Positions 1 through 64,000 of a stretch of DNA of 64,000 nucleotides are shown piece by piece. Each line of letters begins with the position of its first letter. Within the stretch, counting starts at the first letter, position 1. The stretch lies in assembly GCA_043823065.1 (NCBI GenBank), contig JBDRBB010000008.1, positions 159,355 to 223,354 on the forward strand, read 5' to 3'. Source of the stretch: Pseudomonadota bacterium (GTDB taxonomy: Bacteria; UBA10199; 2-02-FULL-44-16; DYJF01). Below the pieces are notes generated by a model. It worked only from the letters and a program-made list of their open reading frames with translations. It had not been told where the DNA came from and made no database searches. The position numbers were made by a program, and so were the translations under genes.

Positions 1-649
1 GGCCATGCGTTTTTCTCTGAAGCTGGCGACGGCGGTTATAATTCCTCTGAGCTTGTTTCATCAACTGGTTAAACCGTTTAGGTTTGTTTTAAGGAAAATA
101 GCAGATGGCATTGTGATTGTCCTGGGCGGCTCATCTGAGAAGTTGCCGCCAATGGTTATGGAAGAAGAGTTTCGTCATTTGGTTGATTTGGGAAAAAAAG
201 AAGGGGTTATTGTTGAAGAAGAGAGAAAAATGATCCACAATGTTTTTGAATTTTCCGATAAAACAGTGCTGACTATAATGACTCCATTTGATCAAATATT
301 TACGATTTCCAGTGATATTGAACACGAAGCTCTTTTAAATGAGATTAGGCTTACCCAGTTTTCACGTATTCCAGTTTATGAAGGACATCGGAACAATATA
401 ATTGGCATCTTGCATATGCGCGACCTGTTTGGTTTTCACCGTCAGCGCCAGGCTGGTCATGCTCAAAATCTGCGCTCAATTTTACGCAAACCATTATTTG
501 TCAAACCAGATACGCAGCTGGAAAAATTGCTGGAGAATTTCCAGCAGGAGCGGAATTTAATGGCCATTGTTCAGGATCAGGGCCAAGTTCTGGGTTTGGT
601 TACCATGGATGATCTGTTGGAAGAAATTTTTGGAGAGATGGAAAAATAA
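1..649 (+). CDS. HlyC/CorC-family transporter-associated protein, C-terminal part (CBS pair + CorC_HlyC domain); 5' end lies outside the window
   Basis: ORF 5..649 translation shows a CBS pair and a C-terminal CorC/HlyC-type domain (…DLLEEIFGE). Its N-terminus looks like the end of a DUF21 membrane domain, so the gene is probably truncated by the window edge. Confidence 0.55.
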   Translation, partial: AMRFSLKLATAVIIPLSLFHQLVKPFRFVLRKIADGIVIVLGGSSEKLPPMVMEEEFRHLVDLGKKEGVIVEEERKMIHNVFEFSDKTVLTIMTPFDQIFTISSDIEHEALLNEIRLTQFSRIPVYEGHRNNIIGILHMRDLFGFHRQRQAGHAQNLRSILRKPLFVKPDTQLEKLLENFQQERNLMAIVQDQGQVLGLVTMDDLLEEIFGEMEK

Positions 650-653
650 CATT

Positions 654-1886
654 ATGGATTTTCTAACTTTAATAATTATTGTGACCATCCTGCTTCTTGT
701 GGAAGGTTTTTTTTCTGGAACCGAAATGGCTGTGGTGAACGCGGAAAAATATAGGCTGGCCATTGATACTGATAAAGGATCAAAGAGGGCCAGAATGGCC
801 ATGCACTTGGTGAAGCATCCAGCCTGGTTTTTTAGTGCTACGCTGTTTGGCACAAATGTGTGCACTATTTCTCTTTCAGTGGTTACGACATTTTATTTGA
901 TATCAAATTATGGCGAGGCTTATGCGAGTTTGGCCATTGTGATCTGGCCATTTACCCTGATTTTAGGAGAAATGGTGCCAAAAAGTGTATATCAATATTA
1001 CGCAGATAGGCTGGTTCTGATTGTCTCGCCAATTTTAATTGGTTTTTCCTGGCTGTGTTATCCATTGATTTGGCCGCTTTCCAAATTAACTGATTTTCTC
1101 TTGGGCGGATTAAAGGCTCGTTTGGGAACAGAACCTCCCTTGACCAGGCAAGAATTGGAATTAATGATGGAAGAAGAGGTGGGCCAGGGTTTAAGCGATA
1201 TGAAGCCAGTGGAAAAAAACATGATCTCTTGTATCTTGGACCTGGCAGAAAGCAGGGTGGAAAATATCATGACTCCTTTGATCGATATTGTTTCAGTATC
1301 TGTTGATGCTAAAAGGGAAGAGGCAGCAAATTTGCTGGAACAATCTGGCTATTCTCGTTTGCCTGTTTATAGTGGCAGAAGTTTTAATATTATTGGTGTG
1401 TTGAATAATATGGATCTTTTGTTTAGTGATTCAGATAAGCCTATCAAGGAATTGATTCATAAAGCATATTATGTGCCGGAAAATATGCCTTTAGATGTGC
1501 TTTTGCTTTCCATGAAGCGCAAGGGTGAGCCTGTGGCTATTGCTGTGGATGAGTTTGGTTCGGCAACTGGATTGGTGACCACCGAAGATCTGCTGGAAGA
1601 GGTGGTGGGAGACATTAAAGACGAACATGATGAAGTTGGCACATTGTACCAGCGCCAGGGGTATTATCACTATTTGATTAATGGTCGTTTAGAAATTGAA
1701 GATGCTAATGAGCGGCTTAAATTAAATATTCCAGATGGAGATTATGAAACGATAGCTGGTTTTTTAATTGAAAAAGCTGAACATATTCCCAAACCAGGAG
1801 AAAAAGTGCTGGCTGGTGGATTTGAATACCTAGTGCTTCGGGCTAATGACAAAGCCATACTTGAAGTAGAAGTAAAGAAAATTTAA
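654..1886 (+). CDS. HlyC/CorC-family membrane protein (DUF21 + CBS pair + CorC_HlyC), tandem paralog of the preceding gene
   Basis: ORF 567..1886. ATG at 654 follows the upstream stop (647-649). The N-terminus is hydrophobic (4 predicted TM helices). CBS motifs and a C-terminal transporter-associated domain are similar to the upstream gene. Confidence 0.7.
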   Translation: MDFLTLIIIVTILLLVEGFFSGTEMAVVNAEKYRLAIDTDKGSKRARMAMHLVKHPAWFFSATLFGTNVCTISLSVVTTFYLISNYGEAYASLAIVIWPFTLILGEMVPKSVYQYYADRLVLIVSPILIGFSWLCYPLIWPLSKLTDFLLGGLKARLGTEPPLTRQELELMMEEEVGQGLSDMKPVEKNMISCILDLAESRVENIMTPLIDIVSVSVDAKREEAANLLEQSGYSRLPVYSGRSFNIIGVLNNMDLLFSDSDKPIKELIHKAYYVPENMPLDVLLLSMKRKGEPVAIAVDEFGSATGLVTTEDLLEEVVGDIKDEHDEVGTLYQRQGYYHYLINGRLEIEDANERLKLNIPDGDYETIAGFLIEKAEHIPKPGEKVLAGGFEYLVLRANDKAILEVEVKKI

Positions 1887-1898
1887 GAAGATAAAAAT

Positions 1899-3023
1899 AT
1901 GACAATAGCATACTTTGATTGTGCAGCAGGTATTAGCGGTGACATGGTTTTAGCCAGCCTGTTAGATGCTGGTTTGCCTTTGGCAAAGCTTAAAAAAGAT
2001 TTGCAAGCTTTGGATATAGGCAGATATCAACTAGTATTTCAGAAAAATATTAATCAATTGAAAGTTAAAATTCCTAAGCAATCAGCATTTCGTAATTATC
2101 AAGATATTAAAAAATTGCTCAAAAATAGTCGATTAAACAAACAAGTTAAAGAAATTTCCCAGGACATTTTTCATAATCTTGCTTGGGCAGAAGCCAAAGT
2201 GCATAAAATTGCTGTTGATAAGGTTCATTTTCATGAAGTTGGCGCAGTGGATTCTATTGTGGATATTGTAGGCAGCGCTATTGCGCTTGCTTATTTTAAT
2301 TTTAAACAAATATATGCCTCTGCTTTGCCTCTAACCAGCGGTACAATTGAATGTGAACATGGCGTATTGCCTGTTCCTGCTCCAGCAACTATGGAGTTAT
2401 TAAAAAAAGCTTTATTGGAAAAATGTTCAGTAAAAGGAGAAATTGTTACGCCAACTGGGGCGGCTATTATCACTACTATTGCGCATAACTTTGGCGATTG
2501 TCCTTTGCAAAAGGTGGAAAAAATTGGTTATGGCCGGGGAAGCCAAGAATTTAGAGGTATTCCCAATGCCTTGCGTTTATTAATTGGGCAGGGTTATCCA
2601 GTGGTGGTGATTGAGGCTAATATAGATGATATGAATCCCCAAGTTTTTGATTATGTAATGGAACAGGCTTTGAATGTTGGAGCTGTGGATGTGGCTTTGG
2701 TGCCCATTCAGATGAAAAAAAATCGACCAGCAATTATGCTGCAGTGCCAGGCGCCATGGCATCTCAAAGATAAAATTATAGATGTGATTCTTAAAGAGAC
2801 CACAACTATTGGGGTGAGATATTATCCTGTGGAGCGAAAAATTTTGTTCAGAGAGCTTAAAACTCAAAAAACCAAATTCGGAAATGTGCGCGTAAAGATT
2901 GCCTATGATCAGAACGGCCAAATTATTAAACGCCTTCCTGAATATGATGATCTAAAAAAGATCGCCAAAAAAACTAAACATCCTATTTCACGATTGATGC
3001 AAGAAGTATGTCGAAAATATTAA
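1899..3023 (+). CDS. larC: LarC-family nickel-insertion protein (DUF111)
   Basis: N-terminal motif Y-FDCAAGISGDM, typical of the DUF111/LarC family. Length is 374 aa. Confidence 0.6.
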   Translation: MTIAYFDCAAGISGDMVLASLLDAGLPLAKLKKDLQALDIGRYQLVFQKNINQLKVKIPKQSAFRNYQDIKKLLKNSRLNKQVKEISQDIFHNLAWAEAKVHKIAVDKVHFHEVGAVDSIVDIVGSAIALAYFNFKQIYASALPLTSGTIECEHGVLPVPAPATMELLKKALLEKCSVKGEIVTPTGAAIITTIAHNFGDCPLQKVEKIGYGRGSQEFRGIPNALRLLIGQGYPVVVIEANIDDMNPQVFDYVMEQALNVGAVDVALVPIQMKKNRPAIMLQCQAPWHLKDKIIDVILKETTTIGVRYYPVERKILFRELKTQKTKFGNVRVKIAYDQNGQIIKRLPEYDDLKKIAKKTKHPISRLMQEVCRKY

Positions 3024-4078
3024 TTGAAAAACTAGTGCATCAAGGCAAAGGGGTTGGTGATTTAGACGGCAAAAAAATCTTTGTGCCTTTTGCTGCCCCA
3101 AAAGATGAATTGGAAATTAAGATTACTTGCGATCACGGTACTTTTGCTGAAGCTGAAATTTTAGAAGTAATTAAGCCTGGTCCAGGAAGAATTCAACCCA
3201 AGTGCCCAGTATTTGGCCGGTGTGGTGGTTGTCAGTGGCAGCACCTTGATTATGCAACTCAACTAAAGTGGAAACGTAAAATTTTAATTGAAGCCTTGGC
3301 TCGAATTGGCAAGCTTGGTCTAGCTCAAGATTTAGAAAAAATTGTTGAGCCAACTTTAGCTTCTCCCAAACAGTGGCATTATCGTAATCGAATTCAACTT
3401 CATGTCAATTCGCAGGGCAGGGTTGGTTTTTACCGCCCAGGTTCCAAAGAGGTTGTGGAATTTGAGCAGTGTTTTATAGCTGACCCGGAATTAAATAGGC
3501 GTCTAAATCAAGAACGTACAGAAATTGCTAAGCGCAGCAAGGGCATTGCCTTACGCTTGCAAGAAGGGCCTTCTTTTTTGCAGGTAAATACTTTGCAAAA
3601 TGAACACCTAAAGAAAACCTTGCTAAACTGGATAAAACAAATTCCGCACGAACAAGTATTAGAGCTTTATGCTGGTTCAGGAAATTTTACTTTTGATATT
3701 GCGGGAATTGCAAACCAGGTAATTGCTTCAGATATTGATGGCCAGGCAGTGGAAATTGCTAAACAGCGTATGCTTCAAGAAAAAATTTCCAATTTGGAGT
3801 TTGTCAGAGAGGCTGCCCCTAAAACTGTTGGTAGAATGGCCGGCAATTGTGACCTGGTAGTTTTAGATCCACCCCGCAAAGGATGCGCTGAGGTTGTTGA
3901 TTCAATTATTAAACTTAAGCCAAAAGCAATTATTTATATTTCTTGCGATCCAGCCACTCTGGCTCGTGATCATAGAAATTTGAGTGATGCTGGTTTTCAG
4001 CTTAAAAAATGCCTACCCATCGACATGTTCCCCCAAACTTTTCACATTGAATCAATGAGTTTACTTCTTAGTAAGTGA
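3008..4078 (+). CDS. rlmD: 23S rRNA (uracil-C5)-methyltransferase, RlmD/RumA family (TRAM domain + 4Fe-4S Cys cluster + SAM methyltransferase)
   Basis: N-terminal TRAM-like domain, a Cys cluster (CPVFGRCGGCQWQH), a SAM-binding motif (LELYAGSGNF) and a C-terminal DPPRKG catalytic motif. Overlaps the larC end by 16 nt. Confidence 0.7.
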   Translation: MSKILIEKLVHQGKGVGDLDGKKIFVPFAAPKDELEIKITCDHGTFAEAEILEVIKPGPGRIQPKCPVFGRCGGCQWQHLDYATQLKWKRKILIEALARIGKLGLAQDLEKIVEPTLASPKQWHYRNRIQLHVNSQGRVGFYRPGSKEVVEFEQCFIADPELNRRLNQERTEIAKRSKGIALRLQEGPSFLQVNTLQNEHLKKTLLNWIKQIPHEQVLELYAGSGNFTFDIAGIANQVIASDIDGQAVEIAKQRMLQEKISNLEFVREAAPKTVGRMAGNCDLVVLDPPRKGCAEVVDSIIKLKPKAIIYISCDPATLARDHRNLSDAGFQLKKCLPIDMFPQTFHIESMSLLLSK

Positions 4079-4101
4079 GGTTCAGTAATTGAACGGTATT
4101 T

Positions 4102-4145
4102 ACCCCTATTTGTATTGACAACTATGGGGTTTTTCCACTAAAAAC
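4102..4145 (+). promoter_or_regulatory. Candidate hairpin/terminator after rlmD with an embedded TTGACA (-35-like) hexamer for the rpsU operon
   Basis: ACCCC(4102-4106)…GGGGT(4126-4130) followed by a T-run. TTGACA at 4115-4120 and a TAAAAA-like -10 at ~4139. The loop is long, so the terminator call is weak. Confidence 0.25.
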
Positions 4146-4218
4146 GCACAGCTTTGTCCTATTTTCCTACACAAAACTTAGGACTTGCGAAAAGCTTAAA
4201 TGAAAGGTGGTGATTTTA

Positions 4219-4401
4219 ATGCCAGGAGTTAAAGTTCGTCCCGGTGAATCTTATGAGCAAGCATTGCGTCGTTTTAAGAAACAGTGCGAAAAGGCAGGAA
4301 TCCTTTCAGAGCTTCGTAAGCGTGAGTTTTATGAAAAACCTTCCATGATTCGCAAAAAGAAAAAAGCTCAAGCCAAGAAACGCACTAGAAAACCAGAATA
4401 A
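4219..4401 (+). CDS. rpsU: 30S ribosomal protein S21
   Basis: [21 protein letters not shown]… is canonical S21. An AGGTGG RBS lies 7 nt upstream of ATG 4219. The product is basic (60 aa). Confidence 0.85.
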
Positions 4402-4408
4402 TTACAAA

Positions 4409-4879
4409 ATGGGTTTACTTAAGGATAAGATTAATAATGATTTAAAGCAGGCTATGAAAGCTCGCCAAATGGAGGAGGTTTCTGCCTTGCGTTTGGTTGT
4501 GGCTGCCATAAAAAACCAGGAAATTGATTTGCGCGGCAAAGGCAAACTAAAGCCAGGAGAAGCTTTAGCTGATGATGATTTGCTCAAGTTATTGGGTACC
4601 ATAGCCAAGCAGCGCAAGGAATCAATCCAGGCCTTTAAAGATGGAAATCGTTTGGATCTAGCCCAAAAAGAGCAAAAGGAATTGGATTTAATTTCAAAAT
4701 ATTTGCCAGCACAACTTTCTGAAGCAGACATTGAGAAAGCAGTGGAACAAGTTATTAAAGAAACAGGCGCCACTGGTGCTAAAGAAATGGGTTTGGTTAT
4801 GAAGCAAGTTATGGCTAAACTGGCTGGCCAGGCAGATGGTAAGTTAGTGAATGAAATGGTACGCAAAAAGCTTAGCTAA
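4409..4879 (+). CDS. yqeY: GatB/YqeY-domain protein
   Basis: 156 aa with similarity to the YqeY/GatB C-terminal domain. It holds the conserved position between rpsU and dnaG. Confidence 0.75.
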   Translation: MGLLKDKINNDLKQAMKARQMEEVSALRLVVAAIKNQEIDLRGKGKLKPGEALADDDLLKLLGTIAKQRKESIQAFKDGNRLDLAQKEQKELDLISKYLPAQLSEADIEKAVEQVIKETGATGAKEMGLVMKQVMAKLAGQADGKLVNEMVRKKLS

Positions 4880-4897
4880 CTCATTCAGGGGTCGTTA

Positions 4898-6724
4898 GTG
4901 TTTAATCAGGCCATATTAAATGACATTCGCGACCGCATTTCCATCGTTACGTTTGTTGGGGAGCGGATCCCGCTAAAAAAGGCAGGGCGTAACTTTAAGG
5001 CTCCCTGCCCTTTTCATGAAGAAAAAACTCCTTCCTTTATAGTTTCAGATGAAAAACAGATTTTTCATTGCTTTGGCTGCGGCGAAGGCGGGGATATTTT
5101 TAAATTCTTGATGAAATATGAAGGCTTGAATTTTGCAGAAGCTGTTTTGCAATTAGCGCAAAGAGCAGGGGTGGTGATTCCAGAAGATGATTTTAAAAAA
5201 GGTAATTTGCCGGGCGCTGAAGTGGCTCAAAAGAAAAAGCAACTTTTTAGGGTAAATCAGCTGGCAGCTCAGTATTTTCAACGAAATTTACAAACATCAG
5301 CAGGTATTGTAGCTCGCAATTATTTGGAATCCAGGGGATTTAAAAAAGAAGAAAATTGGACGCAACTTTTTTTAGGGTATGCCGAAAACGATTGGGAAAG
5401 CTTGGTAAAATTTCTCAGGAGCCAAAATGTACCATTGGAATTGGCCTCTGAGCTTGGGCTAATTAGGCAAAAGCAAAATACTTCGGGGAGACAAAACACA
5501 TATTATGATTTTTTTCGCCAGCGCCTGATGTTTCCCATTATTTCTAATCAAGGGGAAATACTTGGTTTTTCCGGGCGAACGCTGGATGTGGAGAATAGTG
5601 AAGCAGCAAAATATCTAAATTCTCCTGATTCGCTGATTTATCACAAAGCAAACAGCGTATATGGCCTGAACTTGGCTCAAGATGCTATACGGAAAAAAGA
5701 TCAGGTTATTTTGGTAGAGGGTAATATTGATTTTGTATCCATTTATTTAGCTGGAGTTAGAAATGTGGTTGCCCCGCTCGGTACAGCGCTTACTAGTGGA
5801 CACATTCGGTTGCTTGGAAGATTTACCAAAAATATGGTGCTGGTTTTTGATGGTGATGAAGCTGGAAAAAACGCTGCAAAACGTGCTTTACCTTTGTTTG
5901 TGGAAATGGGTTTTTTGGCCAAGGCGGTTGCTCTTCCGCAGGCAGAAGACCCAGACAGTTTTATTAAAAAATATGGAGTAGAGAAATTGCAGCAATTAAT
6001 TGATAATGCTCCTACGCTCTTTGAACAAGTAGTTAATTTTACCCAAGCGCATTATAGTTCTGATATGGCAGGTAAGATTGAAGTTATGAGGCGAATGGTT
6101 CCTGTTTTAAGAGAAGTTAAGGAACCTGCTGAAAAAAGCATGTACGCTATTTTTCTGGCTAACAAGCTAAAGGTAAAAGAAGAAGTAATTCAGAATGCGC
6201 TTAAAACTGGTTTGGAACAGCAAAAATTACCGAACCAAAAACCAAACAGGTTGACTAAACATGTTGCTGAAAAAAATAACCAGGCCAAGGCGCAACGTTT
6301 ATTAGTGGAAACCATGGTTGCTAGGCCAGAATTAGTTGATAAAATTTTTAAAACTTTAAGCCCAGAAGATTTTACAGATGAATGGTCTCATTTAGTGGCC
6401 AAGCTTTTTTATGAACATCGCAATCAGGAAGATTTTAATTTGAATGATGTGTTAACTGAAGTTGCTGATCAGGAATTGGCCACCCAACTACGTGCCTTAG
6501 CGATGCAGGGTTGTGATTTGGAATTCAGAGATGTTAATCAATTGGTAGAAGATTGTTTGGGAGCTATTAGAAAGTGTGCATGGGATCAAGATATTGAACA
6601 GATGAATAGACAAATAAGATTAGCTGAAGATCAAGGAAATGAAAGTTTAGTTTTTGAGCTTTTGGCAAAAAAAAGAGACTTAATTGCAGAAGGGATTGTT
6701 CACTATGATAAAAAAGACGACTAA
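4898..6724 (+). CDS. dnaG: DNA primase
   Basis: Zinc-ribbon motif [11 protein letters not shown]…[10 protein letters not shown], a TOPRIM region ([10 protein letters not shown]…VFDGDEAG) and a GTG start at 4898. Confidence 0.85.
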
Positions 6725-8744
6725 GAAAATTCAGAAAAAGCAGATTGAGTTAAATAAAAAATCTAAATCAAAATCTTCCAAACCCACTGCTAAGATTAGC
6801 AAAGCTAAGAAAGTTCCAGCTAAAGCTCCAGTCAAGAGTATGGTCAAGCCTTCTGCTGAATCTATAGCTAAGGCAGTGGCTAAAGTTGCGGAAACAAAGG
6901 TAACCTTAAAAGAAGTCCAAGATTTAGTGGCAGTTGGCAAAGAAAAGGGATTTTTAACTTTTGAAGAAGTTAATGATAATTTGCCATCAGAAATGGTTGC
7001 TTCTGATCAGTTAGATGATGTTTTGACCATGTTTGATGATATGGATATTGAAATTGTTGATACAGAAATAGAAGGTAAGGCAGCACAGAAAAAAGCTGAT
7101 GCGGCAAAAAAGATAACGAAAACAAAACCAGAAGCAGAAACGGAATCAGAATCAGAGGAAGAAGATCAGGAAGAAAGAAAATCAAAGCACGTATTGGAAT
7201 TTGAAAGAGAAAAATCAGATGAGGCAACTGCAGTTGAAATGCCAGAATATGGTCGAACAGCTGATCCGGTACGTCTTTATTTAAGAAAGATGGGGCAAGT
7301 TGCGCTTTTAACCAGAGAAGGTGAGGTTGAAATTGCGAAAAGAATTGAGCAGGGCCAGGATGAAATGTTTAACATTCTTTTGGCTTCACCAATTGGACTC
7401 AAAGCAATTACTGATCTGGGTGAAAATCTGCAAAAACATCGAGTTAGCGTTACAGAAATTGTTAAAGATTTTGATGACCTGGAAAATTTGGAAGGTTTTA
7501 ATGAAGATGAGAATCGGAAAAAATTACTCAAACTCATTAGCCGCATGAAAAGCTTAAATAAGATTTGTCAAAATTTTGAAAAAAAGTTGAGCAATACTAG
7601 ATTAACTGAAAAATCCATTAATAAATTGCAACAAAAATTGGTCGAAGCGCATCGCGAGATGTTATTTAATTTTAAGGAAATGAATCTTTCCAATAAGACC
7701 ATTCACAAAATTATTAATTCCTTGAAAGATACTATTGATAAAATAGAAAAATGCCATGGGCAGTTAAAAGAATGCGCTGATAAATTAAAATGTAATTTAG
7801 ATGACTTGCATAAAGAATGTCGGGATTTTAAAAGAACCGATTACCAAAAGCGTCGAATTGTTTCTAGCACTGGTTTGTCACGTGGACAAGTTCTGGAAGT
7901 GATAGAAAGCGCTAGTCAGTCTGAAAATGATGTAAAAACCCTAGAAAGAGAAGCTGGCCAAAATTTGGAAGAATTGCGGGAAACTTATCGGGCAATCAAG
8001 CGTTGGGAATATTTTGCCGAACGCGCTAAAAATGAATTAGTAGAAGCTAATTTGCGTTTGGTAGTTTCCATAGCTAAAAAATATACAAATCGCGGTTTGC
8101 AGTTTCTAGATTTGATCCAAGAAGGGAATATTGGTTTGATGAAGGCTGTGGATAAATTTGAATATCGTCGTGGCTATAAATTTTCTACTTATGCCACTTG
8201 GTGGATCAGACAAGCAATTACCAGGGCTATTGCTGATCAAGCGCGCACCATTCGTATTCCAGTGCACATGATTGAAACCATAAATAAATTAGTTAGAACT
8301 TCCAGATATTTGGTTCAAGAAATGGGTAGAGAGCCCAGTCCAGAAGAAATTGCAGCAAAAATGGAATTGCCTGTAGATAAAGTGCATAAGGTTTTAAGAA
8401 TTGCCAAAGAACCTATTTCATTAGAAACTCCTATTGGTGAGGAAGAAGATGGTCATTTGGGAGATTTTATTGAAGACAAATCTGTGGTCTCTCCAGTGGA
8501 ATCGGTGGTAAATTTAAATTTATCAGAACAAACGCAGCGTATTTTGGCCACGCTTACGCCACGGGAAGAAAAAGTTTTGCGCATGCGCTTTGGTATTGGG
8601 GAAAAAAGCGATCATACTTTAGAAGAGGTTGGACGCGACTTCTCAGTTACTAGGGAAAGAATTAGACAAATTGAGGCTAAAGCGTTAAGAAAACTGCGGC
8701 ATCCTTCGCGAGCCAAAAGATTGAAAAGTTTTATAGATTTATAG
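6705..8744 (+). CDS. rpoD: RNA polymerase primary sigma factor (sigma-70) with a long acidic region 1.1
   Basis: C-terminal regions 2-4 are canonical ([44 protein letters not shown]…). The ATG at 6705 is preferred over the TTG at 6684. The gene overlaps the dnaG 3' end. Confidence 0.85.
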
Positions 8745-8763
8745 AAACAAGGGGGAGTTAATA

Positions 8764-9981
8764 GTGAGAAAAAAATCTTTAATCATAGCTATAATTGCCT
8801 GTGCTTTTGGCGCAGTTGTTGCTTTAAGTTCTACTTCACAATATTTACGCATTCAAGAACGAGGCTTGGAAGAAAAAAGCTATTGTTCCATTACAGATAT
8901 AATTGATTGCGATATTGCCAGCGCCAGTTCTTATGCAACTTTTGCGGGCATTCCTGTTGCCTGGGCCGGGTTTATTACCTATCTAGTAATTGCAGGTCTG
9001 GCCTTTTATACATTTATTTCCCGTAAAAACTCGCGCGCTTCACTTTCTATGGCCTGGTTTTTAAGCATAGGCGCAATTTTTTATTCAATTTTTATGGCCT
9101 ATGTTTTATTTTTCGTACTTAAAGTGGTGTGTATTAATTGCCTGCTAATGTATCTGACCAATATTGTGATTTTGGTTATGCTTTGGTATGCTATGGAATT
9201 GCCGGTTAAAAAGACAGCTGTTTTTTTTAGAGATTATTTCAAAACGGTTTTTAGAAAACCGTCTAATCTTGGTTTTTCACCCAGATTTGTGACCAATGCT
9301 ATAATTGTTGCTTGTGCGTTTGGTTTAGGTTGGTTGGTGATGTTTACCAAGGTTCAAGCTGGTGTTGAACCTAATCGTCCATCGGTTAAAGAGTTGTTTG
9401 ATGCTCATTACATGCAATCTTTATATGCCTTAGAGGTAAATTCCGGATGGCCAATGTGGGGCAAAAAAGGAGCTCCGGTAACTATTATTGAGTTTTCTGA
9501 ATTTCAGTGTCCTTTTTGTCGTCTTTCAGCTTTTAATCTGCATCCTTATTTGCAGGAATATAAAAATGAAATTCAACATTATTTTGTGCATTATCCTTTA
9601 GACAATGCTTGTAATCCTTATATGGGTTTTCCTATGCATCCCAAGGCTTGCTTGGCTGCCAAGGCAGCTTTATGCGCCCAGCAAATGGGGGCAGATTTCT
9701 GGAATTATCATGATGATTTATTTCGTGAACAGAGAAATTTAAGCAAGGCAATGATGATGGACTTGGCAAAAAAATATAATCTTGATCAGGCAAAATTTCT
9801 GGAATGTCTGGATTCAGAGGCCATTGCTCAAAAAGTTTTAGATGATGTTGAATTAGCCAAGAAAATTCATTTGGAGGGTGTGCCAGCCATATTTATTAAT
9901 GGTCGCAAATTAAGATTATGGCGTAACCCAGAATTGTTGCGTAAAGTTATAGAAGAAGAAATTAAAAGAGCTTCTAATTAA
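8764..9981 (+). CDS. Vitamin K epoxide reductase (VKOR) domain fused to a DsbA/thioredoxin-like domain
   Basis: N-terminal 4-TM VKOR region with CxxC (CINC) and a loop Cys pair (C…DC). The C-terminal domain carries a CPFC thioredoxin motif. Confidence 0.7.
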   Translation: MRKKSLIIAIIACAFGAVVALSSTSQYLRIQERGLEEKSYCSITDIIDCDIASASSYATFAGIPVAWAGFITYLVIAGLAFYTFISRKNSRASLSMAWFLSIGAIFYSIFMAYVLFFVLKVVCINCLLMYLTNIVILVMLWYAMELPVKKTAVFFRDYFKTVFRKPSNLGFSPRFVTNAIIVACAFGLGWLVMFTKVQAGVEPNRPSVKELFDAHYMQSLYALEVNSGWPMWGKKGAPVTIIEFSEFQCPFCRLSAFNLHPYLQEYKNEIQHYFVHYPLDNACNPYMGFPMHPKACLAAKAALCAQQMGADFWNYHDDLFREQRNLSKAMMMDLAKKYNLDQAKFLECLDSEAIAQKVLDDVELAKKIHLEGVPAIFINGRKLRLWRNPELLRKVIEEEIKRASN

Positions 9982-11192
9982 AGACCAAATTTTTGTTCTA
10001 CAGCTTCGTAATAATCAATTACTTGGCGCACATATTCTCTCTTTTCAGAGTAGTTTCCAGGATGGAAACTGCGTTTGAATCCATAGATAATAATATCTTT
10101 CAATGTTGACAGAGAAATCTCAAAATTTTTAAGCGCCAGCTCAACTTCCTGGCTAATGGTGGTTCTGGAAATTAAGCGATTGTCTGTGCAAAAAGTGGTC
10201 GAGATTCTGGCTTCTAACATTTGTTTAAAAGGATGGGCAGAAGGTTCTTTAAGTGCCGGAATAGTTTGCCTGTTGGAAGTGAGGCAGATTTCAATGGTGA
10301 TGCGCCGATCAGCAATGTATTGGGCCAAGGCTTGCACATATTTTTTGCGCTCATTAACGTCCGGCAGATCCACCATATTGTAATTAAATAGATGCGTGCC
10401 ATGACCAATGCGATCAGTATGGCAGTCAGTAATAGCCTGGAAAATTGAGGCAGGGCCATAGGCTTCGCCAGCATGCACAGTTTTTTTGAAAAAATGTTTG
10501 TGCGCTAATTCATAGGCATGACGATGGGCTTCTGCTGGATAGCCTTTTTCCGCGCCAGCCAGGTCCACGCCAACAATGGCCAGACCACAGTCGTTTCTGG
10601 CTTTAATCAGGGCCCGAACTAAATCTAGAGAAGCCAGACCAAAACGCTCTTCATCTGGCATATCAGGATGCAGATTAAACAAACTTCGGTAATAAGGCGA
10701 ATAACTTTTCTTAAACATTCTTAAGGCACAACCAATAATACCAAATTCAAAACCTGGTTTATCGCCTTTTTTAATTTCCTCCTGGCGATTAATTTCCTTT
10801 TTCGCTTTATTTAACCCGTTATGTACACTAGTTAAAACAGCCAAAAGGTCTAGATTGGCATTTACGTGTAATTGTGGGGCAAATCTTACTTCCAGATAAC
10901 AAACGCCTTCAGCATAAGCATCTAAGCCTAATTCATAAGCAATTCTTTCAATTGCTTCCGGAGTTTGCATTACAGCCACGGTATATTGAAAGCCGCGCAA
11001 ATATTCTACCAGATCTTGATAAGTGTCTTTAAAAACAAGCTTAGATAACTCTTCTTCGGTTTGAGCTGGCAACATGATATTTTGTTCTTTGGCCAGTTCA
11101 ATAAGCGTGGAAAGTCTTAAGCTGCCGTCAAGATGGCAATGTAGATCAGTTTTGGGAATCGTCTTGATAAAATCAGAATTAATTTTGGTCAT
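9978..11192 (-). CDS. Adenosine/adenine deaminase family metallo-hydrolase
   Basis: PKTDLHCHLDGS motif near the N-terminus. ATG at 11192 is preceded by AAGGA. The ORF extends to 11270 without an RBS. Confidence 0.6.
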   Translation of the reverse strand: MTKINSDFIKTIPKTDLHCHLDGSLRLSTLIELAKEQNIMLPAQTEEELSKLVFKDTYQDLVEYLRGFQYTVAVMQTPEAIERIAYELGLDAYAEGVCYLEVRFAPQLHVNANLDLLAVLTSVHNGLNKAKKEINRQEEIKKGDKPGFEFGIIGCALRMFKKSYSPYYRSLFNLHPDMPDEERFGLASLDLVRALIKARNDCGLAIVGVDLAGAEKGYPAEAHRHAYELAHKHFFKKTVHAGEAYGPASIFQAITDCHTDRIGHGTHLFNYNMVDLPDVNERKKYVQALAQYIADRRITIEICLTSNRQTIPALKEPSAHPFKQMLEARISTTFCTDNRLISRTTISQEVELALKNFEISLSTLKDIIIYGFKRSFHPGNYSEKREYVRQVIDYYEAVEQKFGL

Positions 11193-11284
11193 AAATATCC
11201 TTGGACATCCAGTTATCATTTGTAATTTGCAGTTGTTATAGATTTGCGTTACCATGTAAGTCAATAACAAATATGTGAGGGGTT

Positions 11285-12643
11285 ATGCCGCAATTAAAAC
11301 TCTTTGGTACAGATGGGGTGCGCGGAAAAGCCAATTCTGAAAAGATGAACACAGAAATGGCCTTGGCTCTGGGACGGGCCGCAGCCTATTTTGTGCGTAA
11401 TAGCGATGAACTACCTCAGATTGTAATTGGCAAGGATACCAGGCTCTCTGGCTATATGCTGGAAACTGCTTTGGCCAGTGGCATTACCTCCATGGGGTTA
11501 AGTGTTGTTAAAACAGGTCCGTTACCTACACCAGGTGTGGCTTTTATTTGTAGATCCATGCGTGCTCGCCTAGGTGTGGTTATCTCAGCTTCACATAATC
11601 CAGCAGATGAAAATGGCATTAAATTTTTTGGTCAAGATGGTTTTAAATTAAGCCAGGAGCAAGAGAAAGAAATAGAAGAAATCTTTTATAAAAAGATGGC
11701 TAAACAACAGTTAGCCAAACCCAAAAATTTAGGTAAAATTTGGCAAAATGAAGATGCAGGCGGCAGGTACGTTCAATACTTAAAAGAACGTTTTCCCCAT
11801 CGGCTTACTCTGAAAAATATCAAGATAGCCTTGGACGGAGCTAATGGAGCTGCTTACAATGTAGCGCCAGCTGTGCTTTCTGAATTAGGGGCTGAAGTTT
11901 ATGCAGTTGGAGTAAGGCCAAATGGTTTGAATATTAATGATAAGTGCGGAGCCTTGTATCCAGAAAAGATTTGTGAGTTTACCAAAAAAGTTGGGGCAGA
12001 TATTGGCATTACCTTAGATGGCGATGGTGATCGGGTTTTGCTTTCAGATGAAAAAGGCAGACTGGTAGATGGTGATGCAATTTTATATATTTCTGCTAAA
12101 CATCTTAATGCCAAAGGCAACTTGGGAAAATCAACTGTGGTAGGCACCAGTATGACCAATTATGGGCTAGATATAGCTTTAAAAAAAGAAAAAATATCGT
12201 TAGTGCGCACAGATGTAGGAGATCACCATGTTATTTCTTATATGCTAAAACACGGAATTAATTTAGGGGGAGAACCTTGCGGTCATCTGATTTATTTGCA
12301 TCATAGCCAAACTGGAGATGGTTTATTGGCTGCGTTAAGGATTTTATCTGTGATGCAGCAGCAGCAAAAACCTTTAAGTGAATTGGTTAAAGGTTATCAG
12401 CCCTATCCTCAAAAAACAGTTAATGTAAAGGTTAAGATTAAAAAGGATTTTGATAAAATCGCGGAGATTGTAAAAACCAAGCAGCAGATTGAAAAACAGT
12501 TGAATAACAAAGGACGGGTCTTGCTTAGATATTCTGGTACAGAAGCTTTAGCTAGGGTGACTGTTGAATCGCGCGATAATAAAACTACTAATGAAATGGT
12601 AAAAAAATTAGCCAATGTGGTAAGCAAACACCTGGGTGTCTAG
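11285..12643 (+). CDS. glmM: Phosphoglucosamine mutase
   Basis: MPQLKLFGTDGVRGKAN… and the active-site region SASHNPADENGIKFF. Length is 452 aa. Confidence 0.85.
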   Translation: MPQLKLFGTDGVRGKANSEKMNTEMALALGRAAAYFVRNSDELPQIVIGKDTRLSGYMLETALASGITSMGLSVVKTGPLPTPGVAFICRSMRARLGVVISASHNPADENGIKFFGQDGFKLSQEQEKEIEEIFYKKMAKQQLAKPKNLGKIWQNEDAGGRYVQYLKERFPHRLTLKNIKIALDGANGAAYNVAPAVLSELGAEVYAVGVRPNGLNINDKCGALYPEKICEFTKKVGADIGITLDGDGDRVLLSDEKGRLVDGDAILYISAKHLNAKGNLGKSTVVGTSMTNYGLDIALKKEKISLVRTDVGDHHVISYMLKHGINLGGEPCGHLIYLHHSQTGDGLLAALRILSVMQQQQKPLSELVKGYQPYPQKTVNVKVKIKKDFDKIAEIVKTKQQIEKQLNNKGRVLLRYSGTEALARVTVESRDNKTTNEMVKKLANVVSKHLGV

Positions 12644-12652
12644 AAGTCATTT

Positions 12653-13705
12653 CTATAGTTCTATTAGTTCATACTTCCTTGTCCCCAACCCGATCTTTTC
12701 TGCATGCGCAAGTTGTGCTTCATGGTCAATTGTAGGGTGGGCTTTTTTGAATATATCTTCTCCTGCTTTTTTCTTCACCAAATCCAAACCAGCCTGATCA
12801 ATGGCCACCTGGTCTTTACTGGCTAAAATACCAATGTTTGGGCCAATAATTTGGCTATCTTTAAGGCAATCACAGTGCATGGTAATGTGATTAATAAAAC
12901 TCAGACAAAATAGGTTTTTATTTAGCACAGCGCCTAAGGCATATTCAGCAATTTTTTCTTGGAGGTTTTTGCTGGATTCGTTCCAGGTAATAGTTAAAGC
13001 GCCAAATCTGCAGGCAACCACACATTCCCCACAACCCAGGCATTTTTGCAGATCCAGATTTATTTTCTCACCCACAATTTTAAGCGCCTCAGCCGGACAA
13101 ACTTTAAGGCAAAGCTCACAAGCCGTGCATTTATGGGTATTAACTGCTGGGGCCACTGTGGAGTGCATCTCAAATTTACCCAATCTGGCGGCACAACCCA
13201 TGCCGAGATTTTTGATGGCTCCGCCAAAACCAGTGAGAATGTGGCCCTTAAAATGCGAAACCGCAATAATAGTGTTGGCTTCAATAAAGCTTGAGGCAAT
13301 CTTTACTTCCTGAAAATGCTTAGCATTAATTTTGATTTTAGAGTAATTACTGCCTTTAAGGCCATCAGCAATAACAATAGGCACACCCAGTTTTTCATAA
13401 GAAAATCCATGTTTGGCTGCCTGAATTAAATGCTTTACACCTTGGTTTCGTTCGCCAACATAGATAGTATTGGTATCGGTTAGAAAACCATAGGCCCGTT
13501 TTTTTTGGATTAACTTGATAATAGGCTCAAAAAACTCAGGCTTAACAAAGCCTTTATTTCCCTTTTCCCCAAAATGGGTCTTTATGGCCACCAAATCGTT
13601 TTGCTTAAATATATTGGCAAATTTGATGTTGGTCAGAAAATTTAAGAGTTTATTTCTTTTAGCCCAAGGCAAAAAGTAAACTTTGGATTTAATAGGAAGA
13701 CTCAT
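12653..13705 (-). CDS. DUF362-domain protein with a 2x[4Fe-4S] ferredoxin insert
   Basis: Two CxxCxxCxxxCP motifs (CTACELCLKVCP, CLGCGECVVAC) embedded in a DUF362-like scaffold. ATG at 13705. Confidence 0.55.
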   Translation of the reverse strand: MSLPIKSKVYFLPWAKRNKLLNFLTNIKFANIFKQNDLVAIKTHFGEKGNKGFVKPEFFEPIIKLIQKKRAYGFLTDTNTIYVGERNQGVKHLIQAAKHGFSYEKLGVPIVIADGLKGSNYSKIKINAKHFQEVKIASSFIEANTIIAVSHFKGHILTGFGGAIKNLGMGCAARLGKFEMHSTVAPAVNTHKCTACELCLKVCPAEALKIVGEKINLDLQKCLGCGECVVACRFGALTITWNESSKNLQEKIAEYALGAVLNKNLFCLSFINHITMHCDCLKDSQIIGPNIGILASKDQVAIDQAGLDLVKKKAGEDIFKKAHPTIDHEAQLAHAEKIGLGTRKYELIEL

Positions 13706-13707
13706 GA

Positions 13708-14370
13708 TCAAGAGATTTTTTCACATATATACATAATATGTGGGTAAGGCAAAAAGTCTATCATGTAATGATAATAAACCTTAAAACCCAAGTCCTGTAA
13801 TAATTGCATAATTTCAGAACGTTTCCAATAATGGATGATAGTGCCTGGATACATAATTTTGTCCAAAATATGGGTAAACCAAAGCTTATAAGCTGGTTCA
13901 GTGTCAACATCTTTGATAATAAGGCGAGAATTTGGTTTTAATTGATAAGAGATTTTTTTGAGCAATTCTTTTACTTCATCAGGAGGAATATGATGAATAA
14001 TGTCTAGCATATATACCCCATCATAATTTGATTCTAAATTAAAATCTCTAACATCTGCATTAATGTATTCAACATTTTTTATGCTCAATTTTGCAGCTAT
14101 TTGCTTGGCCTGATTAGTGCGACTTAGGTCCAGGTCGATCCCATAAATAGTTAATTCTGGATGTTTCTGAGCATAATATAGGGAGAATAATCCAAAGCCA
14201 GATCCAATATCTAGAACCTTTCCTTGTTTTGGTAAATATTGCTCAATTTCCTCTAAGAAACGTTGATGGAGAATCTTAAATCGACACCAGCAATAGGCCT
14301 TTACGATTTTGCTATCATAACCGCTGATAATATTTCCAATAATTTTATTATTTGAAAAGCGAGTTAACAT
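13708..14370 (-). CDS. Class I SAM-dependent methyltransferase
   Basis: Motif I VLDIGSGFG. Length is 220 aa. Confidence 0.6.
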   Translation of the reverse strand: MLTRFSNNKIIGNIISGYDSKIVKAYCWCRFKILHQRFLEEIEQYLPKQGKVLDIGSGFGLFSLYYAQKHPELTIYGIDLDLSRTNQAKQIAAKLSIKNVEYINADVRDFNLESNYDGVYMLDIIHHIPPDEVKELLKKISYQLKPNSRLIIKDVDTEPAYKLWFTHILDKIMYPGTIIHYWKRSEIMQLLQDLGFKVYYHYMIDFLPYPHIMYICEKIS

Positions 14371-14478
14371 TTTGCTATTTTAAGCCAAGAAAATAAAAAT
14401 TACAAATCTATTAGTAGGATTAATTTCAAGGTAATTTTTATTTTATCTCTAGGTTTAAATATGCTAAATTAAATCTCT

Positions 14479-15279
14479 ATGGATTACCTTTCCGAACTAG
14501 AAAACTGTTCTATTTATATCTTTCGCGAAGCTTATGCGCGGTTTAAAAATGTGGCTCTTTTGTGGTCTATAGGTAAGGATTCCACTTCTATGCTCTGGCT
14601 AGCCCGTAAAGCCTTTTATGGTAAAATTCCCTTTCCAGTTATTCATATAGATACCAGCTATAAATTTAGGGAAATCTATGATTTTAGAGAAAAATATGCC
14701 AAAGAGTGGAATCTAGAATTACTGGTCAGCAAGAATGAAGCAGCTCTGCGCGCTGGGATGTGTAAGGAAAAAGGGGCAATTGAATGTTGCACTGCCTTGA
14801 AAACCCAGGCTCTTAAAATGACCTTGGCAGAATATAATTTTAAGGCCTTATTTTTGGCAATTAGACGCGATGAACACGGCATTAGGGCTAAGGAACGTTA
14901 TTTTTCACCTCGAGATTCAAAATTTCAATGGGATTATCAAAATCAGCCAGCAGAAATGTGGGATTTATATAAAAAAGATATTGAAGAAGATCAGCACTTT
15001 CGAATTCATCCTATGCTGCATTGGCGAGAAATTGATGTCTGGCGCTATGTTCAGCGCGAAAATATGCCAGTAGTAAATCTTTATTTTGCTAAAGATGGAA
15101 AGCGTTATCGCAGTATTGGTTGTCAGCCGTGCTGTGCGCCAGTGGAATCAAAAGCAAACACAATTAAAAAAATAGTTAAAGAGCTGGAAACTACCAAAGT
15201 TGCTGAAAGAAGCGGTAGGGCTCAAGACAAAGAAGATGCCTATACCATGCAGAAATTGCGCAGCCTGGGCTACATGTAA
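14479..15279 (+). CDS. cysD: Sulfate adenylyltransferase subunit 2 (PAPS reductase/ATP-sulfurylase small subunit family)
   Basis: PP-loop SIGKDS, conserved position ahead of cysN, 266 aa. Confidence 0.8.
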   Translation: MDYLSELENCSIYIFREAYARFKNVALLWSIGKDSTSMLWLARKAFYGKIPFPVIHIDTSYKFREIYDFREKYAKEWNLELLVSKNEAALRAGMCKEKGAIECCTALKTQALKMTLAEYNFKALFLAIRRDEHGIRAKERYFSPRDSKFQWDYQNQPAEMWDLYKKDIEEDQHFRIHPMLHWREIDVWRYVQRENMPVVNLYFAKDGKRYRSIGCQPCCAPVESKANTIKKIVKELETTKVAERSGRAQDKEDAYTMQKLRSLGYM

Positions 15280-15281
15280 TT

Positions 15282-16520
15282 ATGCTATTTAAAAAGAAAC
15301 GAGATAGTTTAAAAATAGTAATTGTCGGTCATGTGGATCATGGCAAATCCACGCTAATTGGGCGTTTGCTTTTGGATACCAATTCTTTGCCCAAAGAAAA
15401 AATGGCAGAAATTAAGCAAGTCTCTAAAGAATTAGGTCGTGAGACTCAATTAGCTTATTTAATTGATCACCTAAAAGAAGAGCGCGAAAAAAATATCACT
15501 ATTGATACCAGCCAAATCTTTTTTCAGACCAAAAAAAGAGAATATGTAATTATTGATGCCCCAGGGCATGTTAAATTTTTAAAGAACATGATCAGCGGCG
15601 CCAGTCTGGCTGAAGCTGCAATATTAATTGTTGATGCTAAGGAAGGCATGCAAGAACAAACCAGACGACATGCTTATGTCGTGAGTCTGCTGGGTCTTGA
15701 TAAGGTGATAGTGCTCTTAAATAAAATGGATCTTCTAAATTATGATCAAACCAGGTTTGAACAGGTGAAAAAAGAATTACAGGATTTCTTTGTCAAACAA
15801 AACTTAAAACCAATAGCTATCCTGCCGATCTCTGCTGGCAAAGGAGATAATATATCCAAAAAATCTGCTAATCTGAGTTGGTATAAAGGTGATCCATTGC
15901 TCAAGATTATGGATAATTTGAGATTATCAGCCAAACCAGAAAACCTGCCTCTGCGTTTTCCCGTGCAAGATATCTATCAGCTTAATGAAGAGAAAATTGT
16001 GGTGGGCAAGGTAGCTGCTGGCAAAATTAATACAGGTCAAAGGGTGCATTTAGCAATTTCAAATCAACTAGCCCAAATTAAATCTATTAAAATTTTTGAA
16101 AAAGATCTGCCTTATGCAGAAGCTGGTCAGTGTGTTGGGCTAACTTTTACTGAGCCAATTAATCTTGAACGCGGCGATATTATTAGCGCAAACAGTGAGC
16201 CAGCCGAGCCGGTTTTTAGATTTCAGGGAAATATTTTTTGGATGGCTGATCAACCCTTGCAGCTAAACAAAACTTTGACTTTGCGGTTGGCTACTCAAGA
16301 AGTAGAATGTATGGCGGAAAAAATTGAAACCCGCATGAATTCTTCCACCTTTGAAGTTCTAGAGCAATCTGCAACAGAACTCCTCCAAAATGAAGCTGCC
16401 TTAGTTACCTTTAAAACCCATAAACCCATTGTTGCGGAAAAATTTACCTATATCGAAGAACTGGGCCGCTTTGTTATTGAATATAATTATAATTTGCAGG
16501 GCGCTGGAATAATTTCCTAA
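15282..16520 (+). CDS. cysN: Sulfate adenylyltransferase subunit 1 (GTPase), no fused APS kinase domain
   Basis: G1 motif GHVDHGKST, DAPGH and NKMD motifs. Length is 412 aa. Confidence 0.8.
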   Translation: MLFKKKRDSLKIVIVGHVDHGKSTLIGRLLLDTNSLPKEKMAEIKQVSKELGRETQLAYLIDHLKEEREKNITIDTSQIFFQTKKREYVIIDAPGHVKFLKNMISGASLAEAAILIVDAKEGMQEQTRRHAYVVSLLGLDKVIVLLNKMDLLNYDQTRFEQVKKELQDFFVKQNLKPIAILPISAGKGDNISKKSANLSWYKGDPLLKIMDNLRLSAKPENLPLRFPVQDIYQLNEEKIVVGKVAAGKINTGQRVHLAISNQLAQIKSIKIFEKDLPYAEAGQCVGLTFTEPINLERGDIISANSEPAEPVFRFQGNIFWMADQPLQLNKTLTLRLATQEVECMAEKIETRMNSSTFEVLEQSATELLQNEAALVTFKTHKPIVAEKFTYIEELGRFVIEYNYNLQGAGIIS

Positions 16521-16535
16521 AAGAGGTTATATAAT

Positions 16536-18974
16536 ATGAAAAAAAAGACCCTTCTTGGAGCAGGGAGCGTGCTTTTGGTGCTTGCTATTGGGATATATTT
16601 TTATCTTGAAAAAACAAGAGAACTGACTTTGTCTCAAAGTTTTCAATATGGCTCTAAAAAGATTTTAGAGAAGACAGACAAATTAATTGAACAAGCCAAA
16701 ACATATGACCAAGAAGCCATATTAAATAATCTGGGAAAAAATAAAAAAAATGGATTCTATTTTAGATTTGATGATAATTTAGAGTTAGTAAATATAATTA
16801 ATAGTACAGCTAAATCGACTAGCTTGTCTGATGTACCAAAAATAATTAAATTTGGTGGTGGAAACAAAAAGAATATGAATCAATTGATTTGCATTAATAA
16901 TAAATGCCAAATTAAAAATGAAATTTTGAGAATTCAACAGGTTGAAAAGGGATTTTTAGAGAATAAGCAAAGTTTGAATATCGATGAAAAAAGTGTTGGA
17001 GAAATTGAAGTAAGAATGAAGGCTAAAAGAGCAAAGGTTTCCAGAATAACTTTTTGGGGGATAGAAACAGCTAGCCTTTATCATACTAATCAAGATATTG
17101 GGGGTATGGTCCCCCAATTTGACATTGACATCATTCCCGATGATAAATTTCATATATATAGAATAAATGCCGCAAATCTTTTTGCCACTGCTGCTTCAAA
17201 AATCACAAAAATAATATGGGTTCCCTCTGATGTTAAAGGGGATACAATAGAAATAGATTATTTGAAGTTGATACCGAAATTAACTGAATATAGGCAAAAA
17301 GATTTTGATATAACTTATGAGCAAATAAATAATGAATATAGAAAAGTGATTTATGTTAATCCCCCTTTAACATTAAGCTATTCGTTACAGTTACCTAAGG
17401 ACAATGTATATTTATCTTTTGGATTAGGATTATTAGAACCCCAAAAATCAATTGATTTTAAAGTATTATTAAAACATGCAAACACAATTAAGAAAATATT
17501 TAATTATAAGATGTTTGATAACACAGCTTGGAAAGATATTAAGATAGATTTGTCTGAATGGTCCAATCAAAAAGTTGATATTTTATTTGAGGTTAATGGT
17601 AATGGGAATATAGCATTCTGGAGCAACCCCCTGGTTTTTAGTAAGCCCAAAGAAAGATTTAATGTAATTATTGTCTTAGAAGATTCTTTAAGGGCTGACC
17701 ATTTGTCTTGTTATGGATATTTTAGAAACACTTCACCAATAAAAGATGCTTTAGTTAAGAAAGGTGTGCTTTTTTCAAATGCTTATTCTCAGGCAACCTA
17801 TACCCGGCCTTCTTGTTCATCATTTATGACTTCTTTATATCCTACAGCAACTGGGGTTTGGAATTTTGCTAATATGTTAAGTGAAAAATATATAACTTTG
17901 GCAGAGGTTTTACGATCGCAGGGCTATAGTACAGCTTCTTTTATACAAAACCCAAGCGCTGGTCCATCTGCTGGTTTGCAACAAGGATTTAGCCGCTTAT
18001 TTAATCGACCAGGTGATATATATAATAATCTACTTTGGAATTGGTTGGCTGAAAATCAAGATCGAAATTTTTTTATATATTTGCATTTAATAGACCCTCA
18101 TTTTCCATTTGATCCTCCACCGCCTTTTCGGAGTTGGTATCAACAAATTGCTCCAGGAAAAATGCCGGTTAAAAAAAGACTAGATTTTGATCCTTTATGG
18201 GTTGATGATCCTACGGTAGAAGGACGAATAGCTTTATATGATGGCGAAATAAGCTATAATGACTATTTATTTGGTAAATTAATTAATGCCCTAACTTATT
18301 ATAAGCTGCTAAAAAATACATTAATAATAGTTATTGGAGATCATGGCGAGTTTTTAGATGATTTCAACATGTGGAGCCATCATCCACCTGGATATATTCA
18401 GGTGTTGCATATTCCCCTGATAATGGCTTACCCGGGAAAAATACCAAGCGGTTTAATTATTGACCAGCCAGTTCAGCTTTTGGATATTATGCCGACCATT
18501 CTGGATTTTGCTGATATTGACAGCAAAAAACTATTATTACAGGGAGATTCTTTACTATCATTAATTCAGGACAAAGAGAAGTTTTTTTGGAATAATAGGG
18601 TAGGTTTATCAGACGAGGTTAAATATAGAAGTAAAGAAGAACCATATAATTGGGGAAGTATTTTTTTTAGGGATTGGCATCTTATTCATTCAGATTCATT
18701 TCCAGATAAGGATTTTAATAGAGAAAAAGATTTAGCAGATAATCGTATGGTTGGCACAAAAGCCTTTTACGATGCGGTTGACAAGCAAGAAAAATATGAG
18801 ATGAACTTCTTTTTTGAAACCGAAATTTCTACTAAAGAGTTTGTTGATTTTATTAATGCGATTCAGGATAAAAATAAAACAATCCATAATATAATCATAG
18901 GAGATGAAGAAGAACCAATTAAATACGATCCTGAAGCTAGGGAGCGTCTTAAAGCCTTAGGTTATGTTCAGTAA
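16536..18974 (+). CDS. Membrane-anchored sulfatase-family (alkaline phosphatase superfamily) protein with ~370-aa N-terminal domain of unknown function
   Basis: The sulfatase core starts at ~aa 375 (NVIIVLEDSLRADHLSCYGY…, later GDHGE). There is an N-terminal TM helix. The N-terminal third is AT-rich and has no recognisable motif. Confidence 0.65.
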   Translation: MKKKTLLGAGSVLLVLAIGIYFYLEKTRELTLSQSFQYGSKKILEKTDKLIEQAKTYDQEAILNNLGKNKKNGFYFRFDDNLELVNIINSTAKSTSLSDVPKIIKFGGGNKKNMNQLICINNKCQIKNEILRIQQVEKGFLENKQSLNIDEKSVGEIEVRMKAKRAKVSRITFWGIETASLYHTNQDIGGMVPQFDIDIIPDDKFHIYRINAANLFATAASKITKIIWVPSDVKGDTIEIDYLKLIPKLTEYRQKDFDITYEQINNEYRKVIYVNPPLTLSYSLQLPKDNVYLSFGLGLLEPQKSIDFKVLLKHANTIKKIFNYKMFDNTAWKDIKIDLSEWSNQKVDILFEVNGNGNIAFWSNPLVFSKPKERFNVIIVLEDSLRADHLSCYGYFRNTSPIKDALVKKGVLFSNAYSQATYTRPSCSSFMTSLYPTATGVWNFANMLSEKYITLAEVLRSQGYSTASFIQNPSAGPSAGLQQGFSRLFNRPGDIYNNLLWNWLAENQDRNFFIYLHLIDPHFPFDPPPPFRSWYQQIAPGKMPVKKRLDFDPLWVDDPTVEGRIALYDGEISYNDYLFGKLINALTYYKLLKNTLIIVIGDHGEFLDDFNMWSHHPPGYIQVLHIPLIMAYPGKIPSGLIIDQPVQLLDIMPTILDFADIDSKKLLLQGDSLLSLIQDKEKFFWNNRVGLSDEVKYRSKEEPYNWGSIFFRDWHLIHSDSFPDKDFNREKDLADNRMVGTKAFYDAVDKQEKYEMNFFFETEISTKEFVDFINAIQDKNKTIHNIIIGDEEEPIKYDPEARERLKALGYVQ

Positions 18975-18977
18975 TTA

Positions 18978-21029
18978 TTAAAATAATGGCTTCCCATCCA
19001 AATCCATTTTTGCCATTTCTTCATCAGTATAACCCACCTGTTTCAAGATGGTTGGGGTTATGTCATAGATTGATGGATCATCTTTAGTGATCTTTTTGTT
19101 GGTTAAAATGACTCCTGGAACTAAAGCTGGATCAAATAGATGAGAGCCAGACCATTTTTTCAAGTTATCTTCAATTAAACTTTCAGGCGTTGCTCCTAAA
19201 GCAGTTTGCCAGGAAGCGCGGTAACCAATGTTAAAACCTACATAAAGATCTGGAGTCTCTTCTACTAAATCTCCCCAAAATGCTTCTTCTCTGGGATAAA
19301 CTTTGCTGACTATGGGTTTTTGAAATTTATCATCTTGCCACTGTGCTATTTTTTCAGCGATTTCTTTTTTCAAATTTTCCGTTTCTAAACCTGGCTTAAC
19401 AATACCATATTTTTCTCTACCTTCTTGATTAATGTAAATAGCGCCAAAACCAATAGCATAAGCTTTAGTCCTGGACCAATCTACATCCAACAATAATTCC
19501 TGACCAGCATCAGCTCCATCATCTCTTAAAGTAAGATAACCATTTAGTCTTAACCAGGTATTTATATGAGCAGATCTGCGAAAAGTATCAAAACCATGAT
19601 CAGAAAGCACAATTAGAGTATCTTCAGGATCTAATCTTTGCATTAAATTAGCTAAGACATTGTCTAATTTGATATACCAGTTTTCAATCATGTCTTTGTA
19701 TTCTTGCGGAGCATCAGCATTATAAAGAGGATGATCAGGATCAGTGTAACGCCAGAACATATGTTGCATTATATCTGAGGATTCAAAATAGCAGTAGATC
19801 AGTCCATTTTTAAGCTGGTTTAGTTCATGATGGAGCATGTCAATTTTTTCTTTAAGAATTACGTTTACCTGCTCTAGAAAAGGTTTTTCACTCAAGCGTT
19901 TTTCATTTACTGACCAGGTATCCATGGGCATACCTTGGGTATAATAGAGTCCAAGTGCTTCAGCTAGTTCCTTACTGTAATTCTTGGGATAGGAAATCTG
20001 AAACAAAGGATCTCTGGGATCCATATTGATGGGGCTGATATAGAGCTTAAATTCAGGCTCAGTTTCCACTAAATAAAATTTAAATATGCCTTTGGCTTTT
20101 TTAAGGAAACCTAATTTGAAGCTCACTTCTTGCCAGTCACTCCATTTGCCAACTTTCAGCTCAGTTTCTTTGTTTTGAAATTTAATCAAGGCTTTGTTGC
20201 CTTGAATATTAGCCATAAAAGGTACTTTAACGTTTTCTGCCTGGCCTTTGCCAGAAGCTAGTTTAGGACCGATCAGGTTCATCAAAATTTCAGATGATTT
20301 TCGAACTTGAAAAACTTTGCCGCCAATATCTTTGTCTTTTTCTAAAGGTTCAGTTGTATAAAAGGTGAAAGTGCCTTCAGTGCCTAAGATATCTGGTACG
20401 CCCATGCCAGAAAGCATTTTGCCATAAATTTTATCAGGCGGAAAAGTAATGGGATGGGTAATTAAAATAGTGGACACTTTTTTTTCAGAAGTATAGTTCC
20501 AAAAAGCTTTACCATGTATGGGACGTACTGGTTTTTCATCCTTAAATTGAGATAATGAAAGAGAGAGCATGTAATCTTTGGGACTTCGCATAATAAAATC
20601 AAATACACCATGTTTACCAGGATTACGGCCAGTGGCAAAGCCAGACCAGGCTACAGGTGACTGAGGAGGGTTGGTGGTGCCAAGCCTAGCATATGAGCCT
20701 TGATCTATTAATTTTTTGAAAGCAGGTAATTTGCTCTCAGCTAATAAGCGTTCTACAATTTTCGGACTTAAGCCATCATAACCTAAAATAACAATTTTGT
20801 TTTTAAATTCAGTGCCATTTTTTGTCATAATTACTCCTAGATAAATTCCTCCGCCAATAAGGGCTATTAACAGAATTGCCAAAAAAATCTTCCAGTGTTT
20901 TTTAAGAAAATTAAAAATTTTTTTGAAAAAAAGTAGAATAGTGCCTAAAAAAGCCAAAATAATAGCAATAAACCAGCCACTTGAAGTGGCTAATGTAAAC
21001 CCTGTGCCAGGATCTATATAACCAAACAT
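18978..21029 (-). CDS. Alkaline-phosphatase-family protein (type I phosphodiesterase/nucleotide pyrophosphatase-like) with an N-terminal TM anchor
   Basis: GYDGLSP…TTNPPQSPVAWSGFATGRNPGKHG is characteristic of PF01663-like enzymes. GAGGGGGG RBS sits before ATG 21029. Confidence 0.6.
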   Translation of the reverse strand: MFGYIDPGTGFTLATSSGWFIAIILAFLGTILLFFKKIFNFLKKHWKIFLAILLIALIGGGIYLGVIMTKNGTEFKNKIVILGYDGLSPKIVERLLAESKLPAFKKLIDQGSYARLGTTNPPQSPVAWSGFATGRNPGKHGVFDFIMRSPKDYMLSLSLSQFKDEKPVRPIHGKAFWNYTSEKKVSTILITHPITFPPDKIYGKMLSGMGVPDILGTEGTFTFYTTEPLEKDKDIGGKVFQVRKSSEILMNLIGPKLASGKGQAENVKVPFMANIQGNKALIKFQNKETELKVGKWSDWQEVSFKLGFLKKAKGIFKFYLVETEPEFKLYISPINMDPRDPLFQISYPKNYSKELAEALGLYYTQGMPMDTWSVNEKRLSEKPFLEQVNVILKEKIDMLHHELNQLKNGLIYCYFESSDIMQHMFWRYTDPDHPLYNADAPQEYKDMIENWYIKLDNVLANLMQRLDPEDTLIVLSDHGFDTFRRSAHINTWLRLNGYLTLRDDGADAGQELLLDVDWSRTKAYAIGFGAIYINQEGREKYGIVKPGLETENLKKEIAEKIAQWQDDKFQKPIVSKVYPREEAFWGDLVEETPDLYVGFNIGYRASWQTALGATPESLIEDNLKKWSGSHLFDPALVPGVILTNKKITKDDPSIYDITPTILKQVGYTDEEMAKMDLDGKPLF

Positions 21030-21167
21030 TGTAACCCCCCTCTGCCAAAACTTTAGCTGAATTTATAACATATTAATTAACATCTGCTAAGGAAAAAAAT
21101 ACGCAACTTTTTTGTTATAAAGACGATAAAAACCTTAATAAGCCACAGAGCTTACAAAGGGGAATTT

Positions 21168-23627
21168 ATGAAACAATATTTTTCGGTTTTTATTACGCTA
21201 TTTTTACTTATTGCTATCGTTGGTTGTGATTCAAGTTCTACAGATCAAGAAGGCATGCCTGCTGATAACTCAGAGGTTACAATTCCGCCAGATCAAAATG
21301 AGCAATTAGGGTTATCCAATCAAGAAAGCAATTTAGTGCTCAAAAAGGCCATGCTTGGTCAGGAAATGGTTTTACTGCCTACCTTAAAGGAAATTTCCGC
21401 CCCAACTACAGCCACGGATGTTTTTGCCACTAAACTGGTTTATTTTGAACAAAAAGTTAATAATCTTTATTTAATGGAAGTAATGGAAGGTCGCACTATT
21501 ACTGATCCTTATGAGCCAGTTAGTATTTTGGCGCAGTTCCCAATTGTTGCTGATACCCAAGATGAGCTTATCTTTGATTTTAAGACTGGTTTTGATGCTT
21601 TGATTATTAATTACGGCGATTTTGTGGATGCAGATTTGCCAGATTCAACAATACCCATTCATGCTTCATATTTGGAAAACTTTGATGCTAAGCCAAAGAA
21701 TTTTTCTTTTGATCATATTGCCCAGGTTTCAGTTGCCAACTTTTTTGGCACTTTTTTGCGCACGGTTAGATTTACCTATACCTTTGTGCCATCACACAGA
21801 GATTTAATTTCTGAGTTACTACCTGATGAAGAAGAGCGTTTTGGCTATTTTCTAACCAGGCCTACTTATGAGCGGGCAACTGGCGAACCACATCAGGTGG
21901 TTCATCGCTGGGATACAACTAAGATTTTGTTTCATATTTCCAGCAACACGCCTGCTGAATTTGTAGATTATGTCAGACAAGGTGTGCTAGCCTGGAATGA
22001 AACATTTGGCGAGGAAGTGATCAAAGTTAAAGATGCTCCAGAGGGCGTGATTTCCGGAACTCCAGGGTATAATGTTGTGCAATGGGTTGGTTTTGATGAA
22101 GCCCCAGGCGCTTATACTATTTGGCATGCCCATCCCCGATCTGGTCAAATTTTAGATGCTAATGTGATCTTTACTTCTGTTTTTGCAGTCAAGAGCCAGG
22201 CTGTGGCCCGTCGCATCTTGGAAGTTTTAGCAGAAAAATCAGAAGATTCAGAAACAGAAAATACCTTGGCTATAGGCTTGGCAGGTTTTGAAACCAATCG
22301 TTTATGTGATAATCGCTTTAGCAAATCAGCTATAGCTTTTTTGAAATTGGCAGCTTCTGGCGAATTTTCAGATGATCAAATTTTAAAAATGTCTCAATTA
22401 TTTGTGAAATCAATTGTCATGCATGAAATTGGCCATGCTTTGGGTTTGCGGCACAACTTTCATGGCAACTTAGGTTCACAAATTTCTGCTGAAAATGACG
22501 AACAGAATTTAAGAGAGGTTATTGCTGGAAATATAGAACAAGGCTCCTTGCCTTCAGCCAGTATTATGGATTATCTGGATTTTCAAGATAGCATCCGTAT
22601 GTATAAGCCGGGAAAATATGATGCCATGGCTATTAGCTGGGCCTATGGTTATGGTGATCAAAACTTTGCTAATCCAAATCCATATTGTACAGATCAAGAT
22701 ATTTACGATAATGCTGACTGTAAACCATTTGACGGCGGAGCTGAGCCGATTTTTTGGTATCAACAAAAATTAAAGGATTATTCAGTTTATTTAAGCAAAT
22801 GGCTTGGCGATACTATTTTAGATCAAATAGAGCGCGATGAAGAAGATGAACCAGTGCTTGATGAATATATTAATCGCTTAGCGTATCTTACTGATTATCT
22901 TGATGAATCCCAAACAGTCTTGGATTTGCCTGGCGCCAGCATTGAAGACAGAAGGGCCAGAGCGGCAACAGCAACTGCAGCATTGTTAAAAGCGTCAGAT
23001 GAAAATTTTAATGCTGTCTTAAATTTAACCAGTGCTAAGCTGCAGGCTAGATTGCAAAGTCTTTCTAGTGCTGATGAGAATAAACAAGAGGTTCTGGCCC
23101 AGTTCCAGAACTTAAGAGACGCCACCTTATCTTTTCTCTTTGATAAGTTGAACATGTTAACCAGACCTTTTCGCCCCTTTAGGCCAGGCCAGACAGATGA
23201 TTATCTGGAAATTGCCGAATCTGGTTCTGGTTTAAATCAAATTGAACAAATTGTAGGGCCTTTAGCCCAGGCCCTGGCTGGCATTGCAGTCAATCATGTG
23301 GCTATTGATGTGCCGTCTGAACCAATGGAGTTTAGATTGGGCGCCGCTAGTTTAATCAATAATTTCAAACCAGCATTAGTTGCAGAAATTAAAGCTCAGG
23401 CCATTGCCAAAGTAGAAGCCAATATTGCTGCCTTGGAAAATGCCAGGTTAACTTTGCCTGATCCAGCAGAACAACAAAGGTATCAGCAATTGATTTATGA
23501 TGAAGAAGAAATTCTGTTTGCTTTAGGAGGTAGGCCTAGGTTTGATTTGCCGGCTGAGCCTCTTGAAGACGAAGAACAAGCTAATGACCAAAATCAGCGC
23601 AACAATAATTATGCTCAGGTCAGTTAA
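21168..23627 (+). CDS. Secreted lipoprotein, zinc-dependent metalloprotease (met-zincin, HExxHxxGxxH)
   Basis: Lipobox LLIAIVGC. Zinc-binding motif HEIGHALGLRHNFHG followed by a Met-turn region (SIMDY). Length is 819 aa. Confidence 0.65.
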   Translation: MKQYFSVFITLFLLIAIVGCDSSSTDQEGMPADNSEVTIPPDQNEQLGLSNQESNLVLKKAMLGQEMVLLPTLKEISAPTTATDVFATKLVYFEQKVNNLYLMEVMEGRTITDPYEPVSILAQFPIVADTQDELIFDFKTGFDALIINYGDFVDADLPDSTIPIHASYLENFDAKPKNFSFDHIAQVSVANFFGTFLRTVRFTYTFVPSHRDLISELLPDEEERFGYFLTRPTYERATGEPHQVVHRWDTTKILFHISSNTPAEFVDYVRQGVLAWNETFGEEVIKVKDAPEGVISGTPGYNVVQWVGFDEAPGAYTIWHAHPRSGQILDANVIFTSVFAVKSQAVARRILEVLAEKSEDSETENTLAIGLAGFETNRLCDNRFSKSAIAFLKLAASGEFSDDQILKMSQLFVKSIVMHEIGHALGLRHNFHGNLGSQISAENDEQNLREVIAGNIEQGSLPSASIMDYLDFQDSIRMYKPGKYDAMAISWAYGYGDQNFANPNPYCTDQDIYDNADCKPFDGGAEPIFWYQQKLKDYSVYLSKWLGDTILDQIERDEEDEPVLDEYINRLAYLTDYLDESQTVLDLPGASIEDRRARAATATAALLKASDENFNAVLNLTSAKLQARLQSLSSADENKQEVLAQFQNLRDATLSFLFDKLNMLTRPFRPFRPGQTDDYLEIAESGSGLNQIEQIVGPLAQALAGIAVNHVAIDVPSEPMEFRLGAASLINNFKPALVAEIKAQAIAKVEANIAALENARLTLPDPAEQQRYQQLIYDEEEILFALGGRPRFDLPAEPLEDEEQANDQNQRNNNYAQVS

Positions 23628-24341
23628 ATTTTTAAATCCTTTTAAGGGCAAATCTATTTCTAAGGAATGACTGATAAAGGTTACTGCATTATTAACGATG
23701 TGGCAGCAGATAGGGATCCATAAGGTTTTAGTTTGGGCGTAAACCCAGCTTAAAAATAAACCTAGAAAAAAATAAAGTAGCAAATACCAGGGATTGCCGT
23801 GTAACAAGGCAAACAGGGCAGCAGTAATGAGAATAGCTTTATTGCTGCCCCATTTTTTTTCTAAGGAATTTTGGCAAAAACCACGAAAGAATATTTCCTC
23901 ACACACACCTGGCAGCACACATAATAAAAATAATTTAAAAATAAATTCCCAGGTGTTTTCAAAAAACATCAAGCGCTCCAGCATGACGTAGTATTCAGTA
24001 GGTAAAGGAAAAAAATGTTCAATACCTGCGGCAAAATAGTCAATCACAACAGCAAAAGGAATGGTCAGCAAAATAGCATAAATCAATAATTTGAGCCGAG
24101 GTAGATTAAAGGGAAAAATTTTGGCCAAATTAAAGTGCAAGATTGCAGCGATTAAAATTGGTAAACCAGCAATAAAAATAATTTCATTAATTAAAATACC
24201 GGCACTGCTGGAAACTTTTTGCATGAAAAAATTGGTAGCAAATTGTAGCAAACTTAAAATAGCCACCAATAAAAAGACCAGAGGAATGCTAGGTGCAGGG
24301 CGTTGGCTGGAAAAAATTTTTTGCCTAAAATTTTGACCCAT
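23523..24341 (-). CDS. CPBP-family intramembrane metalloprotease (CAAX protease-like)
   Basis: EEIFFRGF…LLHGNPW…HIVNN motifs and a multi-TM topology. The start is uncertain (24341 or 24224). The 3' end overlaps the convergent metalloprotease gene by ~105 bp. Confidence 0.6.
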   Translation of the reverse strand: MGQNFRQKIFSSQRPAPSIPLVFLLVAILSLLQFATNFFMQKVSSSAGILINEIIFIAGLPILIAAILHFNLAKIFPFNLPRLKLLIYAILLTIPFAVVIDYFAAGIEHFFPLPTEYYVMLERLMFFENTWEFIFKLFLLCVLPGVCEEIFFRGFCQNSLEKKWGSNKAILITAALFALLHGNPWYLLLYFFLGLFLSWVYAQTKTLWIPICCHIVNNAVTFISHSLEIDLPLKGFKNLTDLSIIIVALILVISLFFVFKRLSRQIKPRPTS

Positions 24342-24576
24342 AATCGTTAAAATAGCGTAAATAAATAGTTTGCGAAGTCTCGGTTAATATCTGTTATATT
24401 TCATGTAATTATACAACACAACGAGTTTTTACTTTTAAGAAGCTTTTTAACGCTTCAATTTTTTGACGTTTTTTCCATGCTAAAAATTTTGGCCAAAAAT
24501 CGAAAAAACCACGTTATTTCAACTAATTAGCCGCAAAAATTCTTGACCGATGAGAACTCTTAAATTAGGCTGGTCC

Positions 24577-24600
24577 CATAAAGTGGTAAAAAGTGGTAAG
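24577..24600 (+). promoter_or_regulatory. Candidate MraZ operator (GTGG direct repeats, 10-bp periodicity) upstream of mraZ
   Basis: AAGTGGTAAAAAGTGGTAAGG immediately upstream of the mraZ RBS. MraZ boxes in other bacteria are GTGG-type repeats at helical-turn spacing. Confidence 0.3.
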
Positions 24601-24610
24601 GAGAACCAGA

Positions 24611-25054
24611 ATGTTTAGAGGCCGTTTTAATTACAATATAGATGCAAAATCCCGGCTTTCCATACCAGCCAAATTTCGGGAAGTGCTGGCCAGTCATTAT
24701 AATGATGAACGCCTAATTATCACCAATTTTGATCAATGTCTTTGGGCCTATCCTTTAGCAGAATGGCAGGACTTAGAAAAGAAAGTAGCTGCTTTGCCTC
24801 AATTCTTAGATGAAGTCCGGGCCCTACAACGGGTTTTTATTTCTGCGGCAACTGAATGTCCAGTAGATAAACAAGGAAGAATCTTGGTGCCGCCAGCTTT
24901 GCGTGAATATGCGGCAATTAATCATGATGTGGTGGTGGTGGGCATGACCAAACGTATTGAGATTTGGTCCAAGGAGCGCTGGGAAGAAGTGTTTAGCGCA
25001 GCGCAAACCAAATTGGAGGGCTTGGGCAGTAAACTGGCAGATTTGGGTTTATAA
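24611..25054 (+). CDS. mraZ: Transcriptional regulator MraZ
   Basis: MFRGRFNYNIDAKSRLSIPAKFR… is canonical MraZ. AAGGAG RBS and first gene of the dcw cluster. Confidence 0.85.
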   Translation: MFRGRFNYNIDAKSRLSIPAKFREVLASHYNDERLIITNFDQCLWAYPLAEWQDLEKKVAALPQFLDEVRALQRVFISAATECPVDKQGRILVPPALREYAAINHDVVVVGMTKRIEIWSKERWEEVFSAAQTKLEGLGSKLADLGL

Positions 25055-25079
25055 GCGATCAAGTTAGAGGGGGAGTAAC

Positions 25080-25472
25080 ATGATGAGACTTACCAAACAC
25101 ACTCAATTACCAACATTTGAAGTCAATCAAATCTACGGTATTTCAGTGGTTAATGTTTCAGGAGAATTATCTCGCTATAATATGCGTTCATTAGAACAGG
25201 TTTTTAATTCATTTTTAGAGCGTGGTCAGTTAAGTATTGTTTTAAATTTTTCTGGTTTGACTCATATTGATTACCGCTTGGTTAGGTGTTTGGCAGATCA
25301 TATCGTTTGTTTTCAATGCGAAGGCGGTGATATCAAAATTGCCAATGCCAGTAGCTATATCCAACAAATCCTAAAAGTAATGGGTATGGAAGAAGACCAA
25401 ATTTCTTGCTCAATAGAAGATGCAGTAATGAGCTATTTTGTCGAGCAACCAGAAGGTGGAGTATTGCAGTGA
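25080..25472 (+). CDS. STAS-domain protein (anti-sigma-factor-antagonist fold, lacks the phosphorylatable Ser) inserted between mraZ and rsmH
   Basis: 130 aa. The STAS-like pattern (…IVLNFSGLTHIDYRLV…) has Y-R in place of the DSSG Ser. GAGGGGGA RBS. Its stop TGA overlaps the rsmH ATG (tgATG at 25470-25474). Confidence 0.55.
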   Translation: MMRLTKHTQLPTFEVNQIYGISVVNVSGELSRYNMRSLEQVFNSFLERGQLSIVLNFSGLTHIDYRLVRCLADHIVCFQCEGGDIKIANASSYIQQILKVMGMEEDQISCSIEDAVMSYFVEQPEGGVLQ

Positions 25473-26371
25473 TGGTAGCTAGTTGGGAAGGGCATCTGCC
25501 AGTGATGATCCAAGAGGTTATCACTTATCTTAAATGTAATTCAGCAGGAATATATGTTGATGCAACATTGGGTGGTGGAGGACATGCTCAGGCAATTTTG
25601 GAAGCCACAAATCCAGAAGGTAAGTTGCTGGGTATAGATCAAGACAAACAAGCTTTGGCTTTTGCCAAGACGCGTTTGGCGCTCTTTGAAAAACGGGTGA
25701 AGTTAAGAGGTGGCAGGTTTTCAAATATTGCCCTGTATATGAAGCAGGAAGGATTTAATCTGGCTGATGGAATTTTGGCAGATCTAGGAGTTTCTTCTCA
25801 TCAGCTGCAAAGTTTGGAGCGCGGTTTTAGTTTTCAAAAAGACGCGCCTTTAGATATGCGCATGGATCCTGATTCTAAGCTTAGTGCCATAGAAGTGGTA
25901 AATCAATTAGCTGAAAAAGATCTGGCTAATCTTATTTACGAATATGGAGAAGAAAGGGGATCGCGTCGTATTGCCAAACAAATTGTAATGAGCCGCAAGC
26001 TCAAGTCAATACAAACGACTCAAGATCTAGCTAAAATTGTAATTGAAGCTTTACCTGGTAAAATGCGGCAAAAACAAAAAATTCATCCTGCTACTAAAAC
26101 TTTTCAGGCGATCAGGATTTATGTGAATCAAGAATTGCAAGAGCTGGAAAGTTTTTTGCAGGTTGCGCCAGAACTTTTGAAACCAGGAGGTCGCTTGGTG
26201 ATTATTAGTTATCATTCTTTAGAAGATCGCTTGGTAAAGAGAAGATTCCAGGCTGCTAAAAAAGAGGGATATAAAGTGATAACCAAAAAAATAATTATTC
26301 CTAGCAGCCAGGAAGTTGCGAAAAATCCAAGAGCGCGCAGCGCCAAGATGAGAGTTTTGGAACGTTTATGA
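25472..26371 (+). CDS. rsmH: 16S rRNA (cytosine1402-N4)-methyltransferase
   Basis: YVDATLGGGGHA SAM motif, conserved position after mraZ, 300 aa from ATG 25472. Confidence 0.85.
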   Translation: MVASWEGHLPVMIQEVITYLKCNSAGIYVDATLGGGGHAQAILEATNPEGKLLGIDQDKQALAFAKTRLALFEKRVKLRGGRFSNIALYMKQEGFNLADGILADLGVSSHQLQSLERGFSFQKDAPLDMRMDPDSKLSAIEVVNQLAEKDLANLIYEYGEERGSRRIAKQIVMSRKLKSIQTTQDLAKIVIEALPGKMRQKQKIHPATKTFQAIRIYVNQELQELESFLQVAPELLKPGGRLVIISYHSLEDRLVKRRFQAAKKEGYKVITKKIIIPSSQEVAKNPRARSAKMRVLERL

Positions 26372-26706
26372 ACAGAAGAATCTTTACCGCACATACAGTC
26401 AGGCGACAGCATGCTTCTTATAAGGAAGTAATGCTACGCAACCGCAAGGTGCGTTTTTTTTCAGCAATTATGTTGGTGGTTATAGTTTTGGCTTTGGTTT
26501 ACGTTTGGACGCGTATTCAAGTGGTGCAACTAGGTTACGATGTCTCTGGTTTAACTTCAGAAGTAAAAGAGCTGAATCAGCAAAAAAGTATTTTGCAGGC
26601 TGAAGTTGCTAAACTTAGATCGCCAGCGCGTTTAGATGAAATAGCGCGCACCAAGTTGGGAATGAGACTTCCCTTTGGTGATGAAATAATATTTGTAGAG
26701 AAATAA
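26368..26706 (+). CDS. ftsL: Cell division protein FtsL
   Basis: Small bitopic protein with one TM helix followed by a coiled coil, in the conserved position between rsmH and ftsI. Its start overlaps the rsmH stop. Confidence 0.6.
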   Translation: MNRRIFTAHTVRRQHASYKEVMLRNRKVRFFSAIMLVVIVLALVYVWTRIQVVQLGYDVSGLTSEVKELNQQKSILQAEVAKLRSPARLDEIARTKLGMRLPFGDEIIFVEK

Positions 26707-26707
26707 T

Positions 26708-28738
26708 ATGCCTCAATTTCAATCAGGAGGAGATGAAAGTAAAAGAAGAGTGGCCCTAAGGTTATTTGCCATAGGTGCCTTTTTTGCCCTGGCTTATGGA
26801 ATACTAATGAGTCGCGCGATTTATTTTCATCTTAAGCAAAACACGGAGATTGAAAAAGTGGCTATGCGGCAATACCGAACCGCTATTAAAAAAAGCACTA
26901 GAAGAGGAAAAATTTTGGATAGCAAAGGCCGAGAACTGGCTATAAATGTGCCAACAGAATCTGTTTATGCTGACCCACGCTTTATTAAAAATCCCAAGCT
27001 GGCAGCAGCTAAACTGAGCGCTATTTTGGGTTTGGATAAGGATAAGCTCTATAAGCTCTTTAGCTCCAAGCGTAAATTTGTTTGGATAAAAAGGAGTGTG
27101 GAGTCTAAATTAGCCCAAAAAGTGCATAAAGAGAACATTTCTGGGGTAGCTATTATGAATGAAAATGGTCGTTCTTATCCAAACAGCAAGCTTGCATCTT
27201 CGGTGCTGGGCATGGTAGGCATTGACGCTATTGGGTTAGCCGGGCTGGAATACCAGTATAACAATACTTTGCTGGTAGATACCAGCAGAAATCATTATTC
27301 AAAGGATGCTAGAGGACATATCTATTTGTCGCCAGCATCAGCAGAGGAAAATCTGTCTGCCACTCATCTTAAGCTCACGCTTGATGAAAGAATTCAATAT
27401 ATTGCGGAAAAAGAGCTCTCTCAGGTGGTAGAAAGATCCAAAGCCAAAGCAGGAGTGATTATCGTGTTAGATCCTCAAACCGGAGATGTTTTGGCTATGG
27501 CTAATGTGCCTAGTTTTGATCCTAATTCTTATGCAGATTATCCAAAAGAAACCTGGCGCAATATAGCCATTTCAGACACTTATGAACCTGGTTCAACTTT
27601 TAAGGCAGTAGTTATTTCCAGCGCCTTAGATAAGGGTGTGGTTAAACAAAATGATATTTTTGACTGTCGGGATGGTGCTCTAAAGGTTAGGAATGTTGTG
27701 ATTAAAGATGCCCACTCTCATGGTAGGTTGAGTGTTGCGGACATAATAAAAGTTTCCAGTAATGTTGGTTCAGCTCAAGTGCAAGCCAAAGTTGGTCGGC
27801 AAGAGATTTATCAAGCTATTCGTGATTTTGGTTTTGGTGAGTTGACAGGTATTGAGTTGCCAGGTGAGGCAAAGGGTATCTTGTCTGATCCTAAAAATTG
27901 GTCAGATATGCAGTTTGTGACTATTGCTTTTGGACATGGTGTTAGCGCCACTCCTTTGCAGATGGCGGTTGCTTTTGCCGCCATTGCTAATGGTGGTGAA
28001 GTTTTAAAACCGCATGTGGTCAAGGAAATAATAGATGAAGAAGGAAAAATCATTTATCAGAGAAAAAAACAAGTGCGCAGCATTGCCCTTTCCAAGGCAG
28101 CTGCTGATTTAATGAAGCAAATGCTGCAAAGAGTTGTGGAGGAAGATGGCACAGGAGTTTTGGCAGCTAGTAGCGATTATCCGGTTGCTGGTAAAACCGG
28201 GACTGCCCAAAAAGTAAATCCCAAAGGGGGATACTTGAAAAATAAATATTTTTCCTCCTTTATTGGATTTGCCCCAGTTGAGCAGCCTCGCGTGGTTGTT
28301 TATGTGGGATTGGATGAGCCTAAAGGTTATTATTATGGAGGGCAAGTGGCAGCTCCAGTGTTTCGTAATGTAGTTGAAGAAGTGCTGAAATATTTGAATG
28401 AGCCAATTCAACACCAAGTAGTTCAGGTAAAAGCGGAGCTAAATGCAGATATGTTGGCAGAAGGTCAGGTTTTTAGCCAACAGGCAGCTCAGGAAATTGT
28501 TCAAGAAAATAATAATATAGTTTCAATGGATAATCAGGTGAAAGCAGTTGGTAAAAATATGTGGCAAATACCAAATTTTAGTGGTCTTACTATGAAAGCA
28601 GTTTTTGAAGCAAGTGGTCAGGCTGATTTGAATTTTAGTTTTGTAGGAAGTGGCCTGGCTGTAAGCCAGAGGCCAGCCGCTGGAAGTGTTGTTCCTTCAG
28701 GGACTAAATGCATTGTGGAATTTAGAAAAATGTTATGA
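26708..28738 (+). CDS. ftsI: Peptidoglycan D,D-transpeptidase FtsI (class B PBP) with a C-terminal PASTA domain
   Basis: Transpeptidase motifs STFK, SSN and KTGT. The C-terminal ~70 aa is PASTA-like. Confidence 0.8.
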   Translation: MPQFQSGGDESKRRVALRLFAIGAFFALAYGILMSRAIYFHLKQNTEIEKVAMRQYRTAIKKSTRRGKILDSKGRELAINVPTESVYADPRFIKNPKLAAAKLSAILGLDKDKLYKLFSSKRKFVWIKRSVESKLAQKVHKENISGVAIMNENGRSYPNSKLASSVLGMVGIDAIGLAGLEYQYNNTLLVDTSRNHYSKDARGHIYLSPASAEENLSATHLKLTLDERIQYIAEKELSQVVERSKAKAGVIIVLDPQTGDVLAMANVPSFDPNSYADYPKETWRNIAISDTYEPGSTFKAVVISSALDKGVVKQNDIFDCRDGALKVRNVVIKDAHSHGRLSVADIIKVSSNVGSAQVQAKVGRQEIYQAIRDFGFGELTGIELPGEAKGILSDPKNWSDMQFVTIAFGHGVSATPLQMAVAFAAIANGGEVLKPHVVKEIIDEEGKIIYQRKKQVRSIALSKAAADLMKQMLQRVVEEDGTGVLAASSDYPVAGKTGTAQKVNPKGGYLKNKYFSSFIGFAPVEQPRVVVYVGLDEPKGYYYGGQVAAPVFRNVVEEVLKYLNEPIQHQVVQVKAELNADMLAEGQVFSQQAAQEIVQENNNIVSMDNQVKAVGKNMWQIPNFSGLTMKAVFEASGQADLNFSFVGSGLAVSQRPAAGSVVPSGTKCIVEFRKML

Positions 28739-30198
28739 AACTAAGTGAGTTGACAAAAAATATTGATATATTGAATTCATTTGGCGAGCTGGACCGCGAA
28801 ATTCGCGAGCTAACCTATCACAGCGGTCAGGTGCAGCCACATGGTATTTTTGTGGCGGTAAAAGGACAGCAAGCTGATGGGCATAAATTTATTGCTCAGG
28901 CTATTCAGGCCGGGGCAAGTGTTGTTGTTACTGAAAAGAAGGTTCAAGTTTCAGAAGAGGTTACTAATTTAGTAGTCGCTGATACCAGAAAAACCCTGGC
29001 CCAGCTTTCAGCTAATTTTTTTGGCGACCCCTCCAGACATATTGCTTTGATTGGAGTAACTGGCACTAATGGCAAGACCACTACCACCTATTTGTTGGAA
29101 GCTATATTTGAGCAGGCAAATTTTAATCCTGGTGTGATTGGCACAATTGAACATCGTTTTGGCAAAAATCGTCTGCCAGCCAAAAACACCACTCCTGAGT
29201 CTTATGATTTGCAAAAACTTTTGCGTCAAATGCTGGATCAGCAGATTAATGTTTGTGTGATGGAAGTTTCTTCGCATGCCTTAATGATGGAAAGAGTAAC
29301 AGGTTGTCATTTTGACGGCGCTATTTTTACCAATCTCACTCCAGAACATTTGGATTTTCACCAGGAAATGGATGCTTATTTTTCAGCTAAAACCAAATTG
29401 TTTCAGGAAAATTTAGCGCAGAGTAAAAAGAAAAATACATTTGCAGCAATTAATATTGATGATCCATATGGCCAAAGATTGCTTGGCCAGAGCAACTATA
29501 AAATTATTAAATATGCTTTAACCAATCAGGCAGATGTTAGGGCAACTGAAATTAAAGCAGGTGCTCAAGGTATTAGTCTAAAAATTGCCACTCCTAATGG
29601 TAGCTTTTCATGTGTTTCAAAGCTGCTGGGTAAATTTAATGTGCATAATATTTTGGCAGCAACTTCCACTGCTATTGGTTTGGGTCTGCCTTTGGAAATT
29701 ATTGGACAAGGGCTGGCTAAAGTTAGAGCTATCCCTGGTCGGTTTGAACAAGTTTTGAATGAAAAAGGAATTTTGGTTTTTGTGGATTATGCGCACACCC
29801 CAGATGCCTTAAGAAATGTTTTAATGCAGGCAAAAGAGTTGCTGACTGGAAATTCAAAACTTATCTGTGTGTTTGGTTGCGGCGGAGATCGCGATAAACA
29901 AAAACGTCCAGCAATGGGAGCGATTGCCTCTAAATATGCAGATCGAGTTTTGATCACCAATGATAATCCCAGAACTGAAGATCCAGCCATGATTATCAAA
30001 GATATTATAGTAGGAGTAAAGGGCGCTAACTTCGAGATTATCGAGGCGCGTGAACAAGCAATAAAAGCAGCGGTAGAAATGGCTAAAGAAGGAGATGTAA
30101 TTGTGGTGGCTGGTAAAGGACATGAAGATTATCAAATTATTGGCACTACTCGTCGTCACTTTGATGACCGGGAAGTTTTACGGGAATATTTGCAATGA
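28735..30198 (+). CDS. murE: UDP-N-acetylmuramoyl-L-alanyl-D-glutamate--2,6-diaminopimelate ligase (mDAP-type, DNPR motif)
   Basis: GTNGKTTTT P-loop and a DNPR motif (DNPRTEDP). ATGA overlap with ftsI. Confidence 0.85.
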   Translation: MKLSELTKNIDILNSFGELDREIRELTYHSGQVQPHGIFVAVKGQQADGHKFIAQAIQAGASVVVTEKKVQVSEEVTNLVVADTRKTLAQLSANFFGDPSRHIALIGVTGTNGKTTTTYLLEAIFEQANFNPGVIGTIEHRFGKNRLPAKNTTPESYDLQKLLRQMLDQQINVCVMEVSSHALMMERVTGCHFDGAIFTNLTPEHLDFHQEMDAYFSAKTKLFQENLAQSKKKNTFAAINIDDPYGQRLLGQSNYKIIKYALTNQADVRATEIKAGAQGISLKIATPNGSFSCVSKLLGKFNVHNILAATSTAIGLGLPLEIIGQGLAKVRAIPGRFEQVLNEKGILVFVDYAHTPDALRNVLMQAKELLTGNSKLICVFGCGGDRDKQKRPAMGAIASKYADRVLITNDNPRTEDPAMIIKDIIVGVKGANFEIIEAREQAIKAAVEMAKEGDVIVVAGKGHEDYQIIGTTRRHFDDREVLREYLQ

Positions 30199-31616
30199 AT
30201 TTAACTTTACAAGACATAATTGAAACCACGCAAGGCAGGTTTCTAAAAAAGGCAGCTTGTCATTCCCGCGAAAGCGGGAATCTAGAGGGTATAAGTATAG
30301 ATTCGCGCACTATAAAGCCTAGTGATTTGTTTATGGCGATCAAGGGTGCGCATTTTGACGGCAATGATTTTATTGCGGCAGTCATTAATAAGGGTGTGAA
30401 AGCAGTAGTGATTGATAGAGAGCTTGGTGCTGATCAATTAGCTAATATTGCTGAAAACGTCAGCGTGATCAAAGTGAATGAAGGGACAACTGCTTTAGGC
30501 GATTTAGCTAAATGGTGGCGAGCCAAATTTAAGGCAACTTGTGTGGCGATTACCGGCAGCAATGGCAAGACAACTACCAGAGAAATGGTGGCAGCAATTG
30601 CTTCAGCCAAAGGAAAAGTTTTAAAAACCGAAGGCAATTTCAATAATTTAATTGGTTTGCCTTTAACTGTTTTTAAGTGGACCAGAGAAGATCAGGTGGC
30701 GGTTTTGGAATTGGGTATGAATGCTAAAGGCGAAATCAAACGCTTAACTGAAATTTGTCAGCCTGATATTGGGGTGGTCACTAACGTGACTGCCGCTCAT
30801 TTGGAAAAATTAAATACTGTAGAAGGCGTGGCTAAAGCTAAAGCAGAACTTTTTGAACAAATGAGCGGCCAGGGTATTGCTATTATCAATGATGAAGATC
30901 CCTGGGTAAAGAAAATGGGAAAACAATATTCTGGACGCACCATAAGCTTTGGTATGCAAAATAGCAGCGATGTGCAGTTTAGACATTCAGAATGCACTGA
31001 TTTTGAAAATGTTGATCTTACTTTGGCAGTTATGGGCGAAGAAAGAAAAATTAGACTGCCTATACCTGGCACGCACAATGTGATGAATGCCTTGGCTGCA
31101 GTTGCGGTAGGTGTGGCTTTGGAAATTAAATTAGATGAAATATTGGAACGCTTGGTTTGTTTTACTCCAGTGGCTATGCGTTTTGAAAGAGTGCAGTTGG
31201 CTAATGGCGTTTGTTTAATCAATGATTCTTATAATGCCAATCCATTGTCTATGAAAGCTGCTTTTAGAACCGTGAGTTCAGTTAAAAGAGCGGGTAGGTT
31301 TATCGCAGTTTTGGGTGATATGTTGGAATTAGGTGCTCAGTCAGAAAATCTGCATAAAGAAGTAGGCCAGGATCTAGTGGAATTTGGTGTTAAAAAACTT
31401 TTTACTTTTGGAGAACGCGCTAAACAAATTGCCCAAGGAGCTTTAGAAAAAGGCTTGAGTGCCAAAGCAATTCAACAAACACAAGATATTAAAGAGTTAG
31501 AAAAATTAGTTGATGCTGAAATTCAGCCAGGAGATGTTTTGTTAGTTAAAGGTTCCAGGGGAATGCATTTGGAAAGATTAGTGGAATATTTAAAACATAA
31601 TATAGGAATAGGCTAA
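30195..31616 (+). CDS. murF: UDP-N-acetylmuramoyl-tripeptide--D-alanyl-D-alanine ligase, carrying an in-frame 24-bp hairpin-repeat insertion
   Basis: GSNGKTTT P-loop, conserved position. The N-terminal domain contains the extra residues ACHSRESGNL encoded by the repeat at 30258-30283. Confidence 0.85.
   Translation: MNLTLQDIIETTQGRFLKKAACHSRESGNLEGISIDSRTIKPSDLFMAIKGAHFDGNDFIAAVINKGVKAVVIDRELGADQLANIAENVSVIKVNEGTTALGDLAKWWRAKFKATCVAITGSNGKTTTREMVAAIASAKGKVLKTEGNFNNLIGLPLTVFKWTREDQVAVLELGMNAKGEIKRLTEICQPDIGVVTNVTAAHLEKLNTVEGVAKAKAELFEQMSGQGIAIINDEDPWVKKMGKQYSGRTISFGMQNSSDVQFRHSECTDFENVDLTLAVMGEERKIRLPIPGTHNVMNALAAVAVGVALEIKLDEILERLVCFTPVAMRFERVQLANGVCLINDSYNANPLSMKAAFRTVSSVKRAGRFIAVLGDMLELGAQSENLHKEVGQDLVEFGVKKLFTFGERAKQIAQGALEKGLSAKAIQQTQDIKELEKLVDAEIQPGDVLLVKGSRGMHLERLVEYLKHNIGIG
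30258..30283. repeat. GNRA-tetraloop hairpin element GTCATTCCCGCGAAAGCGGGAATC (copy 1, in-frame within murF)
   Basis: Perfect 7-bp stem TTCCCGC/GCGGGAA around a GAAA loop. Near-identical copies occur at 33388 and 40533. Confidence 0.75.
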
Positions 31617-32695
31617 TGCTATATCACTTATTATATCCTTTGTATGAGCAGTTTATAGGTTTCAATGTCTTAAGGTACGTCACTTTTAGAACATTTGGAG
31701 CCTTGTTTACTGCTCTGGCTATCTACTTTATTTTTGGCAAACCCATGATCTCTTTTTTGATTCGCAAAAGGGTGTGGCAAACAGTGCGAAGTGATGGGCC
31801 AGTAAATCATATTATTGATAAGCGTGGAACGCCAACCATGGGCGGTATCTTGTTGTGGCTATCAGTAATTGTCTCTGTGCTTTTATGGACCAGGTTTGAT
31901 CAATTATATGTCTTAATTGGTTTGGCCCTGGCTGTTGGGTTTGCAGCCATTGGTTTAATTGATGATTATCGCAAAGTGGTTCTCAAAGATGCCAAGGGTT
32001 TAAGGGCTCGTTACAAATTTCCCTTGCAGGTTATGGTGGCCTTGGTGGTTGTTTTAGTTCTTTATGATTGTTTGGGTTCGAGCACTATTTTATCCGTGCC
32101 TTTTTTTAAGAACTTTCAACCAGATTTAGGCTGGTATTATTATCCATTTGCCGTGTGTGTAATTGTCGGCGCTTCCAATGCCGTGAATTTGACCGATGGT
32201 TTAGATGGTTTGGTAAGTGTTCCTTCAATTGTGGCTTTTTTTGCCTATGCAGGGCTGGCTTATATTGCTGGTCACATGGTTATAGCTTCTTATTTAACAG
32301 TACCTTTTGTCTCAGGTAGTGGTGAATTGACTGTGATGTGCGGGGCAATTGTTGGCGCTTGCCTGGGTTTTCTGTGGTTTAATTCTCAACCAGCTTCTGT
32401 GTTTATGGGCGATGTAGGCTCACTGCCTTTAGGCGCAACATTGGGTTATGTGGCTTTGGTTACCAAAAATGAACTCTTGCTTTTAATTATTGGCGGAATT
32501 TTTGTCTTGGAAACAATTTCGGTTATTACCCAAGTTGTTTCTTTTAAGTTAACCAAAAAACGTATTTTTAGAATGGCGCCTTTGCATCATCATTTTGAAC
32601 TTAAGGGGTGGGCAGAATCCAAAGTAATTGTGCGTTTCTGGATTATTGCCTTTGTTTTGGCATTGATTAGTTTAACAACTTTGAAATTACGTTAA
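31616..32695 (+). CDS. mraY: Phospho-N-acetylmuramoyl-pentapeptide transferase
   Basis: Ten-TM protein with NAVNLTDGLDGL and HHHFE motifs. Confidence 0.9.
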   Translation: MLYHLLYPLYEQFIGFNVLRYVTFRTFGALFTALAIYFIFGKPMISFLIRKRVWQTVRSDGPVNHIIDKRGTPTMGGILLWLSVIVSVLLWTRFDQLYVLIGLALAVGFAAIGLIDDYRKVVLKDAKGLRARYKFPLQVMVALVVVLVLYDCLGSSTILSVPFFKNFQPDLGWYYYPFAVCVIVGASNAVNLTDGLDGLVSVPSIVAFFAYAGLAYIAGHMVIASYLTVPFVSGSGELTVMCGAIVGACLGFLWFNSQPASVFMGDVGSLPLGATLGYVALVTKNELLLLIIGGIFVLETISVITQVVSFKLTKKRIFRMAPLHHHFELKGWAESKVIVRFWIIAFVLALISLTTLKLR

Positions 32696-32698
32696 AAT

Positions 32699-34096
32699 AT
32701 GGAAGATCTAAAGAATAAAAAAGTACTCATTATTGGTTTGGCGCGGTCTGGCCTGGCAGCAGCTCGTTTTGCTGCTGAGCGCGGAGCCAAAGTTATTGTT
32801 TCAGACAGCAAGCCAGAGAAACAGCTTAAAGAACAAGTGCAATTCTTGAAAGATTTGAACTTAGAATTTTCTTTAGGAAAAAATGATCAAAGCTTAATGA
32901 CCAAGGCAGATTTAATAGTGGCTAGCCCAGGTGTACCCTTGAATTTAGCTGGGCTAGATCAAGCCAGAGCTAAGGGTATTCCCATAGTTTCTGAAATGGA
33001 ATTGGCGCTAAATGAAATCAATAAACCTATTATAGCTATAACAGGCACTAATGGAAAAACTACGACGACTTCTTTGATTGGCCATGTCTTGCACCAGTCA
33101 GGATTAAAGGTTTGTGTTGCGGGCAATATTGGTCAGGCCTTAAGTGGTATGGTAAAAGAAGCAAATGCAGCTGATTGGGTGGTTTTAGAGGTGAGTAGTT
33201 TTCAATTAGAAACCACGCCATCTTTGGCTCCGCAAATAGCCATTTTGCTAAATGTGACAGCAGATCATTTAGATCGTCATGGAAATTTGGAAAAATATCT
33301 TCAGGCCAAGTTGAAAATTTTTGCCAATCTTAAACCAAATGGATTTGGTGTTTATAATGCCGAGATTGCCTGTCAGCCCTCAGTTGCTTGTCATTCCCGC
33401 GAAAGCGGGGATCCAACTCTAGATCTCTGCCTACGCAGGGATGACAAACATAGAAACTATATTGCTTTTAACGCTAAAAATGATTTCCAGCAAGGAAACT
33501 TGATAACCAGGATAAAAGAATATGGCGAAAAATCCTGGAGCTTGGCTGAAGTAAATTTATTTGGTGCGCATAATTATGAGAATTTATTGGCAGCTATTAT
33601 CGCCTCCCAACTGGTCGGTCTGGAAGACCAAACCATAGCGCAGGGTTTAAAAACTTTTAAGGGTTTGCCGCATCGTTTGGAACTAGTTGGTGAGCAAAAT
33701 GGGGTGCGCTATTTTAATGATTCCAAAGGTACTAATGTCGGAGCCACAATTGCTGCTCTAGAAAATTTTCAAAATGTAATCTTGATTGCTGGTGGACAGG
33801 GAAAAGGCGGAGATTTTCTGGATTTAGCAGCAGTAATTTCCCAGCGAGTAAAGAAAATGATTTTGATTGGCGAAACCAAACAGCAAATAGCGGAACAGCT
33901 TGGCAAGTTAACTGATACGGTATTTGCCGATAACCTGGAACAAGCAGTTAAATTGGCGCATCATTCAGCAGGAAATAGCGATGTAGTCTTGCTTTCTCCA
34001 GCCTGCGCCAGCTTTGATATGTTCAAGGATTATGTAGAACGGGGAGATGTTTTTAAAAAAGAGGTAAGTAAATATTTGACTAAAGATTGTCATTGA
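32699..34096 (+). CDS. murD: UDP-N-acetylmuramoylalanine--D-glutamate ligase, carrying an in-frame 60-bp composite hairpin-repeat insertion
   Basis: GTNGKTTTT P-loop. The insert CHSRESGDPTLDLCLRRDDK is encoded by 33388-33447. Confidence 0.85.
   Translation: MEDLKNKKVLIIGLARSGLAAARFAAERGAKVIVSDSKPEKQLKEQVQFLKDLNLEFSLGKNDQSLMTKADLIVASPGVPLNLAGLDQARAKGIPIVSEMELALNEINKPIIAITGTNGKTTTTSLIGHVLHQSGLKVCVAGNIGQALSGMVKEANAADWVVLEVSSFQLETTPSLAPQIAILLNVTADHLDRHGNLEKYLQAKLKIFANLKPNGFGVYNAEIACQPSVACHSRESGDPTLDLCLRRDDKHRNYIAFNAKNDFQQGNLITRIKEYGEKSWSLAEVNLFGAHNYENLLAAIIASQLVGLEDQTIAQGLKTFKGLPHRLELVGEQNGVRYFNDSKGTNVGATIAALENFQNVILIAGGQGKGGDFLDLAAVISQRVKKMILIGETKQQIAEQLGKLTDTVFADNLEQAVKLAHHSAGNSDVVLLSPACASFDMFKDYVERGDVFKKEVSKYLTKDCH
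33388..33447. repeat. 60-bp composite element with inverted termini TTGTCAT…ATGACAA (copy 2 of the hairpin family plus a degenerate inverted partner), in-frame within murD
   Basis: TTGTCATTCCCGCGAAAGCGGGGATC…GATCTCTGCCTACGCAGGGATGACAA. The length is a multiple of 3. Confidence 0.7.
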
Positions 34097-35223
34097 ATAT
34101 GAATTTTACTGAACTTAAAAAAATGCATTTTGATTCCTGGTTGCTCTTTTTAACCATCTTACTGGTTGGTTGTGGAGTAATTATGGTGTATAGCTCCAGC
34201 GCGGTTTTGGCCCAGGAACGTTTTGGAGATAGCTATTTTTATTTAAAACGCACTTTAGCTTTTGCAGTAGTTGGTTTTATCGCCATGGCCATTGCCTTAA
34301 AAGTGCCTTACCGCATTTATTATCGCTTGGTTTATCCAATTTTAATTGGTTCTTTGATTTTAGTGTTTTTGGTTTTTATCCCGCAAATTGGCAAGACCAT
34401 TGGCGGCGCTACGCGCTGGATAAATTTGGGTCCAGTTGCTTTTCAGCCCTCTGAATTGGCCAAGGTAGCCATGATAATCTTTCTGGCTTATTCTTTGGAA
34501 AAAAAGGCAGAAAAAATAAGATCTTTTAGCATAGGCTTGGTGCCGCACTTGCTGGTGATGTTTGTGGTGGCTGGCTCTATTTTGGCGCAGAAAGATTTTG
34601 GCGCAGCAGCCATGATTGCCGCTATCACCTGGTTTATGCTTTTTGCAGCTGGAGCTAAAAAAAGTTATTTATTTGGCATGATTGCCTTGTTGATTCCATT
34701 TGCCTATATGTTTTTGTCGTTAGAAGGGTATCGCAAACGTCGCATCTTGGCTTTTCTTAATCCTTGGAGCGATCAATATGGGGCTGGTTTTCAGATTATT
34801 CAATCTTTTGTGGCTTTTAATGAAGGTGGTTGGTTGGGTCGCGGTTTAGGCGAAGGTCGCCAAAAATTATTTTATCTACCAGAAGCCCATACTGATTTTA
34901 TTTTTTCGGTTATTGGGGAAGAAATGGGCTTAATCGGCGTTATTGCTGTTATAGTTTTGTTTGCCTTGTTTTGCTATCGGGGTTTACATATTGCTTTGCA
35001 AGCGCCAGACATGTTTGGCCGATATTTAGCCACTGGCGGCACTTTGCTTATTTGTTTGTCCGCAGTTTTTAATATGGGTGTGGTTATGGGGTTGTTGCCC
35101 ACGAAAGGCATGGTTTTGCCGTTTATTAGTTATGGGGGTTCTTCATTAGTTGTCTTGCTGGTTGTGGTGGGAATTTTACTAAATATTTCCTCCTATAAAC
35201 GTGTAGAGGAAGTAAATATATGA
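34087..35223 (+). CDS. ftsW: Peptidoglycan glycosyltransferase / lipid II flippase FtsW (SEDS family)
   Basis: Multi-TM SEDS protein, conserved position between murD and murG. Confidence 0.85.
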   Translation: MSLNMNFTELKKMHFDSWLLFLTILLVGCGVIMVYSSSAVLAQERFGDSYFYLKRTLAFAVVGFIAMAIALKVPYRIYYRLVYPILIGSLILVFLVFIPQIGKTIGGATRWINLGPVAFQPSELAKVAMIIFLAYSLEKKAEKIRSFSIGLVPHLLVMFVVAGSILAQKDFGAAAMIAAITWFMLFAAGAKKSYLFGMIALLIPFAYMFLSLEGYRKRRILAFLNPWSDQYGAGFQIIQSFVAFNEGGWLGRGLGEGRQKLFYLPEAHTDFIFSVIGEEMGLIGVIAVIVLFALFCYRGLHIALQAPDMFGRYLATGGTLLICLSAVFNMGVVMGLLPTKGMVLPFISYGGSSLVVLLVVVGILLNISSYKRVEEVNI

Positions 35224-36317
35224 GCGATACTAGATATAAAAATAAAGTTTTGATTGCCTGTGGAGGAACAGGTGGACACGTGTTTCCTGGCGTGGCCATT
35301 GCCCAAGCTTTTGAAAAAATAAGTCCAGAAACTGAACTAGTGTTTGCTGGTACCAAGCGTGGTTTGGAAAACCAGGTAATAGCAGACTCTAAATATCGTT
35401 TGCTGAAGTTAGAAGCACTATCCTTAAAAGATCGTAAATGGATAGGAAAAATTAGCGCCTATGTTTTTTTGCCAATAACTTTGTTTAAGGCCCGTCAAAT
35501 CTTAAAAACTGAAACACCAGATTTGGTAATTGGCGTTGGTGGCTATGCTGCAGGCCCATTGTGTTTAATGGCTGCTTTAATGAACATTCCTACGGCAATT
35601 GTTGAGCCTAATGCTATTGCTGGTCTTAGTAATCGTTGGCTAGGACATTTTGTAAAAAGAATTTACACAGGATTTTCAGAAGTTGGGGAGTTTTTTCCCA
35701 GACAAAAAGTTCTGTTAACTGGCAATCCAGTACGCCAAGAAATTGTGGAGTTGCGAGATAAAAATAGATTTGCCGGAGATTTTATTAATATTTTCTGTTT
35801 TGGCGGATCGCAGGGAGCAAAGCCTATTAACGAAGCTTTGGTTGATGCTTTGCCGCATTTAGTAAGTGCTAAAAAGAAGCTTAAATTTATGCATCAGGTT
35901 GGTAAAAAAGATGATCTAGAAAAAATAAAGCAGGCTTATAAAACCAATGGTTTTGAGGCCCAGGTTTTTGAGTTCTCAACAGAGATTTGGAAGTTTTATG
36001 CTAACGCAGATTTGGTGGTTGGGCGCAGCGGGGCAACGACCACCGCCGAGGTGGCAGTTGTTGGTTTGCCGGCTATTTTAGTGCCATACCCCTATGCTGC
36101 TGATGATCATCAGCGGGCCAATGCTCAAAATCTGGAACGTTGCGGCGGGATTAAACTGATTATGCAGGATAAATTAAACGGTAAAACTTTGGCCGAAGAG
36201 ATTATTAAATTAGGTTCAGATAAATTGTTAATGATGCGCTCAGCCTTATTAAAATGTGGCAAGCCTGATGCAGCTGAAAGAATTGTGCAAGATTGCTTAA
36301 AATTAATGAGTAAATGA
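35220..36317 (+). CDS. murG: UDP-N-acetylglucosamine--N-acetylmuramyl-(pentapeptide) pyrophosphoryl-undecaprenol GlcNAc transferase
   Basis: GGTGGHVFP N-terminal motif and a GT28 fold. ATGA overlap with ftsW. Confidence 0.85.
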   Translation: MSDTRYKNKVLIACGGTGGHVFPGVAIAQAFEKISPETELVFAGTKRGLENQVIADSKYRLLKLEALSLKDRKWIGKISAYVFLPITLFKARQILKTETPDLVIGVGGYAAGPLCLMAALMNIPTAIVEPNAIAGLSNRWLGHFVKRIYTGFSEVGEFFPRQKVLLTGNPVRQEIVELRDKNRFAGDFINIFCFGGSQGAKPINEALVDALPHLVSAKKKLKFMHQVGKKDDLEKIKQAYKTNGFEAQVFEFSTEIWKFYANADLVVGRSGATTTAEVAVVGLPAILVPYPYAADDHQRANAQNLERCGGIKLIMQDKLNGKTLAEEIIKLGSDKLLMMRSALLKCGKPDAAERIVQDCLKLMSK

Positions 36318-36320
36318 AAT

Positions 36321-37691
36321 ATGTTTAATAAATATCAAAAAATACATTTTGTGGGCATTGGCGGCATTGGCATGAGCGGAATTGCTGAAATTTTGCTGAC
36401 GCGCGGCTTAACTGTAACAGGATCTGATCTTAAATTAAGCTCAGTCACCAAGAAACTGAAAAGACGGGGAGCTACAATTTGGGAAGGTCATCATAAAAAA
36501 CACGTTTTTGGCGCCCATGTGGTAGTAGTTTCCTCTGCGGTTTCCAAAACAAACCCAGAAGTTAAGCAGGCCTTAAAAATGGGTGTGCCAGTGGTGCCCA
36601 GAGCAGAAATGCTGGCAGAACTAATGCGTCTAAATTATGGTATTGCTGTAGCTGGTACCCACGGCAAGACCACCACCACTTCTTTAATAGCCAGTGTTTT
36701 AGAGAAAGCTGGATTTGATCCAACAGTGGTGATTGGCGGTAAGGTTAAGAGTTTGCGCGGCAATGCCAGAACTGGTAAGGGTAATTTTTTGGTGGCAGAA
36801 GCAGATGAATCAGATCGTTCATTTTTAAAGCTATCGCCTACCATTGGCGTGATTACCAATATTGATCCAGAACATTTGGAGAATTATCGCAGTTTTAATC
36901 ATCTTAAAGAAGCCTTTGCCAATTTTGCTAACAAAGTTCCTTTCTATGGTTCAACTATTTGTTGTTCAGATCATCCAGTGGTTAGGCGTATTTTGCCTAA
37001 AGTGGATCGCCGTCTGATTACTTATGGTGTAAATGGCGGGTCAGACTATACTGCTAAAAATATTTTGGTTCAAAATGATCGCCTAAATTTTGAAGTTTAT
37101 TATCAGCAGGAAAGTTTGGGTAAAATTACTTTACCCATGGTTGGCCGTCATCAGGTAATGAATGCCTTGGCAGCGATTGCTGTGGGACGCGAACTAGATA
37201 TTCCCTTTGCCTCCATAAAAAAATCCTTAAAATGTTTTAGCGGCATTTCTCGCAGGTTTGAGGTTTTGTCCAGAAAAGGTCCTTTGGTGGTAGATGATTA
37301 TGCTCACCATCCAGTGGAAATTGCTGCTACTATAGTTGCCGCTAAAGAGAGTTGGCCAGAGAAGCGCCTGATTGCAGTTGTTCAACCCCATAGGTTTAGC
37401 AGGCTTAAGGCTTTGTTTGAGGAATTTGTGCAAGTGTTAAAACCAGCAGACATGATTCTAGTAATGGATGTTTATGCTGCTAGTGAAAAACCTTTGCGCG
37501 GCATTTCTGGTAAAAACTTATGTGAGGCCATTAGAAAGAAATATCTGAAAAAACCAGTGGCTTATGCGCCAAACAAGGCAGAGGTTTTTACTAATCTAAA
37601 CTCCTGGTGTGGTCAGGATGATTTGGTTTTATTTTTAGGAGCTGGAGATATAACAAAAGTGGCACACGAATATGCTAAGACGCTTAAATAA
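36321..37691 (+). CDS. murC: UDP-N-acetylmuramate--L-alanine ligase
   Basis: GIGGIGMSG N-terminus and a GTHGKTTTT P-loop. Confidence 0.85.
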   Translation: MFNKYQKIHFVGIGGIGMSGIAEILLTRGLTVTGSDLKLSSVTKKLKRRGATIWEGHHKKHVFGAHVVVVSSAVSKTNPEVKQALKMGVPVVPRAEMLAELMRLNYGIAVAGTHGKTTTTSLIASVLEKAGFDPTVVIGGKVKSLRGNARTGKGNFLVAEADESDRSFLKLSPTIGVITNIDPEHLENYRSFNHLKEAFANFANKVPFYGSTICCSDHPVVRRILPKVDRRLITYGVNGGSDYTAKNILVQNDRLNFEVYYQQESLGKITLPMVGRHQVMNALAAIAVGRELDIPFASIKKSLKCFSGISRRFEVLSRKGPLVVDDYAHHPVEIAATIVAAKESWPEKRLIAVVQPHRFSRLKALFEEFVQVLKPADMILVMDVYAASEKPLRGISGKNLCEAIRKKYLKKPVAYAPNKAEVFTNLNSWCGQDDLVLFLGAGDITKVAHEYAKTLK

Positions 37692-37694
37692 AGA

Positions 37695-37780
37695 GGTTCT
37701 CGACAAGCTCGAACAATAAAGAGCATCAAATATTCTTCGAGCGAGTCTCTCGACTTTGCTCGAGACGAGTCGAGAAGATA
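37695..37780. repeat. Mosaic palindromic intergenic repeat (family copy A: GTTCTCGAC…CTCGAACAATAA…TATTCTTCGAGCGAG…GTCGAGAAGAT) between murC and murB
   Basis: Shares the TTCTCGAC / CTCGAACAATA / TATTCTTCGAGC / GTCGAGAAGA blocks with copies at 38727, 41833, 47818, 55019-55706, 57084 and 59833. Confidence 0.7.
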
Positions 37781-37784
37781 ACCA

Positions 37785-38728
37785 ATGACGCTAACTGGAA
37801 AACAACAAGAGAAGTTACAGGAAATAGCCCAAGATTGTGTGCTTTTTGAAGAAAGGCTGGCCAAATATTCAACCATTCAAATTGGCGGGCTGGTTGATGC
37901 TTTAGTAACGCCTGCCAATTTGGATATGCTCAAACAAGTTTTGAATTGGGCCAAGCAGGAAAGGATTCCCTATTTGTTTTTAGGAGCAGCTAGCAATACC
38001 TTAATTCGCGATGGTGGTTTTAGGGGAATTATTCTGCGCCTGAAAAAAGGTTTTGATCAAATAGAAGTGATTAATCAGGCTGGGGAGGATGTTTTTATCA
38101 GCGTTGGCGCGGGCCTTTTTACTGCTACTTTGGTGCAGTTTGCTGCGGAAAATGGTTTTGCTGGCCTGGAATTTTTAGCCGGAATTCCAGGTTGTGTGGG
38201 TGGTAATGTGCTGACCAATGCTGGTACTAATGAATCTTGCGTTGCTGATGTGTTAGATGAAATTTCTGTGGTAGATCGTTCGGAAAAAGAAATGAGCCTC
38301 AAACGCAAGGCCTTGGATTTTTCTTATCGCAACTTGAAGCTGGCCAGATCTACCGCAGTTATTAAAGCAGTTTTTAGATTAAAAAAAACAGATCCAGAGC
38401 AGGTGCGACACGCTGTGGAAAAGTTAATTGAAAAACGCAAACAAAGTCAGCCCTGGGGTAAATTAAGTTTAGGCTGTGTATTTAAAAACCCGATTGCTGG
38501 TAAAGGTAAAAAGAATTTAAGCGCGGCAAGTTAATTGATGAGTTGGGTTTAAAACAGGTGCGTGTTGGCCAAGCCAGGGTTTCAGAAAAACATGCTAATT
38601 TTATTATTAATGAAGGTGGGGCCACAGCGCGCGATGTTGAGGTTTTAATGGGGTTGATCAAGGAAAAAGTCAAACAGCGTTTTGGCTTAAATTTAGAACC
38701 AGAGATAGGGATAATAGGAGAGATCTAG
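37785..38728 (+). CDS. murB: UDP-N-acetylenolpyruvoylglucosamine reductase, reading frame broken by an apparent -1 frameshift (ORFs 37785..38534 and 38543..38728)
   Basis: First ORF has the MurB FAD-binding domain. The downstream -1 frame reads …RGKLIDELGLKQVRVGQARVSEKHANFIINEG…, the conserved MurB C-terminus. Both frames are open across 38510-38534. Confidence 0.7.
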
Positions 38729-38781
38729 TTCTCGAGGCGCTTCGCTTACTCGAACAATATTGTTCGAGCTTGTCGAGAACA
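38727..38781. repeat. Mosaic palindromic intergenic repeat (copy B) between murB and ddl; near-perfect 55-bp palindrome
   Basis: AGTTCTCGAGGCGCTTCGCTTACTCGAACAATATTGTTCGAGCTTGTCGAGAACAAG. The core CTCGAACAATATTGTTCGAG is a perfect palindrome. Confidence 0.75.
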
Positions 38782-38794
38782 AGAAAGGGCTCAG

Positions 38795-39733
38795 ATGCTT
38801 AATAAGTGGAAAGATAAAAAAATTGCAGTGCTAATGGGTGGTCAAACAAAAGAGCGGGAGATCTCGTTAAAAACAGGCGCAGCCATTAGCAAGGCCTTGA
38901 ATAAATTAGGTTACCAAGTCGTAGATATTGATGTTGGTAACGATTTGGTAGAAAGATTGAGGAAAGAAAATATCCAGGTGGCGTTTATTGCTTTACATGG
39001 CAAGTTTGGTGAAGATGGTTGCGTGCAAGGGTTACTTGAAATGTTACGCATTCCTTATACCGGCACTGGTGTTATTGGCTCAGCAATTGGCATGGATAAG
39101 ATTATTTGTGACATGGTGGCCAAACAGCTGGATATTCGTCTGCCTAGGGAACAGTTTTTTTATTTTAATCATGAACCTAAAGAGACAATTGTTAAAAAAG
39201 TTGAAATTGATTTGCCTTTAGTGGTGAAGCCAGCCAGGGAAGGCTCAACCATTAATCTTAGTATTGTGCGCCAGCCCGAAGAACTTGAGCCGGCGATTAT
39301 CACAGCAGCCAAATCAGATAATAAAATTATTATTCAGGAATATATTGCCGGCAAAGAAGTTACTGTTGGTTTGCTTAACGGCCAAGCCCTGCCAGTATTG
39401 GAAATCGTGCCTAAAAGCGGTTTTTACGATTATACTTCAAAATACACTAAAGGCCTGACTGAATATATTGTGCCAGCGCGCATTTCGGAAAAATGCGCAG
39501 AAAAGATTCAAAAATGGAGTGCTGATATATTTAAGGCCTTGGAGGGCTCAGGCGTGGCGCGTTGCGATTATATTATAGATAAAAATGATCAGGCCTATTT
39601 TTTAGAGATTAACACTATTCCAGGCATGACCGAATTGTCATTGGTGCCTAAAGCAGCTGCCCATATAGGTATCAGCTTTGAACAATTAGTGGAGCAAATA
39701 TTAGACGCAGCAGCGCTAAAGGTGAATATATAA
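38795..39733 (+). CDS. ddl: D-alanine--D-alanine ligase
   Basis: ATP-grasp fold. N-terminal motif (HG.FGEDG) and C-terminal E-N (FLEINTIPGMT) motif. Confidence 0.85.
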   Translation: MLNKWKDKKIAVLMGGQTKEREISLKTGAAISKALNKLGYQVVDIDVGNDLVERLRKENIQVAFIALHGKFGEDGCVQGLLEMLRIPYTGTGVIGSAIGMDKIICDMVAKQLDIRLPREQFFYFNHEPKETIVKKVEIDLPLVVKPAREGSTINLSIVRQPEELEPAIITAAKSDNKIIIQEYIAGKEVTVGLLNGQALPVLEIVPKSGFYDYTSKYTKGLTEYIVPARISEKCAEKIQKWSADIFKALEGSGVARCDYIIDKNDQAYFLEINTIPGMTELSLVPKAAAHIGISFEQLVEQILDAAALKVNI

Positions 39734-40569
39734 TGAGGGGATTTCTTAAAACACAGAATGTAAAGAAAAAGGGGATCGTTGCTAGGCATTTTAGGGCGGT
39801 GGAGCGAATTCTGTTTTCTCTAGCCGTGGTCTTTGGAGGGCTAGCCCTGCTTTATGGTTTATATTTAGTAATTGTGTTTGGTCCATTTTTTAATGTGGAA
39901 AAAGTAATTGTGGCTGGGGAATTAACTCATTTAAATCAAAGCCAGGTGGAGACATTGGCCAAAGTTAGTCCAGGGCAAAAGCTGTTTGGCGTAAACGTGC
40001 AAAAAATGCATTTGAACTTAAAAAAACATCCTTGGGTCAAGCAGGCTACAGTTAGAAGACGGTTGCCAGATACGGTTTGGATTTATATTGAAGAATATCA
40101 GCCAGTGGCCATTTTCATTAATAAGAACAAGCCATATTTTGTGGACGAACAAGGTATTGCGTTTAAGCAAATAGAAGCAGGAGAATCTAAAAATTTCGAA
40201 ATTATTTCAGGATTGAGAAATTTTGAAAATCAGCAAGAATTACAGGCAGAGCTTAAACAAAGTTTGGAACTTATTAGTTTATATAAAAAATCTAAGTTTA
40301 GCCAGATTTTGGGGATTGCAGAACTGCATTATGCCAAGCCATATGGATTTTCTATTATTACAGAAAAAGGCCCGATAGAAATATTTTTGGGAAATAGTTT
40401 TTCCCAGGAAAAATTTCAGATTCTGGATCATTATCCAGGGGTGATTGAACGAGCTCAGGAAAAAATTAGATATATTTTTGCCAATAATGAGAATAGGATT
40501 GCTGTGGGTTATGAGGATGTTTCCCAAGCGGTGTCATTCTCGCGAAAGCGGGAATCCAGTGCGTTATAA
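39733..40569 (+). CDS. ftsQ: Cell division protein FtsQ/DivIB (POTRA domain); the C-terminal 12 aa are encoded by a hairpin repeat
   Basis: Bitopic protein with an N-terminal TM helix, then POTRA-like region. Conserved position before ftsA. The tail VSFSRKRESSAL is encoded by the hairpin-family copy at 40533-40556. Confidence 0.65.
   Translation: MRGFLKTQNVKKKGIVARHFRAVERILFSLAVVFGGLALLYGLYLVIVFGPFFNVEKVIVAGELTHLNQSQVETLAKVSPGQKLFGVNVQKMHLNLKKHPWVKQATVRRRLPDTVWIYIEEYQPVAIFINKNKPYFVDEQGIAFKQIEAGESKNFEIISGLRNFENQQELQAELKQSLELISLYKKSKFSQILGIAELHYAKPYGFSIITEKGPIEIFLGNSFSQEKFQILDHYPGVIERAQEKIRYIFANNENRIAVGYEDVSQAVSFSRKRESSAL
40533..40556. repeat. Hairpin element copy 3 (GTCATTCTCGCGAAAGCGGGAATC, one stem mismatch) forming the 3' end of ftsQ
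   Basis: Same element as 30258 and 33388, here in a different reading frame. The ftsQ stop codon follows immediately. Confidence 0.7.
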
Positions 40570-40602
40570 TTTGATAGCATAAAAATTTTAAGGGGGGTGT
40601 TT

Positions 40603-41829
40603 ATGGCGAAAAAGGATGAGTTTGTAGTGGGGTTGGATATTGGCACAACCAAAATTTGTGCCATTGTGGGAGAAGTTACAGAGGATGGGATCGATGTAGT
40701 AGGAATTGGTTCGCATCCTTCAAAAGGCTTGCGCAAAGGAGTTGTAATCAATATTGACAGCACCGTCTCTTCTATCAAAAGCGCTATTGAGGAGGCAGAG
40801 CTAATGGCTGGCAGCGAGATATCTTCAGTGTTTGCTGGTATCTCAGGAGGCCACATCAAAGGCATCAATAGCCATGGCATTGTAGCTATTAAGAACAAAG
40901 AGGTGTGCCAGGCAGATGTGGAGCGCGTGATTGACGCTTCCCAGGCAGTATCCATCCCTCTGGATAGAGAAGTTATCCATGTTATTCCTCAACAGTATAT
41001 TGTGGATGAGCAAGACGGGGTAAGAGATCCTATTGGAATGAGTGGGGTTAGATTAGAGGCCAGAGTGCACATTGTTACAGGCGCGGTTACCTCTGCCCAA
41101 AATATTATTAAATGCTGTAATCGGGCAGGGCTTAATGTGAATGATATTATTTTGCAACAACTGGCTTCCAGCGAGGCATCTCTGACCATAGATGAAAAAG
41201 AGTTGGGCGTGGTTCTGGTGGATATAGGCGGCGGTACCACAGATATTGCTATTTATTCTAATGGCAGCGTGACCCACACTTCTGTGCTGGCTATCGGTGG
41301 CAACCATTTAACCAATGATATTGCTGTGGGGTTGCGCACACCAGCGCATGAAGCAGAAAGAATTAAGCTAAAGTATGGTTGTGCCATGGCTGGTATGGTG
41401 CACAAAGATGAAACCATTGAGGTGCCATCAGTTGGCGGCCGGAATCCCCGCGTGCTTTCTCGCCAAATCTTAGCTGAAATTGTGGAGCCGCGCATGGAAG
41501 AGGTTTTCACTTTAGTGCAGCAAGAAATTGTGCGTTCTGGTTGTGAAGACATGATTGCAGCTGGAGTGGTTTTAACCGGCGGCACGTCAGCCATGGAAGG
41601 TGTTCCAGAATTAGCTGAACAGGTTTTTAATTTGCCAGTTCGTCGCGGAGTGCCCAAAGGCATTGGTGGTTTGGTGGATGTGGTAAGAAGCCCAATTTAT
41701 GCCACAGGAGTTGGTTTGGTCCAAGTGGGCAGCAAATGCACAGATAGCAAGCGTTTTAAGATTAAAGATAAAAATATCTATTCCAAGGTTAGAGGAAGAA
41801 TGAAAGAGTGGTTGGGGGAAATGTTTTGA
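40603..41829 (+). CDS. ftsA: Cell division protein FtsA
   Basis: Actin-fold motifs (VGLDIGTTKI, DIGGGTTD). AGGGGGG RBS before ATG 40603. Confidence 0.85.
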   Translation: MAKKDEFVVGLDIGTTKICAIVGEVTEDGIDVVGIGSHPSKGLRKGVVINIDSTVSSIKSAIEEAELMAGSEISSVFAGISGGHIKGINSHGIVAIKNKEVCQADVERVIDASQAVSIPLDREVIHVIPQQYIVDEQDGVRDPIGMSGVRLEARVHIVTGAVTSAQNIIKCCNRAGLNVNDIILQQLASSEASLTIDEKELGVVLVDIGGGTTDIAIYSNGSVTHTSVLAIGGNHLTNDIAVGLRTPAHEAERIKLKYGCAMAGMVHKDETIEVPSVGGRNPRVLSRQILAEIVEPRMEEVFTLVQQEIVRSGCEDMIAAGVVLTGGTSAMEGVPELAEQVFNLPVRRGVPKGIGGLVDVVRSPIYATGVGLVQVGSKCTDSKRFKIKDKNIYSKVRGRMKEWLGEMF

Positions 41830-41832
41830 TTA

Positions 41833-41893
41833 GTTCTCGACTCGCATGAGCTCGCTCGAACAATAATAGTCTTCGAGCGTAGTCGAGAAGATG
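41833..41893. repeat. Mosaic palindromic intergenic repeat (copy C) between ftsA and ftsZ
   Basis: AGTTCTCGACTCGCATGAGCTCGCTCGAACAATAATAGTCTTCGAGCGTAGTCGAGAAGATGATC. Confidence 0.7.
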
Positions 41894-41921
41894 ATCAACT
41901 TAAAAGATAAAGGGGGGTAAA

Positions 41922-43238
41922 ATGTTTGAACTTGTCGAAAATAACTTAGCACCAAATGCAAAAATTAAAGTGGTTGGTGTAGGCGGTGGCGGTGGTAATG
42001 CTATTAATACCATGATGGATCTTTATATTGATGGTGTGGATTTTATTGCAGCAAATACAGATATTCAGGCTTTAAGAGTAAATTCTGCTTCAACCAAAAT
42101 TCAATTAGGCAGAGAATTGACCAAAGGATTGGGTGCAGGAGCAAATCCAGATGTTGGTAAGAATGCAGCCTTAGAAGATCAGCGTTGTATTGTCGAGGCT
42201 CTGCAAGGAGCAGACATGGTATTTATTACTGCTGGTATGGGTGGCGGTACAGGTACTGGCGGGGCGCCAGTAATTGCCAAGTTAGCCAAAGAAATGGGCG
42301 CCTTAGTTGTGGGTGTGGTAACCAGACCCTTTGCTTTTGAAGGCAGGCATCGTTCTTTGCAAGCAGAAAGAGGGATTGCGGAGTTGCGCGATAATGTTGA
42401 TACCTTAATTACCATTCCCAATGAAAAATTGCTAACATTGGTTGGTCATGATGTTACTGTGGTTAATGCTTTTCAACGCGCCGATGAGGTTTTGCATCAA
42501 GCAGTAAAAGGCATTTCAGATTTAATAACCGTGCATGGTTTGATTAATTTAGATTTTGCTGATGTCAGAACAGTAATGAATGAAATGGGTATGGCTTTGA
42601 TGGGAACTGGCGAATCTTCAGATGAAGATCGGGCTATTGATGCAGCTGCCAAAGCTACTTCTTCGCCACTTCTGGAAGATATGTCGATTAAGGGCGCTAC
42701 GGGCATCTTAATCAATATCACAGGTGGACCAGATATGACCTTGCATGAAATCAACGAAGCTTCCAAAATTATTCAGACCGAAGCCCATGATGACGCCAAT
42801 ATTTTGTTTGGCGCAGTGATAGATGAAAAAATGGAAGGTAGAGTAAGGGTAACCGTGATAGCCACTGGTTTTAACAAGCCTTTGCATAAGTCTGCTAAAA
42901 ATCAGGTTACAGCAGCAAAAACAAATACTGTTTCCACTGTGGCTAATGTGCCCCCACCAATGCAGCAAATAAAATCGCAAACCTGGTCTGCTCCGCAAGT
43001 TGCTCCAGCCAGTTCTGGCAGTCATTTCATGTCCAGCAGAATGCATGGCAACTATCCAGTAGGAGCTATGCGCAATGCTCCAGGCGAAGGGCATTTTCAG
43101 GTCAGCACAGACTTGCCTTTAGCTAAAGCAGCTCTGATCAGTGAAAACAAGGATTTGGGGTTGGAAACTGCAATTATGTCGGAATATAGCGAGGATGAAT
43201 ATGATATCCCAACTTTTTTGCGTAAACAGGCAGATTAA
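41922..43238 (+). CDS. ftsZ: Cell division GTPase FtsZ
   Basis: GGGTGTG tubulin signature, a long disordered linker and a conserved C-terminal peptide (DIPTFLRK). Confidence 0.9.
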
Positions 43239-43314
43239 TGATTTTTTGAGCAACATTTTGGCAGAAGGGGCGATAACATTTTATAGTAGGTAAACCAAAA
43301 TAATAAGGGGTCAC

Positions 43315-45273
43315 ATGAGATTCAAACATATCTTTGCCTTAATAATAATCATCGCTTTTCTTGGAGGCTGTGCCAAAGATCATTATAGTTCAAGATATAA
43401 GAGCGTTGATGAAAGAAAGCGTTATGCCAAAGAGCATAACCTGAACCGTCTGCCCCCTTCAGACGTTCCTCTGGTGATGAATGAAAGAGTTATTGCCTGG
43501 CTGGAATATTTTCAGGGTCGTGGTCGCGATCATATGCAGCGTTATTTGGAGCGATCAGGGCGTTATATTGATTTAATGCAGGATATCTTGCGCCAGAATA
43601 ATTTGCCCGAGGATTTGATTTACGTGGCCTTAATTGAAAGCGGTTTTAATGACAATGCTTATTCCAAAGCGCATGCTGTTGGCCCCTGGCAGTTTATCAG
43701 AGGTACTGGCAAACGTTATGGATTGGTAATCAATAATTGGCTGGATGAAAGACGCGATCCAATCAAGGCTACCTGGGCTGCTGCCAAATATTTGCAAGAT
43801 TTATATAATGAGTTCGGCGATTGGTATCTGGCCATGGCTGGCTATAACGCTGGTGAAGGCAAGGTGAGAAAAGTAATCAAAAGTTCAGGCACCAAAGATT
43901 ATTGGGAAATAGTGGAAGGGGGGCGGGAATATTTTAGGGCAGAAACCAGGGATTATGTTCCTAAATTTATTGCAGCAGCGATTATTGCCAAAACCCCGGA
44001 AAACTTTGGATTTAAGAATTTGGAATATGAATCTCCCCTGGATTATGAAGTGGCGCCAGTTGATACCCAAACAGATTTAAAAGTTATTGCTGAATGTGCA
44101 GGAATCTCTCATGAAGAGGTTGTTAGGTTAAATGCTCATTTGGTTGGTGGTACTACACCTCCTAATGTTAGTGATTATTTGGTCAAATTACCAGTTGGCA
44201 CAACCGAAGTATTTAAGGAAAAATACGCGGCAGTGCCCCAAAGCGAGCGAATTCTCATTGTTTATCATAAAATCAGGCGTGGAGATACCATTGGTACTAT
44301 TGCCAATCGCTATGGTGTTTCTGCCAACGCGCTTTTAAGCGCTAACGATATTCCCTATAGCAAAAGAAATCGTATTAGTGTGGGGCGCACTTTGGTAATT
44401 CCCAAGAACGGCCAGGCTAGATCTGCCCAGCTATCTGAGGCTAGTGTCAAAACCCCAAGAAATTCTTCATCCGTACCAGCTTCAACTGGTGTGCCCAAAA
44501 AACATAAGATCAGGTCTGGTGAAACTTTATGGTCGATTTCTAAAAAATATGGTGTTCCAGTAAGGGAATTGATGGCTTTGAATAATCTGGATTCATCATC
44601 CAGGATTCACGCTGGCAAGACCATTGTTATAAGTCGGCCGCCCAGAACAGTGAAAACATCTGCGCCAATTGTGGCCAATGGCAGCACGCATACTTTGCGA
44701 CGTGGCGAAACATTGGGCCAGGTGGCTGGAAAATACAGGGTAAAGCTTTCCCAATTGATGGCCTGGAACAATATTGAAAATCCTAGCAGGGTGAAAGCTG
44801 GTCTGGTTCTAACCATTAGTGATCCAGGAGAAACTGTGCCTAGGGCAACCAACGCGCCTGTGAGCTCGGCCCAAACCCACAAGGTTGCCAAAGGCGAAGC
44901 CTTGGTTTTAATTGCCCGCAAATATGGTGTGACCGTGCAAGAATTGATGGCCTGGAATAATATTAAAGATCCTAGAAGCGTGCGAGCTGGCCAGATATTA
45001 AAAGTGCAAAAGGCAACTGCTGGCCAAACGCCAACATCAGATTCTCCCAATGTTGTGGCAGCTCCAGTTGTTGCGCCTATAACTGAAGATTATATCAATG
45101 CCAATAATGGTCATAGTCCATCATCGTTTAATTACCAGGTCAAACCTGGAGATACTTTGTGGGATATTGCCAGACGCCATAATGTTACTATTTCCGATAT
45201 TCAAACCTGGAACAATCTAAGCGATCCGTCTCAAGTGCGGCCAGGGGATATGTTGGCGATTAAAAGGAAATAG
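43315..45273 (+). CDS. mltD: Membrane-bound lytic murein transglycosylase D-like lipoprotein (SLT domain + five LysM repeats)
   Basis: Lipobox FLGGC. SLT catalytic region (ALIESGFN…GPWQF). Five ~45-aa LysM-like repeats in the C-terminal half. Confidence 0.75.
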   Translation: MRFKHIFALIIIIAFLGGCAKDHYSSRYKSVDERKRYAKEHNLNRLPPSDVPLVMNERVIAWLEYFQGRGRDHMQRYLERSGRYIDLMQDILRQNNLPEDLIYVALIESGFNDNAYSKAHAVGPWQFIRGTGKRYGLVINNWLDERRDPIKATWAAAKYLQDLYNEFGDWYLAMAGYNAGEGKVRKVIKSSGTKDYWEIVEGGREYFRAETRDYVPKFIAAAIIAKTPENFGFKNLEYESPLDYEVAPVDTQTDLKVIAECAGISHEEVVRLNAHLVGGTTPPNVSDYLVKLPVGTTEVFKEKYAAVPQSERILIVYHKIRRGDTIGTIANRYGVSANALLSANDIPYSKRNRISVGRTLVIPKNGQARSAQLSEASVKTPRNSSSVPASTGVPKKHKIRSGETLWSISKKYGVPVRELMALNNLDSSSRIHAGKTIVISRPPRTVKTSAPIVANGSTHTLRRGETLGQVAGKYRVKLSQLMAWNNIENPSRVKAGLVLTISDPGETVPRATNAPVSSAQTHKVAKGEALVLIARKYGVTVQELMAWNNIKDPRSVRAGQILKVQKATAGQTPTSDSPNVVAAPVVAPITEDYINANNGHSPSSFNYQVKPGDTLWDIARRHNVTISDIQTWNNLSDPSQVRPGDMLAIKRK

Positions 45274-45282
45274 AATATTCTT

Positions 45283-47148
45283 ATGAATATATGGTTATCA
45301 AGGGCTAAGAGTTTTGTTCAGTTAGGTTCGGTTGCTTTAATCTTAGGTTTTATCCTGTCTATTATCTGTGCCACTATTGATATCCTGCTAAAGAGATATC
45401 TTCACTATAAGTTATATTATCTATTATTGCTTTCAGTTCAAAAGAACCTCAATAATTGTATTATAAATGTCGTTTTATTTTTTATTATAACTTGGGTTTT
45501 ATTTCTAATCAGCCAAAGGGTTTTTTTTATTTTAACTAAAAATGGAGAAAGGGCCAGATGCGGAGCTGTGTTTGCAGTTTGTTTTGTTTTGCTTGGTTTA
45601 ACCTATGTTTTGATTCCAATGTATATGACCGGAGAGTTGCTTAGGTTTTATTTAGTAGCAGATTTAGTAATAGTTCTGCTTTTAATATGTTTAGGATATT
45701 TTATTATAAAAGAAAAATACAATAATATATTGAATAGTAATTTAATGAATCATGCGCCTAGAACTGCACTGATAATAATGCTGTTTGTAGTTAGCTTTAA
45801 TGTTGGAACTTTTGCTTATAACAAATTTAAGCAACCTCCATTAGGTCCTAATATTATTATTGTGGCAGTTGATGCTTTAAGACCAGATCATTTATCAGCA
45901 TACGGTTACAGCAGGCCTACCTCTCCAACTGTTGCCAAATTAGCTAATGAGGGCGCAATTTTTTATAATGCTTATGCTAATTCATCTTGGACCAAGCCTT
46001 CAGTAGCCACAATTTTTACTTCACTTTATCCTACTCAACATGGTTTAGAAACAGATGAGGCAATATTACCTTATTCAATGTTAACTGCAGCAGAAGTGTT
46101 TAAAAATAATGGTTATCGGACATATTATATTAATGCAGGCAATTTATTTATTGATCAAATAGCTAATTTTGATCAAGGGTTTGAGGATTATGTTTTTCTG
46201 GATATCCCAGATGTTGGTGTTAGTGTGAGAGCAGATGAGGCCATGGAGAACTTATTGCAGGCAGTTTCCAAACATAAAGATGACAGATTTTTTGCCTATG
46301 TCCACCTTATGGATGCTCATGTCCAATATAATAGAAACAAGTTTAACACCTTGTTCACAAAATATTTTGTAAAAGGGTTAGAACCTGGAAATATCAAATC
46401 GCAAGCCATAAGAGAACTTATTCTTAAAAATATGATAAATGAGGAGTTGGTAAATTATTTGGTTAATATCTATGATGGTCAAATTAGATTTGTGGATGAA
46501 TCTATTAAAGAAATGCTTGAAGGTCTGAGGCGCTCTGGAGTGTTGGATAACACTGTTATCATTTTCACTGCAGACCATGGTGAAGAGTTTTGGGATCATG
46601 ACAATTTTGGACATGGCCATTCTATGTATGGAGAAGTAATTAAAGTGCCTTTTATAATCTGGGGGCCAGGTGTAAAGCCCTTGAAAATTCAAACGCCAGT
46701 TCGTTTGGTAGATGCCTTGCCCACTGCTTTGGGCTTGGCTAAAATATCAACCCAGGTTGATGATTTTGAGGGGGTAGATATATTTAAATTTATTAAAGAA
46801 AAAGAAAAACCAGCTCAGCTTCCTGTGTTTGCTTATGGTACCCATTATGGTGATGAAAAAAAGGCTTTAATTAAAGATAATCATAAGTTGATTGTGAATA
46901 CCGTAATAACTGAAGGAAATGCTGCCTTGGAAGGGCCTCATAGCCAAGTTCTAGAAGAATTGTATGATCTAGAAAAAGATGAACGGGAAAGGAATAATTT
47001 GATAAATAAAAAACCAGATTTAGCTTCTTACCTGAATAGAGAGTTAAATGCTTATTTGAAACCAACCAAATCCTTTAATATACAAAAATTCAAGTCAGTA
47101 ACTGATGAGAGAATAGAGAAACTCAAAGCTTTGGGTTATGTTCAATAG
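45283..47148 (+). CDS. Polytopic membrane sulfatase-family protein (LtaS/EptA-like alkaline-phosphatase-superfamily transferase)
   Basis: About five N-terminal TM helices, then a sulfatase core (IIIVAVDALRPDHLSAYGY…, TADHGEEF). C-terminus …LKALGYVQ is identical to the tail of the 16536..18974 protein. Confidence 0.6.
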   Translation: MNIWLSRAKSFVQLGSVALILGFILSIICATIDILLKRYLHYKLYYLLLLSVQKNLNNCIINVVLFFIITWVLFLISQRVFFILTKNGERARCGAVFAVCFVLLGLTYVLIPMYMTGELLRFYLVADLVIVLLLICLGYFIIKEKYNNILNSNLMNHAPRTALIIMLFVVSFNVGTFAYNKFKQPPLGPNIIIVAVDALRPDHLSAYGYSRPTSPTVAKLANEGAIFYNAYANSSWTKPSVATIFTSLYPTQHGLETDEAILPYSMLTAAEVFKNNGYRTYYINAGNLFIDQIANFDQGFEDYVFLDIPDVGVSVRADEAMENLLQAVSKHKDDRFFAYVHLMDAHVQYNRNKFNTLFTKYFVKGLEPGNIKSQAIRELILKNMINEELVNYLVNIYDGQIRFVDESIKEMLEGLRRSGVLDNTVIIFTADHGEEFWDHDNFGHGHSMYGEVIKVPFIIWGPGVKPLKIQTPVRLVDALPTALGLAKISTQVDDFEGVDIFKFIKEKEKPAQLPVFAYGTHYGDEKKALIKDNHKLIVNTVITEGNAALEGPHSQVLEELYDLEKDERERNNLINKKPDLASYLNRELNAYLKPTKSFNIQKFKSVTDERIEKLKALGYVQ

Positions 47149-47150
47149 TG

Positions 47151-47798
47151 CTAGGATATGGTGAATCTGAATTTAATAGCTGAAATTAAATAAAGAAAAA
47201 TACGTTTTAGGTCTGTGTTTTTGGATGTACCTGTCTTTCGAGTAGCGTAAAAATAAGGTATTTCAGCAATACGCTTAAAGCGATTATGCCGCATATATTC
47301 CAAACTCCATTCAGTATTGCCTTGTTTTTGGTAATTAAAACATTCTTTTTTAGAAATAATAAAGCCACCTGTAATTTCTTTTGATCTAACTCCCAGAATA
47401 CAAGACATAATCAGATTATAAATACGGAATAAATAGTAACGGAACTTATCTTCCATGCCTCCGCCGGCAGCAAATCTGGAGAATTTAATTATATCAACTA
47501 AATCTTGTTCTACTAAACTGCGGCAACGCAGCATTTTAAGTGGGTGAGAAAAATCAGCATCCATAATTGCCACAACTTCGTGGGAAGCAGCTTTAACTCC
47601 ATCATACACCGCAGTGCCACAACCAAGTAACCCTGGTCTCTGAATAACTTTGCATTCAAATGAGTTAGCTACTTGAACGGTCTCATCAGTGCTGGCATCA
47701 TCAACCACGACAATTTCATCACATTCATTTTTGAGTTGTGGTAAAAGAATTTTTAAGTTCGTGGCTTCATTAACTGTGGGTACAATTACGCTTAGCAT
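47151..47798 (-). CDS. Family-2 glycosyltransferase (polyprenyl-phosphate sugar transferase-like)
   Basis: MLSVIVPTVNEATNL…VVDDASTDET is the GT2 N-terminal signature. Length is 215 aa. Confidence 0.7.
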   Translation of the reverse strand: MLSVIVPTVNEATNLKILLPQLKNECDEIVVVDDASTDETVQVANSFECKVIQRPGLLGCGTAVYDGVKAASHEVVAIMDADFSHPLKMLRCRSLVEQDLVDIIKFSRFAAGGGMEDKFRYYLFRIYNLIMSCILGVRSKEITGGFIISKKECFNYQKQGNTEWSLEYMRHNRFKRIAEIPYFYATRKTGTSKNTDLKRIFLYLISAIKFRFTIS

Positions 47799-47817
47799 AG
47801 TTCCCTTTTAAAAATTT

Positions 47818-47882
47818 AGCTTTCGAGTTTATCGAGAAACTAAATTTTTGCTTCTCGACTCGCTTGCGCTTGCTCGAAGGAT
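47818..47882. repeat. Mosaic palindromic repeat (copy D) between two same-strand glycan genes
   Basis: TTTCGAGTTTATCGAGAAA … CTTCTCGACTCGCTTGCGCTTGCTCGAAGGATATA. Confidence 0.55.
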
Positions 47883-47893
47883 ATATGTAACCA

Positions 47894-48589
47894 CTATTCA
47901 TACTTCTTAATAACTTTTGCTGGGTTGCCGTAAACTAAAACATTATTCGGTATATCTTCTACAACCACTGAACCTGCTCCAATGTAGGAGTTGTTCCCAA
48001 TGATTGTGCGATCTATAATACTAGAACCAATTCCAATAAAAGTATGATCATTCACTGTAACCTTGCCTCCTAAAGAAACACCAGGTGAAATAAATACATT
48101 TTTACCTAAATTGCAGTCATGGTCTATGTTACAATTAGTGTTCAAGACACATAGATCTTTAATATTACAATTTGGGTTAGCAACTGCCCCTGCCATGGCA
48201 ACAATGCCTTGTCCTAATTTGACAGAATTTGAAATTATGGCTTGAGGATGAATAAAATTAGGAAAGCTTAGTCCTAAATTGGTGAGATCTTCAAATATTT
48301 TTAAACGAGCCTTGCTATATTCAAAACCCATACCCAACACAGCAGCTTCAATGCCAAGATCCTTAAGTTTGGGAAATAAGCTGTCATCTCCTAACACTGG
48401 TAAGTCACGACACTTTTGGTTTTGAAGCTGTGGTGACTTGTCAATATAACCAATAATATCATACTCATTGGTTAGTTGCACCAGTTCCAATACCGGACCA
48501 GCATGTAATCCAGCGCCTACAATTACAATTTTTTTCTTATTAGATTTAATAATGCACCCTATAGCTTTAATAATATTCCACATTGGCAA
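47894..48589 (-). CDS. NeuD/PglD-family sugar N/O-acetyltransferase (left-handed beta-helix)
   Basis: N-terminal Rossmann-like region (IVIVGAGLHAG) plus C-terminal hexapeptide repeats. Confidence 0.7.
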   Translation of the reverse strand: MPMWNIIKAIGCIIKSNKKKIVIVGAGLHAGPVLELVQLTNEYDIIGYIDKSPQLQNQKCRDLPVLGDDSLFPKLKDLGIEAAVLGMGFEYSKARLKIFEDLTNLGLSFPNFIHPQAIISNSVKLGQGIVAMAGAVANPNCNIKDLCVLNTNCNIDHDCNLGKNVFISPGVSLGGKVTVNDHTFIGIGSSIIDRTIIGNNSYIGAGSVVVEDIPNNVLVYGNPAKVIKKYE

Positions 48590-49508
48590 AGTCAGAATTA
48601 ATTTTTAAACAGGAAAAAGCTTTTATCAGTTCTGATATTCCATTATCTATATCAATGCTCAAATTAAAACCAGCCTGTTTAATCTTGGCAAAACTAATTT
48701 GGTAATTCCTCTTGTCTGGATCAAAATCTTTATCTGAAAAAAACAAGACATAATCTACTTGTTTTTGAATGCGCAGGCACAGTTCCTCTTTGGTGAAATT
48801 AGCTTCTTCAGAACCGCAATTATAGGCATTGTTTTTTATTTTATCAAAATTTTCAATGGCAAATATAATACTTTTGGCCATATCTTGTACATGAATAAAG
48901 GCGCGCTTGAAATGTCTTTCAAATACAACCAGTGTTTTATTTTTTACTGCCTTAAAAACAAAATCATTAGGCATTAGATCTAAACGCAGTCTAGGAGATA
49001 TGCCATAGCCAGTGGCAAAACGGTAGGTTACACAATTACCTTGGTCTAAAATGGCTTTTTCCGCTTCTGCTTTAGATTTGCCGTAAAGAGAAATTGGTTC
49101 TTGCGGGGTTTCTTCAGTACAAAGACCAGAAATGGCTTGGCGTGTGCCATAGCCGCTGGTTGAGCTAGGGAAAAATAGGGGAATTTGGCCCCTTAATTTG
49201 TTGATTAAACAGGCAGCCTCATAATTGATTTCCCAGCTTGATCTTTCATCTTTTTTGCAGGCTGGCGCTCCGACAATAGCTGCCAAATGAACTACAAATT
49301 CGATCTCTTTAAGGGCTGTTTTTACAGTGTTTTCTTGTCGAATGTCGCCTTCAATAAACTCAAAATTGGGATTTAAAAAATGCGGAAATAAAGTTGTTTG
49401 ATTATAAATAAGTTTATCCAATACGCGTACCTGATGATTTTTTGCCAATAGCTGCGGTACAAGCGTTGAACCTATAAAACCAGCTCCACCTGTTACTAAT
49501 ATCTTCAT
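48567..49508 (-). CDS. NAD-dependent sugar epimerase/dehydratase (SDR family)
   Basis: MKILVTGGAGFIGS and a YxxxK active-site motif (YGKSK). Confidence 0.7.
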   Translation of the reverse strand: MKILVTGGAGFIGSTLVPQLLAKNHQVRVLDKLIYNQTTLFPHFLNPNFEFIEGDIRQENTVKTALKEIEFVVHLAAIVGAPACKKDERSSWEINYEAACLINKLRGQIPLFFPSSTSGYGTRQAISGLCTEETPQEPISLYGKSKAEAEKAILDQGNCVTYRFATGYGISPRLRLDLMPNDFVFKAVKNKTLVVFERHFKRAFIHVQDMAKSIIFAIENFDKIKNNAYNCGSEEANFTKEELCLRIQKQVDYVLFFSDKDFDPDKRNYQISFAKIKQAGFNLSIDIDNGISELIKAFSCLKINSDFANVEYY

Positions 49509-49522
49509 TGTATTCTCCTGAT

Positions 49523-50620
49523 TTAATCTTCGAGCTTCTTCATACCTTTTTGAATATGTTCTATGATATACTCCATTTCTTTGTTAGTCATTATGTAATA
49601 CATGGGCAAACATAGCACGTGTTTGGCAACTCTTTCAGCAACTAGGCATCTTTGTTTTTTAAATTGCTGATAGGGTTTTTGATCATAAATTGGCAAAGGC
49701 CAGGAAACATTAGTGCTAATGCCTTGTTTGGCTAAATAAGCGCGCAGCTTGTCTCTTTTTTCAACTAAGATTGGATATAAGAACCAAGCATGTTTGTTTC
49801 CTTTAGCAACTTGAGGCAGGATTAATCCAGAAAGTTTCTTAAGCTGTTTTGTATAAAAACTGGCAATATTTGCTCGCTTAGCCAAAAGTTTATTTAAGCG
49901 CTTGGCTTGAGCCAAGCCAAATGCTGCTCCTAATTCAGTCATTCTATAGTTATGGCCCAATAAAGGATGATGATATTTATGTGATAAATCTTCACCTTGA
50001 GAGCGAATAATGTGCATCTGATCTCGCCAACTTGCTTTGTTTGTAAATATCATGCCGCCCTCAATAGTGGACATAATCTTGGCTGCATGAAAGCTGGTAA
50101 TGCTAATATCACCCAGCGAACAAAGCTTTTTTCCGTCTTGCGCGCCGCCTAAGCCTGGTGCGGCATCTTCAACAATAGGGATATTATAAGCTCTGGCAAT
50201 CTTTCTCAATTTTTTATAATCAGGTCCTTGGCCAGCATAATCAACAGCTATGATGCACTTAGTCTTCTTGGTGATTTTTTGGGCTACATCTTCAGGATCA
50301 ATGGTGTAAGTAATAGGATCTATATCACAAAAAACCGGGGTTGCTCCCTGATATAGAATGCAACTAGCGCTGGCAATATAGGTAAAGGCAGGTACAATTA
50401 CTTCATCTTGGGGCTGAATTTTAAGAATCTTAAGCGCAACATCTAGTGCTGCAGTGCCAGAATTTACAGCAACTGCGTATTTTGTTTGCACAAATTGCCG
50501 CATTTTTTCTTCAAACTGAGCAACACGAACACCTTGGCTGAGCTGACCTGATTTTACAGCTTTAATGACTTCATTTAATTCAGTTTTATCTAGATATAAA
50601 TTGGCCCAAGGTATTTTCAT
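49523..50620 (-). CDS. DegT/DnrJ/EryC1/StrS-family PLP-dependent sugar aminotransferase
   Basis: Family fold with a catalytic Lys region (SFHAAKIMST). Length is 365 aa. Confidence 0.8.
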   Translation of the reverse strand: MKIPWANLYLDKTELNEVIKAVKSGQLSQGVRVAQFEEKMRQFVQTKYAVAVNSGTAALDVALKILKIQPQDEVIVPAFTYIASASCILYQGATPVFCDIDPITYTIDPEDVAQKITKKTKCIIAVDYAGQGPDYKKLRKIARAYNIPIVEDAAPGLGGAQDGKKLCSLGDISITSFHAAKIMSTIEGGMIFTNKASWRDQMHIIRSQGEDLSHKYHHPLLGHNYRMTELGAAFGLAQAKRLNKLLAKRANIASFYTKQLKKLSGLILPQVAKGNKHAWFLYPILVEKRDKLRAYLAKQGISTNVSWPLPIYDQKPYQQFKKQRCLVAERVAKHVLCLPMYYIMTNKEMEYIIEHIQKGMKKLED

Positions 50621-50622
50621 AA

Positions 50623-51825
50623 TTAATTCTCTCTAATATTTTCTAAAACAAATGGCCCAATGGTTTGGGCAAATTTCAAATGACCCTTTGGATTAAAATG
50701 TTGGTCATAATAAAAATAAAGATCTTCATTTGAAGCTCTAAAAACTTCAGTTGGTGAATAAAATGGTATATTAAGTTTAGCGCATACTGAGGCAATAGTG
50801 GAATCTAAGATATCAGAATCTAAAATATTATCATCTAAAATAAAGCCCAGACCTTGGATAAATTTAAGCTGTTTAAGAGAGATATAATAAGAAGGTGGGA
50901 TGCCTACAACCACTAACTGTATGTTGTTGGCAGCGCAATCTTGTTTCATTTCTTGTAGAGATGCTTCCATAGCTTTTTTGCCATCTTGATACATTTGATT
51001 ATTAGGATCAAATGCTTTTTGTAACTCATCAGGTCTTTTTAATGCTGTCGAAATTGTGGCACTATCAATATTGCCGCTAAGATAGAGTTCTTTTATTTCC
51101 GAATTGAGTTGCTCCCAGCGTTCTTTAGATTGCGCGGAAAGGCGTTGGATTGCTAACTGTCTGCCCCCAGATTTGGCTTGTCTTTTAAAAACATCTTGAG
51201 TGAATAAAAATTTTAAATTTGGAAATAACCAGTGGTTTACTACATATTCAACTTTAGCAATAAAACTGGATTCAGTGGGCCAGGGTGGCCTAAAATCACC
51301 AATGATAAGTGGCAAAAACTCGTGAACAGGCATGGCTGAATGAAGCAGATCATCTCCAGCAAGAGTGCCAATTATAATCAGGTTTGGATGAAGATATTTG
51401 ACAGCCCTTTTTACCAGAGGCACATATTCTCTATACGATAATCCAACTTTGGCTAAACCAATTGCTTCGATTTTTTTTGAGGTTTTAGTTTGTAATTCTT
51501 TTTCTAGTTTTTGAAACCAGATCTCTTCATAATTAACACCCCAACCTAAAGTAAAAGAATCACCAATGGCAATAATGCGATAAGTATCTGATTGGGGATA
51601 TGCACTAATCTCTGGCCCTCTGAATCCCAGAGAATTAATATGCATTTTAATATTAAATTCATTGGTTTTATATTTTACTTCTTTATTAGCTGGTAGAGCG
51701 AGATTAAGTTGGGGTTTGTTAGGGAAAATAATCTTGCCATAAATACGATCAACACCAATTAACAATACAATAACAAATATGACAGATAATAAGGTGATAG
51801 CTATGTTAGAAAAAAAAGAACGCAT
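50623..51825 (-). CDS. Membrane-anchored SGNH/GDSL hydrolase-family protein
   Basis: GDSL motif IIAIGDSFTLGWGV and an N-terminal TM helix. ATG at 51825 has a GGGGAA RBS. The ORF extends to 51966. Confidence 0.55.
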   Translation of the reverse strand: MRSFFSNIAITLLSVIFVIVLLIGVDRIYGKIIFPNKPQLNLALPANKEVKYKTNEFNIKMHINSLGFRGPEISAYPQSDTYRIIAIGDSFTLGWGVNYEEIWFQKLEKELQTKTSKKIEAIGLAKVGLSYREYVPLVKRAVKYLHPNLIIIGTLAGDDLLHSAMPVHEFLPLIIGDFRPPWPTESSFIAKVEYVVNHWLFPNLKFLFTQDVFKRQAKSGGRQLAIQRLSAQSKERWEQLNSEIKELYLSGNIDSATISTALKRPDELQKAFDPNNQMYQDGKKAMEASLQEMKQDCAANNIQLVVVGIPPSYYISLKQLKFIQGLGFILDDNILDSDILDSTIASVCAKLNIPFYSPTEVFRASNEDLYFYYDQHFNPKGHLKFAQTIGPFVLENIREN

Positions 51826-51998
51826 ACTTCCCCTAGTTAAAAGAGTGTATATACAAAAGGAGCAATGGAAGAACTTTCTGCAAACACTAGCAATAAACCA
51901 AATAAAAACAAGACAATGATTATTGGCATCAGCCAAAATTTCTTGCGAATTTTTAAGAATTCCCAAAGATTAATAAATAACTGTTTCATATTTATCTC

Positions 51999-52436
51999 CT
52001 AAAATAATTTTTCCACATTTCCGGAGCCCATTGTTAAACCCTTTTCTTGCCAGGATGATGATTGTTTTCCGCGCGCAAAAACATCCAGGCCATTGCGGCC
52101 AATCAATTTAAGAATGAGACCTACAGGCATAAAAATAATTATATAAGCCAAGCCCATAAATACATATTTATTAATCCAGATGACAACCTTGCTGACTTTT
52201 TGGCTAAACCAGAACAAGGGTGACAATATTTGAGGACGAATAAGCGTAAGAAGTAAAACTAATAGACAAATAAGTAAGATGATAAAGACAGCTTGAAAAA
52301 GACCAAGTTTAAATAAGATTAAGCTGGCAATTACTAAAACTAGGCTCAAACTTAAGCCATAGTTAATCAAATCTTGTTGTTTATCATTCATATTTTTAAT
52401 CAAGCTCCACTTGAAAATCTTTTTCTTTTTGGTCAA
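51999..52436 (-). CDS. Small polytopic membrane protein (possibly SxtJ-like partner of the carbamoyltransferase)
   Basis: Three predicted TM helices. Overlaps the carbamoyltransferase 3' end. An alternative start at 52391 removes the overlap. The family assignment is a guess. Confidence 0.35.
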   Translation of the reverse strand: MTKKKKIFKWSLIKNMNDKQQDLINYGLSLSLVLVIASLILFKLGLFQAVFIILLICLLVLLLTLIRPQILSPLFWFSQKVSKVVIWINKYVFMGLAYIIIFMPVGLILKLIGRNGLDVFARGKQSSSWQEKGLTMGSGNVEKLF

Positions 52437-54216
52437 GTTCAGGTTGATTTTTTTTATCTAAAATATAATTGCCCAATACCAAATAATCCATTTCTGTGCG
52501 CATAAAGCAGCGATAAGCATCAAATGGTGAGCAAACAATTGGCTCTCCACGAACATTAAATGAAGTATTGATAATAACTGGACAGCCGGTTTTTTCATAA
52601 AATTTGTTGATAAGCGCATGATATCTAGGATTGTCTTTTGCAGATACTGTTTGCAAGCGGGCTGAATAATCAACATGAGTAACTGCAGGAATAATGGATC
52701 TTTTAAGATGAAGTTTATCCAGGCCTTGCAAGGTTTCTGCATCTTTTTCAACAGCCAGCCTTTTATCAAGGTTTACATCAGCCACTAGTAACATATAGGG
52801 GCTTTCGCAGTTGATATCAAAAAACTCTTCAGCTTTTTCAGCCAAAACTGTAGGCGCAAAAGGTCTAAATGATTCCCGAAATTTGATTTTAAGATTCATG
52901 GTGGTTTGCATTTTTTCTGACCTGGCATCGCCTAAAATACTGCGTGAACCTAAGGCCCTGGGCCCAAACTCCATTCTTCCTTGAAACCAACCCACCACTT
53001 TTTCCTGAGCGATTAAGTCGGCAGTTTTGTTAAATAGCTCATCATCGTTATAATAAGTTGCGGGCGCCTTAAAATATGAAAGGCAATTTTTTATAGATTG
53101 TTCGGAAAAACTTGGACCCAAAAGCGAGGCTTTTTGAAAATCATCTTGGTCATTGGCTTGGCGAGGATTGTTTAGGTATTCATGCCAGATATAAAGCGCT
53201 GCGCCTAAAGAACCGCCAGCATCACCAGCTGCGGGCTGGATCCAGATCTGATCAAAAAGATTGCTTTTTAGAATCTTGCCATTGCCCACACAATTTAAGG
53301 CTACACCTCCAGCCAAACAGAGATTTTTTTCGCCGGTGATCTTTTTTGTTTCCTGGGCCAGTTTTAACATTACTTCTTCAGTAACTTCTTGAATAGAGCG
53401 GGCTACATCCATGATCCTTTTATCAACAGGTCCTTCTGGAGTACGGGGAGGGCCATCAAAAAGTTGATTAAATTTTTCGTTAGTCATCCTAAAGCTGTGT
53501 GGAAAGGTAAAGTAATCAAGATTAAGCCTAAATGAGCCATTATCGTAAATTTCAATTAAGTTGTTTTTTATTTGATCAACATATTTAGGCTCGCCATAAG
53601 GAGCCAGGCCCATGAGTTTGTATTCGCCAAAATTAACCCGAAAACCCGTATAAGCAGTAAATGCTGAATATAAGAGTCCCAAGGAGTGGGGATAGTTTAT
53701 TTCCTTAATTTTTTCTATCCTATTGCCGCTACCCTTGGAAATGCTGGTAGTGGTCCATTCTCCAACTCCGTCTATGGTGAGAATGGCTGCATTTTGAAAA
53801 GGGGAAGGGAAGAAAGCAGCGCCAGCATGAGATTGATGGTGATCTGTAAATAAAACCGGGCCTTTCCAACCAATTTTCTTTTTTATGATAGAAGGAACCT
53901 GCAAAGTCTTGGTCATGGTTTCAGACATGGCATCAACAAAAGTGTGTATGCCAAGCGGGCTAACTGCTAGATAGTTTTCCAAAAGGCGCTCAAATTTTAG
54001 GATTGGTTTTTCATAGAAAACTACATAATCAATATCGCTAATGGTTAATTCAGCTTCTCCTAAACAATACTCAATAGTCTGAATAGGAAAGCGGGGATCA
54101 TGTTTTATGCGGGAAAATCTTTCTTCTTGAGCTGCAGCTATAATCTCACCATCTTGTACTAAGCAGGCAGCAGCATCATGATAAAAACAAGAGATTCCTA
54201 AAATGTTAATGCTCAT
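52396..54216 (-). CDS. NodU/CmcH-family carbamoyltransferase
   Basis: MSINILGISCFYHDAAACL N-terminus and a conserved C-terminal domain. ATG at 54216 with a GAGG RBS. Confidence 0.8.
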   Translation of the reverse strand: MSINILGISCFYHDAAACLVQDGEIIAAAQEERFSRIKHDPRFPIQTIEYCLGEAELTISDIDYVVFYEKPILKFERLLENYLAVSPLGIHTFVDAMSETMTKTLQVPSIIKKKIGWKGPVLFTDHHQSHAGAAFFPSPFQNAAILTIDGVGEWTTTSISKGSGNRIEKIKEINYPHSLGLLYSAFTAYTGFRVNFGEYKLMGLAPYGEPKYVDQIKNNLIEIYDNGSFRLNLDYFTFPHSFRMTNEKFNQLFDGPPRTPEGPVDKRIMDVARSIQEVTEEVMLKLAQETKKITGEKNLCLAGGVALNCVGNGKILKSNLFDQIWIQPAAGDAGGSLGAALYIWHEYLNNPRQANDQDDFQKASLLGPSFSEQSIKNCLSYFKAPATYYNDDELFNKTADLIAQEKVVGWFQGRMEFGPRALGSRSILGDARSEKMQTTMNLKIKFRESFRPFAPTVLAEKAEEFFDINCESPYMLLVADVNLDKRLAVEKDAETLQGLDKLHLKRSIIPAVTHVDYSARLQTVSAKDNPRYHALINKFYEKTGCPVIINTSFNVRGEPIVCSPFDAYRCFMRTEMDYLVLGNYILDKKNQPELDQKEKDFQVELD

Positions 54217-54295
54217 AGCCTCATAAGATATCATTTAATCAGTAGTTGATCAATTTTGTTTTTACTCTTTTTGTCTAAAATAGTAAATTATAGGC

Positions 54296-55054
54296 ATGAT
54301 AGAGCTTAAAAATGTCAAAGCCTGTTTATTTGCCGGTGGATTGGGCACTAGATTACGGAAAGTAATAGCTGATCGTCCCAAACCCATGGCTGAGGTGCAA
54401 GGACGACCTTTATTAGAATATGTAATGCTGCATTTGGCCAAGCAGGGGATCAAACAGTTTATTTTCTCCATTGGTTATTTGGGGGAAATGATTGAGGCTT
54501 ATTTTCAAGACGGAGCAAAATGGGGAGTTAAAATAGAATATGTTAGAGAAAAAGAATTGCTAGGCACTGGGGGTGGACTTTTGCTGGCCAAAGATTTGTT
54601 TTCAGAACCAGCAATTATTGGTAATGGCGATACGCTTTTAGAAATTAATGTGGTTGAGCTGTTGAAGTTTCATCAAGAAAATAAAGCTGATTGGACCATA
54701 GCAGTTAGGCTAGCCCAGCAGGAAATAAATGATCCTATGGGAAAATTTATAGTAAATGATCAGGGCCAGATTCTTAAATTACAAAAAGATGGTCTAAAGC
54801 AAAAAGGGGAATATATTAATGGGGGCACATATTGTGTTTCCCCCAATATCCTTGATAGCCTGAACCCCAAAGAAGTTTGTTCTCTGGAAAAAGATTTATT
54901 GCCAGATTTAATGGATAGAAATGCCAAGTTGTTTATTTTTCCAACCCAAGGATTTTTCTGCGATATCGGCACTCCTGATGATTATCAAAATCTCTGTAAA
55001 ACCGGTGTGCCTGTTGAATATTATTCTTCGAGCGAATCCGCCAGAAGCGGATAA
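54296..55054 (+). CDS. Sugar-phosphate nucleotidyltransferase (HddC-like D-glycero-D-manno-heptose-1-phosphate guanylyltransferase candidate); the C-terminal tail is encoded by a repeat
   Basis: GGLGTRLR nucleotide-binding motif. About 230 aa of NTP_transferase fold. gmhA and gmhB lie nearby. The last ~12 codons (EYYSSSESARSG) fall within repeat block E. Confidence 0.6.
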   Translation: MIELKNVKACLFAGGLGTRLRKVIADRPKPMAEVQGRPLLEYVMLHLAKQGIKQFIFSIGYLGEMIEAYFQDGAKWGVKIEYVREKELLGTGGGLLLAKDLFSEPAIIGNGDTLLEINVVELLKFHQENKADWTIAVRLAQQEINDPMGKFIVNDQGQILKLQKDGLKQKGEYINGGTYCVSPNILDSLNPKEVCSLEKDLLPDLMDRNAKLFIFPTQGFFCDIGTPDDYQNLCKTGVPVEYYSSSESARSG

Positions 55055-55224
55055 GTCGAAGGGGCCCCCAAAGATATTCTTCGAGACCCCTAATATTCTT
55101 CGAGCTGGTCGAGAAGAATAGATTGGTTCTCGATGCGCTTCGCTTACTCGAACAATAATGGGGGGTGACCCCTAATATTCTTCGAGCGAGGTCGTAGGCC
55201 GAGCGAGAAGGGTGAGGAAATAAT
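55019..55224. repeat. Composite mosaic repeat block E upstream of the GIY-YIG gene
   Basis: Contains hairpin AATCCGCCAGAAGCGGAT, two GACCCCTAATATTCTTCGAG units, CTGGTCGAGAAGAATAG and GGTTCTCGATGCGCTTCGCTTACTCGAACAATAAT. The stretch 55098-55200 is ~95% identical to 55587-55706. Confidence 0.75.
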
Positions 55225-55497
55225 ATGCCAGAACAGTGGAAATGGTATGTATATATTGTCGAATGCCAGGACGGCACTTATTATACTGGTTGTACTTGGA
55301 ATGTGGAAAATAGGCTTGAACAGCATATTTCTGGCTTGGGCGCAAAATATACAGGCAAACATGGTGTAAAAAGATTAGCTTATTATGAGGAACATGATGA
55401 TTTAGAAGTCGCCAGAAAACGTGAAAAACAGATAAAGAATTGGAGGCAAGAAAAAAAGAAGAAGTTAATCAAAGGTGAGTGGGGAAAGGAATGGTAA
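55225..55497 (+). CDS. GIY-YIG nuclease-superfamily protein (small stand-alone YhbQ-like domain)
   Basis: YVYIVECQDGTYYTGCT…NRLEQH…GAKYT…VKRLAYYE carries the GIY-YIG core residues. Length is 90 aa. GGTGAGG RBS. Confidence 0.75.
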   Translation: MPEQWKWYVYIVECQDGTYYTGCTWNVENRLEQHISGLGAKYTGKHGVKRLAYYEEHDDLEVARKREKQIKNWRQEKKKKLIKGEWGKEW

Positions 55498-55706
55498 AGG
55501 TTCTCGACTTCGCTCGAACAATAATAATCGGGACCCCCTAATATTCTTCGAGACCCCCTAATATTTTTCGGGACCCCCTAATATTCTTCGAGCTGGTCGA
55601 GAAGAATAGTATTGGTTCTCGATGCGCTTCGCTTACTCGAACAATAATGGGGTGACCCCTAATATTCTTCGAGCGAGGTCGTAGGTCGAGTCGAGAAGAA
55701 TAGACT
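55498..55706. repeat. Composite mosaic repeat block F downstream of the GIY-YIG gene, including 3 tandem ~20-bp units
   Basis: GGTTCTCGACTTCGCTCGAACAATAATAAT, then three ACCCCCTAATATTCTTCGAG-type units (55532-55592), then the same ~110-bp segment as block E. Confidence 0.75.
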
Positions 55707-55758
55707 AAACATTTTCATATAGACAGATATTTAACAAAAATGTATAATATGTGTCTGT

Positions 55759-56370
55759 ATGAAACAAAAACCAGATAATCTGAAGCTTCTAGAGTCCTTT
55801 AGTCTGGACTTAAAAGGAGTTTTTACTTTAGCTGATCTAAGGGGAATATATCCAGATAAGCATACTCTTACTTTTTATAGAAGGATTAAGAGCTTAGAAA
55901 AAGATGGAATTTTGACTAGAGTGTTAAAGAGTATTTATGTTTCTAAATCTTTTGATATTGATGTTTTGAGTCAAAAAATTTGTCCAAATTCTTATATAAG
56001 TTTTGAAAATGTTTTGGCCAAGGAGTTGGTTATTGGCACAGTGCCAAAAAATTCAGTTCGTGCCGCAAAAAAGGGTAAAAAAAGAGAATATAAGTTTGAT
56101 GCTAAAAAAATTATACATTTAGGTCTTGCTACCCATCTTTTTTTTGGTTTTAAAACTAGACAAGGTGTTAATTATGCTACCAAAGAAAAAGCATTCTTAG
56201 ATACGCTTTATTTTTATAACAAAGGGGTTAGATTTTATTTTGATATTTTTTCTGATATTAATCTAGAACAATTAAACATCAAGCTGATACATAAATATCT
56301 TAAAAAATATAAAAATCCCAAGTTTATTAATTTTGTAAAAAATTATTTAAATGAACATTCCTTTTCCTAA
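55759..56370 (+). CDS. AbiEi-like antitoxin / transcriptional regulator (type IV TA)
   Basis: 203 aa with an N-terminal wHTH-like region (LADLRGIYPDKHTLTFYRRIKSLEKDGILTRV). It overlaps the downstream nucleotidyltransferase gene by 20 nt. The region is AT-rich. Confidence 0.45.
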   Translation: MKQKPDNLKLLESFSLDLKGVFTLADLRGIYPDKHTLTFYRRIKSLEKDGILTRVLKSIYVSKSFDIDVLSQKICPNSYISFENVLAKELVIGTVPKNSVRAAKKGKKREYKFDAKKIIHLGLATHLFFGFKTRQGVNYATKEKAFLDTLYFYNKGVRFYFDIFSDINLEQLNIKLIHKYLKKYKNPKFINFVKNYLNEHSFS

Positions 56371-57103
56371 AAATTTGTCGCAAGATTCATTGTTTGCTTG
56401 GCTCATGCATAGAATTTCCCTGGAGTTTCGTGAGCATGCTATTTTAAAAGGTGGCATGTCTTTTAGATTGGTTAATTCTCCCAGAAGCACTAATGATCTA
56501 GATTATGTTTTTGTGCCATTTAAATCAAAAAAGGAAATTGCTCCTGTTTTAGAAAAAATTGTTTCAGAAATTCCCAGCGCCAAAATAACTAGATCCATGC
56601 ATTCCACTGCTTTGCGCCTAAATATTTCTGTAGAAGATGTTAATGTTCAACTTGAAGCTGATATTGCCATGAATTGTAAATCAGCACCCATGTCCACCAG
56701 TGCTTTAGCCAGCAAGGTTGATCAACTAAGTCAGGTGATTAGGATTATGAGTTTTGATGTGGCCTTGTCTCATAAGTTGGCAGCTTGGAATGAAAGAAGG
56801 TTATTAAGAGATTTATATGATGTTTATTATTTATATAAAGTGGTTGGAGTTGTTCCTGATAAAGACACTCTTTTGTCTAGGTTGGATCAAATTAATTCAC
56901 GCATTCCCAGCCTTAAAAACAGGAAGAAAATGAAAATGTCTGAGTTCTTGGCTGAATTAAAAAAAGCAGCAGATGAGATAACAGAGCAAAAGCTGGAAGA
57001 AGAGTTGGCGCCGCTTTTAAATCTTAATGAATTGCCGGGATTGGCCATTAAGCTTCGAACAAGCATAAATGAGTTGGTTGCATATATTCTTCGAGCTGCT
57101 TGA
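56351..57103 (+). CDS. AbiEii/AbiGii-family nucleotidyltransferase toxin (DUF1814-like)
   Basis: N-terminal motif ILKGGMSFRL…RSTNDLDYVF matches the pol-beta-type hG[GS]…[DE]h[DE] NTase signature of AbiEii. The C-terminal tail YILRAA is encoded by a repeat. Confidence 0.6.
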   Translation: MNIPFPKNLSQDSLFAWLMHRISLEFREHAILKGGMSFRLVNSPRSTNDLDYVFVPFKSKKEIAPVLEKIVSEIPSAKITRSMHSTALRLNISVEDVNVQLEADIAMNCKSAPMSTSALASKVDQLSQVIRIMSFDVALSHKLAAWNERRLLRDLYDVYYLYKVVGVVPDKDTLLSRLDQINSRIPSLKNRKKMKMSEFLAELKKAADEITEQKLEEELAPLLNLNELPGLAIKLRTSINELVAYILRAA

Positions 57104-57111
57104 GAAGAATA
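57084..57111. repeat. TATTCTTC-N11-GAAGAATA inverted-repeat element (copy G) at the island/gmhA boundary
   Basis: ATATTCTTCGAGCTGCTTGAGAAGAATA differs at 2 positions from the block E/F core ATATTCTTCGAGCTGGTCGAGAAGAATA. Confidence 0.7.
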
Positions 57112-57127
57112 AGAGGAGGATTTAATT

Positions 57128-57706
57128 ATGAATCATAACAAACTTATCACGCAAAGACTAAATGAAACCGCAGAACTTTTAAGCTCTTTTTCGCCAGAGC
57201 TGATTGCTGAAATTAGCGCTGCTGCGCAAACTATCATTTCTGCCCTAAAAGCTGGCAACAAAGTGCTTCTGGCTGGCAATGGTGGGTCTGCTGCAGATGC
57301 CCAGCATATTGCTGGCGAGCTAGTGGGAAAGTTTTATAAAGATCGCGATCCTTTGCCAGCTATAGCCTTGCATACCAATTCTTCAATTATTACGGCTTTG
57401 GCCAATGACTATGGTTATGAAACTGTTTTTGAAAGACAGGTTAAGTGTTGGGGAAAAAAAGGGGATGTGCTAATTGGTCTTTCCACCAGCGGCAAGTCTC
57501 CTAATATTTTGAGAGCTTTTGATGTTGCCAAAAAACAAGGATTAAAAATTATTGCTTTTACTGGCGCTAAAGGACTGCCTTCTGGATATAAGCCAGATCA
57601 TCTAATAAATATTTCTGCAACAGATACCCCACGCATTCAAGAAGCCCATATTACCATAGCGCATATAATTTGTGAGATAGTGGAGAGCCAAATATTTGGG
57701 AGGTAG
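57128..57706 (+). CDS. gmhA: Phosphoheptose isomerase (SIS domain)
   Basis: LLAGNGGSAADAQHIAGEL…STSGKS is canonical GmhA. AGGAGGA RBS. Confidence 0.8.
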   Translation: MNHNKLITQRLNETAELLSSFSPELIAEISAAAQTIISALKAGNKVLLAGNGGSAADAQHIAGELVGKFYKDRDPLPAIALHTNSSIITALANDYGYETVFERQVKCWGKKGDVLIGLSTSGKSPNILRAFDVAKKQGLKIIAFTGAKGLPSGYKPDHLINISATDTPRIQEAHITIAHIICEIVESQIFGR

Positions 57707-59368
57707 ATGAAGCTTTTGTATTCCCTACGCCAGCATCTTGTTTTTTTACTATTAATAACCATTGCTACTTATCTAATGGTTAAGGGGCTTGGGTTTAATC
57801 AATATGGTGGAGATGAATCAACAACCGCCATTTACGCCAGAAATATTTTAAAATTTGGAGTTCCTACAGCTTGGGATGGACAAAATTTGTTAGCTGCAGG
57901 CAATGGATCTGAGTTAAATGAGAATTTGATAAATGCCCATATCCCTTGGCTGCACTATTATCTAGTTGCTGGTTCGTTTTGGTTTTTTGGAGATAATGTT
58001 ATTGCAGGTCGCCTGCCTTCTATCTTATTTGCTTTAGCAACAATTGCCTTAGTTTACCTGTCGATCTTGCGTCTAACTCAAGACAAGTTAATTGCCAATC
58101 TTTGTACTTTGATTATATCCCTTTCACCAAGTTTTTTGCTTTATGCGCGGTATTGTCGGTACAATGCTTTGGTTATGTTGCTGGCTATGTTGATTTTTTA
58201 CATAATTTCTTTTTCAAATTTATCCTCAAAAAAAAGAATTTTTTGGTTATCGGTTTTAGTTGCCTTACTTTTTTACGCTAATTATTTGATCGCTGCTTGT
58301 TTGATTGTAGCTGGTTTTCTGATATTTTTTATTTTTTATTTTGATGAAAAAAAGATGGAACAATATCTGCTGGCAAGTGTGCTGGGATTTTTAGCTTTCT
58401 TGCCCTGGTTGATAATCTTAAATCCCTTTAATCTTGGTTTGCTGGGCAGTGCAGCTTATTGGGATAGGAAGGCGATAACTTATTTTGAGACATTTTATTA
58501 TTATTTAAGACTTTTTAATTCGGAAAATTTATTTCCAGTAGTTTTGCTGATTATCTTTTTAATTTATTTTTTCAGAGAGAAACAGCAAGATTTTAAAAAA
58601 TGTTGCTTAGCGCTATTTGCCTTTTGTCTTTGCTATACATTTTTAATTACCAGTTTAACTGGTAGCACGTTAACCTCTAGATATCTTTCTGTTCTGATTC
58701 CTTTTTTGGCAATTATTTCACCTATTATTTTGGTTAGGGGTTTGCAGAAAAGGATTTTGTGGATTCCTGTGGCTCTACTTTTGATATTTACAGATTTTTT
58801 GAGCTTGCCCCTATTATTAAAATCAGGATCTGGAATATTTGCTATTTCTAAAAATGTAGCTGCTGGGAACCGGTTTCCTCTAGCTGGTTATCTTTATGAA
58901 ACTCATCGAGATTTTCCACGCAGTGTAGATGTGGCCAAAGATTTATTGAGAAAGCATACAAAAAAGGATGATGTGCTAGCTGTAATAAATCCTGATTTTG
59001 CTTATCATCTATTTGATGATTTTGCTGATAGCTTGAAGTTTTGTTGTCAGCTGGAAATGGGGAGCCACCTTGATTTAGAAAAACTCAAACAAGAATTGCC
59101 TAGCTATGTATTCACAGATGAAACAGTGCCAGATTGGATACTTGTTTTTGGACTGCACTGGAAGCCCTTGCCTGAATACTTAAAACAATGGGAAGACCTG
59201 GGGATTAAATATAAGTTGATTGATAAATCAGATGTGTTTTGGTTTCAGGGGGGGCATCCAGAATTGCTAGCCCATATTTTTTATCCTGTAACTTCTCATG
59301 ATTCTAACCGTTATGGAGTTTATTTACTGAAAAAAGAGACAGGAAAAAATAAAAATGAAAAAAAATAA
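57707..59368 (+). CDS. GT-C-type polytopic membrane glycosyltransferase (ArnT/PMT-like)
   Basis: About 11 TM helices with a periplasmic loop after TM1. The fold class is inferred from topology only. Confidence 0.45.
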   Translation: MKLLYSLRQHLVFLLLITIATYLMVKGLGFNQYGGDESTTAIYARNILKFGVPTAWDGQNLLAAGNGSELNENLINAHIPWLHYYLVAGSFWFFGDNVIAGRLPSILFALATIALVYLSILRLTQDKLIANLCTLIISLSPSFLLYARYCRYNALVMLLAMLIFYIISFSNLSSKKRIFWLSVLVALLFYANYLIAACLIVAGFLIFFIFYFDEKKMEQYLLASVLGFLAFLPWLIILNPFNLGLLGSAAYWDRKAITYFETFYYYLRLFNSENLFPVVLLIIFLIYFFREKQQDFKKCCLALFAFCLCYTFLITSLTGSTLTSRYLSVLIPFLAIISPIILVRGLQKRILWIPVALLLIFTDFLSLPLLLKSGSGIFAISKNVAAGNRFPLAGYLYETHRDFPRSVDVAKDLLRKHTKKDDVLAVINPDFAYHLFDDFADSLKFCCQLEMGSHLDLEKLKQELPSYVFTDETVPDWILVFGLHWKPLPEYLKQWEDLGIKYKLIDKSDVFWFQGGHPELLAHIFYPVTSHDSNRYGVYLLKKETGKNKNEKK

Positions 59369-59861
59369 GGCAATTTTTTTGGATCGGGATGGAACTCTCA
59401 ATTATGATCCAGGTTATTTAGATGATCCGGATAAATTAAAACTTTTACCAGGGGTGGGTGAAGGGCTAAAGATCTTGCAAGATGCAGGGTTTAAGCTAGT
59501 TGTCATAACCAATCAGGCTGGCATTGGCCGGGCTAAGTTTACAGAAAAGACGCTCCAGAAAATCCATGAGCGTCTAAAAGAGTTGCTTAAAGCTTACAGC
59601 GTAGAACTTACAGCTATCTATTATTGTCCTCATCATCCAGATGAAAACTGCAATTGCCGCAAACCAAAAACAGGTATGGTAGACCTGGCAGTTAGAGAGC
59701 ATAATCTTGATTTGAAAAAGTCATTTGTCATTGGGGATGATAAATGTGATCAGGTCTTGGCCAAGAATCTAAATTGTCCTTTTGTTGAGGTTGGTGGAGA
59801 TGAGTTTAAGAATATAAAGGAAGCTGCAAATTATATTCTTCGAGCTGGTCGAAAAGAATAA
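59355..59861 (+). CDS. gmhB: D-glycero-D-manno-heptose 1,7-bisphosphate phosphatase (HAD family)
   Basis: FLDRDGTLN motif I and a Zn-binding CPHHPDENCNCRKP motif. The C-terminal tail YILRAGRKE is encoded by repeat copy H. Confidence 0.8.
   Translation: MKKNKAIFLDRDGTLNYDPGYLDDPDKLKLLPGVGEGLKILQDAGFKLVVITNQAGIGRAKFTEKTLQKIHERLKELLKAYSVELTAIYYCPHHPDENCNCRKPKTGMVDLAVREHNLDLKKSFVIGDDKCDQVLAKNLNCPFVEVGGDEFKNIKEAANYILRAGRKE
59833..59860. repeat. TATTCTTC-N11-GAAGAATA element (copy H) overlapping the gmhB 3' end
   Basis: ATATTCTTCGAGCTGGTCGAAAAGAATAA. Confidence 0.7.
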
Positions 59862-59865
59862 ATAA

Positions 59866-59897
59866 AAAAGCCGCCCAATTGGGCGGCTTTTTTTCTG
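59866..59897. terminator. Bidirectional rho-independent terminator between convergent gmhB and a secreted-protein gene
   Basis: AAAAAAGCCGCCCAATTGGGCGGCTTTTTTT: a perfect 9-bp GC-rich stem flanked by an A-run and a T-run. Confidence 0.75.
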
Positions 59898-59912
59898 CTG
59901 ATTAAGCTGGTC

Positions 59913-60599
59913 TTATGGAATTATAACTTCATTATACCATTTTACTTCTTGGCTTTGAGATAAATCACCACTTATACCAAGGTTGCCAACCATAGACGCT
60001 GACAAATAGTTAGCTGATTCAGTTGCGCTTAGACCATAAGTAAAGCTTCTTTCATCTGAATCTAAAGCTGCGCTAGAAATAATTGTTGAGTTAGAAGGTA
60101 GTACCGAAATAGCTGTACCTGAGTCAAAGGCACTGGTAAAAGTATCACTATTGTAACCTTTCATTGATGGGAAGGCACTATCAGCTCCTGCTTTTAACAT
60201 ACCAACGCCTGTTGCGCCTTCTAAACACATCACACCAGCAACCATGGTAGGATGGATAAATTCAATAGCCACATTTGCGCTGCTTAAATCTGAATCTAAA
60301 TCTGCTTCGCCAGGTACAGTCAAGCTAACTTCAGAATTGATACCCCCTGAAATGACGGCACTGACTAGGCTAGGTGTTAATAGACCTGTGCTTGGATTAG
60401 CAGCTTGATCCACATCAAAAGTAATTTGGTAAGGTGCCACTAAATCATGAAATGCTGGGCAGTTAATACTATAAATTACGTTATTACTGGCACTGTTATT
60501 AGTTGCCATAATAGGTGCATATTCAGAATGTTGTAAGACCACCAGACCGGCTACGCCAAAAAATACGGCAATTACCATTGCCATTATTGATCTTTTCAT
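59913..60599 (-). CDS. Secreted/surface protein of unknown function (Ser/Ala/Gly-rich, N-terminal signal/anchor)
   Basis: N-terminal hydrophobic segment. No recognisable catalytic motif. AAGGGGG RBS. Preceded by a ~450-bp AT-rich leader. Confidence 0.45.
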   Translation of the reverse strand: MKRSIMAMVIAVFFGVAGLVVLQHSEYAPIMATNNSASNNVIYSINCPAFHDLVAPYQITFDVDQAANPSTGLLTPSLVSAVISGGINSEVSLTVPGEADLDSDLSSANVAIEFIHPTMVAGVMCLEGATGVGMLKAGADSAFPSMKGYNSDTFTSAFDSGTAISVLPSNSTIISSAALDSDERSFTYGLSATESANYLSASMVGNLGISGDLSQSQEVKWYNEVIIP

Positions 60600-61055
60600 G
60601 ACTTGCCCCCTTTCATCTTATATAATATAAGATAAAGTGATTAATGAGCTAATTTTGATTATTTTCACCTCCTAAAAATTAGCTGTGTTTATTAGTTTAT
60701 ATGTTTTATTAACTAGTTATCTTTATTTAGTTTTCAATGAGCCTTGTTGTATATTAAGGATGCATATTTAGTGCCAAATATTTCTTGGCTAATCATTTGA
60801 TTTGTAATGGTTTTATATAGATGTGGGTTTTGTTTTACCCTTATCTGATGTCAATAAATTGACTAGATGTCAGAAAAGTAATGTTTTTAAGGAATAACTA
60901 CAATGCTGGACCTCTATTTAAATTTCTTATGTATAATTTCTAAAATTGCATATTGTGTGCCAGATATTAATCGTGTAATATCCCTTAAACCAAATTTGAT
61001 TTAGGCAGGGGGTTAATAAAAAACCATTTTTTGGAGATAAATTGACTATATTTAT

Positions 61056-61793
61056 ATGATCAGTCAGGAAGCCATTAAACTTAATAATATTAATAAATAT
61101 TTTGGCGCTTTTCATGTTTTACAAGATATAAGTATGAGTGTGTCTTTTGGGAGTAGCCTTGGTTTATTAGGTCCTAATGGAGCAGGTAAAAGTACTTTAA
61201 TCAAGATTATGGTAGGTATTTTACCCCAAACTAGCGGTAACCTGTGGATCATGAACGAACAGTTTACTGATAAATCTGCCCATAATTGTCAAATAAAGCA
61301 AAATATCGGCTATTTACCAGAATTGCCAAGTATTTATCCAGAATTAAGAGTCAAAGATTTTTTGAAATTTATTACTCATCTTAGAAAAATCAAACCAGCC
61401 ATAGAAGAAGTAAACAGGGTGGCTAATATGTGTGGTTTGCAAAAAGTCCTAAAGTCTAAAATTGGCGAGATTTCAAAGGGTTTTAAACAAAGATTAGGTC
61501 TGGCCCAAGTATTAATTGGTTCACCCAAAATCTTAATTTTAGATGAAGTAGCCTCAGGTTTGGATCCACAACAACGTACTCAAATTATTGAGCTTTTACG
61601 TAAAGAAGTCAGTAATGGCAAAACCATAATCTTTTCCAGTCACTCTATTGAAGATTCTTTGAAAATCTCAGATCGCATTATTCTGTTAAATAATGGACGT
61701 ATTTCCAAAGAGTTTACTATCAATAAAAATGAGATTGAACAACAAAGTATTAAAAATGAAATTACCAAAGGTTTTGGTTTAGAGGCATTATGA
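61056..61793 (+). CDS. ABC transporter ATP-binding protein (GldA-like position)
   Basis: Walker A GPNGAGKST and Walker B ILILDE. The signature motif is degenerate (ISKGFKQR). Confidence 0.75.
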   Translation: MISQEAIKLNNINKYFGAFHVLQDISMSVSFGSSLGLLGPNGAGKSTLIKIMVGILPQTSGNLWIMNEQFTDKSAHNCQIKQNIGYLPELPSIYPELRVKDFLKFITHLRKIKPAIEEVNRVANMCGLQKVLKSKIGEISKGFKQRLGLAQVLIGSPKILILDEVASGLDPQQRTQIIELLRKEVSNGKTIIFSSHSIEDSLKISDRIILLNNGRISKEFTINKNEIEQQSIKNEITKGFGLEAL

Positions 61794-62548
61794 TCTTTAG
61801 TATTATAAAAAAAGAAATGAAACTGTATTTTGTCACGCCAATGGCCATGATTATTTTCCCTGCTTTTTTGGCTTTAAGTTGCTTTTTTCTTTATAATACA
61901 CTGATTGATTATCTAAAACTAACTACTAGTCCAGAGATGCATGTTTCAGGCATTAAGGCTTATGAATATATTTTTTCCAATTTATTTTCTAAAATATATT
62001 TTATTTTTTCCTTGGTTATTCCGTTGCTAACCATGCGTTTGGTGGCTGAAGAAAAAAGAGCCCATACTCACGAACTTATGATGTCTTTGCCTATTTCTCC
62101 CCTGCAATATATTTTAGGTAAATATCTGGCTGCGCTTTGTTTTTCCTATATATTATTATTGTTAACCCTTATTTGTCCTTTAATATTAATGCCTTTTGCC
62201 AAAGTAGAATGGGGTTTGTTATTGATTTCTTATTTAGGTCTTTTTTTATACATACTTTTATATACTGCAGTGGGAACATATTTTTCTACGCTTACCTCTA
62301 ATCAGTTCATTGCTTGTATTGCTACCATGGGTTTTTCTTTGTCATTTATGATTTTGGGCTGGTTAGCCTATATCTCTCCAGTTGAGATTGAAAAAATTCT
62401 GGCAGCTCTGTTGATATTTAATCATGTAAGCACTTTTTATGATGGCTATGTTTATTTAGCTGATGTTACTTTGTTTATTAGCGCAACATTCTTATTTCTT
62501 TATTTGGCACAAAGGAAGGTGTTAATTGAGTATCCAGTTAATACTTAG
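61790..62548 (+). CDS. ABC-2-type permease (GldF-like, 6 TM)
   Basis: Six hydrophobic helices. ATGA overlap with the ATPase gene. Confidence 0.6.
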   Translation: MIFSIIKKEMKLYFVTPMAMIIFPAFLALSCFFLYNTLIDYLKLTTSPEMHVSGIKAYEYIFSNLFSKIYFIFSLVIPLLTMRLVAEEKRAHTHELMMSLPISPLQYILGKYLAALCFSYILLLLTLICPLILMPFAKVEWGLLLISYLGLFLYILLYTAVGTYFSTLTSNQFIACIATMGFSLSFMILGWLAYISPVEIEKILAALLIFNHVSTFYDGYVYLADVTLFISATFLFLYLAQRKVLIEYPVNT

Positions 62549-63959
62549 TTTAATTGCTTTAATTTTGACTATCGGGGCAGCTTTTAATAGTGACAGTTTG
62601 CGGGTTGCTTTACCTTTATTGGGGGTAGCTGGTGTTTTATTATTAACCCCTTTTTTTCTTAAAGAAAACAAACAACAGAAATTTCGGCAACTTATTATAA
62701 TTTCCAGTTTTTTGTTAATAGCAGCTATAAATTTAATTATTATTCGAGCAGATGTATTTTTTAATTATAATCCAGATTCCTTGAGATTGGCTGAATTTAA
62801 GGCAGAAATAAAGGTTTTAATGCCAAAAGAAGGACTTCAAATCATAAGTTTTTTAGATAATAAGAAAAAAGCAGAAAACCTACACCAATATTTTCAGGAA
62901 ATTTCAAAAAATATTTATTATGCAAATTATGATCCTGCTATTTTTCCTGATCAAGCCAGAAAATATGGTGTTACTCAATATGGAACCGCTGTTGTAGTTT
63001 ATCAGGGCCGGCAGATTAAGTTGGAACGGCTTGATTTGCGCACAATTTTTGCAGCAATCAATCTAGTGTTAGAGAAATATCAGGGCACAGAAGTTTGTTT
63101 TTTGACTAGCCAATCAAAATTTGATCCGTATAAGAGCGGATTAGAAGGTGGTGCTGAGGCAGCGAAATTATTAGATGAAAATGGACTCAGCTGGAGCGCC
63201 ATTAAATTAACCAGAATTACTAAGGATCGATTGGCAAAATGCAATGTTCTGATTCTGACCATAGAAAATCCTGTTTTGACTGATGAAGAAAAACAAGCCA
63301 TTCAGGAATATATCTTAGCAGGTGATCGAGGTTTGTTTCTAATGTTAGAAGATCAGGCTTTAGAGCCGAGTATCCAATCCTGGCTAGAGAAAATGCTGCC
63401 AATGCAAGTTACTTCAATTAAGATAAGGCAGAACAAAGACGCTGCAATACCCTTTAGCGCTGGAATAATTTTAGCTGATCAGATGGGTTATCTTGCGCAA
63501 AAATCATTGGAACCAATACTTCTTAAAGAGCCTTTTATAATTGAAAATAATAATAAAGCAGGGTGGGAAATTGAAGATTTAGCAACTATTGCTGGCGAAA
63601 CAAGGGAGTTTATTGATCTCAATAAGGGTATAGTTGATTTAGACCAACCATATTCTGTTGTGTCTAAATTATTTAAAGGCACAAATGGTGAACGGGCGAT
63701 TGTGATCGGAGATGCCAAATGGGCTACGGATAGCTATATAAACCGCGCCGGTAATGCCACATTTTTCTTAAATGGAATTTTATGGCTACTTCAGGAACAG
63801 CAAGGAGATAAAAGGGCAGCCTTTGCTAGCTATGTTCCGCCTGCTTCAGAAATAGTTGATATTTCAGATGAGGAACTGATTTGGCTTAAGAGAGTTTTTG
63901 TGTTTATCCTACCTGGCTTTTTATTTGCCATTCTTTTTATTGTTTGGCGTAGATTATAA
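62526..63959 (+). CDS. GldG-like ABC-transport auxiliary protein (N- and C-terminal TM anchors)
   Basis: TTG start overlaps the permease 3' end. TM helices at both termini flank a large soluble domain, the arrangement typical of GldG partners of GldA/GldF. Confidence 0.4.
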   Translation: MSIQLILSLIALILTIGAAFNSDSLRVALPLLGVAGVLLLTPFFLKENKQQKFRQLIIISSFLLIAAINLIIIRADVFFNYNPDSLRLAEFKAEIKVLMPKEGLQIISFLDNKKKAENLHQYFQEISKNIYYANYDPAIFPDQARKYGVTQYGTAVVVYQGRQIKLERLDLRTIFAAINLVLEKYQGTEVCFLTSQSKFDPYKSGLEGGAEAAKLLDENGLSWSAIKLTRITKDRLAKCNVLILTIENPVLTDEEKQAIQEYILAGDRGLFLMLEDQALEPSIQSWLEKMLPMQVTSIKIRQNKDAAIPFSAGIILADQMGYLAQKSLEPILLKEPFIIENNNKAGWEIEDLATIAGETREFIDLNKGIVDLDQPYSVVSKLFKGTNGERAIVIGDAKWATDSYINRAGNATFFLNGILWLLQEQQGDKRAAFASYVPPASEIVDISDEELIWLKRVFVFILPGFLFAILFIVWRRL

Positions 63960-64000
63960 TCAATTATGAAAAAGGCTCTAGTTTTTTTTCTGATCGCTCT

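Follow-up and report, generated by a model that had tools for sequence, protein, structure and literature searches.

The Repeat-Bearing dcw Genes

The stretch of DNA analyzed here, 64 kb long and hereafter called the window, carries the dcw genes murF, murD and ftsQ, each of them host to one site of a short hairpin repeat; a single-domain GIY-YIG gene lies further downstream (Table 1). The 24-mer GTCATTCCCGCGAAAGCGGGAATC occurs on the plus strand at 30259-30282 without mismatch, and at 33390-33413 and 40533-40556 with one mismatch each; the original prediction of three copies within dcw genes is borne out, and since none of 100 dinucleotide shuffles of the window contained any match to the 24-mer, the chance expectation is nil. 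The murD copy had been counted as a single element; a second, inverted arm on the minus strand (GTCATCCCTGCGTAGGCAGAGATC, degenerate) was overlooked, and with it the copy becomes a doublet. In total, the window holds three sites, four arms and one dimer, that of murD; no fifth arm or fourth site of the 24-mer was found within its 64 kb.

Table 1. Repeat copies, host genes and the GIY-YIG gene in the window (positions counted from the first base of the window).
Feature	Position	Strand	Basis or details
murF, host gene of the first copy	30195..31616	+	NCBIfam TIGR01143, E = 8e-135; ortholog alignment
Solo forward arm in murF, TGTCATTCCCGCGAAAGCGGGAATCTAG	30258..30285	+	exact 24-mer; SRM pattern match
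murD, host gene of the doublet	32699..34096	+	NCBIfam TIGR01087, E = 1.6e-133; ortholog alignment
murD doublet, 56 bp, tags outward	33390..33445	+	forward arm 33390-33413, 8-nt spacer, inverted arm 33422-33445
ftsQ, host gene of the 3'-terminal copy	39733..40569	+	weak NCBIfam FtsQ hits; ortholog domains and synteny
Solo forward arm at the ftsQ 3' end, TGTCATTCTCGCGAAAGCGGGAATCCAG	40532..40559	+	24-mer with 1 mismatch; SRM pattern match
Single-domain GIY-YIG gene, 90 residues, Ssn-family-like	55225..55497	+	Pfam PF01541, E = 7.5e-17

The GAAA loop of the 24-mer had been recognized correctly, and folding lengthens the stem around it from the proposed 7 bp to 8 bp (ATTCCCGC/GCGGGAAT). All eight stem pairs are Watson-Crick in the murF copy; the murD and ftsQ copies have seven Watson-Crick pairs and one G.T, these single stem mismatches reading as G.T on the plus strand and as A.C on the minus strand. 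The forward arms all lie on the sense strand, which is the G-rich strand; a T precedes GTC in all three, giving the 5' tag TGTC, and the stems are followed by the 3' tails CTA (murF) and CCA (murD and ftsQ). In every one of the three copies, the palindrome has kept GTC on its upstream side and C on its downstream side.

Insertion Sites in MurF, MurD, and FtsQ

The murF arm, a perfect 8-bp stem with its GAAA loop (DNA dG -9 kcal/mol, z -2.9), is translated as C-H-S-R-E-S-G-N-L and supplies MurF residues 22-30; the alignment gives MurF a net gain of five residues over its orthologs, and among the 20 orthologs aligned, the 19 more distant ones lack the insert. In murD, the forward arm again reads CHSRESG, and the doublet as a whole, which folds into one long hairpin (DNA dG -15.1 kcal/mol, z -3.9), encodes MurD residues about 231-248 (CHSRESGDPTLDLCLRRD); none of the 42 aligned orthologs has this 17-residue insert. 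The inserts had been predicted to be loop additions, and both fall in low-pLDDT loops of otherwise confident AlphaFold models: the MurF model (overall pLDDT 88.3) dips, to 64, only in the block of residues 21-30 that contains the insert, its lowest-scoring block, and the sole low-confidence stretch of the MurD model (overall pLDDT 89.2), blocks 221-250, coincides with the insert.

The ftsQ copy is read in a different frame from those in murF and murD, as VSFSRKRESS, and the protein ends in ...VSFSRKRESSAL; these frame assignments agree with the original prediction. The stop codon (40567-40569) lies 27 nt before the start of ftsA (40597). FtsQ orthologs show the domains POTRA_1 and FtsQ_DivIB_C and the same synteny; since the two orthologs whose ends were examined, from the relatives L232 and L233, terminate at ...VGY(N/TGS), the FtsQ of the window has a C-terminal extension of 17 residues. 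No internal insertion is involved in ftsQ: its reading frame runs on, at the C-terminal end, into an element close to the ftsQ-ftsA spacer.

Lineage Specificity and Conservation of the Arms

A protein search returned only one relative above 64% MurF identity (L001, GCA_054920855.1; about 77%). This independent assembly, which is also the remaining one of the 20 aligned MurF orthologs, has its murF and murD inserts in the same positions, as dimers in both genes. No inserts were found in the dcw clusters of L231-L233, relatives at 60-64% MurF identity that lack the repeat. The lineage specificity expected from the alignments is confirmed in this way, with inserts common to the window and its closest relative and missing from 19 MurF and 42 MurD orthologs; the motif CHSRESG, whose presence in unrelated MurF or MurD proteins would have pointed to common ancestry, was looked for among 240 fetched homologs and is confined to the proteins of these two genomes. 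It is exceedingly improbable that an ancestral protein motif, or an artifact of assembly or binning, accounts for the CHSRESG segments, a reading that can draw on the bare recurrence of one heptapeptide in two Mur ligases and nothing more. This reading is effectively refuted by the MurF and MurD alignments and by ftsQ, which reads the same DNA in another frame; the intact reading frames and the second, independent assembly with inserts at the same two sites also speak against it.

Between the window and this relative, a comparison of two genomes and three sites, the orthologous arms are identical at 62 of 72 positions (86%), against a third-codon identity of 50-59% in the same genes (binomial p = 2e-8 for the excess over an expectation of 0.55); measured against the 73-79% nucleotide identity of the genes as a whole, it is marginal (p = 0.02-0.09). 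In the forward arms every stem pair is kept (8/8), one of them through a compensatory C-G to T-A change in murD, while the inverted arms show decay. That the forward arms are conserved far better than synonymous sites is mildly notable. It also runs counter to the reading of the copies as relics, since a relic in decay should have diverged more between the two genomes.

Affiliation with the CGTC-1, dRS3, RPE-6, and NTS Repeats

The 24-mer is a known, widespread repeat that has been described as Neisseria dRS3, as the CGTC-1 REP, as RPE-6 of R. conorii, and as NTS/SRM. The CGTC-1 family, which is the same as R. conorii RPE-6 and Neisseria dRS3, is defined by an unpaired 5' tag CGTC (with the variants TGTC and CCTC), an 8-bp stem starting with A-T and T-A pairs, a 4-nt loop, and a short unpaired tail near CCA (Di Nocera et al., 2013, BMC Genomics 14:522, PMC3733652); its members are present in multiple copies per host genome, frequently as inverted dimers. 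The copies in the window agree with this definition in tag, stem, loop and tail, having TGTC as the tag, an AT-initial stem of 8 bp, a loop of 4 nt, and a CCA-like tail; they resemble CGTC-1 further in that one of them is a dimer with a short spacer and in occurring as intragenic and 3'-terminal copies that encode the same peptides. In-frame copies in R. conorii proteins read CHSRESGNP, CHSRESGDP, SFPRKRES, and VIPAKAGI, and dimers are found in MurB and PBP1C (PMC3733652). The window departs from the CGTC-1 catalog in its host, an undescribed low-GC Pseudomonadota MAG and not an alphaproteobacterium or Neisseria, and in its host genes, since murF, murD, and ftsQ are not on the published list, which does include murB and PBP1C. 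The claim that such a pattern was unknown for this gene cluster can be upheld only narrowly, for these three unlisted genes; MurB, PBP1C, and the identical peptides were cataloged in 2013.

The affiliation with NTS/SRM is equally close: the three copies have one to three mismatches to the 28-nt NTS consensus CGTCATTCCCGCGMAVGCGGGAATCYRG, the murF copy having one, and the degenerate SRM pattern is matched by the murF and ftsQ copies (0.04 matches expected per shuffle), while the murD forward arm departs from it in the last base only. NTS/SRM repeats are recognized by at most one mismatch to the consensus or by a match to the SRM pattern; the murF copy qualifies on both counts and the ftsQ copy by the pattern. 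The SsnA nuclease of Neisseria and Wolbachia binds the forward strand as single-stranded DNA and cuts a few bases upstream; both its cleavage and its binding depend on GTC before and C after the palindrome, and it does not bind RNA (Chenal et al., 2025, Nat Commun 16:2388, PMC11893778). Across phyla, ssnA is the gene class recorded with the NTS repeat; ssn genes are typically flanked by the repeat, resembling a miniature insertion sequence, a likeness beyond which the authors do not go (PMC11893778). With these determinants intact, the three copies of the window are candidate substrates of an Ssn-type nuclease. The likeness to NTS/SRM comprises the sequence, the hairpin, the asymmetric flanks, the spread across phyla, and an Ssn-like neighbor in seven fetched loci; the NTS/SRM paper differs in being silent on copies within coding sequence (PMC11893778).

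Two parts of the original prediction part ways here. The selfish, palindromic, RPE-like element tolerated by proteins stands, its family being RPE-6; the structured RNA with a GNRA tetraloop is not supported, given that the loops of the arms in the window and its relative vary (GAAA, GAAG, GTAG, and GCAG), that the published NTS consensus loop is G-M-A-V (PMC11893778), that SsnA does not bind RNA, and that the element matched no Rfam family, neither at the gathering threshold nor at E <= 1. The RPE-1 elements are, in the account of Ogata et al. (2000, 2002) given in PMC10969869, selfish palindromes that lie in frame in unrelated housekeeping genes; as far as that account goes, the copies of the window resemble them in occupying fold-compatible sites that are common to related species, and differ in measuring 24-56 bp and belonging to the RPE-6/CGTC-1 sequence type, RPE-1 being about 100-150 bp long with its own conserved peptide. 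The murF and murD copies are in frame, lineage-specific, and fold-compatible, as is characteristic for the functional class of RPEs; the ftsQ copy is a C-terminal extension.

REP and REPIN elements, which go with RAYT proteins (IS200/IS605-like), are short hairpin repeats that often form inverted doublets. The present repeat is comparable to them in the small nuclease gene flanked by the repeat, in the implied single-stranded-DNA mechanism, and in long vertical persistence; it is unlike them in its tag, (C/T)GTC and not GTAG, in the type of nuclease, GIY-YIG and not a Y1 transposase, and in that no RAYT was found in the window. An element of the GTAG REP/RAYT type was considered for the window copies and rejected on the basis of the TGTC tag and of the absence of a Y1_Tnp domain from window ORFs of at least 90 residues.

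Distribution in Other Genomes

The exact 24-mer was recovered from 109 IMG/VR stretches and from at least 120 GTDB genome stretches, so that the further copies anticipated beyond the cluster are very numerous in other genomes. The GTDB matches listed include Alpha-, Beta-, Gamma-, and Deltaproteobacteria, Dehalococcoidia, Bacteroidota, CPR groups, Verrucomicrobia, Planctomycetes, Terriglobia, Nitrospirota, and a Rickettsia endosymbiont, where a 119-bp element is bounded on both sides by the 24-mer as perfect inverted repeats. An inverted partner with the tags pointing outward accompanies 118 of 296 foreign copies (median doublet length 84 bp); in the same set, GTC is preceded by C in 191 cases and by T in 88. 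A screen of the same 296 copies for spanning ORFs yielded 19 candidates, all in genomes of at least 55% GC, most of which turned out to precede the true start of the gene or to depend on a spurious frame; one locus (L100) and probably a second (L144) are intragenic. With about 2/296 verified as intragenic, the foreign copies are overwhelmingly extragenic, which makes the three of three copies in or abutting genes in the window atypical, although the window is about 95% ORF. A sequence-pattern search of the fetched loci showed the 24-mer next to an ORF for an Ssn-like GIY-YIG protein (92-109 residues) in seven of them.

Viral and prophage contigs (IMG/VR) often carry the 24-mer, and Neisseria dRS3 has been reported as the target of a phage recombinase (meningococcal filamentous phage); both observations would suit repeats that are mainly targets and not mobile units, serving IS110/Piv-type recombinases for attachment or insertion and created or spread by these enzymes or by recombination, not by Ssn. 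We consider this origin very unlikely. It ranks low as a primary explanation because no recombinase was found in the window, where ORFs of at least 90 residues contain no transposase or recombinase Pfam domain; moreover, a role as target leaves the origin of the copies within genes unexplained, and the gene class documented with the repeat across phyla is ssnA.

Origin and Persistence of the Intragenic Copies

The three 24-mers add a real, if ordinary, case to the selfish DNA that proteins are known to accommodate in loops. It is likely that they are copies of one widespread hairpin repeat that is selfish and has survived at permissive sites. The repeat unit, an unpaired 5' tag (C/T)GTC followed by an 8-bp AT-initial stem around a 4-nt loop and a short tail, would have spread in an ancestor of the lineage as a non-autonomous selfish element, presumably mobilized in trans by an Ssn-type nuclease and via single-stranded DNA. 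The survivors would occupy permissive spots of a very compact genome, namely a loop of the MurF N-terminal domain, a surface segment of the MurD central domain, and either the ftsQ terminus or the spacer between ftsQ and ftsA; copies would have survived there because they were in frame and stop-free. The reading frame is indeed kept in all inserts, as had been pointed out, and this needs no special explanation: preservation of the frame reflects survivorship in essential genes and not design, and the 24-mer is open in five of its six frames. The murF and murD insertions are older than the split from the closest sequenced relative; in later remodeling, the murF copy of the window was cut to a solo arm, partial tandem duplications were added in the relative, and the inverted arms decayed. 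The identity of the element, its distribution, its restriction to the lineage, its place in loops, and the conservation of its arms are established here; the route of mobilization and any present activity are inferred.

The conservation of the forward arms also bears on the alternative that the hairpins are not passive relics but selected functional elements of the dcw operon, either as Ssn cutting or binding sites that modulate recombination on the strand exposed during replication or transformation, or as mRNA hairpins for processing or stability of the dcw transcript. Such a function would be consistent with arm identity well above that of third codon positions, with the complete set of stem pairs and the compensatory change in forward arms next to decaying inverted ones, with stem mismatches that read as G.T on the plus strand and A.C on the minus strand, with the placement of all forward arms on the G-rich sense strand, and with SsnA determinants preserved in 3/3 copies. 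It is nevertheless unlikely, considering that the conservation comes from just two genomes and three sites and is marginal against whole-gene identity, that the same pattern would result, with no function involved, from gene conversion by copies elsewhere in the genome, and that relatives at 60-64% MurF identity live without the repeat; the RNA variant also has to contend with the missing Rfam match and with an SsnA that does not bind RNA. Little probability is given to the more specific proposal that selection or continual gene conversion keeps the forward arms intact, and that they may serve as strand-specific single-stranded-DNA sites for Ssn in the dcw cluster; if true, the cluster would harbor a persistent, REPIN-style population that modulates its recombination or transformation.

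The favored account, selfish copies surviving at permissive sites, adds a new host lineage and three new host genes (murF, murD, and ftsQ) to a known phenomenon, the in-frame insertion and lasting retention of short, selfish palindromic repeats in essential proteins. It also links the Rickettsia RPE-6 elements and the CGTC-1 REPs with Neisseria dRS3 and with the NTS/Ssn system of 2025, which are rarely cited together, and it suggests that Ssn-associated repeats may have given rise, as by-products, to the palindromes that code for protein in Rickettsia and elsewhere. The peptides CHSRESGNP, SFPRKRES, VIPAKAGI, and DSRFRGND can serve as annotation flags for the repeat in any proteome. Whether intragenic copies remain active substrates can be approached, in a small but testable way, through the conservation of their forward arms.

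The GIY-YIG Gene of the Window

The protein encoded by the sole GIY-YIG gene of the window shares 32-43% identity with the seven Ssn-like proteins that adjoin the 24-mer elsewhere, and lacks the NPEWRDL tail conserved in those seven. Unlike the NTS/SRM arrangement, the window contains no ssn gene flanked by the 24-mer, a point against the favored account; the hairpin repeat flanking its GIY-YIG gene is another one, which is mildly notable. This protein is a divergent member of the family and probably not the cognate enzyme of the 24-mer.

Copies of the repeat in the dcw cluster

The original prediction placed three copies of a hairpin element in dcw coding sequence, and the 24-mer was confirmed at three plus-strand sites in murF, murD and ftsQ (see table); matches occurred in 0 of 100 dinucleotide-preserving shuffles, and looser patterns applied across the 64-kb window recovered no copy beyond these sites and one degenerate arm beside the murD copy. 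The surrounding cluster is canonical (murE, murF, mraY, murD, ftsW, murG, murC, ddl, ftsQ and ftsA by NCBIfam) and is completed by mraZ, a STAS-domain gene and ftsZ. The reading frames were also as predicted: CHSRESG is encoded in both murF and murD, and ftsQ ends in ...VSFSRKRESSAL followed by the stop. The stem measures 8 bp (ATTCCCGC/GCGGGAAT around GAAA) and not the 7 bp first proposed. Since the window is about 95% ORF-covered, little intergenic DNA was available for the repeat to land in.

Coordinates of the repeat copies, their host genes and the GIY-YIG region (window positions)
Feature	Position	Strand	Remarks
murF	30195-31616	+	NCBIfam
24-mer GTCATTCCCGCGAAAGCGGGAATC, murF copy	30259-30282	+	exact match
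murD	32699-34096	+	NCBIfam
24-mer, murD copy	33390-33413	+	one mismatch
Fourth arm, beside murD copy	33422-33445	-	inverted, degenerate; looser patterns
Second-repeat copy	37692-37784		fills entire murC-murB spacer
ftsQ	39733-40569	+	NCBIfam
24-mer, ftsQ copy	40533-40556	+	one mismatch
Second hairpin repeat clusters	55019-55210 and 55500-55705		both sides of GIY-YIG gene
GIY-YIG gene	55225-55497		single domain, 90 residues; Pfam E = 7.5e-17

The murF copy is a solo arm, i.e., a single hairpin unit (TGTCATTCCCGCGAAAGCGGGAATCTAG); in murD a forward and an inverted arm, with outward tags and an 8-nt spacer, make up a doublet of 56 bp; the ftsQ copy is again a solo arm, ending 8 nt before the ftsQ stop and about 40 nt before the ftsA start. 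Folded as single strands, the solo arms gave the expected hairpin and the doublet a longer one, with energies 2.6 to 3.9 SD (as DNA) and 2.8 to 6.1 SD (as RNA) below those of shuffles. The single stem mismatches of the murD and ftsQ arms are G.T on the plus strand and A.C on the minus strand; because of this A.C mismatch, the minus-strand ftsQ arm folds no better than shuffles. Five of the six frames through the 24-mer are open.

Identity and distribution of the repeat

The window copies meet the definitions of both the NTS/SRM repeats and the CGTC-1 REPs. NTS is a 28-nt sequence, CGTCATTCCCGCGMAVGCGGGAATCYRG, that encompasses the Neisseria dRS3 repeat ATTCCC-N8-GGGAAT; it is recognized by SsnA, a 94-residue GIY-YIG protein that binds the forward strand only when this is single-stranded DNA and cleaves it a few bases upstream; cleavage depends critically on the GTC that precedes the palindrome, and binding on the C that follows it (Chenal et al., 2025, PMC11893778). 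SRM repeats flank ssnA homologues across phyla (Chenal et al., 2025). The same repeats had earlier been classed as CGTC-tagged REPs, of which CGTC-1 (a stem of 8 bp that opens with AT, a loop of 4 nt, a tail resembling CCA and, often, TGTC as the tag) was equated with Neisseria dRS3 and Rickettsia conorii RPE-6 (Di Nocera et al., 2013, PMC3733652). The murF copy differs from NTS by one mismatch, the murF and ftsQ copies match the SRM pattern (shuffles give 0.04 matches each), and all window copies keep the TGTC tag and the GTC and C determinants. The selfish, RPE-like character that had been proposed, with tolerance in protein loops, therefore stands, but not as a new kind of element; nor is the reading as a GNRA structured-RNA element borne out, since SsnA does not bind RNA (Chenal et al., 2025). 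What is new here is the host lineage and the host genes of a known kind of repeat.

The exact 24-mer was found in 109 IMG/VR stretches and, among GTDB species-representative genomes, in at least 120 stretches; the matches listed come from hosts of many phyla, among them Povalibacter, Devosia, Sphingomonadaceae and a Rickettsia endosymbiont. In the endosymbiont an intergenic element of 119 bp has the 24-mer at both ends, as perfect inverted repeats of 28 bp. Across 296 copies in fetched loci, GTC is preceded by C in 191 and by T in 88, and 118 have an inverted partner with tags outward (median doublet length 84 bp). Ssn-like ORFs of 92-109 residues, similar to one another, adjoin the 24-mer in seven of these loci.

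Lineage-specific insertions in protein loops

The proposal that the murF and murD copies are lineage-specific insertions agrees with the orthologue alignments. Among 21 aligned MurF proteins, extra residues between the 'GG.L' and 'G[VI].ID.R' blocks occur only in the window and in its nearest relative (P0002, about 77% identity; locus L001 of assembly GCA_054920855.1), and the remaining 19 orthologues (at most 64% identity) lack them. The 17-residue MurD insert is missing from 42 of 42 orthologues (at most 56% identity), and L001 MurD carries an insert at the matching site. Of 240 MurF and MurD homologues that were fetched, the window and L001 proteins alone have the CHSRE motif, which in unrelated MurF or MurD would have pointed to ancestry. 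The repeat was not found in the orthologous dcw clusters of the next-closest relatives (L231-L233, 49-53% GC). As to base composition, the window and L001, which carry the repeat, have 38-40% GC, and these repeat-free relatives (60-64% MurF identity) 49-53%; the repeat arms themselves have about 58%.

Both inserts fall in loops. AlphaFold gave overall pLDDT values of 89.2 for MurD and 88.3 for MurF; the MurD insert coincides with the sole low-confidence stretch (residue blocks 221-250), the MurF insert lies in the lowest-scoring block (21-30), between two short strands, and PDB alignments of both proteins break or gap at the insert positions. FtsQ of L232 and L233 terminates at ...ITVGY(N/TGS); the window FtsQ is 17 residues longer, and the repeat encodes most of its final 12 residues. 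The ftsQ copy is best described as a 3'-end or ftsQ-ftsA spacer element that ftsQ now reads into.

Precedent for in-frame copies

The in-frame location of the repeat is not new. Intragenic CGTC-1 copies with the same peptides are listed for R. conorii in Additional file 3 of Di Nocera et al. (2013): CHSRESGNP in RC1314, CHSRESGDP in UvrC (RC0864), SFPRKRES at the C-terminus of RC0382, and VIPAKAGI in several proteins. The supposed novelty of cell-wall genes as hosts also has precedents, in the CGTC-1 dimers inside MurB (RC0332) and PBP1C (RC0249) (Di Nocera et al., 2013), and a 2024 review treats in-frame RPE insertion as an established phenomenon. The Ssn paper mentions neither coding copies nor RPEs (Chenal et al., 2025), and our literature search found no paper connecting 'Rickettsia palindromic' with GIY-YIG.

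In the foreign loci few copies are intragenic; long ORFs span 19 of 296, and most of these 19 lie ahead of the true start or in spurious frames in genomes rich in GC. One case outside the window's lineage was verified, on an IMG/VR contig (L100, 176-3244, minus strand), where a 1,023-residue ORF with Prim-Pol (residues 100-297) and D5_N (503-718) domains carries the 24-mer in frame in the linker between the two domains (residue 458), where the reversed copy encodes DSRFRGNDE; a PMT_2-family membrane protein (L144) is a probable second.

Origin and maintenance of the copies

The repeat probably spread as a non-autonomous element in an ancestor of both the window and L001, presumably by way of a single-stranded DNA step with a putative Ssn-type nuclease acting in trans; in essential genes, only in-frame, stop-free copies at permissive positions would have survived. 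The copies are old, since the two genomes that share them agree at only 50-59% of third codon positions. They have been remodelled: in murF the window has a solo arm and L001 a doublet together with a partial duplication of 21 nt, L001 murD has two additional 18-nt partial repeats, and spacer lengths differ. The tandem partial duplications in the L001 inserts (6052-6150 and 9330-9440) begin at the TGTCAT tag, adjoining the reported SsnA cut position, and might be repair scars.

Between the window and L001, orthologous arms agree in 62 of 72 positions (86%), far above synonymous sites (p = 2e-8 against 0.55), and with a marginal excess over whole-gene identity (p = 0.02-0.09). In the forward arms all eight pairs are intact, one of them in murD through a compensatory change from C-G to T-A, and the inverted arms accumulate mismatches. 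This conservation could be due to selection, to gene conversion from other copies, or to chance with few sites; that the intragenic forward arms are actively maintained as strand-specific nuclease sites appears quite unlikely.

A GIY-YIG gene with a second repeat family

The GIY-YIG protein of the window shares only 32-43% identity with the Ssn-like proteins encoded next to the 24-mer elsewhere, and lacks their conserved C-terminal NPEWRDL motif. The repeat on both its flanks is about 40 nt long (core CTCGAACAATAATGGGG...CCCCTAATATTCTTCGAG(C), companion pieces GTCGAGAAGAATAG and ATTGGTTCTCGATGCGCTTCGCTTACTCGAACAATAATGGGG) and unrelated to the 24-mer; an exact 18-mer of it was found in one IMG/VR contig only (L234). 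The different flanking repeat and the divergent sequence therefore suggest an Ssn-type nuclease with its own cognate repeat, and not evidently a partner of the 24-mer. No transposase or recombinase domains were detected in any window ORF of at least 90 residues. Since a copy of the second repeat occupies the murC-murB spacer, the dcw cluster has been colonised by two hairpin repeat families; AAGGTTCTCG... between murE and murF in L001 is a possible remnant of the second.

The adjacent murB (37785-38728) is read in two frames (37785-38534 and 38543-38728); compared with its orthologue, one G is seemingly missing from a GCGGGC run near 38515 (window 38493-38524, ...AGCGCGGCAAGTTAATTGATGAG), reflecting either a true frameshift in an essential gene or an indel that arose in sequencing or assembly of the MAG. 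The repeat cluster around the GIY-YIG gene is followed directly by an unannotated 203-residue ORF (55759-56370) and then by a toxin gene of the AbiEii family (56351-57103, Pfam PF08843); the two together resemble a small accessory island (55759-57103). Elsewhere in the window, a 430-residue adenosine deaminase ORF (9978-11270, minus strand) matches Pfam A_deaminase (330 positions) in two stretches, which suggests an N-terminal extension or an internal insert.

Follow-up and report, generated by a model that had tools for sequence, protein, structure and literature searches.

The stretch of DNA analysed here, 64,000 nt long and hereafter called the window, comes from a MAG and contains a dcw cluster comprising murF (30195–31616), mraY, murD (32699–34096), ftsW, murG, murC, murB, ddl, ftsQ (39733–40569) and ftsA. 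The GC content around the locus is approximately 38–40%. The plus-strand gene murD was assigned from its open reading frame and by homology; it encodes a UDP-N-acetylmuramoyl-L-alanine--D-glutamate ligase of 465 amino acids. The predicted protein matched at 100% an NCBI MAG protein labelled "Pseudomonadota bacterium", and the next-best homologs were only ~55% identical. The homologs carry Mur ligase domains, and matches to MurD entries in the PDB extended to an E value of 2e-79.

Within murD, on the plus strand, lies a 60-bp element (33388–33447, exactly 20 codons) with the sequence TTGTCAT TCCCGCGAAAGCGGGGATCCAACTCTAGATCTCTGCCTACGCAGGG ATGACAA. These limits are those of the first-pass annotation, which had described a composite with inverted ends at this place, and the composite proved to be real by its sequence, its length in codons, its inverted arms and the comparison with shuffled DNA given below. 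A repeat search found the arms to be 29 nt long and 76% complementary, with 8 nt between them. Two 24-nt hairpin units in opposite orientations make up the element, unit A at 33389–33412 on the plus strand and unit B at 33423–33446 on the minus strand, each with a tag, an 8-bp stem containing one mismatch, and a 4-nt loop. With its tail included, unit A extends over 33389–33415 and consists of the tag TGTC (33389–33392), the first half of the stem, ATTCCCGC (33393–33400), the loop GAAA (33401–33404), the second half of the stem, GCGGGGAT, with one T·G mismatch (33405–33412), and the tail CCA (33413–33415). A 4-nt spacer, ACTC (33416–33419), separates the tails of the two units. Unit B, which is inverted (33420–33446), reads TGTC ATCCCTGC GTAG GCAGAGAT CTA on the minus strand; its sole stem mismatch is C·A on that strand and a U·G wobble on the mRNA strand. 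The distance from stem to stem is 10 nt. Unit A is an exact match to the 23-mer with which bacterial genomes were scanned and is one base off the 26-nt consensus, and the variant represented by unit B (ATTCCTGC-GTAG-GCAGGAAT) was found again in one other stretch (L055) and in the 76 metagenome dimers described below.

As RNA the doublet folds into a single long hairpin of −33.3 kcal/mol (z −6.1); the value for the hairpin as DNA is −15.1 kcal/mol. Its GC content of 53%, compared with 41% for murD, makes it a composition outlier. Only two of the six reading frames through the doublet are open, and the murD frame is one of the two. The consensus single unit has the form TGTC + ATTCCCGC + GAAA + GCGGGAAT + CCA, and units can survive inside genes because five of the six frames of this consensus are open.

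The other copies in the window are single units, so that the murD copy is indeed the longest, as had been noted. One lies in frame in murF (AACHSRESGNLE; 30258–30284, plus strand) and has a perfect stem, ATTCCCGC/GCGGGAAT, and the tail CTA; at this site MurF exceeds its relatives by a net 5 residues. The second lies in another frame at the 3′ end of ftsQ (VSFSRKRESSAL*; 40532–40558, plus strand), has the tail CCA, and supplies a C-terminal tail of FtsQ that is missing in relatives. The window therefore holds four units at three sites, all within 10.3 kb and all in coding sequence, and no second doublet was found in its 64 kb. With up to three mismatches allowed, the 26-mer occurred three times in the window and not once in 100 shuffles. 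A structural definition (tag, AT, 8-bp stem, 4–5-nt loop, at most one mismatch) recovered four units where 0.1 was expected. On the basis of these two comparisons, a chance origin of the units is excluded.

That single units are decayed doublets is a published proposal for GTAG REPs, and the same had been suggested for the 24-bp copies in the window; this part of the earlier description found no support, because no remnants of a lost partner rose above the shuffled background within 150 bp of the murF and ftsQ units. The best candidate remnant, at 30349–30367, coincides with a conserved motif of MurF, GAHFDGND, that repeat-free relatives have as well, and was set aside as a chance match. Five of the closest relatives (L121–L125) had no units in their dcw clusters, only two-mismatch matches at chance level.

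Codons 231–250 of murD (33389–33448) translate to CHSRESGDPTLDLCLRRDDK. Alignment with MurD homologs placed a gap of 17 residues opposite CHSRESGDPTLDLCLRR in all 25 of the homologs aligned. Because this gap is 17 residues long, the exact boundaries of the insert are uncertain by ~3 codons. The net gain was 17 amino acids for an element of 20 codons in MurD and 5 amino acids for 9 codons in MurF; since both gains are smaller than the elements, either the boundaries are ambiguous or a deletion accompanied the insertion. The gap in relatives, of which even the nearest are only ~55% identical, points to an insertion event, at the protein rather than the nucleotide level. On both sides of the insert the homology and the reading frame of murD run unbroken, and the window MurD retains all 93 columns that are invariant in the 25-homolog alignment, among them the P-loop GTNGKTT. 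The loop region itself differs in length among the homologs.

An AF2 model of MurD built from the alignment had a mean pLDDT of 86.3 and TM scores of 0.77–0.83 against E. coli MurD structures. Residues 227–244 had pLDDT values below 50, and this segment falls between the strand at 216–220 and the strand at 253–257 of the central domain. The model is thus in agreement with the earlier expectation of a loop, and the insert probably forms a flexible loop at the surface of MurD; the low pLDDT may be due in part to the alignment columns being empty at this position. As in Rickettsia palindromic elements (RPEs), the insert is in frame at what is predicted to be a loop, and the predicted fold appears preserved, with the catalytic motifs intact.

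The structure of the units is that of CGTC-tagged REPs, which were defined by Di Nocera, De Gregorio and Rocco (2013, BMC Genomics 14:522, PMC3733652). In that definition the unpaired terminal tetranucleotide is CGTC, with TGTC and CCTC as accepted variants; the stem is 8 bp in families 1 and 2 and nearly always begins with complementary A-T; the loop of family 1 is 4 nt; and there is a short unpaired tail, which CCA fits (PMC3733652). All four units in the window start with TGTC. The stem of the murF unit is perfect and the other three have one mismatch each, and the loops are GAAA in three units and GTAG in one. The tail is CCA in unit A of murD and in ftsQ, and CTA in murF and in unit B. 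CGTC REPs occur mainly as HH dimers, that is, with the tags outside, and both homo- and heterodimers are known (PMC3733652). The murD pair has its tags outside and its two units differ in stem and loop, which makes it an HH heterodimer of two CGTC-1-type units. We conclude that the murD element is a compact HH heterodimer of CGTC-1-type REPs, lying in frame at a lineage-specific position. CRISPR repeats, integron attC sites and a tRNA-derived origin were also thought of but set aside, since the unit fully fits the CGTC-1 definition. No known RNA family was returned when the whole window was scanned against Rfam at the gathering threshold.

The same paper identifies CGTC-1 with the neisserial dRS3 repeats and with RPE-6 of Rickettsia conorii, and reports that more than half of the intragenic inserts are dimers or groups encoding 20–30 amino acids (PMC3733652). 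Its Additional file 3 contains in-frame peptides such as CHSRESGDP (in R. conorii UvrC), CHSRESGNP, SFPRKRES, VIPAKAGI and DSRFRGND, and intragenic dimers encoding 20–37 amino acids, among them those of the CGTC-1 type in MurB and PBP1C of R. conorii; the table has no entries for a Mur ligase or FtsQ (PMC3733652). The phenomenon of intragenic REPs is therefore already published, down to the encoded peptide, and what is new here is the host lineage, the host genes (murD, murF and ftsQ) and the unusual compactness of the doublet. In most respects the window units are like other CGTC-1 REPs: they share the TGTC variant of the tag, the 8-bp stem that starts with AT, a loop of 4 nt, a tail similar to CCA, a prevalence of HH dimers with heterodimers among them, the lack of a flanking transposase, and in-frame insertion into open reading frames with the addition of 8–9 amino acids by a single unit or 20–30 by a dimer, the peptides being identical. 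They differ in three ways. The known hosts are mainly alphaproteobacterial, whereas the host here is an uncultured "Pseudomonadota" MAG of ~38% GC whose MurD relatives are labelled Deltaproteobacteria or simply bacterium. The usual stem-to-stem distance is 20–100 nt, compared with 10 nt in the murD dimer. CGTC-1 REPs are normally intergenic, whereas every copy in the 64-kb window is in coding sequence.

The distribution of the repeat was examined by scanning a set of genomes, one for each species, for exact copies of the 23-mer TCATTCCCGCGAAAGCGGGRATC, which was found in at least 120 stretches. According to the record titles, the hosts among the matches listed included Alpha-, Beta- and Gammaproteobacteria, Desulfobacterota-type "Deltaproteobacteria", Bacteroidetes, Dehalococcoidia and Anaerolineae; Paceibacteria, Parcubacteria, Saccharibacteria, Peribacteria, Falkowbacteria and Sungiibacteriota of the candidate phyla radiation; Vampirovibrionales, Terriglobia, Verrucomicrobia, Planctomycetes, Omnitrophota and Nitrospirota; and Cloacimonadota, Zixiibacteriota, Armatimonadota and a Rickettsia endosymbiont. 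These stretches, 860 kb altogether, contained at least 237 units. Among the 237 units from the matches listed, the tag was CGTC in 136 and TGTC in 101, the loop was GAAA in 161, and the tail was CCA in 183 and CTA in 18. There was a weak preference for T (44%) at the base immediately upstream of the tag (position −1) and no clear target motif among the same matches. Units embedded in long open frames numbered 23 of 206 (11%) in the matches listed, compared with 55% of random positions; the repeat family lies for the most part outside genes, with a minority of units inside them.

Doublets recurred in these genomes, so that the refuting condition named in the first-pass annotation, a lack of other full-length copies and of recurring termini, did not apply. 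The matches listed contained 52 HH pairs, 11 TT pairs (tags inside), 11 HT pairs (tandem) and 105 singles, so that tags-outside pairs of the form TGTCAT...ATGACA were the majority form (52 of 74 pairs). The stem-to-stem gaps of these 52 listed dimers ranged from 3 to 95 nt and were mostly 20–45 nt, which places the 10 nt of murD at the short extreme. Some dimers (L113, L038 and L092) shared the spacer as well between different organisms and were present in both orientations, which suggests that the doublet including its spacer can be the unit that is copied. The compact form recurred too. A scan of metagenomes for a unit with a GAAA loop and, after it, an inverted unit with a GTAG loop identified this heterodimer in 76 stretches, with spacers of 7–30 nt; more than 40 of the copies were nearly identical and came from one sample. 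Two of the 76 (L258 and L293) are ~58 nt long, as compact as the murD doublet, and align with it from end to end. Both are intergenic and lie directly 3′ of a gene, rpsG in the case of L258. A compact heterodimer of 58–60 bp may be close to the minimal unit of CGTC REPs.

The first-pass annotation had taken the murD doublet for a MITE-like mobile unit. The part of this proposal that stands is that the doublet is recurrent and belongs to a dispersed, presumably mobile, palindromic family; there was no support for a classical MITE, that is, a deletion derivative of an IS, bounded by 7-bp terminal inverted repeats and moved by a DDE transposase with duplication of the target site. The perfect 7-bp inverted ends TTGTCAT/ATGACAA, the length of 60 bp and the doublets with the same ends elsewhere would all suit such an element. 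However, these ends do not look like separate, transposase-binding terminal repeats; they consist of the TGTC tag, the first two stem bases (AT) and one flanking base, and tag and stem bases belong to every REP unit and are present on single units too. Nor were there target-site duplications. The flanks of the murD doublet, ...CAGTTGCT and AACATAG..., contain no repeat, and in 43 of the 53 HH dimers (murD and the 52 others listed) the flanks matched over 0 nt, no better than in random controls. No transposase, IS or RAYT was found by a Pfam scan of the 40 open reading frames in the window, or among the dcw genes, and no transposase or RAYT among the 10 genes bracketed by inverted units elsewhere in the matches listed, all of which were housekeeping genes. 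We consider a classical MITE very improbable.

A REPtron-like arrangement was likewise not found among the window open reading frames and the 10 bracketed genes. The absence of a transposase from the window and from the bracketed genes agrees with the published account of CGTC REPs, which were reported without a dedicated transposase (PMC3733652).

Two other explanations were weighed against a tolerated insertion. One is that the units have been co-opted as cis-elements, the sense-strand hairpins of murF, murD and ftsQ acting in the dcw transcript or in the DNA as processing or stability sites, in ribosome pausing or in protein binding, and so tuning the expression of cell-wall and division genes. 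All three sites lie in the dcw operon and have the tag first on the sense strand, the RNA hairpin of murD is very stable, and the three stem mismatches, as read from the sequences, are all G·U-compatible on the mRNA strand. Moreover, REPs elsewhere lie mostly just 3′ of genes (as L258 does; PMC3733652), a position that hints at roles at the RNA level. Against this, the clustering of three sites in 10.3 kb has P ~0.07 with tiny numbers, the shared orientation is not significant, with a probability of ~0.2 when stop-codon constraints are allowed for, and three wobble-compatible mismatches have one of ~0.125. The dcw units are missing in five of the five relatives, so the operon works without them. 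No hairpin in the window scored as an intrinsic terminator, and there was no T-run after any of the units. Co-option is improbable; if it did apply, the stoichiometry of the cell-wall and division proteins would be tuned by a selfish repeat whose translation product is no more than a harmless loop.

The other explanation, the least probable of those considered, is that there was no insertion at all and that the MurD loop is ancestral or adaptive and resembles the repeat by chance, or that it is an artefact of MAG assembly. The variable length of the loop region among homologs is compatible with the former. As to the latter, the source is a MAG and the murB gene of the cluster carries a frameshift, so that sequence errors are possible. 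Yet unit A is an exact copy of the pan-bacterial 23-mer, unit B is a known variant, and shuffled sequences never produced such matches; the same repeat family is present in two other nearby genes; and the intact frame and homology flanking the insert are unlike a chimeric join at a 24-nt repeat.

With these alternatives weighed, we regard it as very probable that the murD doublet is a CGTC-1 HH heterodimer that was inserted into a variable loop and is tolerated as selfish or neutral DNA. The doublet, or two units successively, would have entered the variable loop of the MurD central domain. It would have survived selection because its length is a multiple of three, its frame has no stop codon, and the 17–20 residues that it encodes would lie in a flexible loop and leave the catalytic residues untouched. 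The outcome would be selfish or neutral DNA borne by an essential gene, as described for RPEs and other intragenic REPs. It might have spread by transposing in trans as a single-stranded hairpin, which would be cut beside the tetranucleotide tag and would not duplicate the target. Such hairpin-specific cleavage and transfer next to the tag is, tentatively, the mode of spread that we would place ahead of others; a trans-acting mode is favoured because of the analogy with GTAG REPs and REPINs and their RAYT transposases, which are IS200/IS605-like HUH enzymes.

The doublet resembles several known systems. RPEs, reportedly described by Ogata and colleagues in Science in 2000, are likewise palindromes found in frame in housekeeping genes, where they add a peptide at a site that tolerates it, so that the protein is not destroyed, and the peptides encoded by RPE-6, such as CHSRESGDP, are the same ones. 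Classic RPE-1 elements are ~100–150 bp long and are not known outside Rickettsia. The present host, in contrast, is not Rickettsia, and murD, murF and ftsQ are outside the published table. REPINs and RAYT transposases are said to have been reported by Bertels and Rainey in 2011 and by Nunvar and colleagues in 2010. Like the murD doublet, a REPIN consists of two inverted REPs that form one long hairpin as the replicating unit, and there is no target-site duplication. Unlike REPINs, which have GTAG tags and a RAYT gene flanked by REPs, the units here have a TGTC or CGTC tag (TGTC in the window, at odds with the tag of the REPIN/RAYT system), and no RAYT was found among the 40 window open reading frames scanned or among the 10 genes bracketed by inverted units at the loci listed (at least 120).

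The dRS3 core, ATTCCC-N8-GGGAAT, is exact in the murF unit, where it appears as ATTCCCGCGAAAGCGGGAAT, and N. gonorrhoeae has the identical string; unit A of murD (GGGGAT) and the ftsQ unit (ATTCTC) have one substitution each. In Neisseria, dRS3 repeats lie clustered as mosaic arrays between genes, and a filamentous prophage uses them as integration sites. The window, unlike these, showed no mosaic array and no signs of prophage integration.

These results have a practical consequence for annotation: odd segments of 8–20 residues in otherwise conserved proteins, with sequences such as CHSRESG(N/D)P, SFPRKRES, VIPAKAGI, DSRFRGND or CLRRNDK, are translated REP units rather than functional motifs and should be treated with caution. 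The essential proteins that tolerate REP inserts now include MurD, MurF and FtsQ from an uncultured lineage of low GC, and the insert shows where the central domain of MurD has a permissive loop. The matter extends beyond murD, since a nearly invariant 23-mer is present in many bacterial phyla and in viral contigs and no dedicated transposase is known for it. The wide phylogenetic spread of the exact unit and the activity that mobilises the CGTC REP superfamily are more interesting than the murD case itself. The repeat unit was found on 113 viral contigs of IMG/VR. It was also found in plasmid records of Azospirillum, sphingomonads and Cupriavidus and in Neisseria records filed as plasmids, once inside ileS.

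The exact 23-mer TCATTCCCGCGAAAGCGGGRATC of the CGTC-1 repeat, a REP with a TGTC or CGTC tag, was found in far more phyla than the five from which CGTC repeats were reported in 2013 (PMC3733652). At least 120 genome loci carried it, among them loci from candidate-phyla-radiation groups, Dehalococcoidia, Omnitrophota, Terriglobia, and Planctomycetes, and it was also present on 113 viral contigs. The 23-mer was constant in sequence from phylum to phylum, without a known transposase.

For heterodimers of two inverted units with GAAA and GTAG loops, one metagenome, Ga0082212, contained more than 40 near-identical copies (for example, positions 8602–8674 of stretch L255). The 30-nt spacer was conserved in these copies, as were the outer flanks, with TAATATAC ahead of the tag and GAAAGCGG behind. 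This conservation suggests either a recently amplified family, with copying that extends beyond the dimer itself, or a strong target preference.

Single CGTC-1 units lie within two genes of the window and are translated in different reading frames. The unit in murF (30258–30284) has a perfect stem, is in frame near the MurF N-terminus, and encodes the peptide AACHSRESGNLE. At this point MurF is 5 residues longer than in the five close relatives whose clusters were compared, although the unit comprises 9 codons; thus, either the insert has ill-defined limits or some sequence was deleted along with the insertion. At the 3' end of ftsQ (40532–40569), the unit is read in another frame as VSFSRKRESSAL followed by the stop codon, and supplies approximately the last 12 codons of FtsQ. 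The FtsQ of relatives terminates soon after the conserved VGY motif, and a REP of the kind that normally lies just past a stop codon seems here to have become part of the open reading frame.

All three imperfect units carry a single stem mismatch (at 33407, 33426, and 40536), which in every case reads as a G.U wobble on the mRNA (+) strand and as A.C on the opposite strand. Selection on RNA folding would fit this pattern, but its probability by chance is about 1 in 8.

Two conserved MurF motifs, IDSR (30297–30308) and GAHFDGND (30349–30367), resemble the reverse-strand REP translation DSRFRGND in both DNA and peptide. A repeat origin was rejected because both motifs occur in relatives without repeats; the likeness is coincidental and could mislead repeat finders.

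The murB gene is split into two open reading frames (37785–38534 and 38543–38728). In the break region (38500–38545), the C-terminal part (KRGKLIDELGLKQVRVG...) resumes in another frame past the A-rich stretch GGTAAAGGTAAAAAG. The split is either an assembly frameshift error at a homopolymer run or genuine, in which case an essential gene is frameshifted or a pseudogene.

A STAS-domain gene (25080–25472) lies between mraZ and rsmH, where the dcw cluster begins, an arrangement kept in four relatives; a gene of this kind is unusual in the cluster and typical of the lineage. Among sugar-modification genes, an AbiEii-type nucleotidyltransferase toxin gene (56351–57103) overlaps by 20 bp an unannotated upstream open reading frame of 203 amino acids, with which it probably forms an AbiE toxin-antitoxin pair (55759–57103 together).

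Follow-up and report, generated by a model that had tools for sequence, protein, structure and literature searches.

Few non-coding features of bacterial genomes are as common as REP-type repeats. To our knowledge, a partner enzyme (RAYT) is known only for the GTAG-tagged REPs, leaving the CGTC-tagged REPs without one. REPIN-RAYT systems have been described as vertically inherited and lineage-specific. The REPs described by Di Nocera et al. (2013) carry, at a hairpin end, an unpaired tag of the GTAG or CGTC/TGTC/CCTC type (PMC3733652); for the CGTC REPs no associated transposase was reported, GIY-YIG proteins were not mentioned, and copies inside genes were recorded (PMC3733652).

In the window (the whole 64,000-nt stretch of DNA that was analysed), eight repeat loci occupy 22 kb (37.7-59.9 kb), each in an intergenic gap or at a gene end. 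As in REP/BIME systems, these are short, imperfect palindromes that are multicopy and extragenic, with alternating units arranged as singlets, hairpin-forming doublets and mosaic clusters with linkers, which agrees with the original prediction of a dispersed, BIME-like mosaic palindrome family. All of the positions that it named (37695, 38727, 41833, 47818, 55019-55224, 55498-55706, 57084 and 59833) hold real copies; its count of at least nine loci was too high, with eight solid. The repeats are far above chance. The preferred reading, given a probability of roughly 0.6, is that these are mobile non-coding palindromes of the REP/REPIN/BIME kind that travel with a cognate GIY-YIG nuclease acting on the repeats. 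The features of the region are as follows.

37696..37781, plus strand: L-R doublet that fills the murC-murB gap (L, 37696-37720; R, 37731-37778)
38728..38781, plus strand: L-R doublet that fills the murB-ddl gap, its first base overlapping the murB stop codon
41833..41891, plus strand: L-R doublet in the ftsA-ftsZ gap
47820..47883, minus strand: degenerate R-spacer-L pair between two minus-strand genes (flanks from Pfam) and co-oriented with them
55019..55224, plus strand: upstream mosaic array (R, R', R, L, GGGG-TGA-CCCC module, R)
55225..55497, plus strand: predicted GIY-YIG nuclease ORF of 90 aa, stand-alone, of the Slx1/YhbQ/UPF0213 type
55498..55706, plus strand: downstream mosaic array (L, R', R, L, GC module, R)
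57084..57114, plus strand: R singlet overlapping the 3' end of an AbiEii ORF, read in frame as ..YILRAA, then stop
59833..59863, plus strand: R singlet overlapping the 3' end of a HAD-phosphatase ORF, read in frame as ..YILRAGRKE, then stop

Anatomy of the repeats

The family is built from a palindromic unit, R (TATTCTTCGAGC, an insert of 0 to about 50 nt that is mostly a small hairpin, then GTCGAGAAGA), and its inversion, L (GTTCTCGAC…CTCGAACAATA), giving four blocks and a unit length of about 25-60 nt. Set against dinucleotide shuffles of the window, GTTCTCGAC occurred 4 times (0.06 expected) and, allowing at most one mismatch, CTCGAACAATAAT occurred 9 times (0.07 expected), TATTCTTCGAGC 18 times (0.16 expected) and GTCGAGAAGA 9 times (1.4 expected). 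A fuzzy scan of the window for paired blocks returned 27 matches compared to 2.0 in shuffles, with no match upstream of 37695, and TTCTTCGAG was strand-biased (plus 10, minus 0). Two isolated blocks, at 49524 and 62736, fall within ORFs, have no partner block and probably reflect chance.

The L-R doublet (51-116 nt) is the most frequent form of this TCGAG-core family, with a median of 78 nt among the 60 distinct doublets used for a consensus. A census of 118 other loci recovered L-R (n = 61), R alone (n = 39), R-L (n = 21) and nested (n = 14) arrangements as well as longer arrays, and R-spacer-L units also occur empty, with spacers of 3-15 nt. Conservation in the doublet consensus falls directly beyond the ends G-TTCTCGAC and GTCGAGAA-G, which carry an invariant unpaired G..G and no tag. 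The termini are inverted, and the flanks show only weak T/A preferences and no consistent duplication. As a single strand, the doublet is predicted to form an outer 9-bp stem (TTCTCGACT/AGTCGAGAA) and an inner stem of 9-10 bp (GCTCGAA/TTCGAGC) with variable side hairpins, and a conserved C·C mismatch adjoins the loop of the inner stem because one conserved position differs between the left and right arms. The blocks had been put forward as mutual reverse complements able to form hairpins; L is indeed R inverted and the doublets can fold, but the arms are not exact complements at that position. Inner hairpins keep their structure while their sequence varies (45 different stems), and a pair that extends the stem is T-A (n = 19), C-G (n = 6) or T·G (n = 7).

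Within the dcw copies, the R at 37731-37778 holds a nested hairpin and the doublet at 37696..37781 is predicted to fold with an outer stem of GUUCUCGAC/GUCGAGAA (z -3.9). The doublet at 38728..38781, originally described as a near-perfect 55-bp palindrome, is perfect only over its central 20 bp (CTCGAACAATATTGTTCGAG), beyond which lie 9-bp outer arms and internal loops of unequal size (12 nt vs 3 nt).

Insertion at the dcw junctions and spread across phyla

The placement of copies in the murC-murB, murB-ddl and ftsA-ftsZ gaps was borne out by Pfam, which identified the genes flanking the dcw copies as murC, murB, ddl, ftsQ, ftsA and ftsZ. Two relatives (L201 and L202) contain no blocks in 21 kb each; in both, murC and murB overlap by 4 nt (ATGA), the murB-ddl junction spans 0-5 nt with the genes overlapping or abutting, and the ftsA-ftsZ gaps are short. 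A closer relative (L199) shares one degenerate copy only, in murC-murB, and its other gaps hold other sequence, including a different palindrome family between murB and ddl. The ftsA-ftsZ doublet is not in the equivalent gap of any of the three. By sequence comparison, the blocks are insertions and not conserved operon signals.

Outside the window, blocks were found in >118 stretches of other genomes assigned to the Omnitrophota (one single-cell genome included), CPR phyla and others, taxon labels that derive from MAG bins and may be wrong; the pattern was present on one viral contig only. Blocks together with genes of 64-82% identity are common to the Omnitrophota, several CPR phyla and the source lineage. 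It had been anticipated that a family confined to the window would not be dispersed and that identical gaps in related genomes would indicate conservation; the occurrence of the blocks elsewhere and the differences among orthologous gaps both favour a mobile family.

A GIY-YIG gene between repeat units

The only GIY-YIG gene of the window, overlooked by the original prediction, lies between the two largest arrays of the window. These arrays (block orders cccdabc and abccdabcd) share about 117 nt of near-identical sequence that flanks the gene as a direct repeat. The last R of the upstream array, in which the d block is altered (GAGCGAGAAGG), is 14 nt ahead of the start codon, and the first L of the downstream array begins 2 nt past the stop codon. 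The 90-aa ORF matched PF01541 in Pfam (E 7.5e-17) and, with phmmer against the PDB, 1ZG2 (E 1.2e-14) and 1YWL (E 1.5e-9); there was no PHROG match. Its catalytic domain spans residues 6-78, therefore leaving no room for a second domain, and the ORF is predicted to be a minimal Slx1/YhbQ-like GIY-YIG nuclease. Purifying selection acts on the gene (pN 0.10-0.29 vs pS 0.75-1.0), and among homologues synonymous sites have reached saturation, yet conservation persists in the protein and in the 10-12-nt blocks. No RAYT, Y1 or other transposase was present among the 50 window ORFs scanned by Pfam, which took in part of the dcw genes and ORFs of at least 80-100 aa, a few ORFs at the 3' end being covered by NCBIfam only.

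Across homologue loci, block density was 17.9 per kb at ≤150 nt from close homologues compared to 1.17 elsewhere in the same loci, a 15-fold difference. An R-gene-L or doublet-gene-doublet layout was conserved at L006, L008, L086, L119-L141, L207 and L211, with the unit on one side absent at L126, L138, L139 and L207. The genomic contexts of the homologues were mutually unrelated in 19 of 22 cases. Inverted repeats flanked 30 of 52 homologue loci compared to 2 of 185 control windows (p 9e-19), and the same flanked-gene layout occurs in the cultured rhizobia Shinella and S. meliloti. The protein clade matches the repeat type in these comparisons: for homologues with ≥58% identity, the TCGAG-core family was found at 18 of 20 loci and CGTC-type tags at none of the 20, whereas for homologues with ≤49% identity the corresponding values were 2 of 53 and 51 of 53. 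Distant homologues, some of them in cultured rhizobia, are flanked by CGTC/TGTC-tagged REPs. Of the 118 stretches of 8 kb that bear repeats, 114 have no GIY-YIG gene nearby. Nothing in the literature searched links GIY-YIG proteins to REPs, and the conserved layout points to the nuclease as a newly proposed partner for such repeats; it could equally have arisen by the gene homing into repeats or by repeats accumulating beside the gene.

Under the preferred reading, the family would travel with a cognate 90-aa Slx1-like gene that has R on one side and L on the other. Structure-specific nuclease activity on branched or hairpin DNA is known for eukaryotic Slx1-Slx4. Both the action of the nuclease on the repeats and its mechanism are inferred: it may recognise repeats in a folded or cruciform state, much as branched DNA is recognised by Slx1-type enzymes, and nick them, and repair or replication of the breaks would then spread or homogenise the units, a process analogous to that of RAYT with REPINs with a different catalytic fold. 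The dcw copies would be recent insertions, which survive because each fits precisely into the space from a stop codon to the following ribosome-binding site. We know of no strand-transfer or ligation activity among GIY-YIG nucleases, which only cut, so the transposition pathway is not obvious. A bolder and tentative extension is that minimal Slx1-like GIY-YIG proteins are the dedicated partners of a RAYT-independent REP/REPIN world that would include the TCGAG-core family and the CGTC/TGTC REPs of Alphaproteobacteria and others. If that extension is correct, the R-gene-L cassette (about 350-450 bp) would be among the smallest known autonomous selfish units in bacteria, with repeats spread by structure-specific nicking and repair and not by transposase chemistry.

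The clade-specific association of the new family and the CGTC REPs provides a testable candidate partner in the 90-aa nuclease. It would give a role to the widespread YhbQ/UPF0213 family of unknown function, and would explain breaks in Omnitrophota and CPR metagenome assemblies at such repeats and the presence of repeats within essential operons and even murD. For annotation, repeat elements create ORF extensions and spurious genes.

Alternative explanations and known systems

The alternative that survives best, though we consider it unlikely, is that the gene is a free-standing parasite resembling a homing endonuclease, with the repeats spread by other means or old; the enzyme would cut an empty R-spacer-L site and the gene would be copied in by repair, for which the repeats would supply the homology. 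The GIY-YIG fold is classic among homing endonucleases (PMC1564403), the gene sits exactly at the spacer position of units that also exist empty, and in the window it is flanked by the near-identical direct repeat. Further, at ~8 loci the gene-proximal R is altered in its TCGAG cores (TTCGACC..GTGGAGAA; in the window, one T is lost), as expected if the site were immune to cutting. Homing enzymes, however, typically have a separate DNA-binding domain that the 90-aa protein lacks, efficient homing should fill many sites yet only one gene copy accompanies the eight window loci, and the mobilisation of repeats to new sites, such as the dcw gaps, is left unexplained.

Less probable still is that the elements are mainly RNA-level signals by which operons like dcw are tuned, as 3' stabilising hairpins, attenuators or sites of RNase processing. 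E. coli REPs affect 3' UTRs, and with crude gene calling copies were predominantly co-oriented with their flanking genes (62 vs 24 elsewhere; 8 vs 0 in the window), starting 0-5 nt past stop codons and often ending 5-15 nt before a start codon, and their predicted RNA folds exceed those of shuffles in stability (z -2 to -3.9). No copy in dcw is followed by a T run or scored as terminator-like, and the earlier suggestion that such copies could partition dcw transcription, as terminators or as mRNA processing or stability elements, finds no support here; among the array parts the GGGG-TGA-CCCC module alone scored, as did an unrelated and separate hairpin with a T run at 59864-59893, directly after the R singlet at 59833..59863. 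Rfam returned no match. Relatives without the elements have genes that overlap or abut at the same junctions and run the dcw operon, which therefore does not need them, and RNA signalling predicts neither identical 10-12-mers across phyla nor linkage to a nuclease gene. An RNA-level side effect may nonetheless accompany mobility, because the copies are mostly co-oriented with flanking genes.

That the blocks are bound by a DNA-binding protein of the host, be it a nucleoid protein, gyrase or a regulator, with palindromes reflecting dimer binding, is very improbable. In its favour, the blocks are short palindromes with TCGA at the core, and E. coli BIMEs are described as binding IHF and gyrase (PMC2817692), but half-site spacing is highly variable (1-60 nt), the inner hairpins are structured, copies are polymorphic in presence and absence, and unrelated phyla with the same sequence would need the same binding protein.

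The mobile-repeat reading can be placed beside several described systems. Like MITEs (Correia, RPE), the TCGAG-core elements are small and non-coding, have inverted termini and lie between genes, sometimes in frame within them; their flanks show no consistent duplication of a target site. The scan of 50 window ORFs uncovered no parent insertion sequence encoding a DDE transposase, and the sole linked gene sits between units, inside-out relative to the doublet. Homing enzymes of the I-TevI type have an extra DNA-binding domain and an intron, intein or phage setting, neither of which applies to the 90-aa ORF. The ORF instead fits UPF0213 (COG2827), with a single GIY-YIG domain and a length of about 90-100 aa (family: PMC1564403), and shares the single-domain PF01541 architecture of YhbQ (E. 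coli), BH0048 (1ZG2, B. halodurans) and EF2693 (1YWL, E. faecalis). For stand-alone prokaryotic Slx1-like proteins, a possible nuclease role in repair has been discussed (PMC1564403, PMC1839093), and no tie between them and flanking repeats was present in the literature searched.

CGTC/TGTC REPs have a tag, an AT stem start and a CCA tail, whereas the TCGAG-core family has none of these and carries a variable insert instead. The tag is found in a second family of the window (TGTC-ATTCCCGC-GAAA-GCGGGAAT-CCA at 30258, 33389 and 40532), which fits the CGTC-1 definition and has a copy inside murD, like the intragenic CGTC REPs already reported. In REPIN-RAYT systems, as here, inverted units bracket a single protein gene and the repeat type co-varies with the gene clade, but there the flanked gene is an HUH/Y1 tyrosine transposase and here only a PF01541 GIY-YIG gene, and the GTAG tag is absent. 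While REPIN-RAYT systems are described as lineage-specific, the same TCGAG-core repeat extends across the Omnitrophota, CPR and a proteobacterium-like lineage.

Palindromic units in the window and within the dcw cluster

The main repeat family is built from a palindromic unit that occurs in two orientations, R (TATTCTTCGAGC-(insert)-GTCGAGAAGA) and its inversion, L (GTTCTCGAC-(insert)-CTCGAACAATA). The four blocks named in the original prediction proved to be real and far above chance expectation in the window, with four copies of GTTCTCGAC (0.06 expected) and, at ≤1 mismatch, nine copies of CTCGAACAATAAT (0.07 expected), 18 of TATTCTTCGAGC (0.16 expected), and nine of GTCGAGAAGA (1.4 expected). 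A fuzzy scan of the window for two partner blocks returned 27 matches compared to 2.0 in shuffles, none of them upstream of position 37695. Lone blocks at 49524 and 62736, both within ORFs and without partner blocks, are probably chance occurrences. In the window, all ten occurrences of TTCTTCGAG are on the plus strand; the sole copy between minus-strand genes (47820–47883) is inverted along with those genes.

Copies had been placed in the murC-murB, murB-ddl, and ftsA-ftsZ gaps, and the gene coordinates bear this out, as three copies fill these gaps exactly.

Genes of the dcw cluster in the window (names confirmed with Pfam)
36321–37691, murC
37785–38728, murB, split by a frameshift
38795–39733, ddl
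39733–40569, ftsQ
40597–41829, ftsA
41922–43238, ftsZ

The copy at 38727, described originally as a near-perfect 55-bp palindrome, consists instead of a 20-bp perfect palindrome and a second pair of 9-bp arms. The adjacent murB is split at 38520–38535, such that one stretch (37785–38534) stops early, after MurB_C positions 1–32, and a second (38528–38728), in another frame, carries MurB_C positions 37–99. A G appears to have been dropped from a GCGGG run, causing the frameshift; either the assembly is wrong here or this essential gene has become a pseudogene. Elsewhere, the R singlets at 57084–57103 and 59833–59861 share the reading frame of the last codons of the upstream ORFs and apparently supply their C-terminal tails and stop codons (..YILRAA* and ..YILRAGRKE*, respectively). 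Directly after the singlet at 59833, a 13-bp GC-rich hairpin with A and T runs at its sides (59864–59893) sits between convergent genes and looks like a genuine bidirectional terminator.

The dcw copies themselves had been proposed as possible terminators, and none is terminator-like. Copies located between co-directional genes share the strand of those genes in 62 cases vs 24 (crude ORF calling). This orientation bias and the positions next to stop and start codons make an RNA-level role possible as a side effect. Such a role is unsupported as the reason for which the elements exist, given the lack of terminator-like copies, the lack of an Rfam match, and the occurrence of relatives without the elements. 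A known structured RNA or ribozyme is not supported, as no Rfam family matched the window at gathering thresholds or positions 54900–55800 at E-values up to 10, and a tRNA scan found none.

Dispersal, insertion polymorphism and unit anatomy

An exact search for the pattern TATTCTTCGAGC-N(1–30)-TCGAGAAGA, with one genome per species, identified matches in at least 118 stretches of other genomes, compared to ~8 expected by chance (estimated here from the pattern's information content); the blocks are thus not restricted to the window and form a dispersed family. The family is spread across phyla. Most of the matches listed were from the Omnitrophota, including a single-cell genome and one MAG with at least 20 loci, while others listed were from the Saccharibacteria, Roizmanbacteria, Levybacteria, Doudnabacteria, Uhrbacteria, and other Patescibacteria, as well as a Gammaproteobacteria MAG, the Auribacterota, the Planctomycetia, and others. 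A few isolated matches within genes look like chance. Carriage by phage was rejected, with one match to the repeat pattern in a viral collection and no PHROG match for the nuclease described below.

The gaps of the dcw cluster are polymorphic for insertions. The FtsZ of the window is identical (100%) to an NCBI protein encoded on a 320,553-bp contig of a MAG labelled “Pseudomonadota bacterium”, and its relatives are labelled Deltaproteobacteria. In two relatives (L201 and L202; FtsZ 73–74% identity), murC and murB overlap (ATGA), the murB-ddl gap is 0–5 nt, the ftsA-ftsZ gaps are short, and no block occurs in 21 kb of either. In a closer relative (L199; 83% FtsZ identity), the murC-murB gap holds a degenerate related element, the murB-ddl gap holds a different palindrome family, and the ftsA-ftsZ gap has no element. 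These differences indicate that the copies in the window are lineage-specific insertions and, as the gap sequences are not identical among relatives, that the family is mobile. The results confirm that the main repeat family is real, mobile, and BIME/REP-like. Gaps in L199 (2000–2130 and 6465–6560) are occupied by GTCATT…AATGAC-type palindromes (e.g., tGTCATTGTGAG…GCAATCC and GTCATTGCGAGGAG…), which also adjoin the main family at four Omnitrophota loci (L041, L069, L088, and L100), indicating that several REP-like families coexist and nest in these genomes.

In other genomes, the blocks are ordered as L-R doublets (n = 61), R alone (n = 39), R-L (n = 21), nested forms (n = 14), and longer arrays. 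Singlets, doublets, and mosaic arrays are likewise how REP, REPIN, and BIME elements are organised. Based on 60 distinct doublets from other genomes (median, 78 nt; range, 51–116 nt), the doublet consensus is (ta)G-TTCTCGA-CT…(t)CG-CTCGAAC-AATAT-TCTTCGAG-CGA…(g)AG-TCGAGAA-G(a), with conservation dropping at once beyond its ends. The inner stem contains a conserved C·C mismatch (GAACAA opposite TTCTTC; n = 61 doublets), with perfect-palindrome versions essentially absent, and the unpaired G..G at the doublet termini is invariant (39/39). The inserts are mostly small hairpins with 45 distinct stem strings, most commonly with a 3-nt loop, indicating that the structure is maintained and the sequence can vary freely. 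Single-strand folds consist of an outer stem, an inner stem, and side hairpins (z, −2 to −3.9). One stem-extension pair occurs as T-A (n = 19), C-G (n = 6), and T·G (n = 7). As L is R inverted, compensatory changes in the arms cannot tell base pairing from copying. The asymmetry between G·T and A·C mismatches (16 vs 7, own count) involves numbers too small to indicate a functional strand, and the proposal that GAA triloops dominate among the inner loops, a pattern that would point to DNA hairpins, was weakly supported (7/65 loops).

A minimal GIY-YIG nuclease gene flanked by repeats

The two largest arrays of the window enclose a single small gene.

GIY-YIG gene and flanking arrays in the window
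55019–55224, upstream array
55225–55497, GIY-YIG ORF of 90 aa, a bare domain (PF01541, E = 7.5e-17)
55498–55706, downstream array

An R unit ends 14 nt upstream of the start codon and an L unit starts 2 nt downstream of the stop codon. Among solved structures, the protein is closest to 1ZG2 and 1YWL, two UPF0213 proteins that belong to the minimal Slx1-like group of prokaryotes described by Dunin-Horkawicz et al. (2006; PMC1564403). The gene is the only one of its type in the window, and its product matched no named NCBIfam family. A role as a component of a defence system is unsupported, as PADLOC returned no match for the nuclease. Directly 3′ of the cassette is an AbiEi/AbiEii toxin-antitoxin (abortive infection) pair (55759–57103), with a strong promoter-like site upstream (TAGACA-17-TATAAT, 55720–55748), that terminates within an R singlet. 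All main-family copies occur within ~18 kb of the GIY-YIG gene and the first 37.7 kb of the window lack them, despite several intergenic gaps of 100–330 nt; this clustering could reflect local spread or chance. Both arrays also contain a repeated third module, GGGG-TGA-CCCC (or GGGACCCCC) followed by TAATATTCTTCGAG, at 55159–55174, 55648–55661, and 55530–55580, partly as 20-nt tandem units.

This layout is conserved. Close homologues (58–82% identity) were obtained from a genome scan (L006, L008, and L086), metagenomes (L119–L141), and a protein look-up (L207, Daviesbacteria; L211, Omnitrophota), and nearly all have an R-type unit 5′ of the start and an L-type unit 3′ of the stop, or doublets on both sides. 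Block density is 15-fold higher ≤150 nt from the gene than in the remainder of the same loci (17.9/kb vs 1.17/kb), and the neighbouring genes are unrelated in 19 of the 22 non-redundant loci. Among homologues, synonymous sites are saturated (pS 0.75–1.0) compared to a low pN (0.10–0.29), indicating purifying selection on the protein, and the flanking 10–12-nt blocks, identical across the same divergence, are constrained as well. A few gene copies are decayed, with an in-frame stop in L119 and frameshifts in L086. The named close homologues come from repeat-carrying groups (Patescibacteria, Daviesbacteria, Kerfeldbacteria, Omnitrophota, and the source MAG). Most are on contigs of 0.5–3 kb, as expected beside repeats. 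On the L211 contig (1256–4015), a UDP-glucose dehydrogenase gene that adjoins an L-R doublet contains an intein matching LAGLIDADG (precomputed Pfam).

The data best support a REPtron-like system, whose nuclease, of a structure-specific type, would bind or nick the folded repeats and thereby may drive their spread or homogenisation. Counting against this reading, some homologues lack a repeat unit on one side and GIY-YIG enzymes are not known to have joining activity. As the main rival explanation, the gene may be a parasite of the homing type that occupies the spacer of R-spacer-L units, an idea with which the altered gene-proximal units agree. A direct repeat of ~117 nt lies on both sides of the gene (55086–55203 and 55574–55690), nearly identical except for one substitution and two small indels, and the final R unit of the gene-proximal copy lacks one T in the GTCGAGAAG block; ~8 other loci have a variant R unit, TTCGACC..GTGGAGAA, on the side nearest the gene.

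Correspondence with CGTC/TGTC REPs and comparison with REPtrons

More distant homologues of the nuclease (42–49% identity) are flanked by palindromes of another type, (C/T)GTC-AT…-loop-…AT-CCA, such that the clade of the nuclease corresponds to the type of repeat.

Repeat types within 200 nt of homologues
≥58% identity: at least two TCGAG-type blocks, 18/20; CGTC/TGTC tags, 0/20
≤49% identity: at least two TCGAG-type blocks, 2/53; CGTC/TGTC tags, 51/53

Inverted repeats between the two flanks (score ≥13) were present at 30 of 52 loci compared to 2 of 185 control windows from the same loci (p = 9e-19). A strict regular expression for tagged hairpins caught only 12/52 upstream CGTC-type units, many units having long inserts, and the alignment-based test and tag count are more informative. 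The flanking palindromes match the definition given by Di Nocera et al. (2013; PMC3733652) for CGTC/TGTC/CCTC-tagged REPs; according to that paper, no transposase genes are associated with these REPs, which “apparently lack a dedicated transposase”. The association extends to cultured bacteria, as an annotated “GIY-YIG nuclease family protein” on pShin-01 of Shinella sp. HZN7 has doublets of CGTC-ATCCTCGGG-CTTGA-CCCGAGGAT-CCA on both sides and a gene with the same annotation in S. meliloti Ak57 lies between CCTC-type doublets. Further, C. crescentus, a CGTC-positive species (PMC3733652), has three small COG2827 genes (PMC1839093).

By the definition of Di Nocera et al. (2013), a second family in the window, TGTC-ATTCCCGC-GAAA-GCGGGAAT-CCA, is of the CGTC-1 REP type.

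Second-family copies in the window
30258–30290, plus strand, inside the 5′ part of the murF ORF
33389–33450, plus strand, doublet in frame within murD
40532–40564, plus strand, 3′ end of ftsQ

The murD copy adds ~15 residues and a divergent stretch absent from the MurD of relatives, and the FtsQ is 278 aa compared to 259–264 aa in relatives.

A literature search, incomplete in coverage such that an earlier description is possible, identified no paper combining GIY-YIG with REP, RAYT, or REPIN, and searches with the repeat sequence strings returned only chance primer matches. The novelty is in the TCGAG-core units, their spread across phyla and, above all, the minimal GIY-YIG nuclease gene with which they are consistently associated. 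This association also reaches the “orphan” CGTC REPs and makes a long-open question directly testable. Compared to the REPtron (REPIN-RAYT), where the repeat-associated gene encodes an HUH transposase, the main family described here has a GIY-YIG nuclease in its place.
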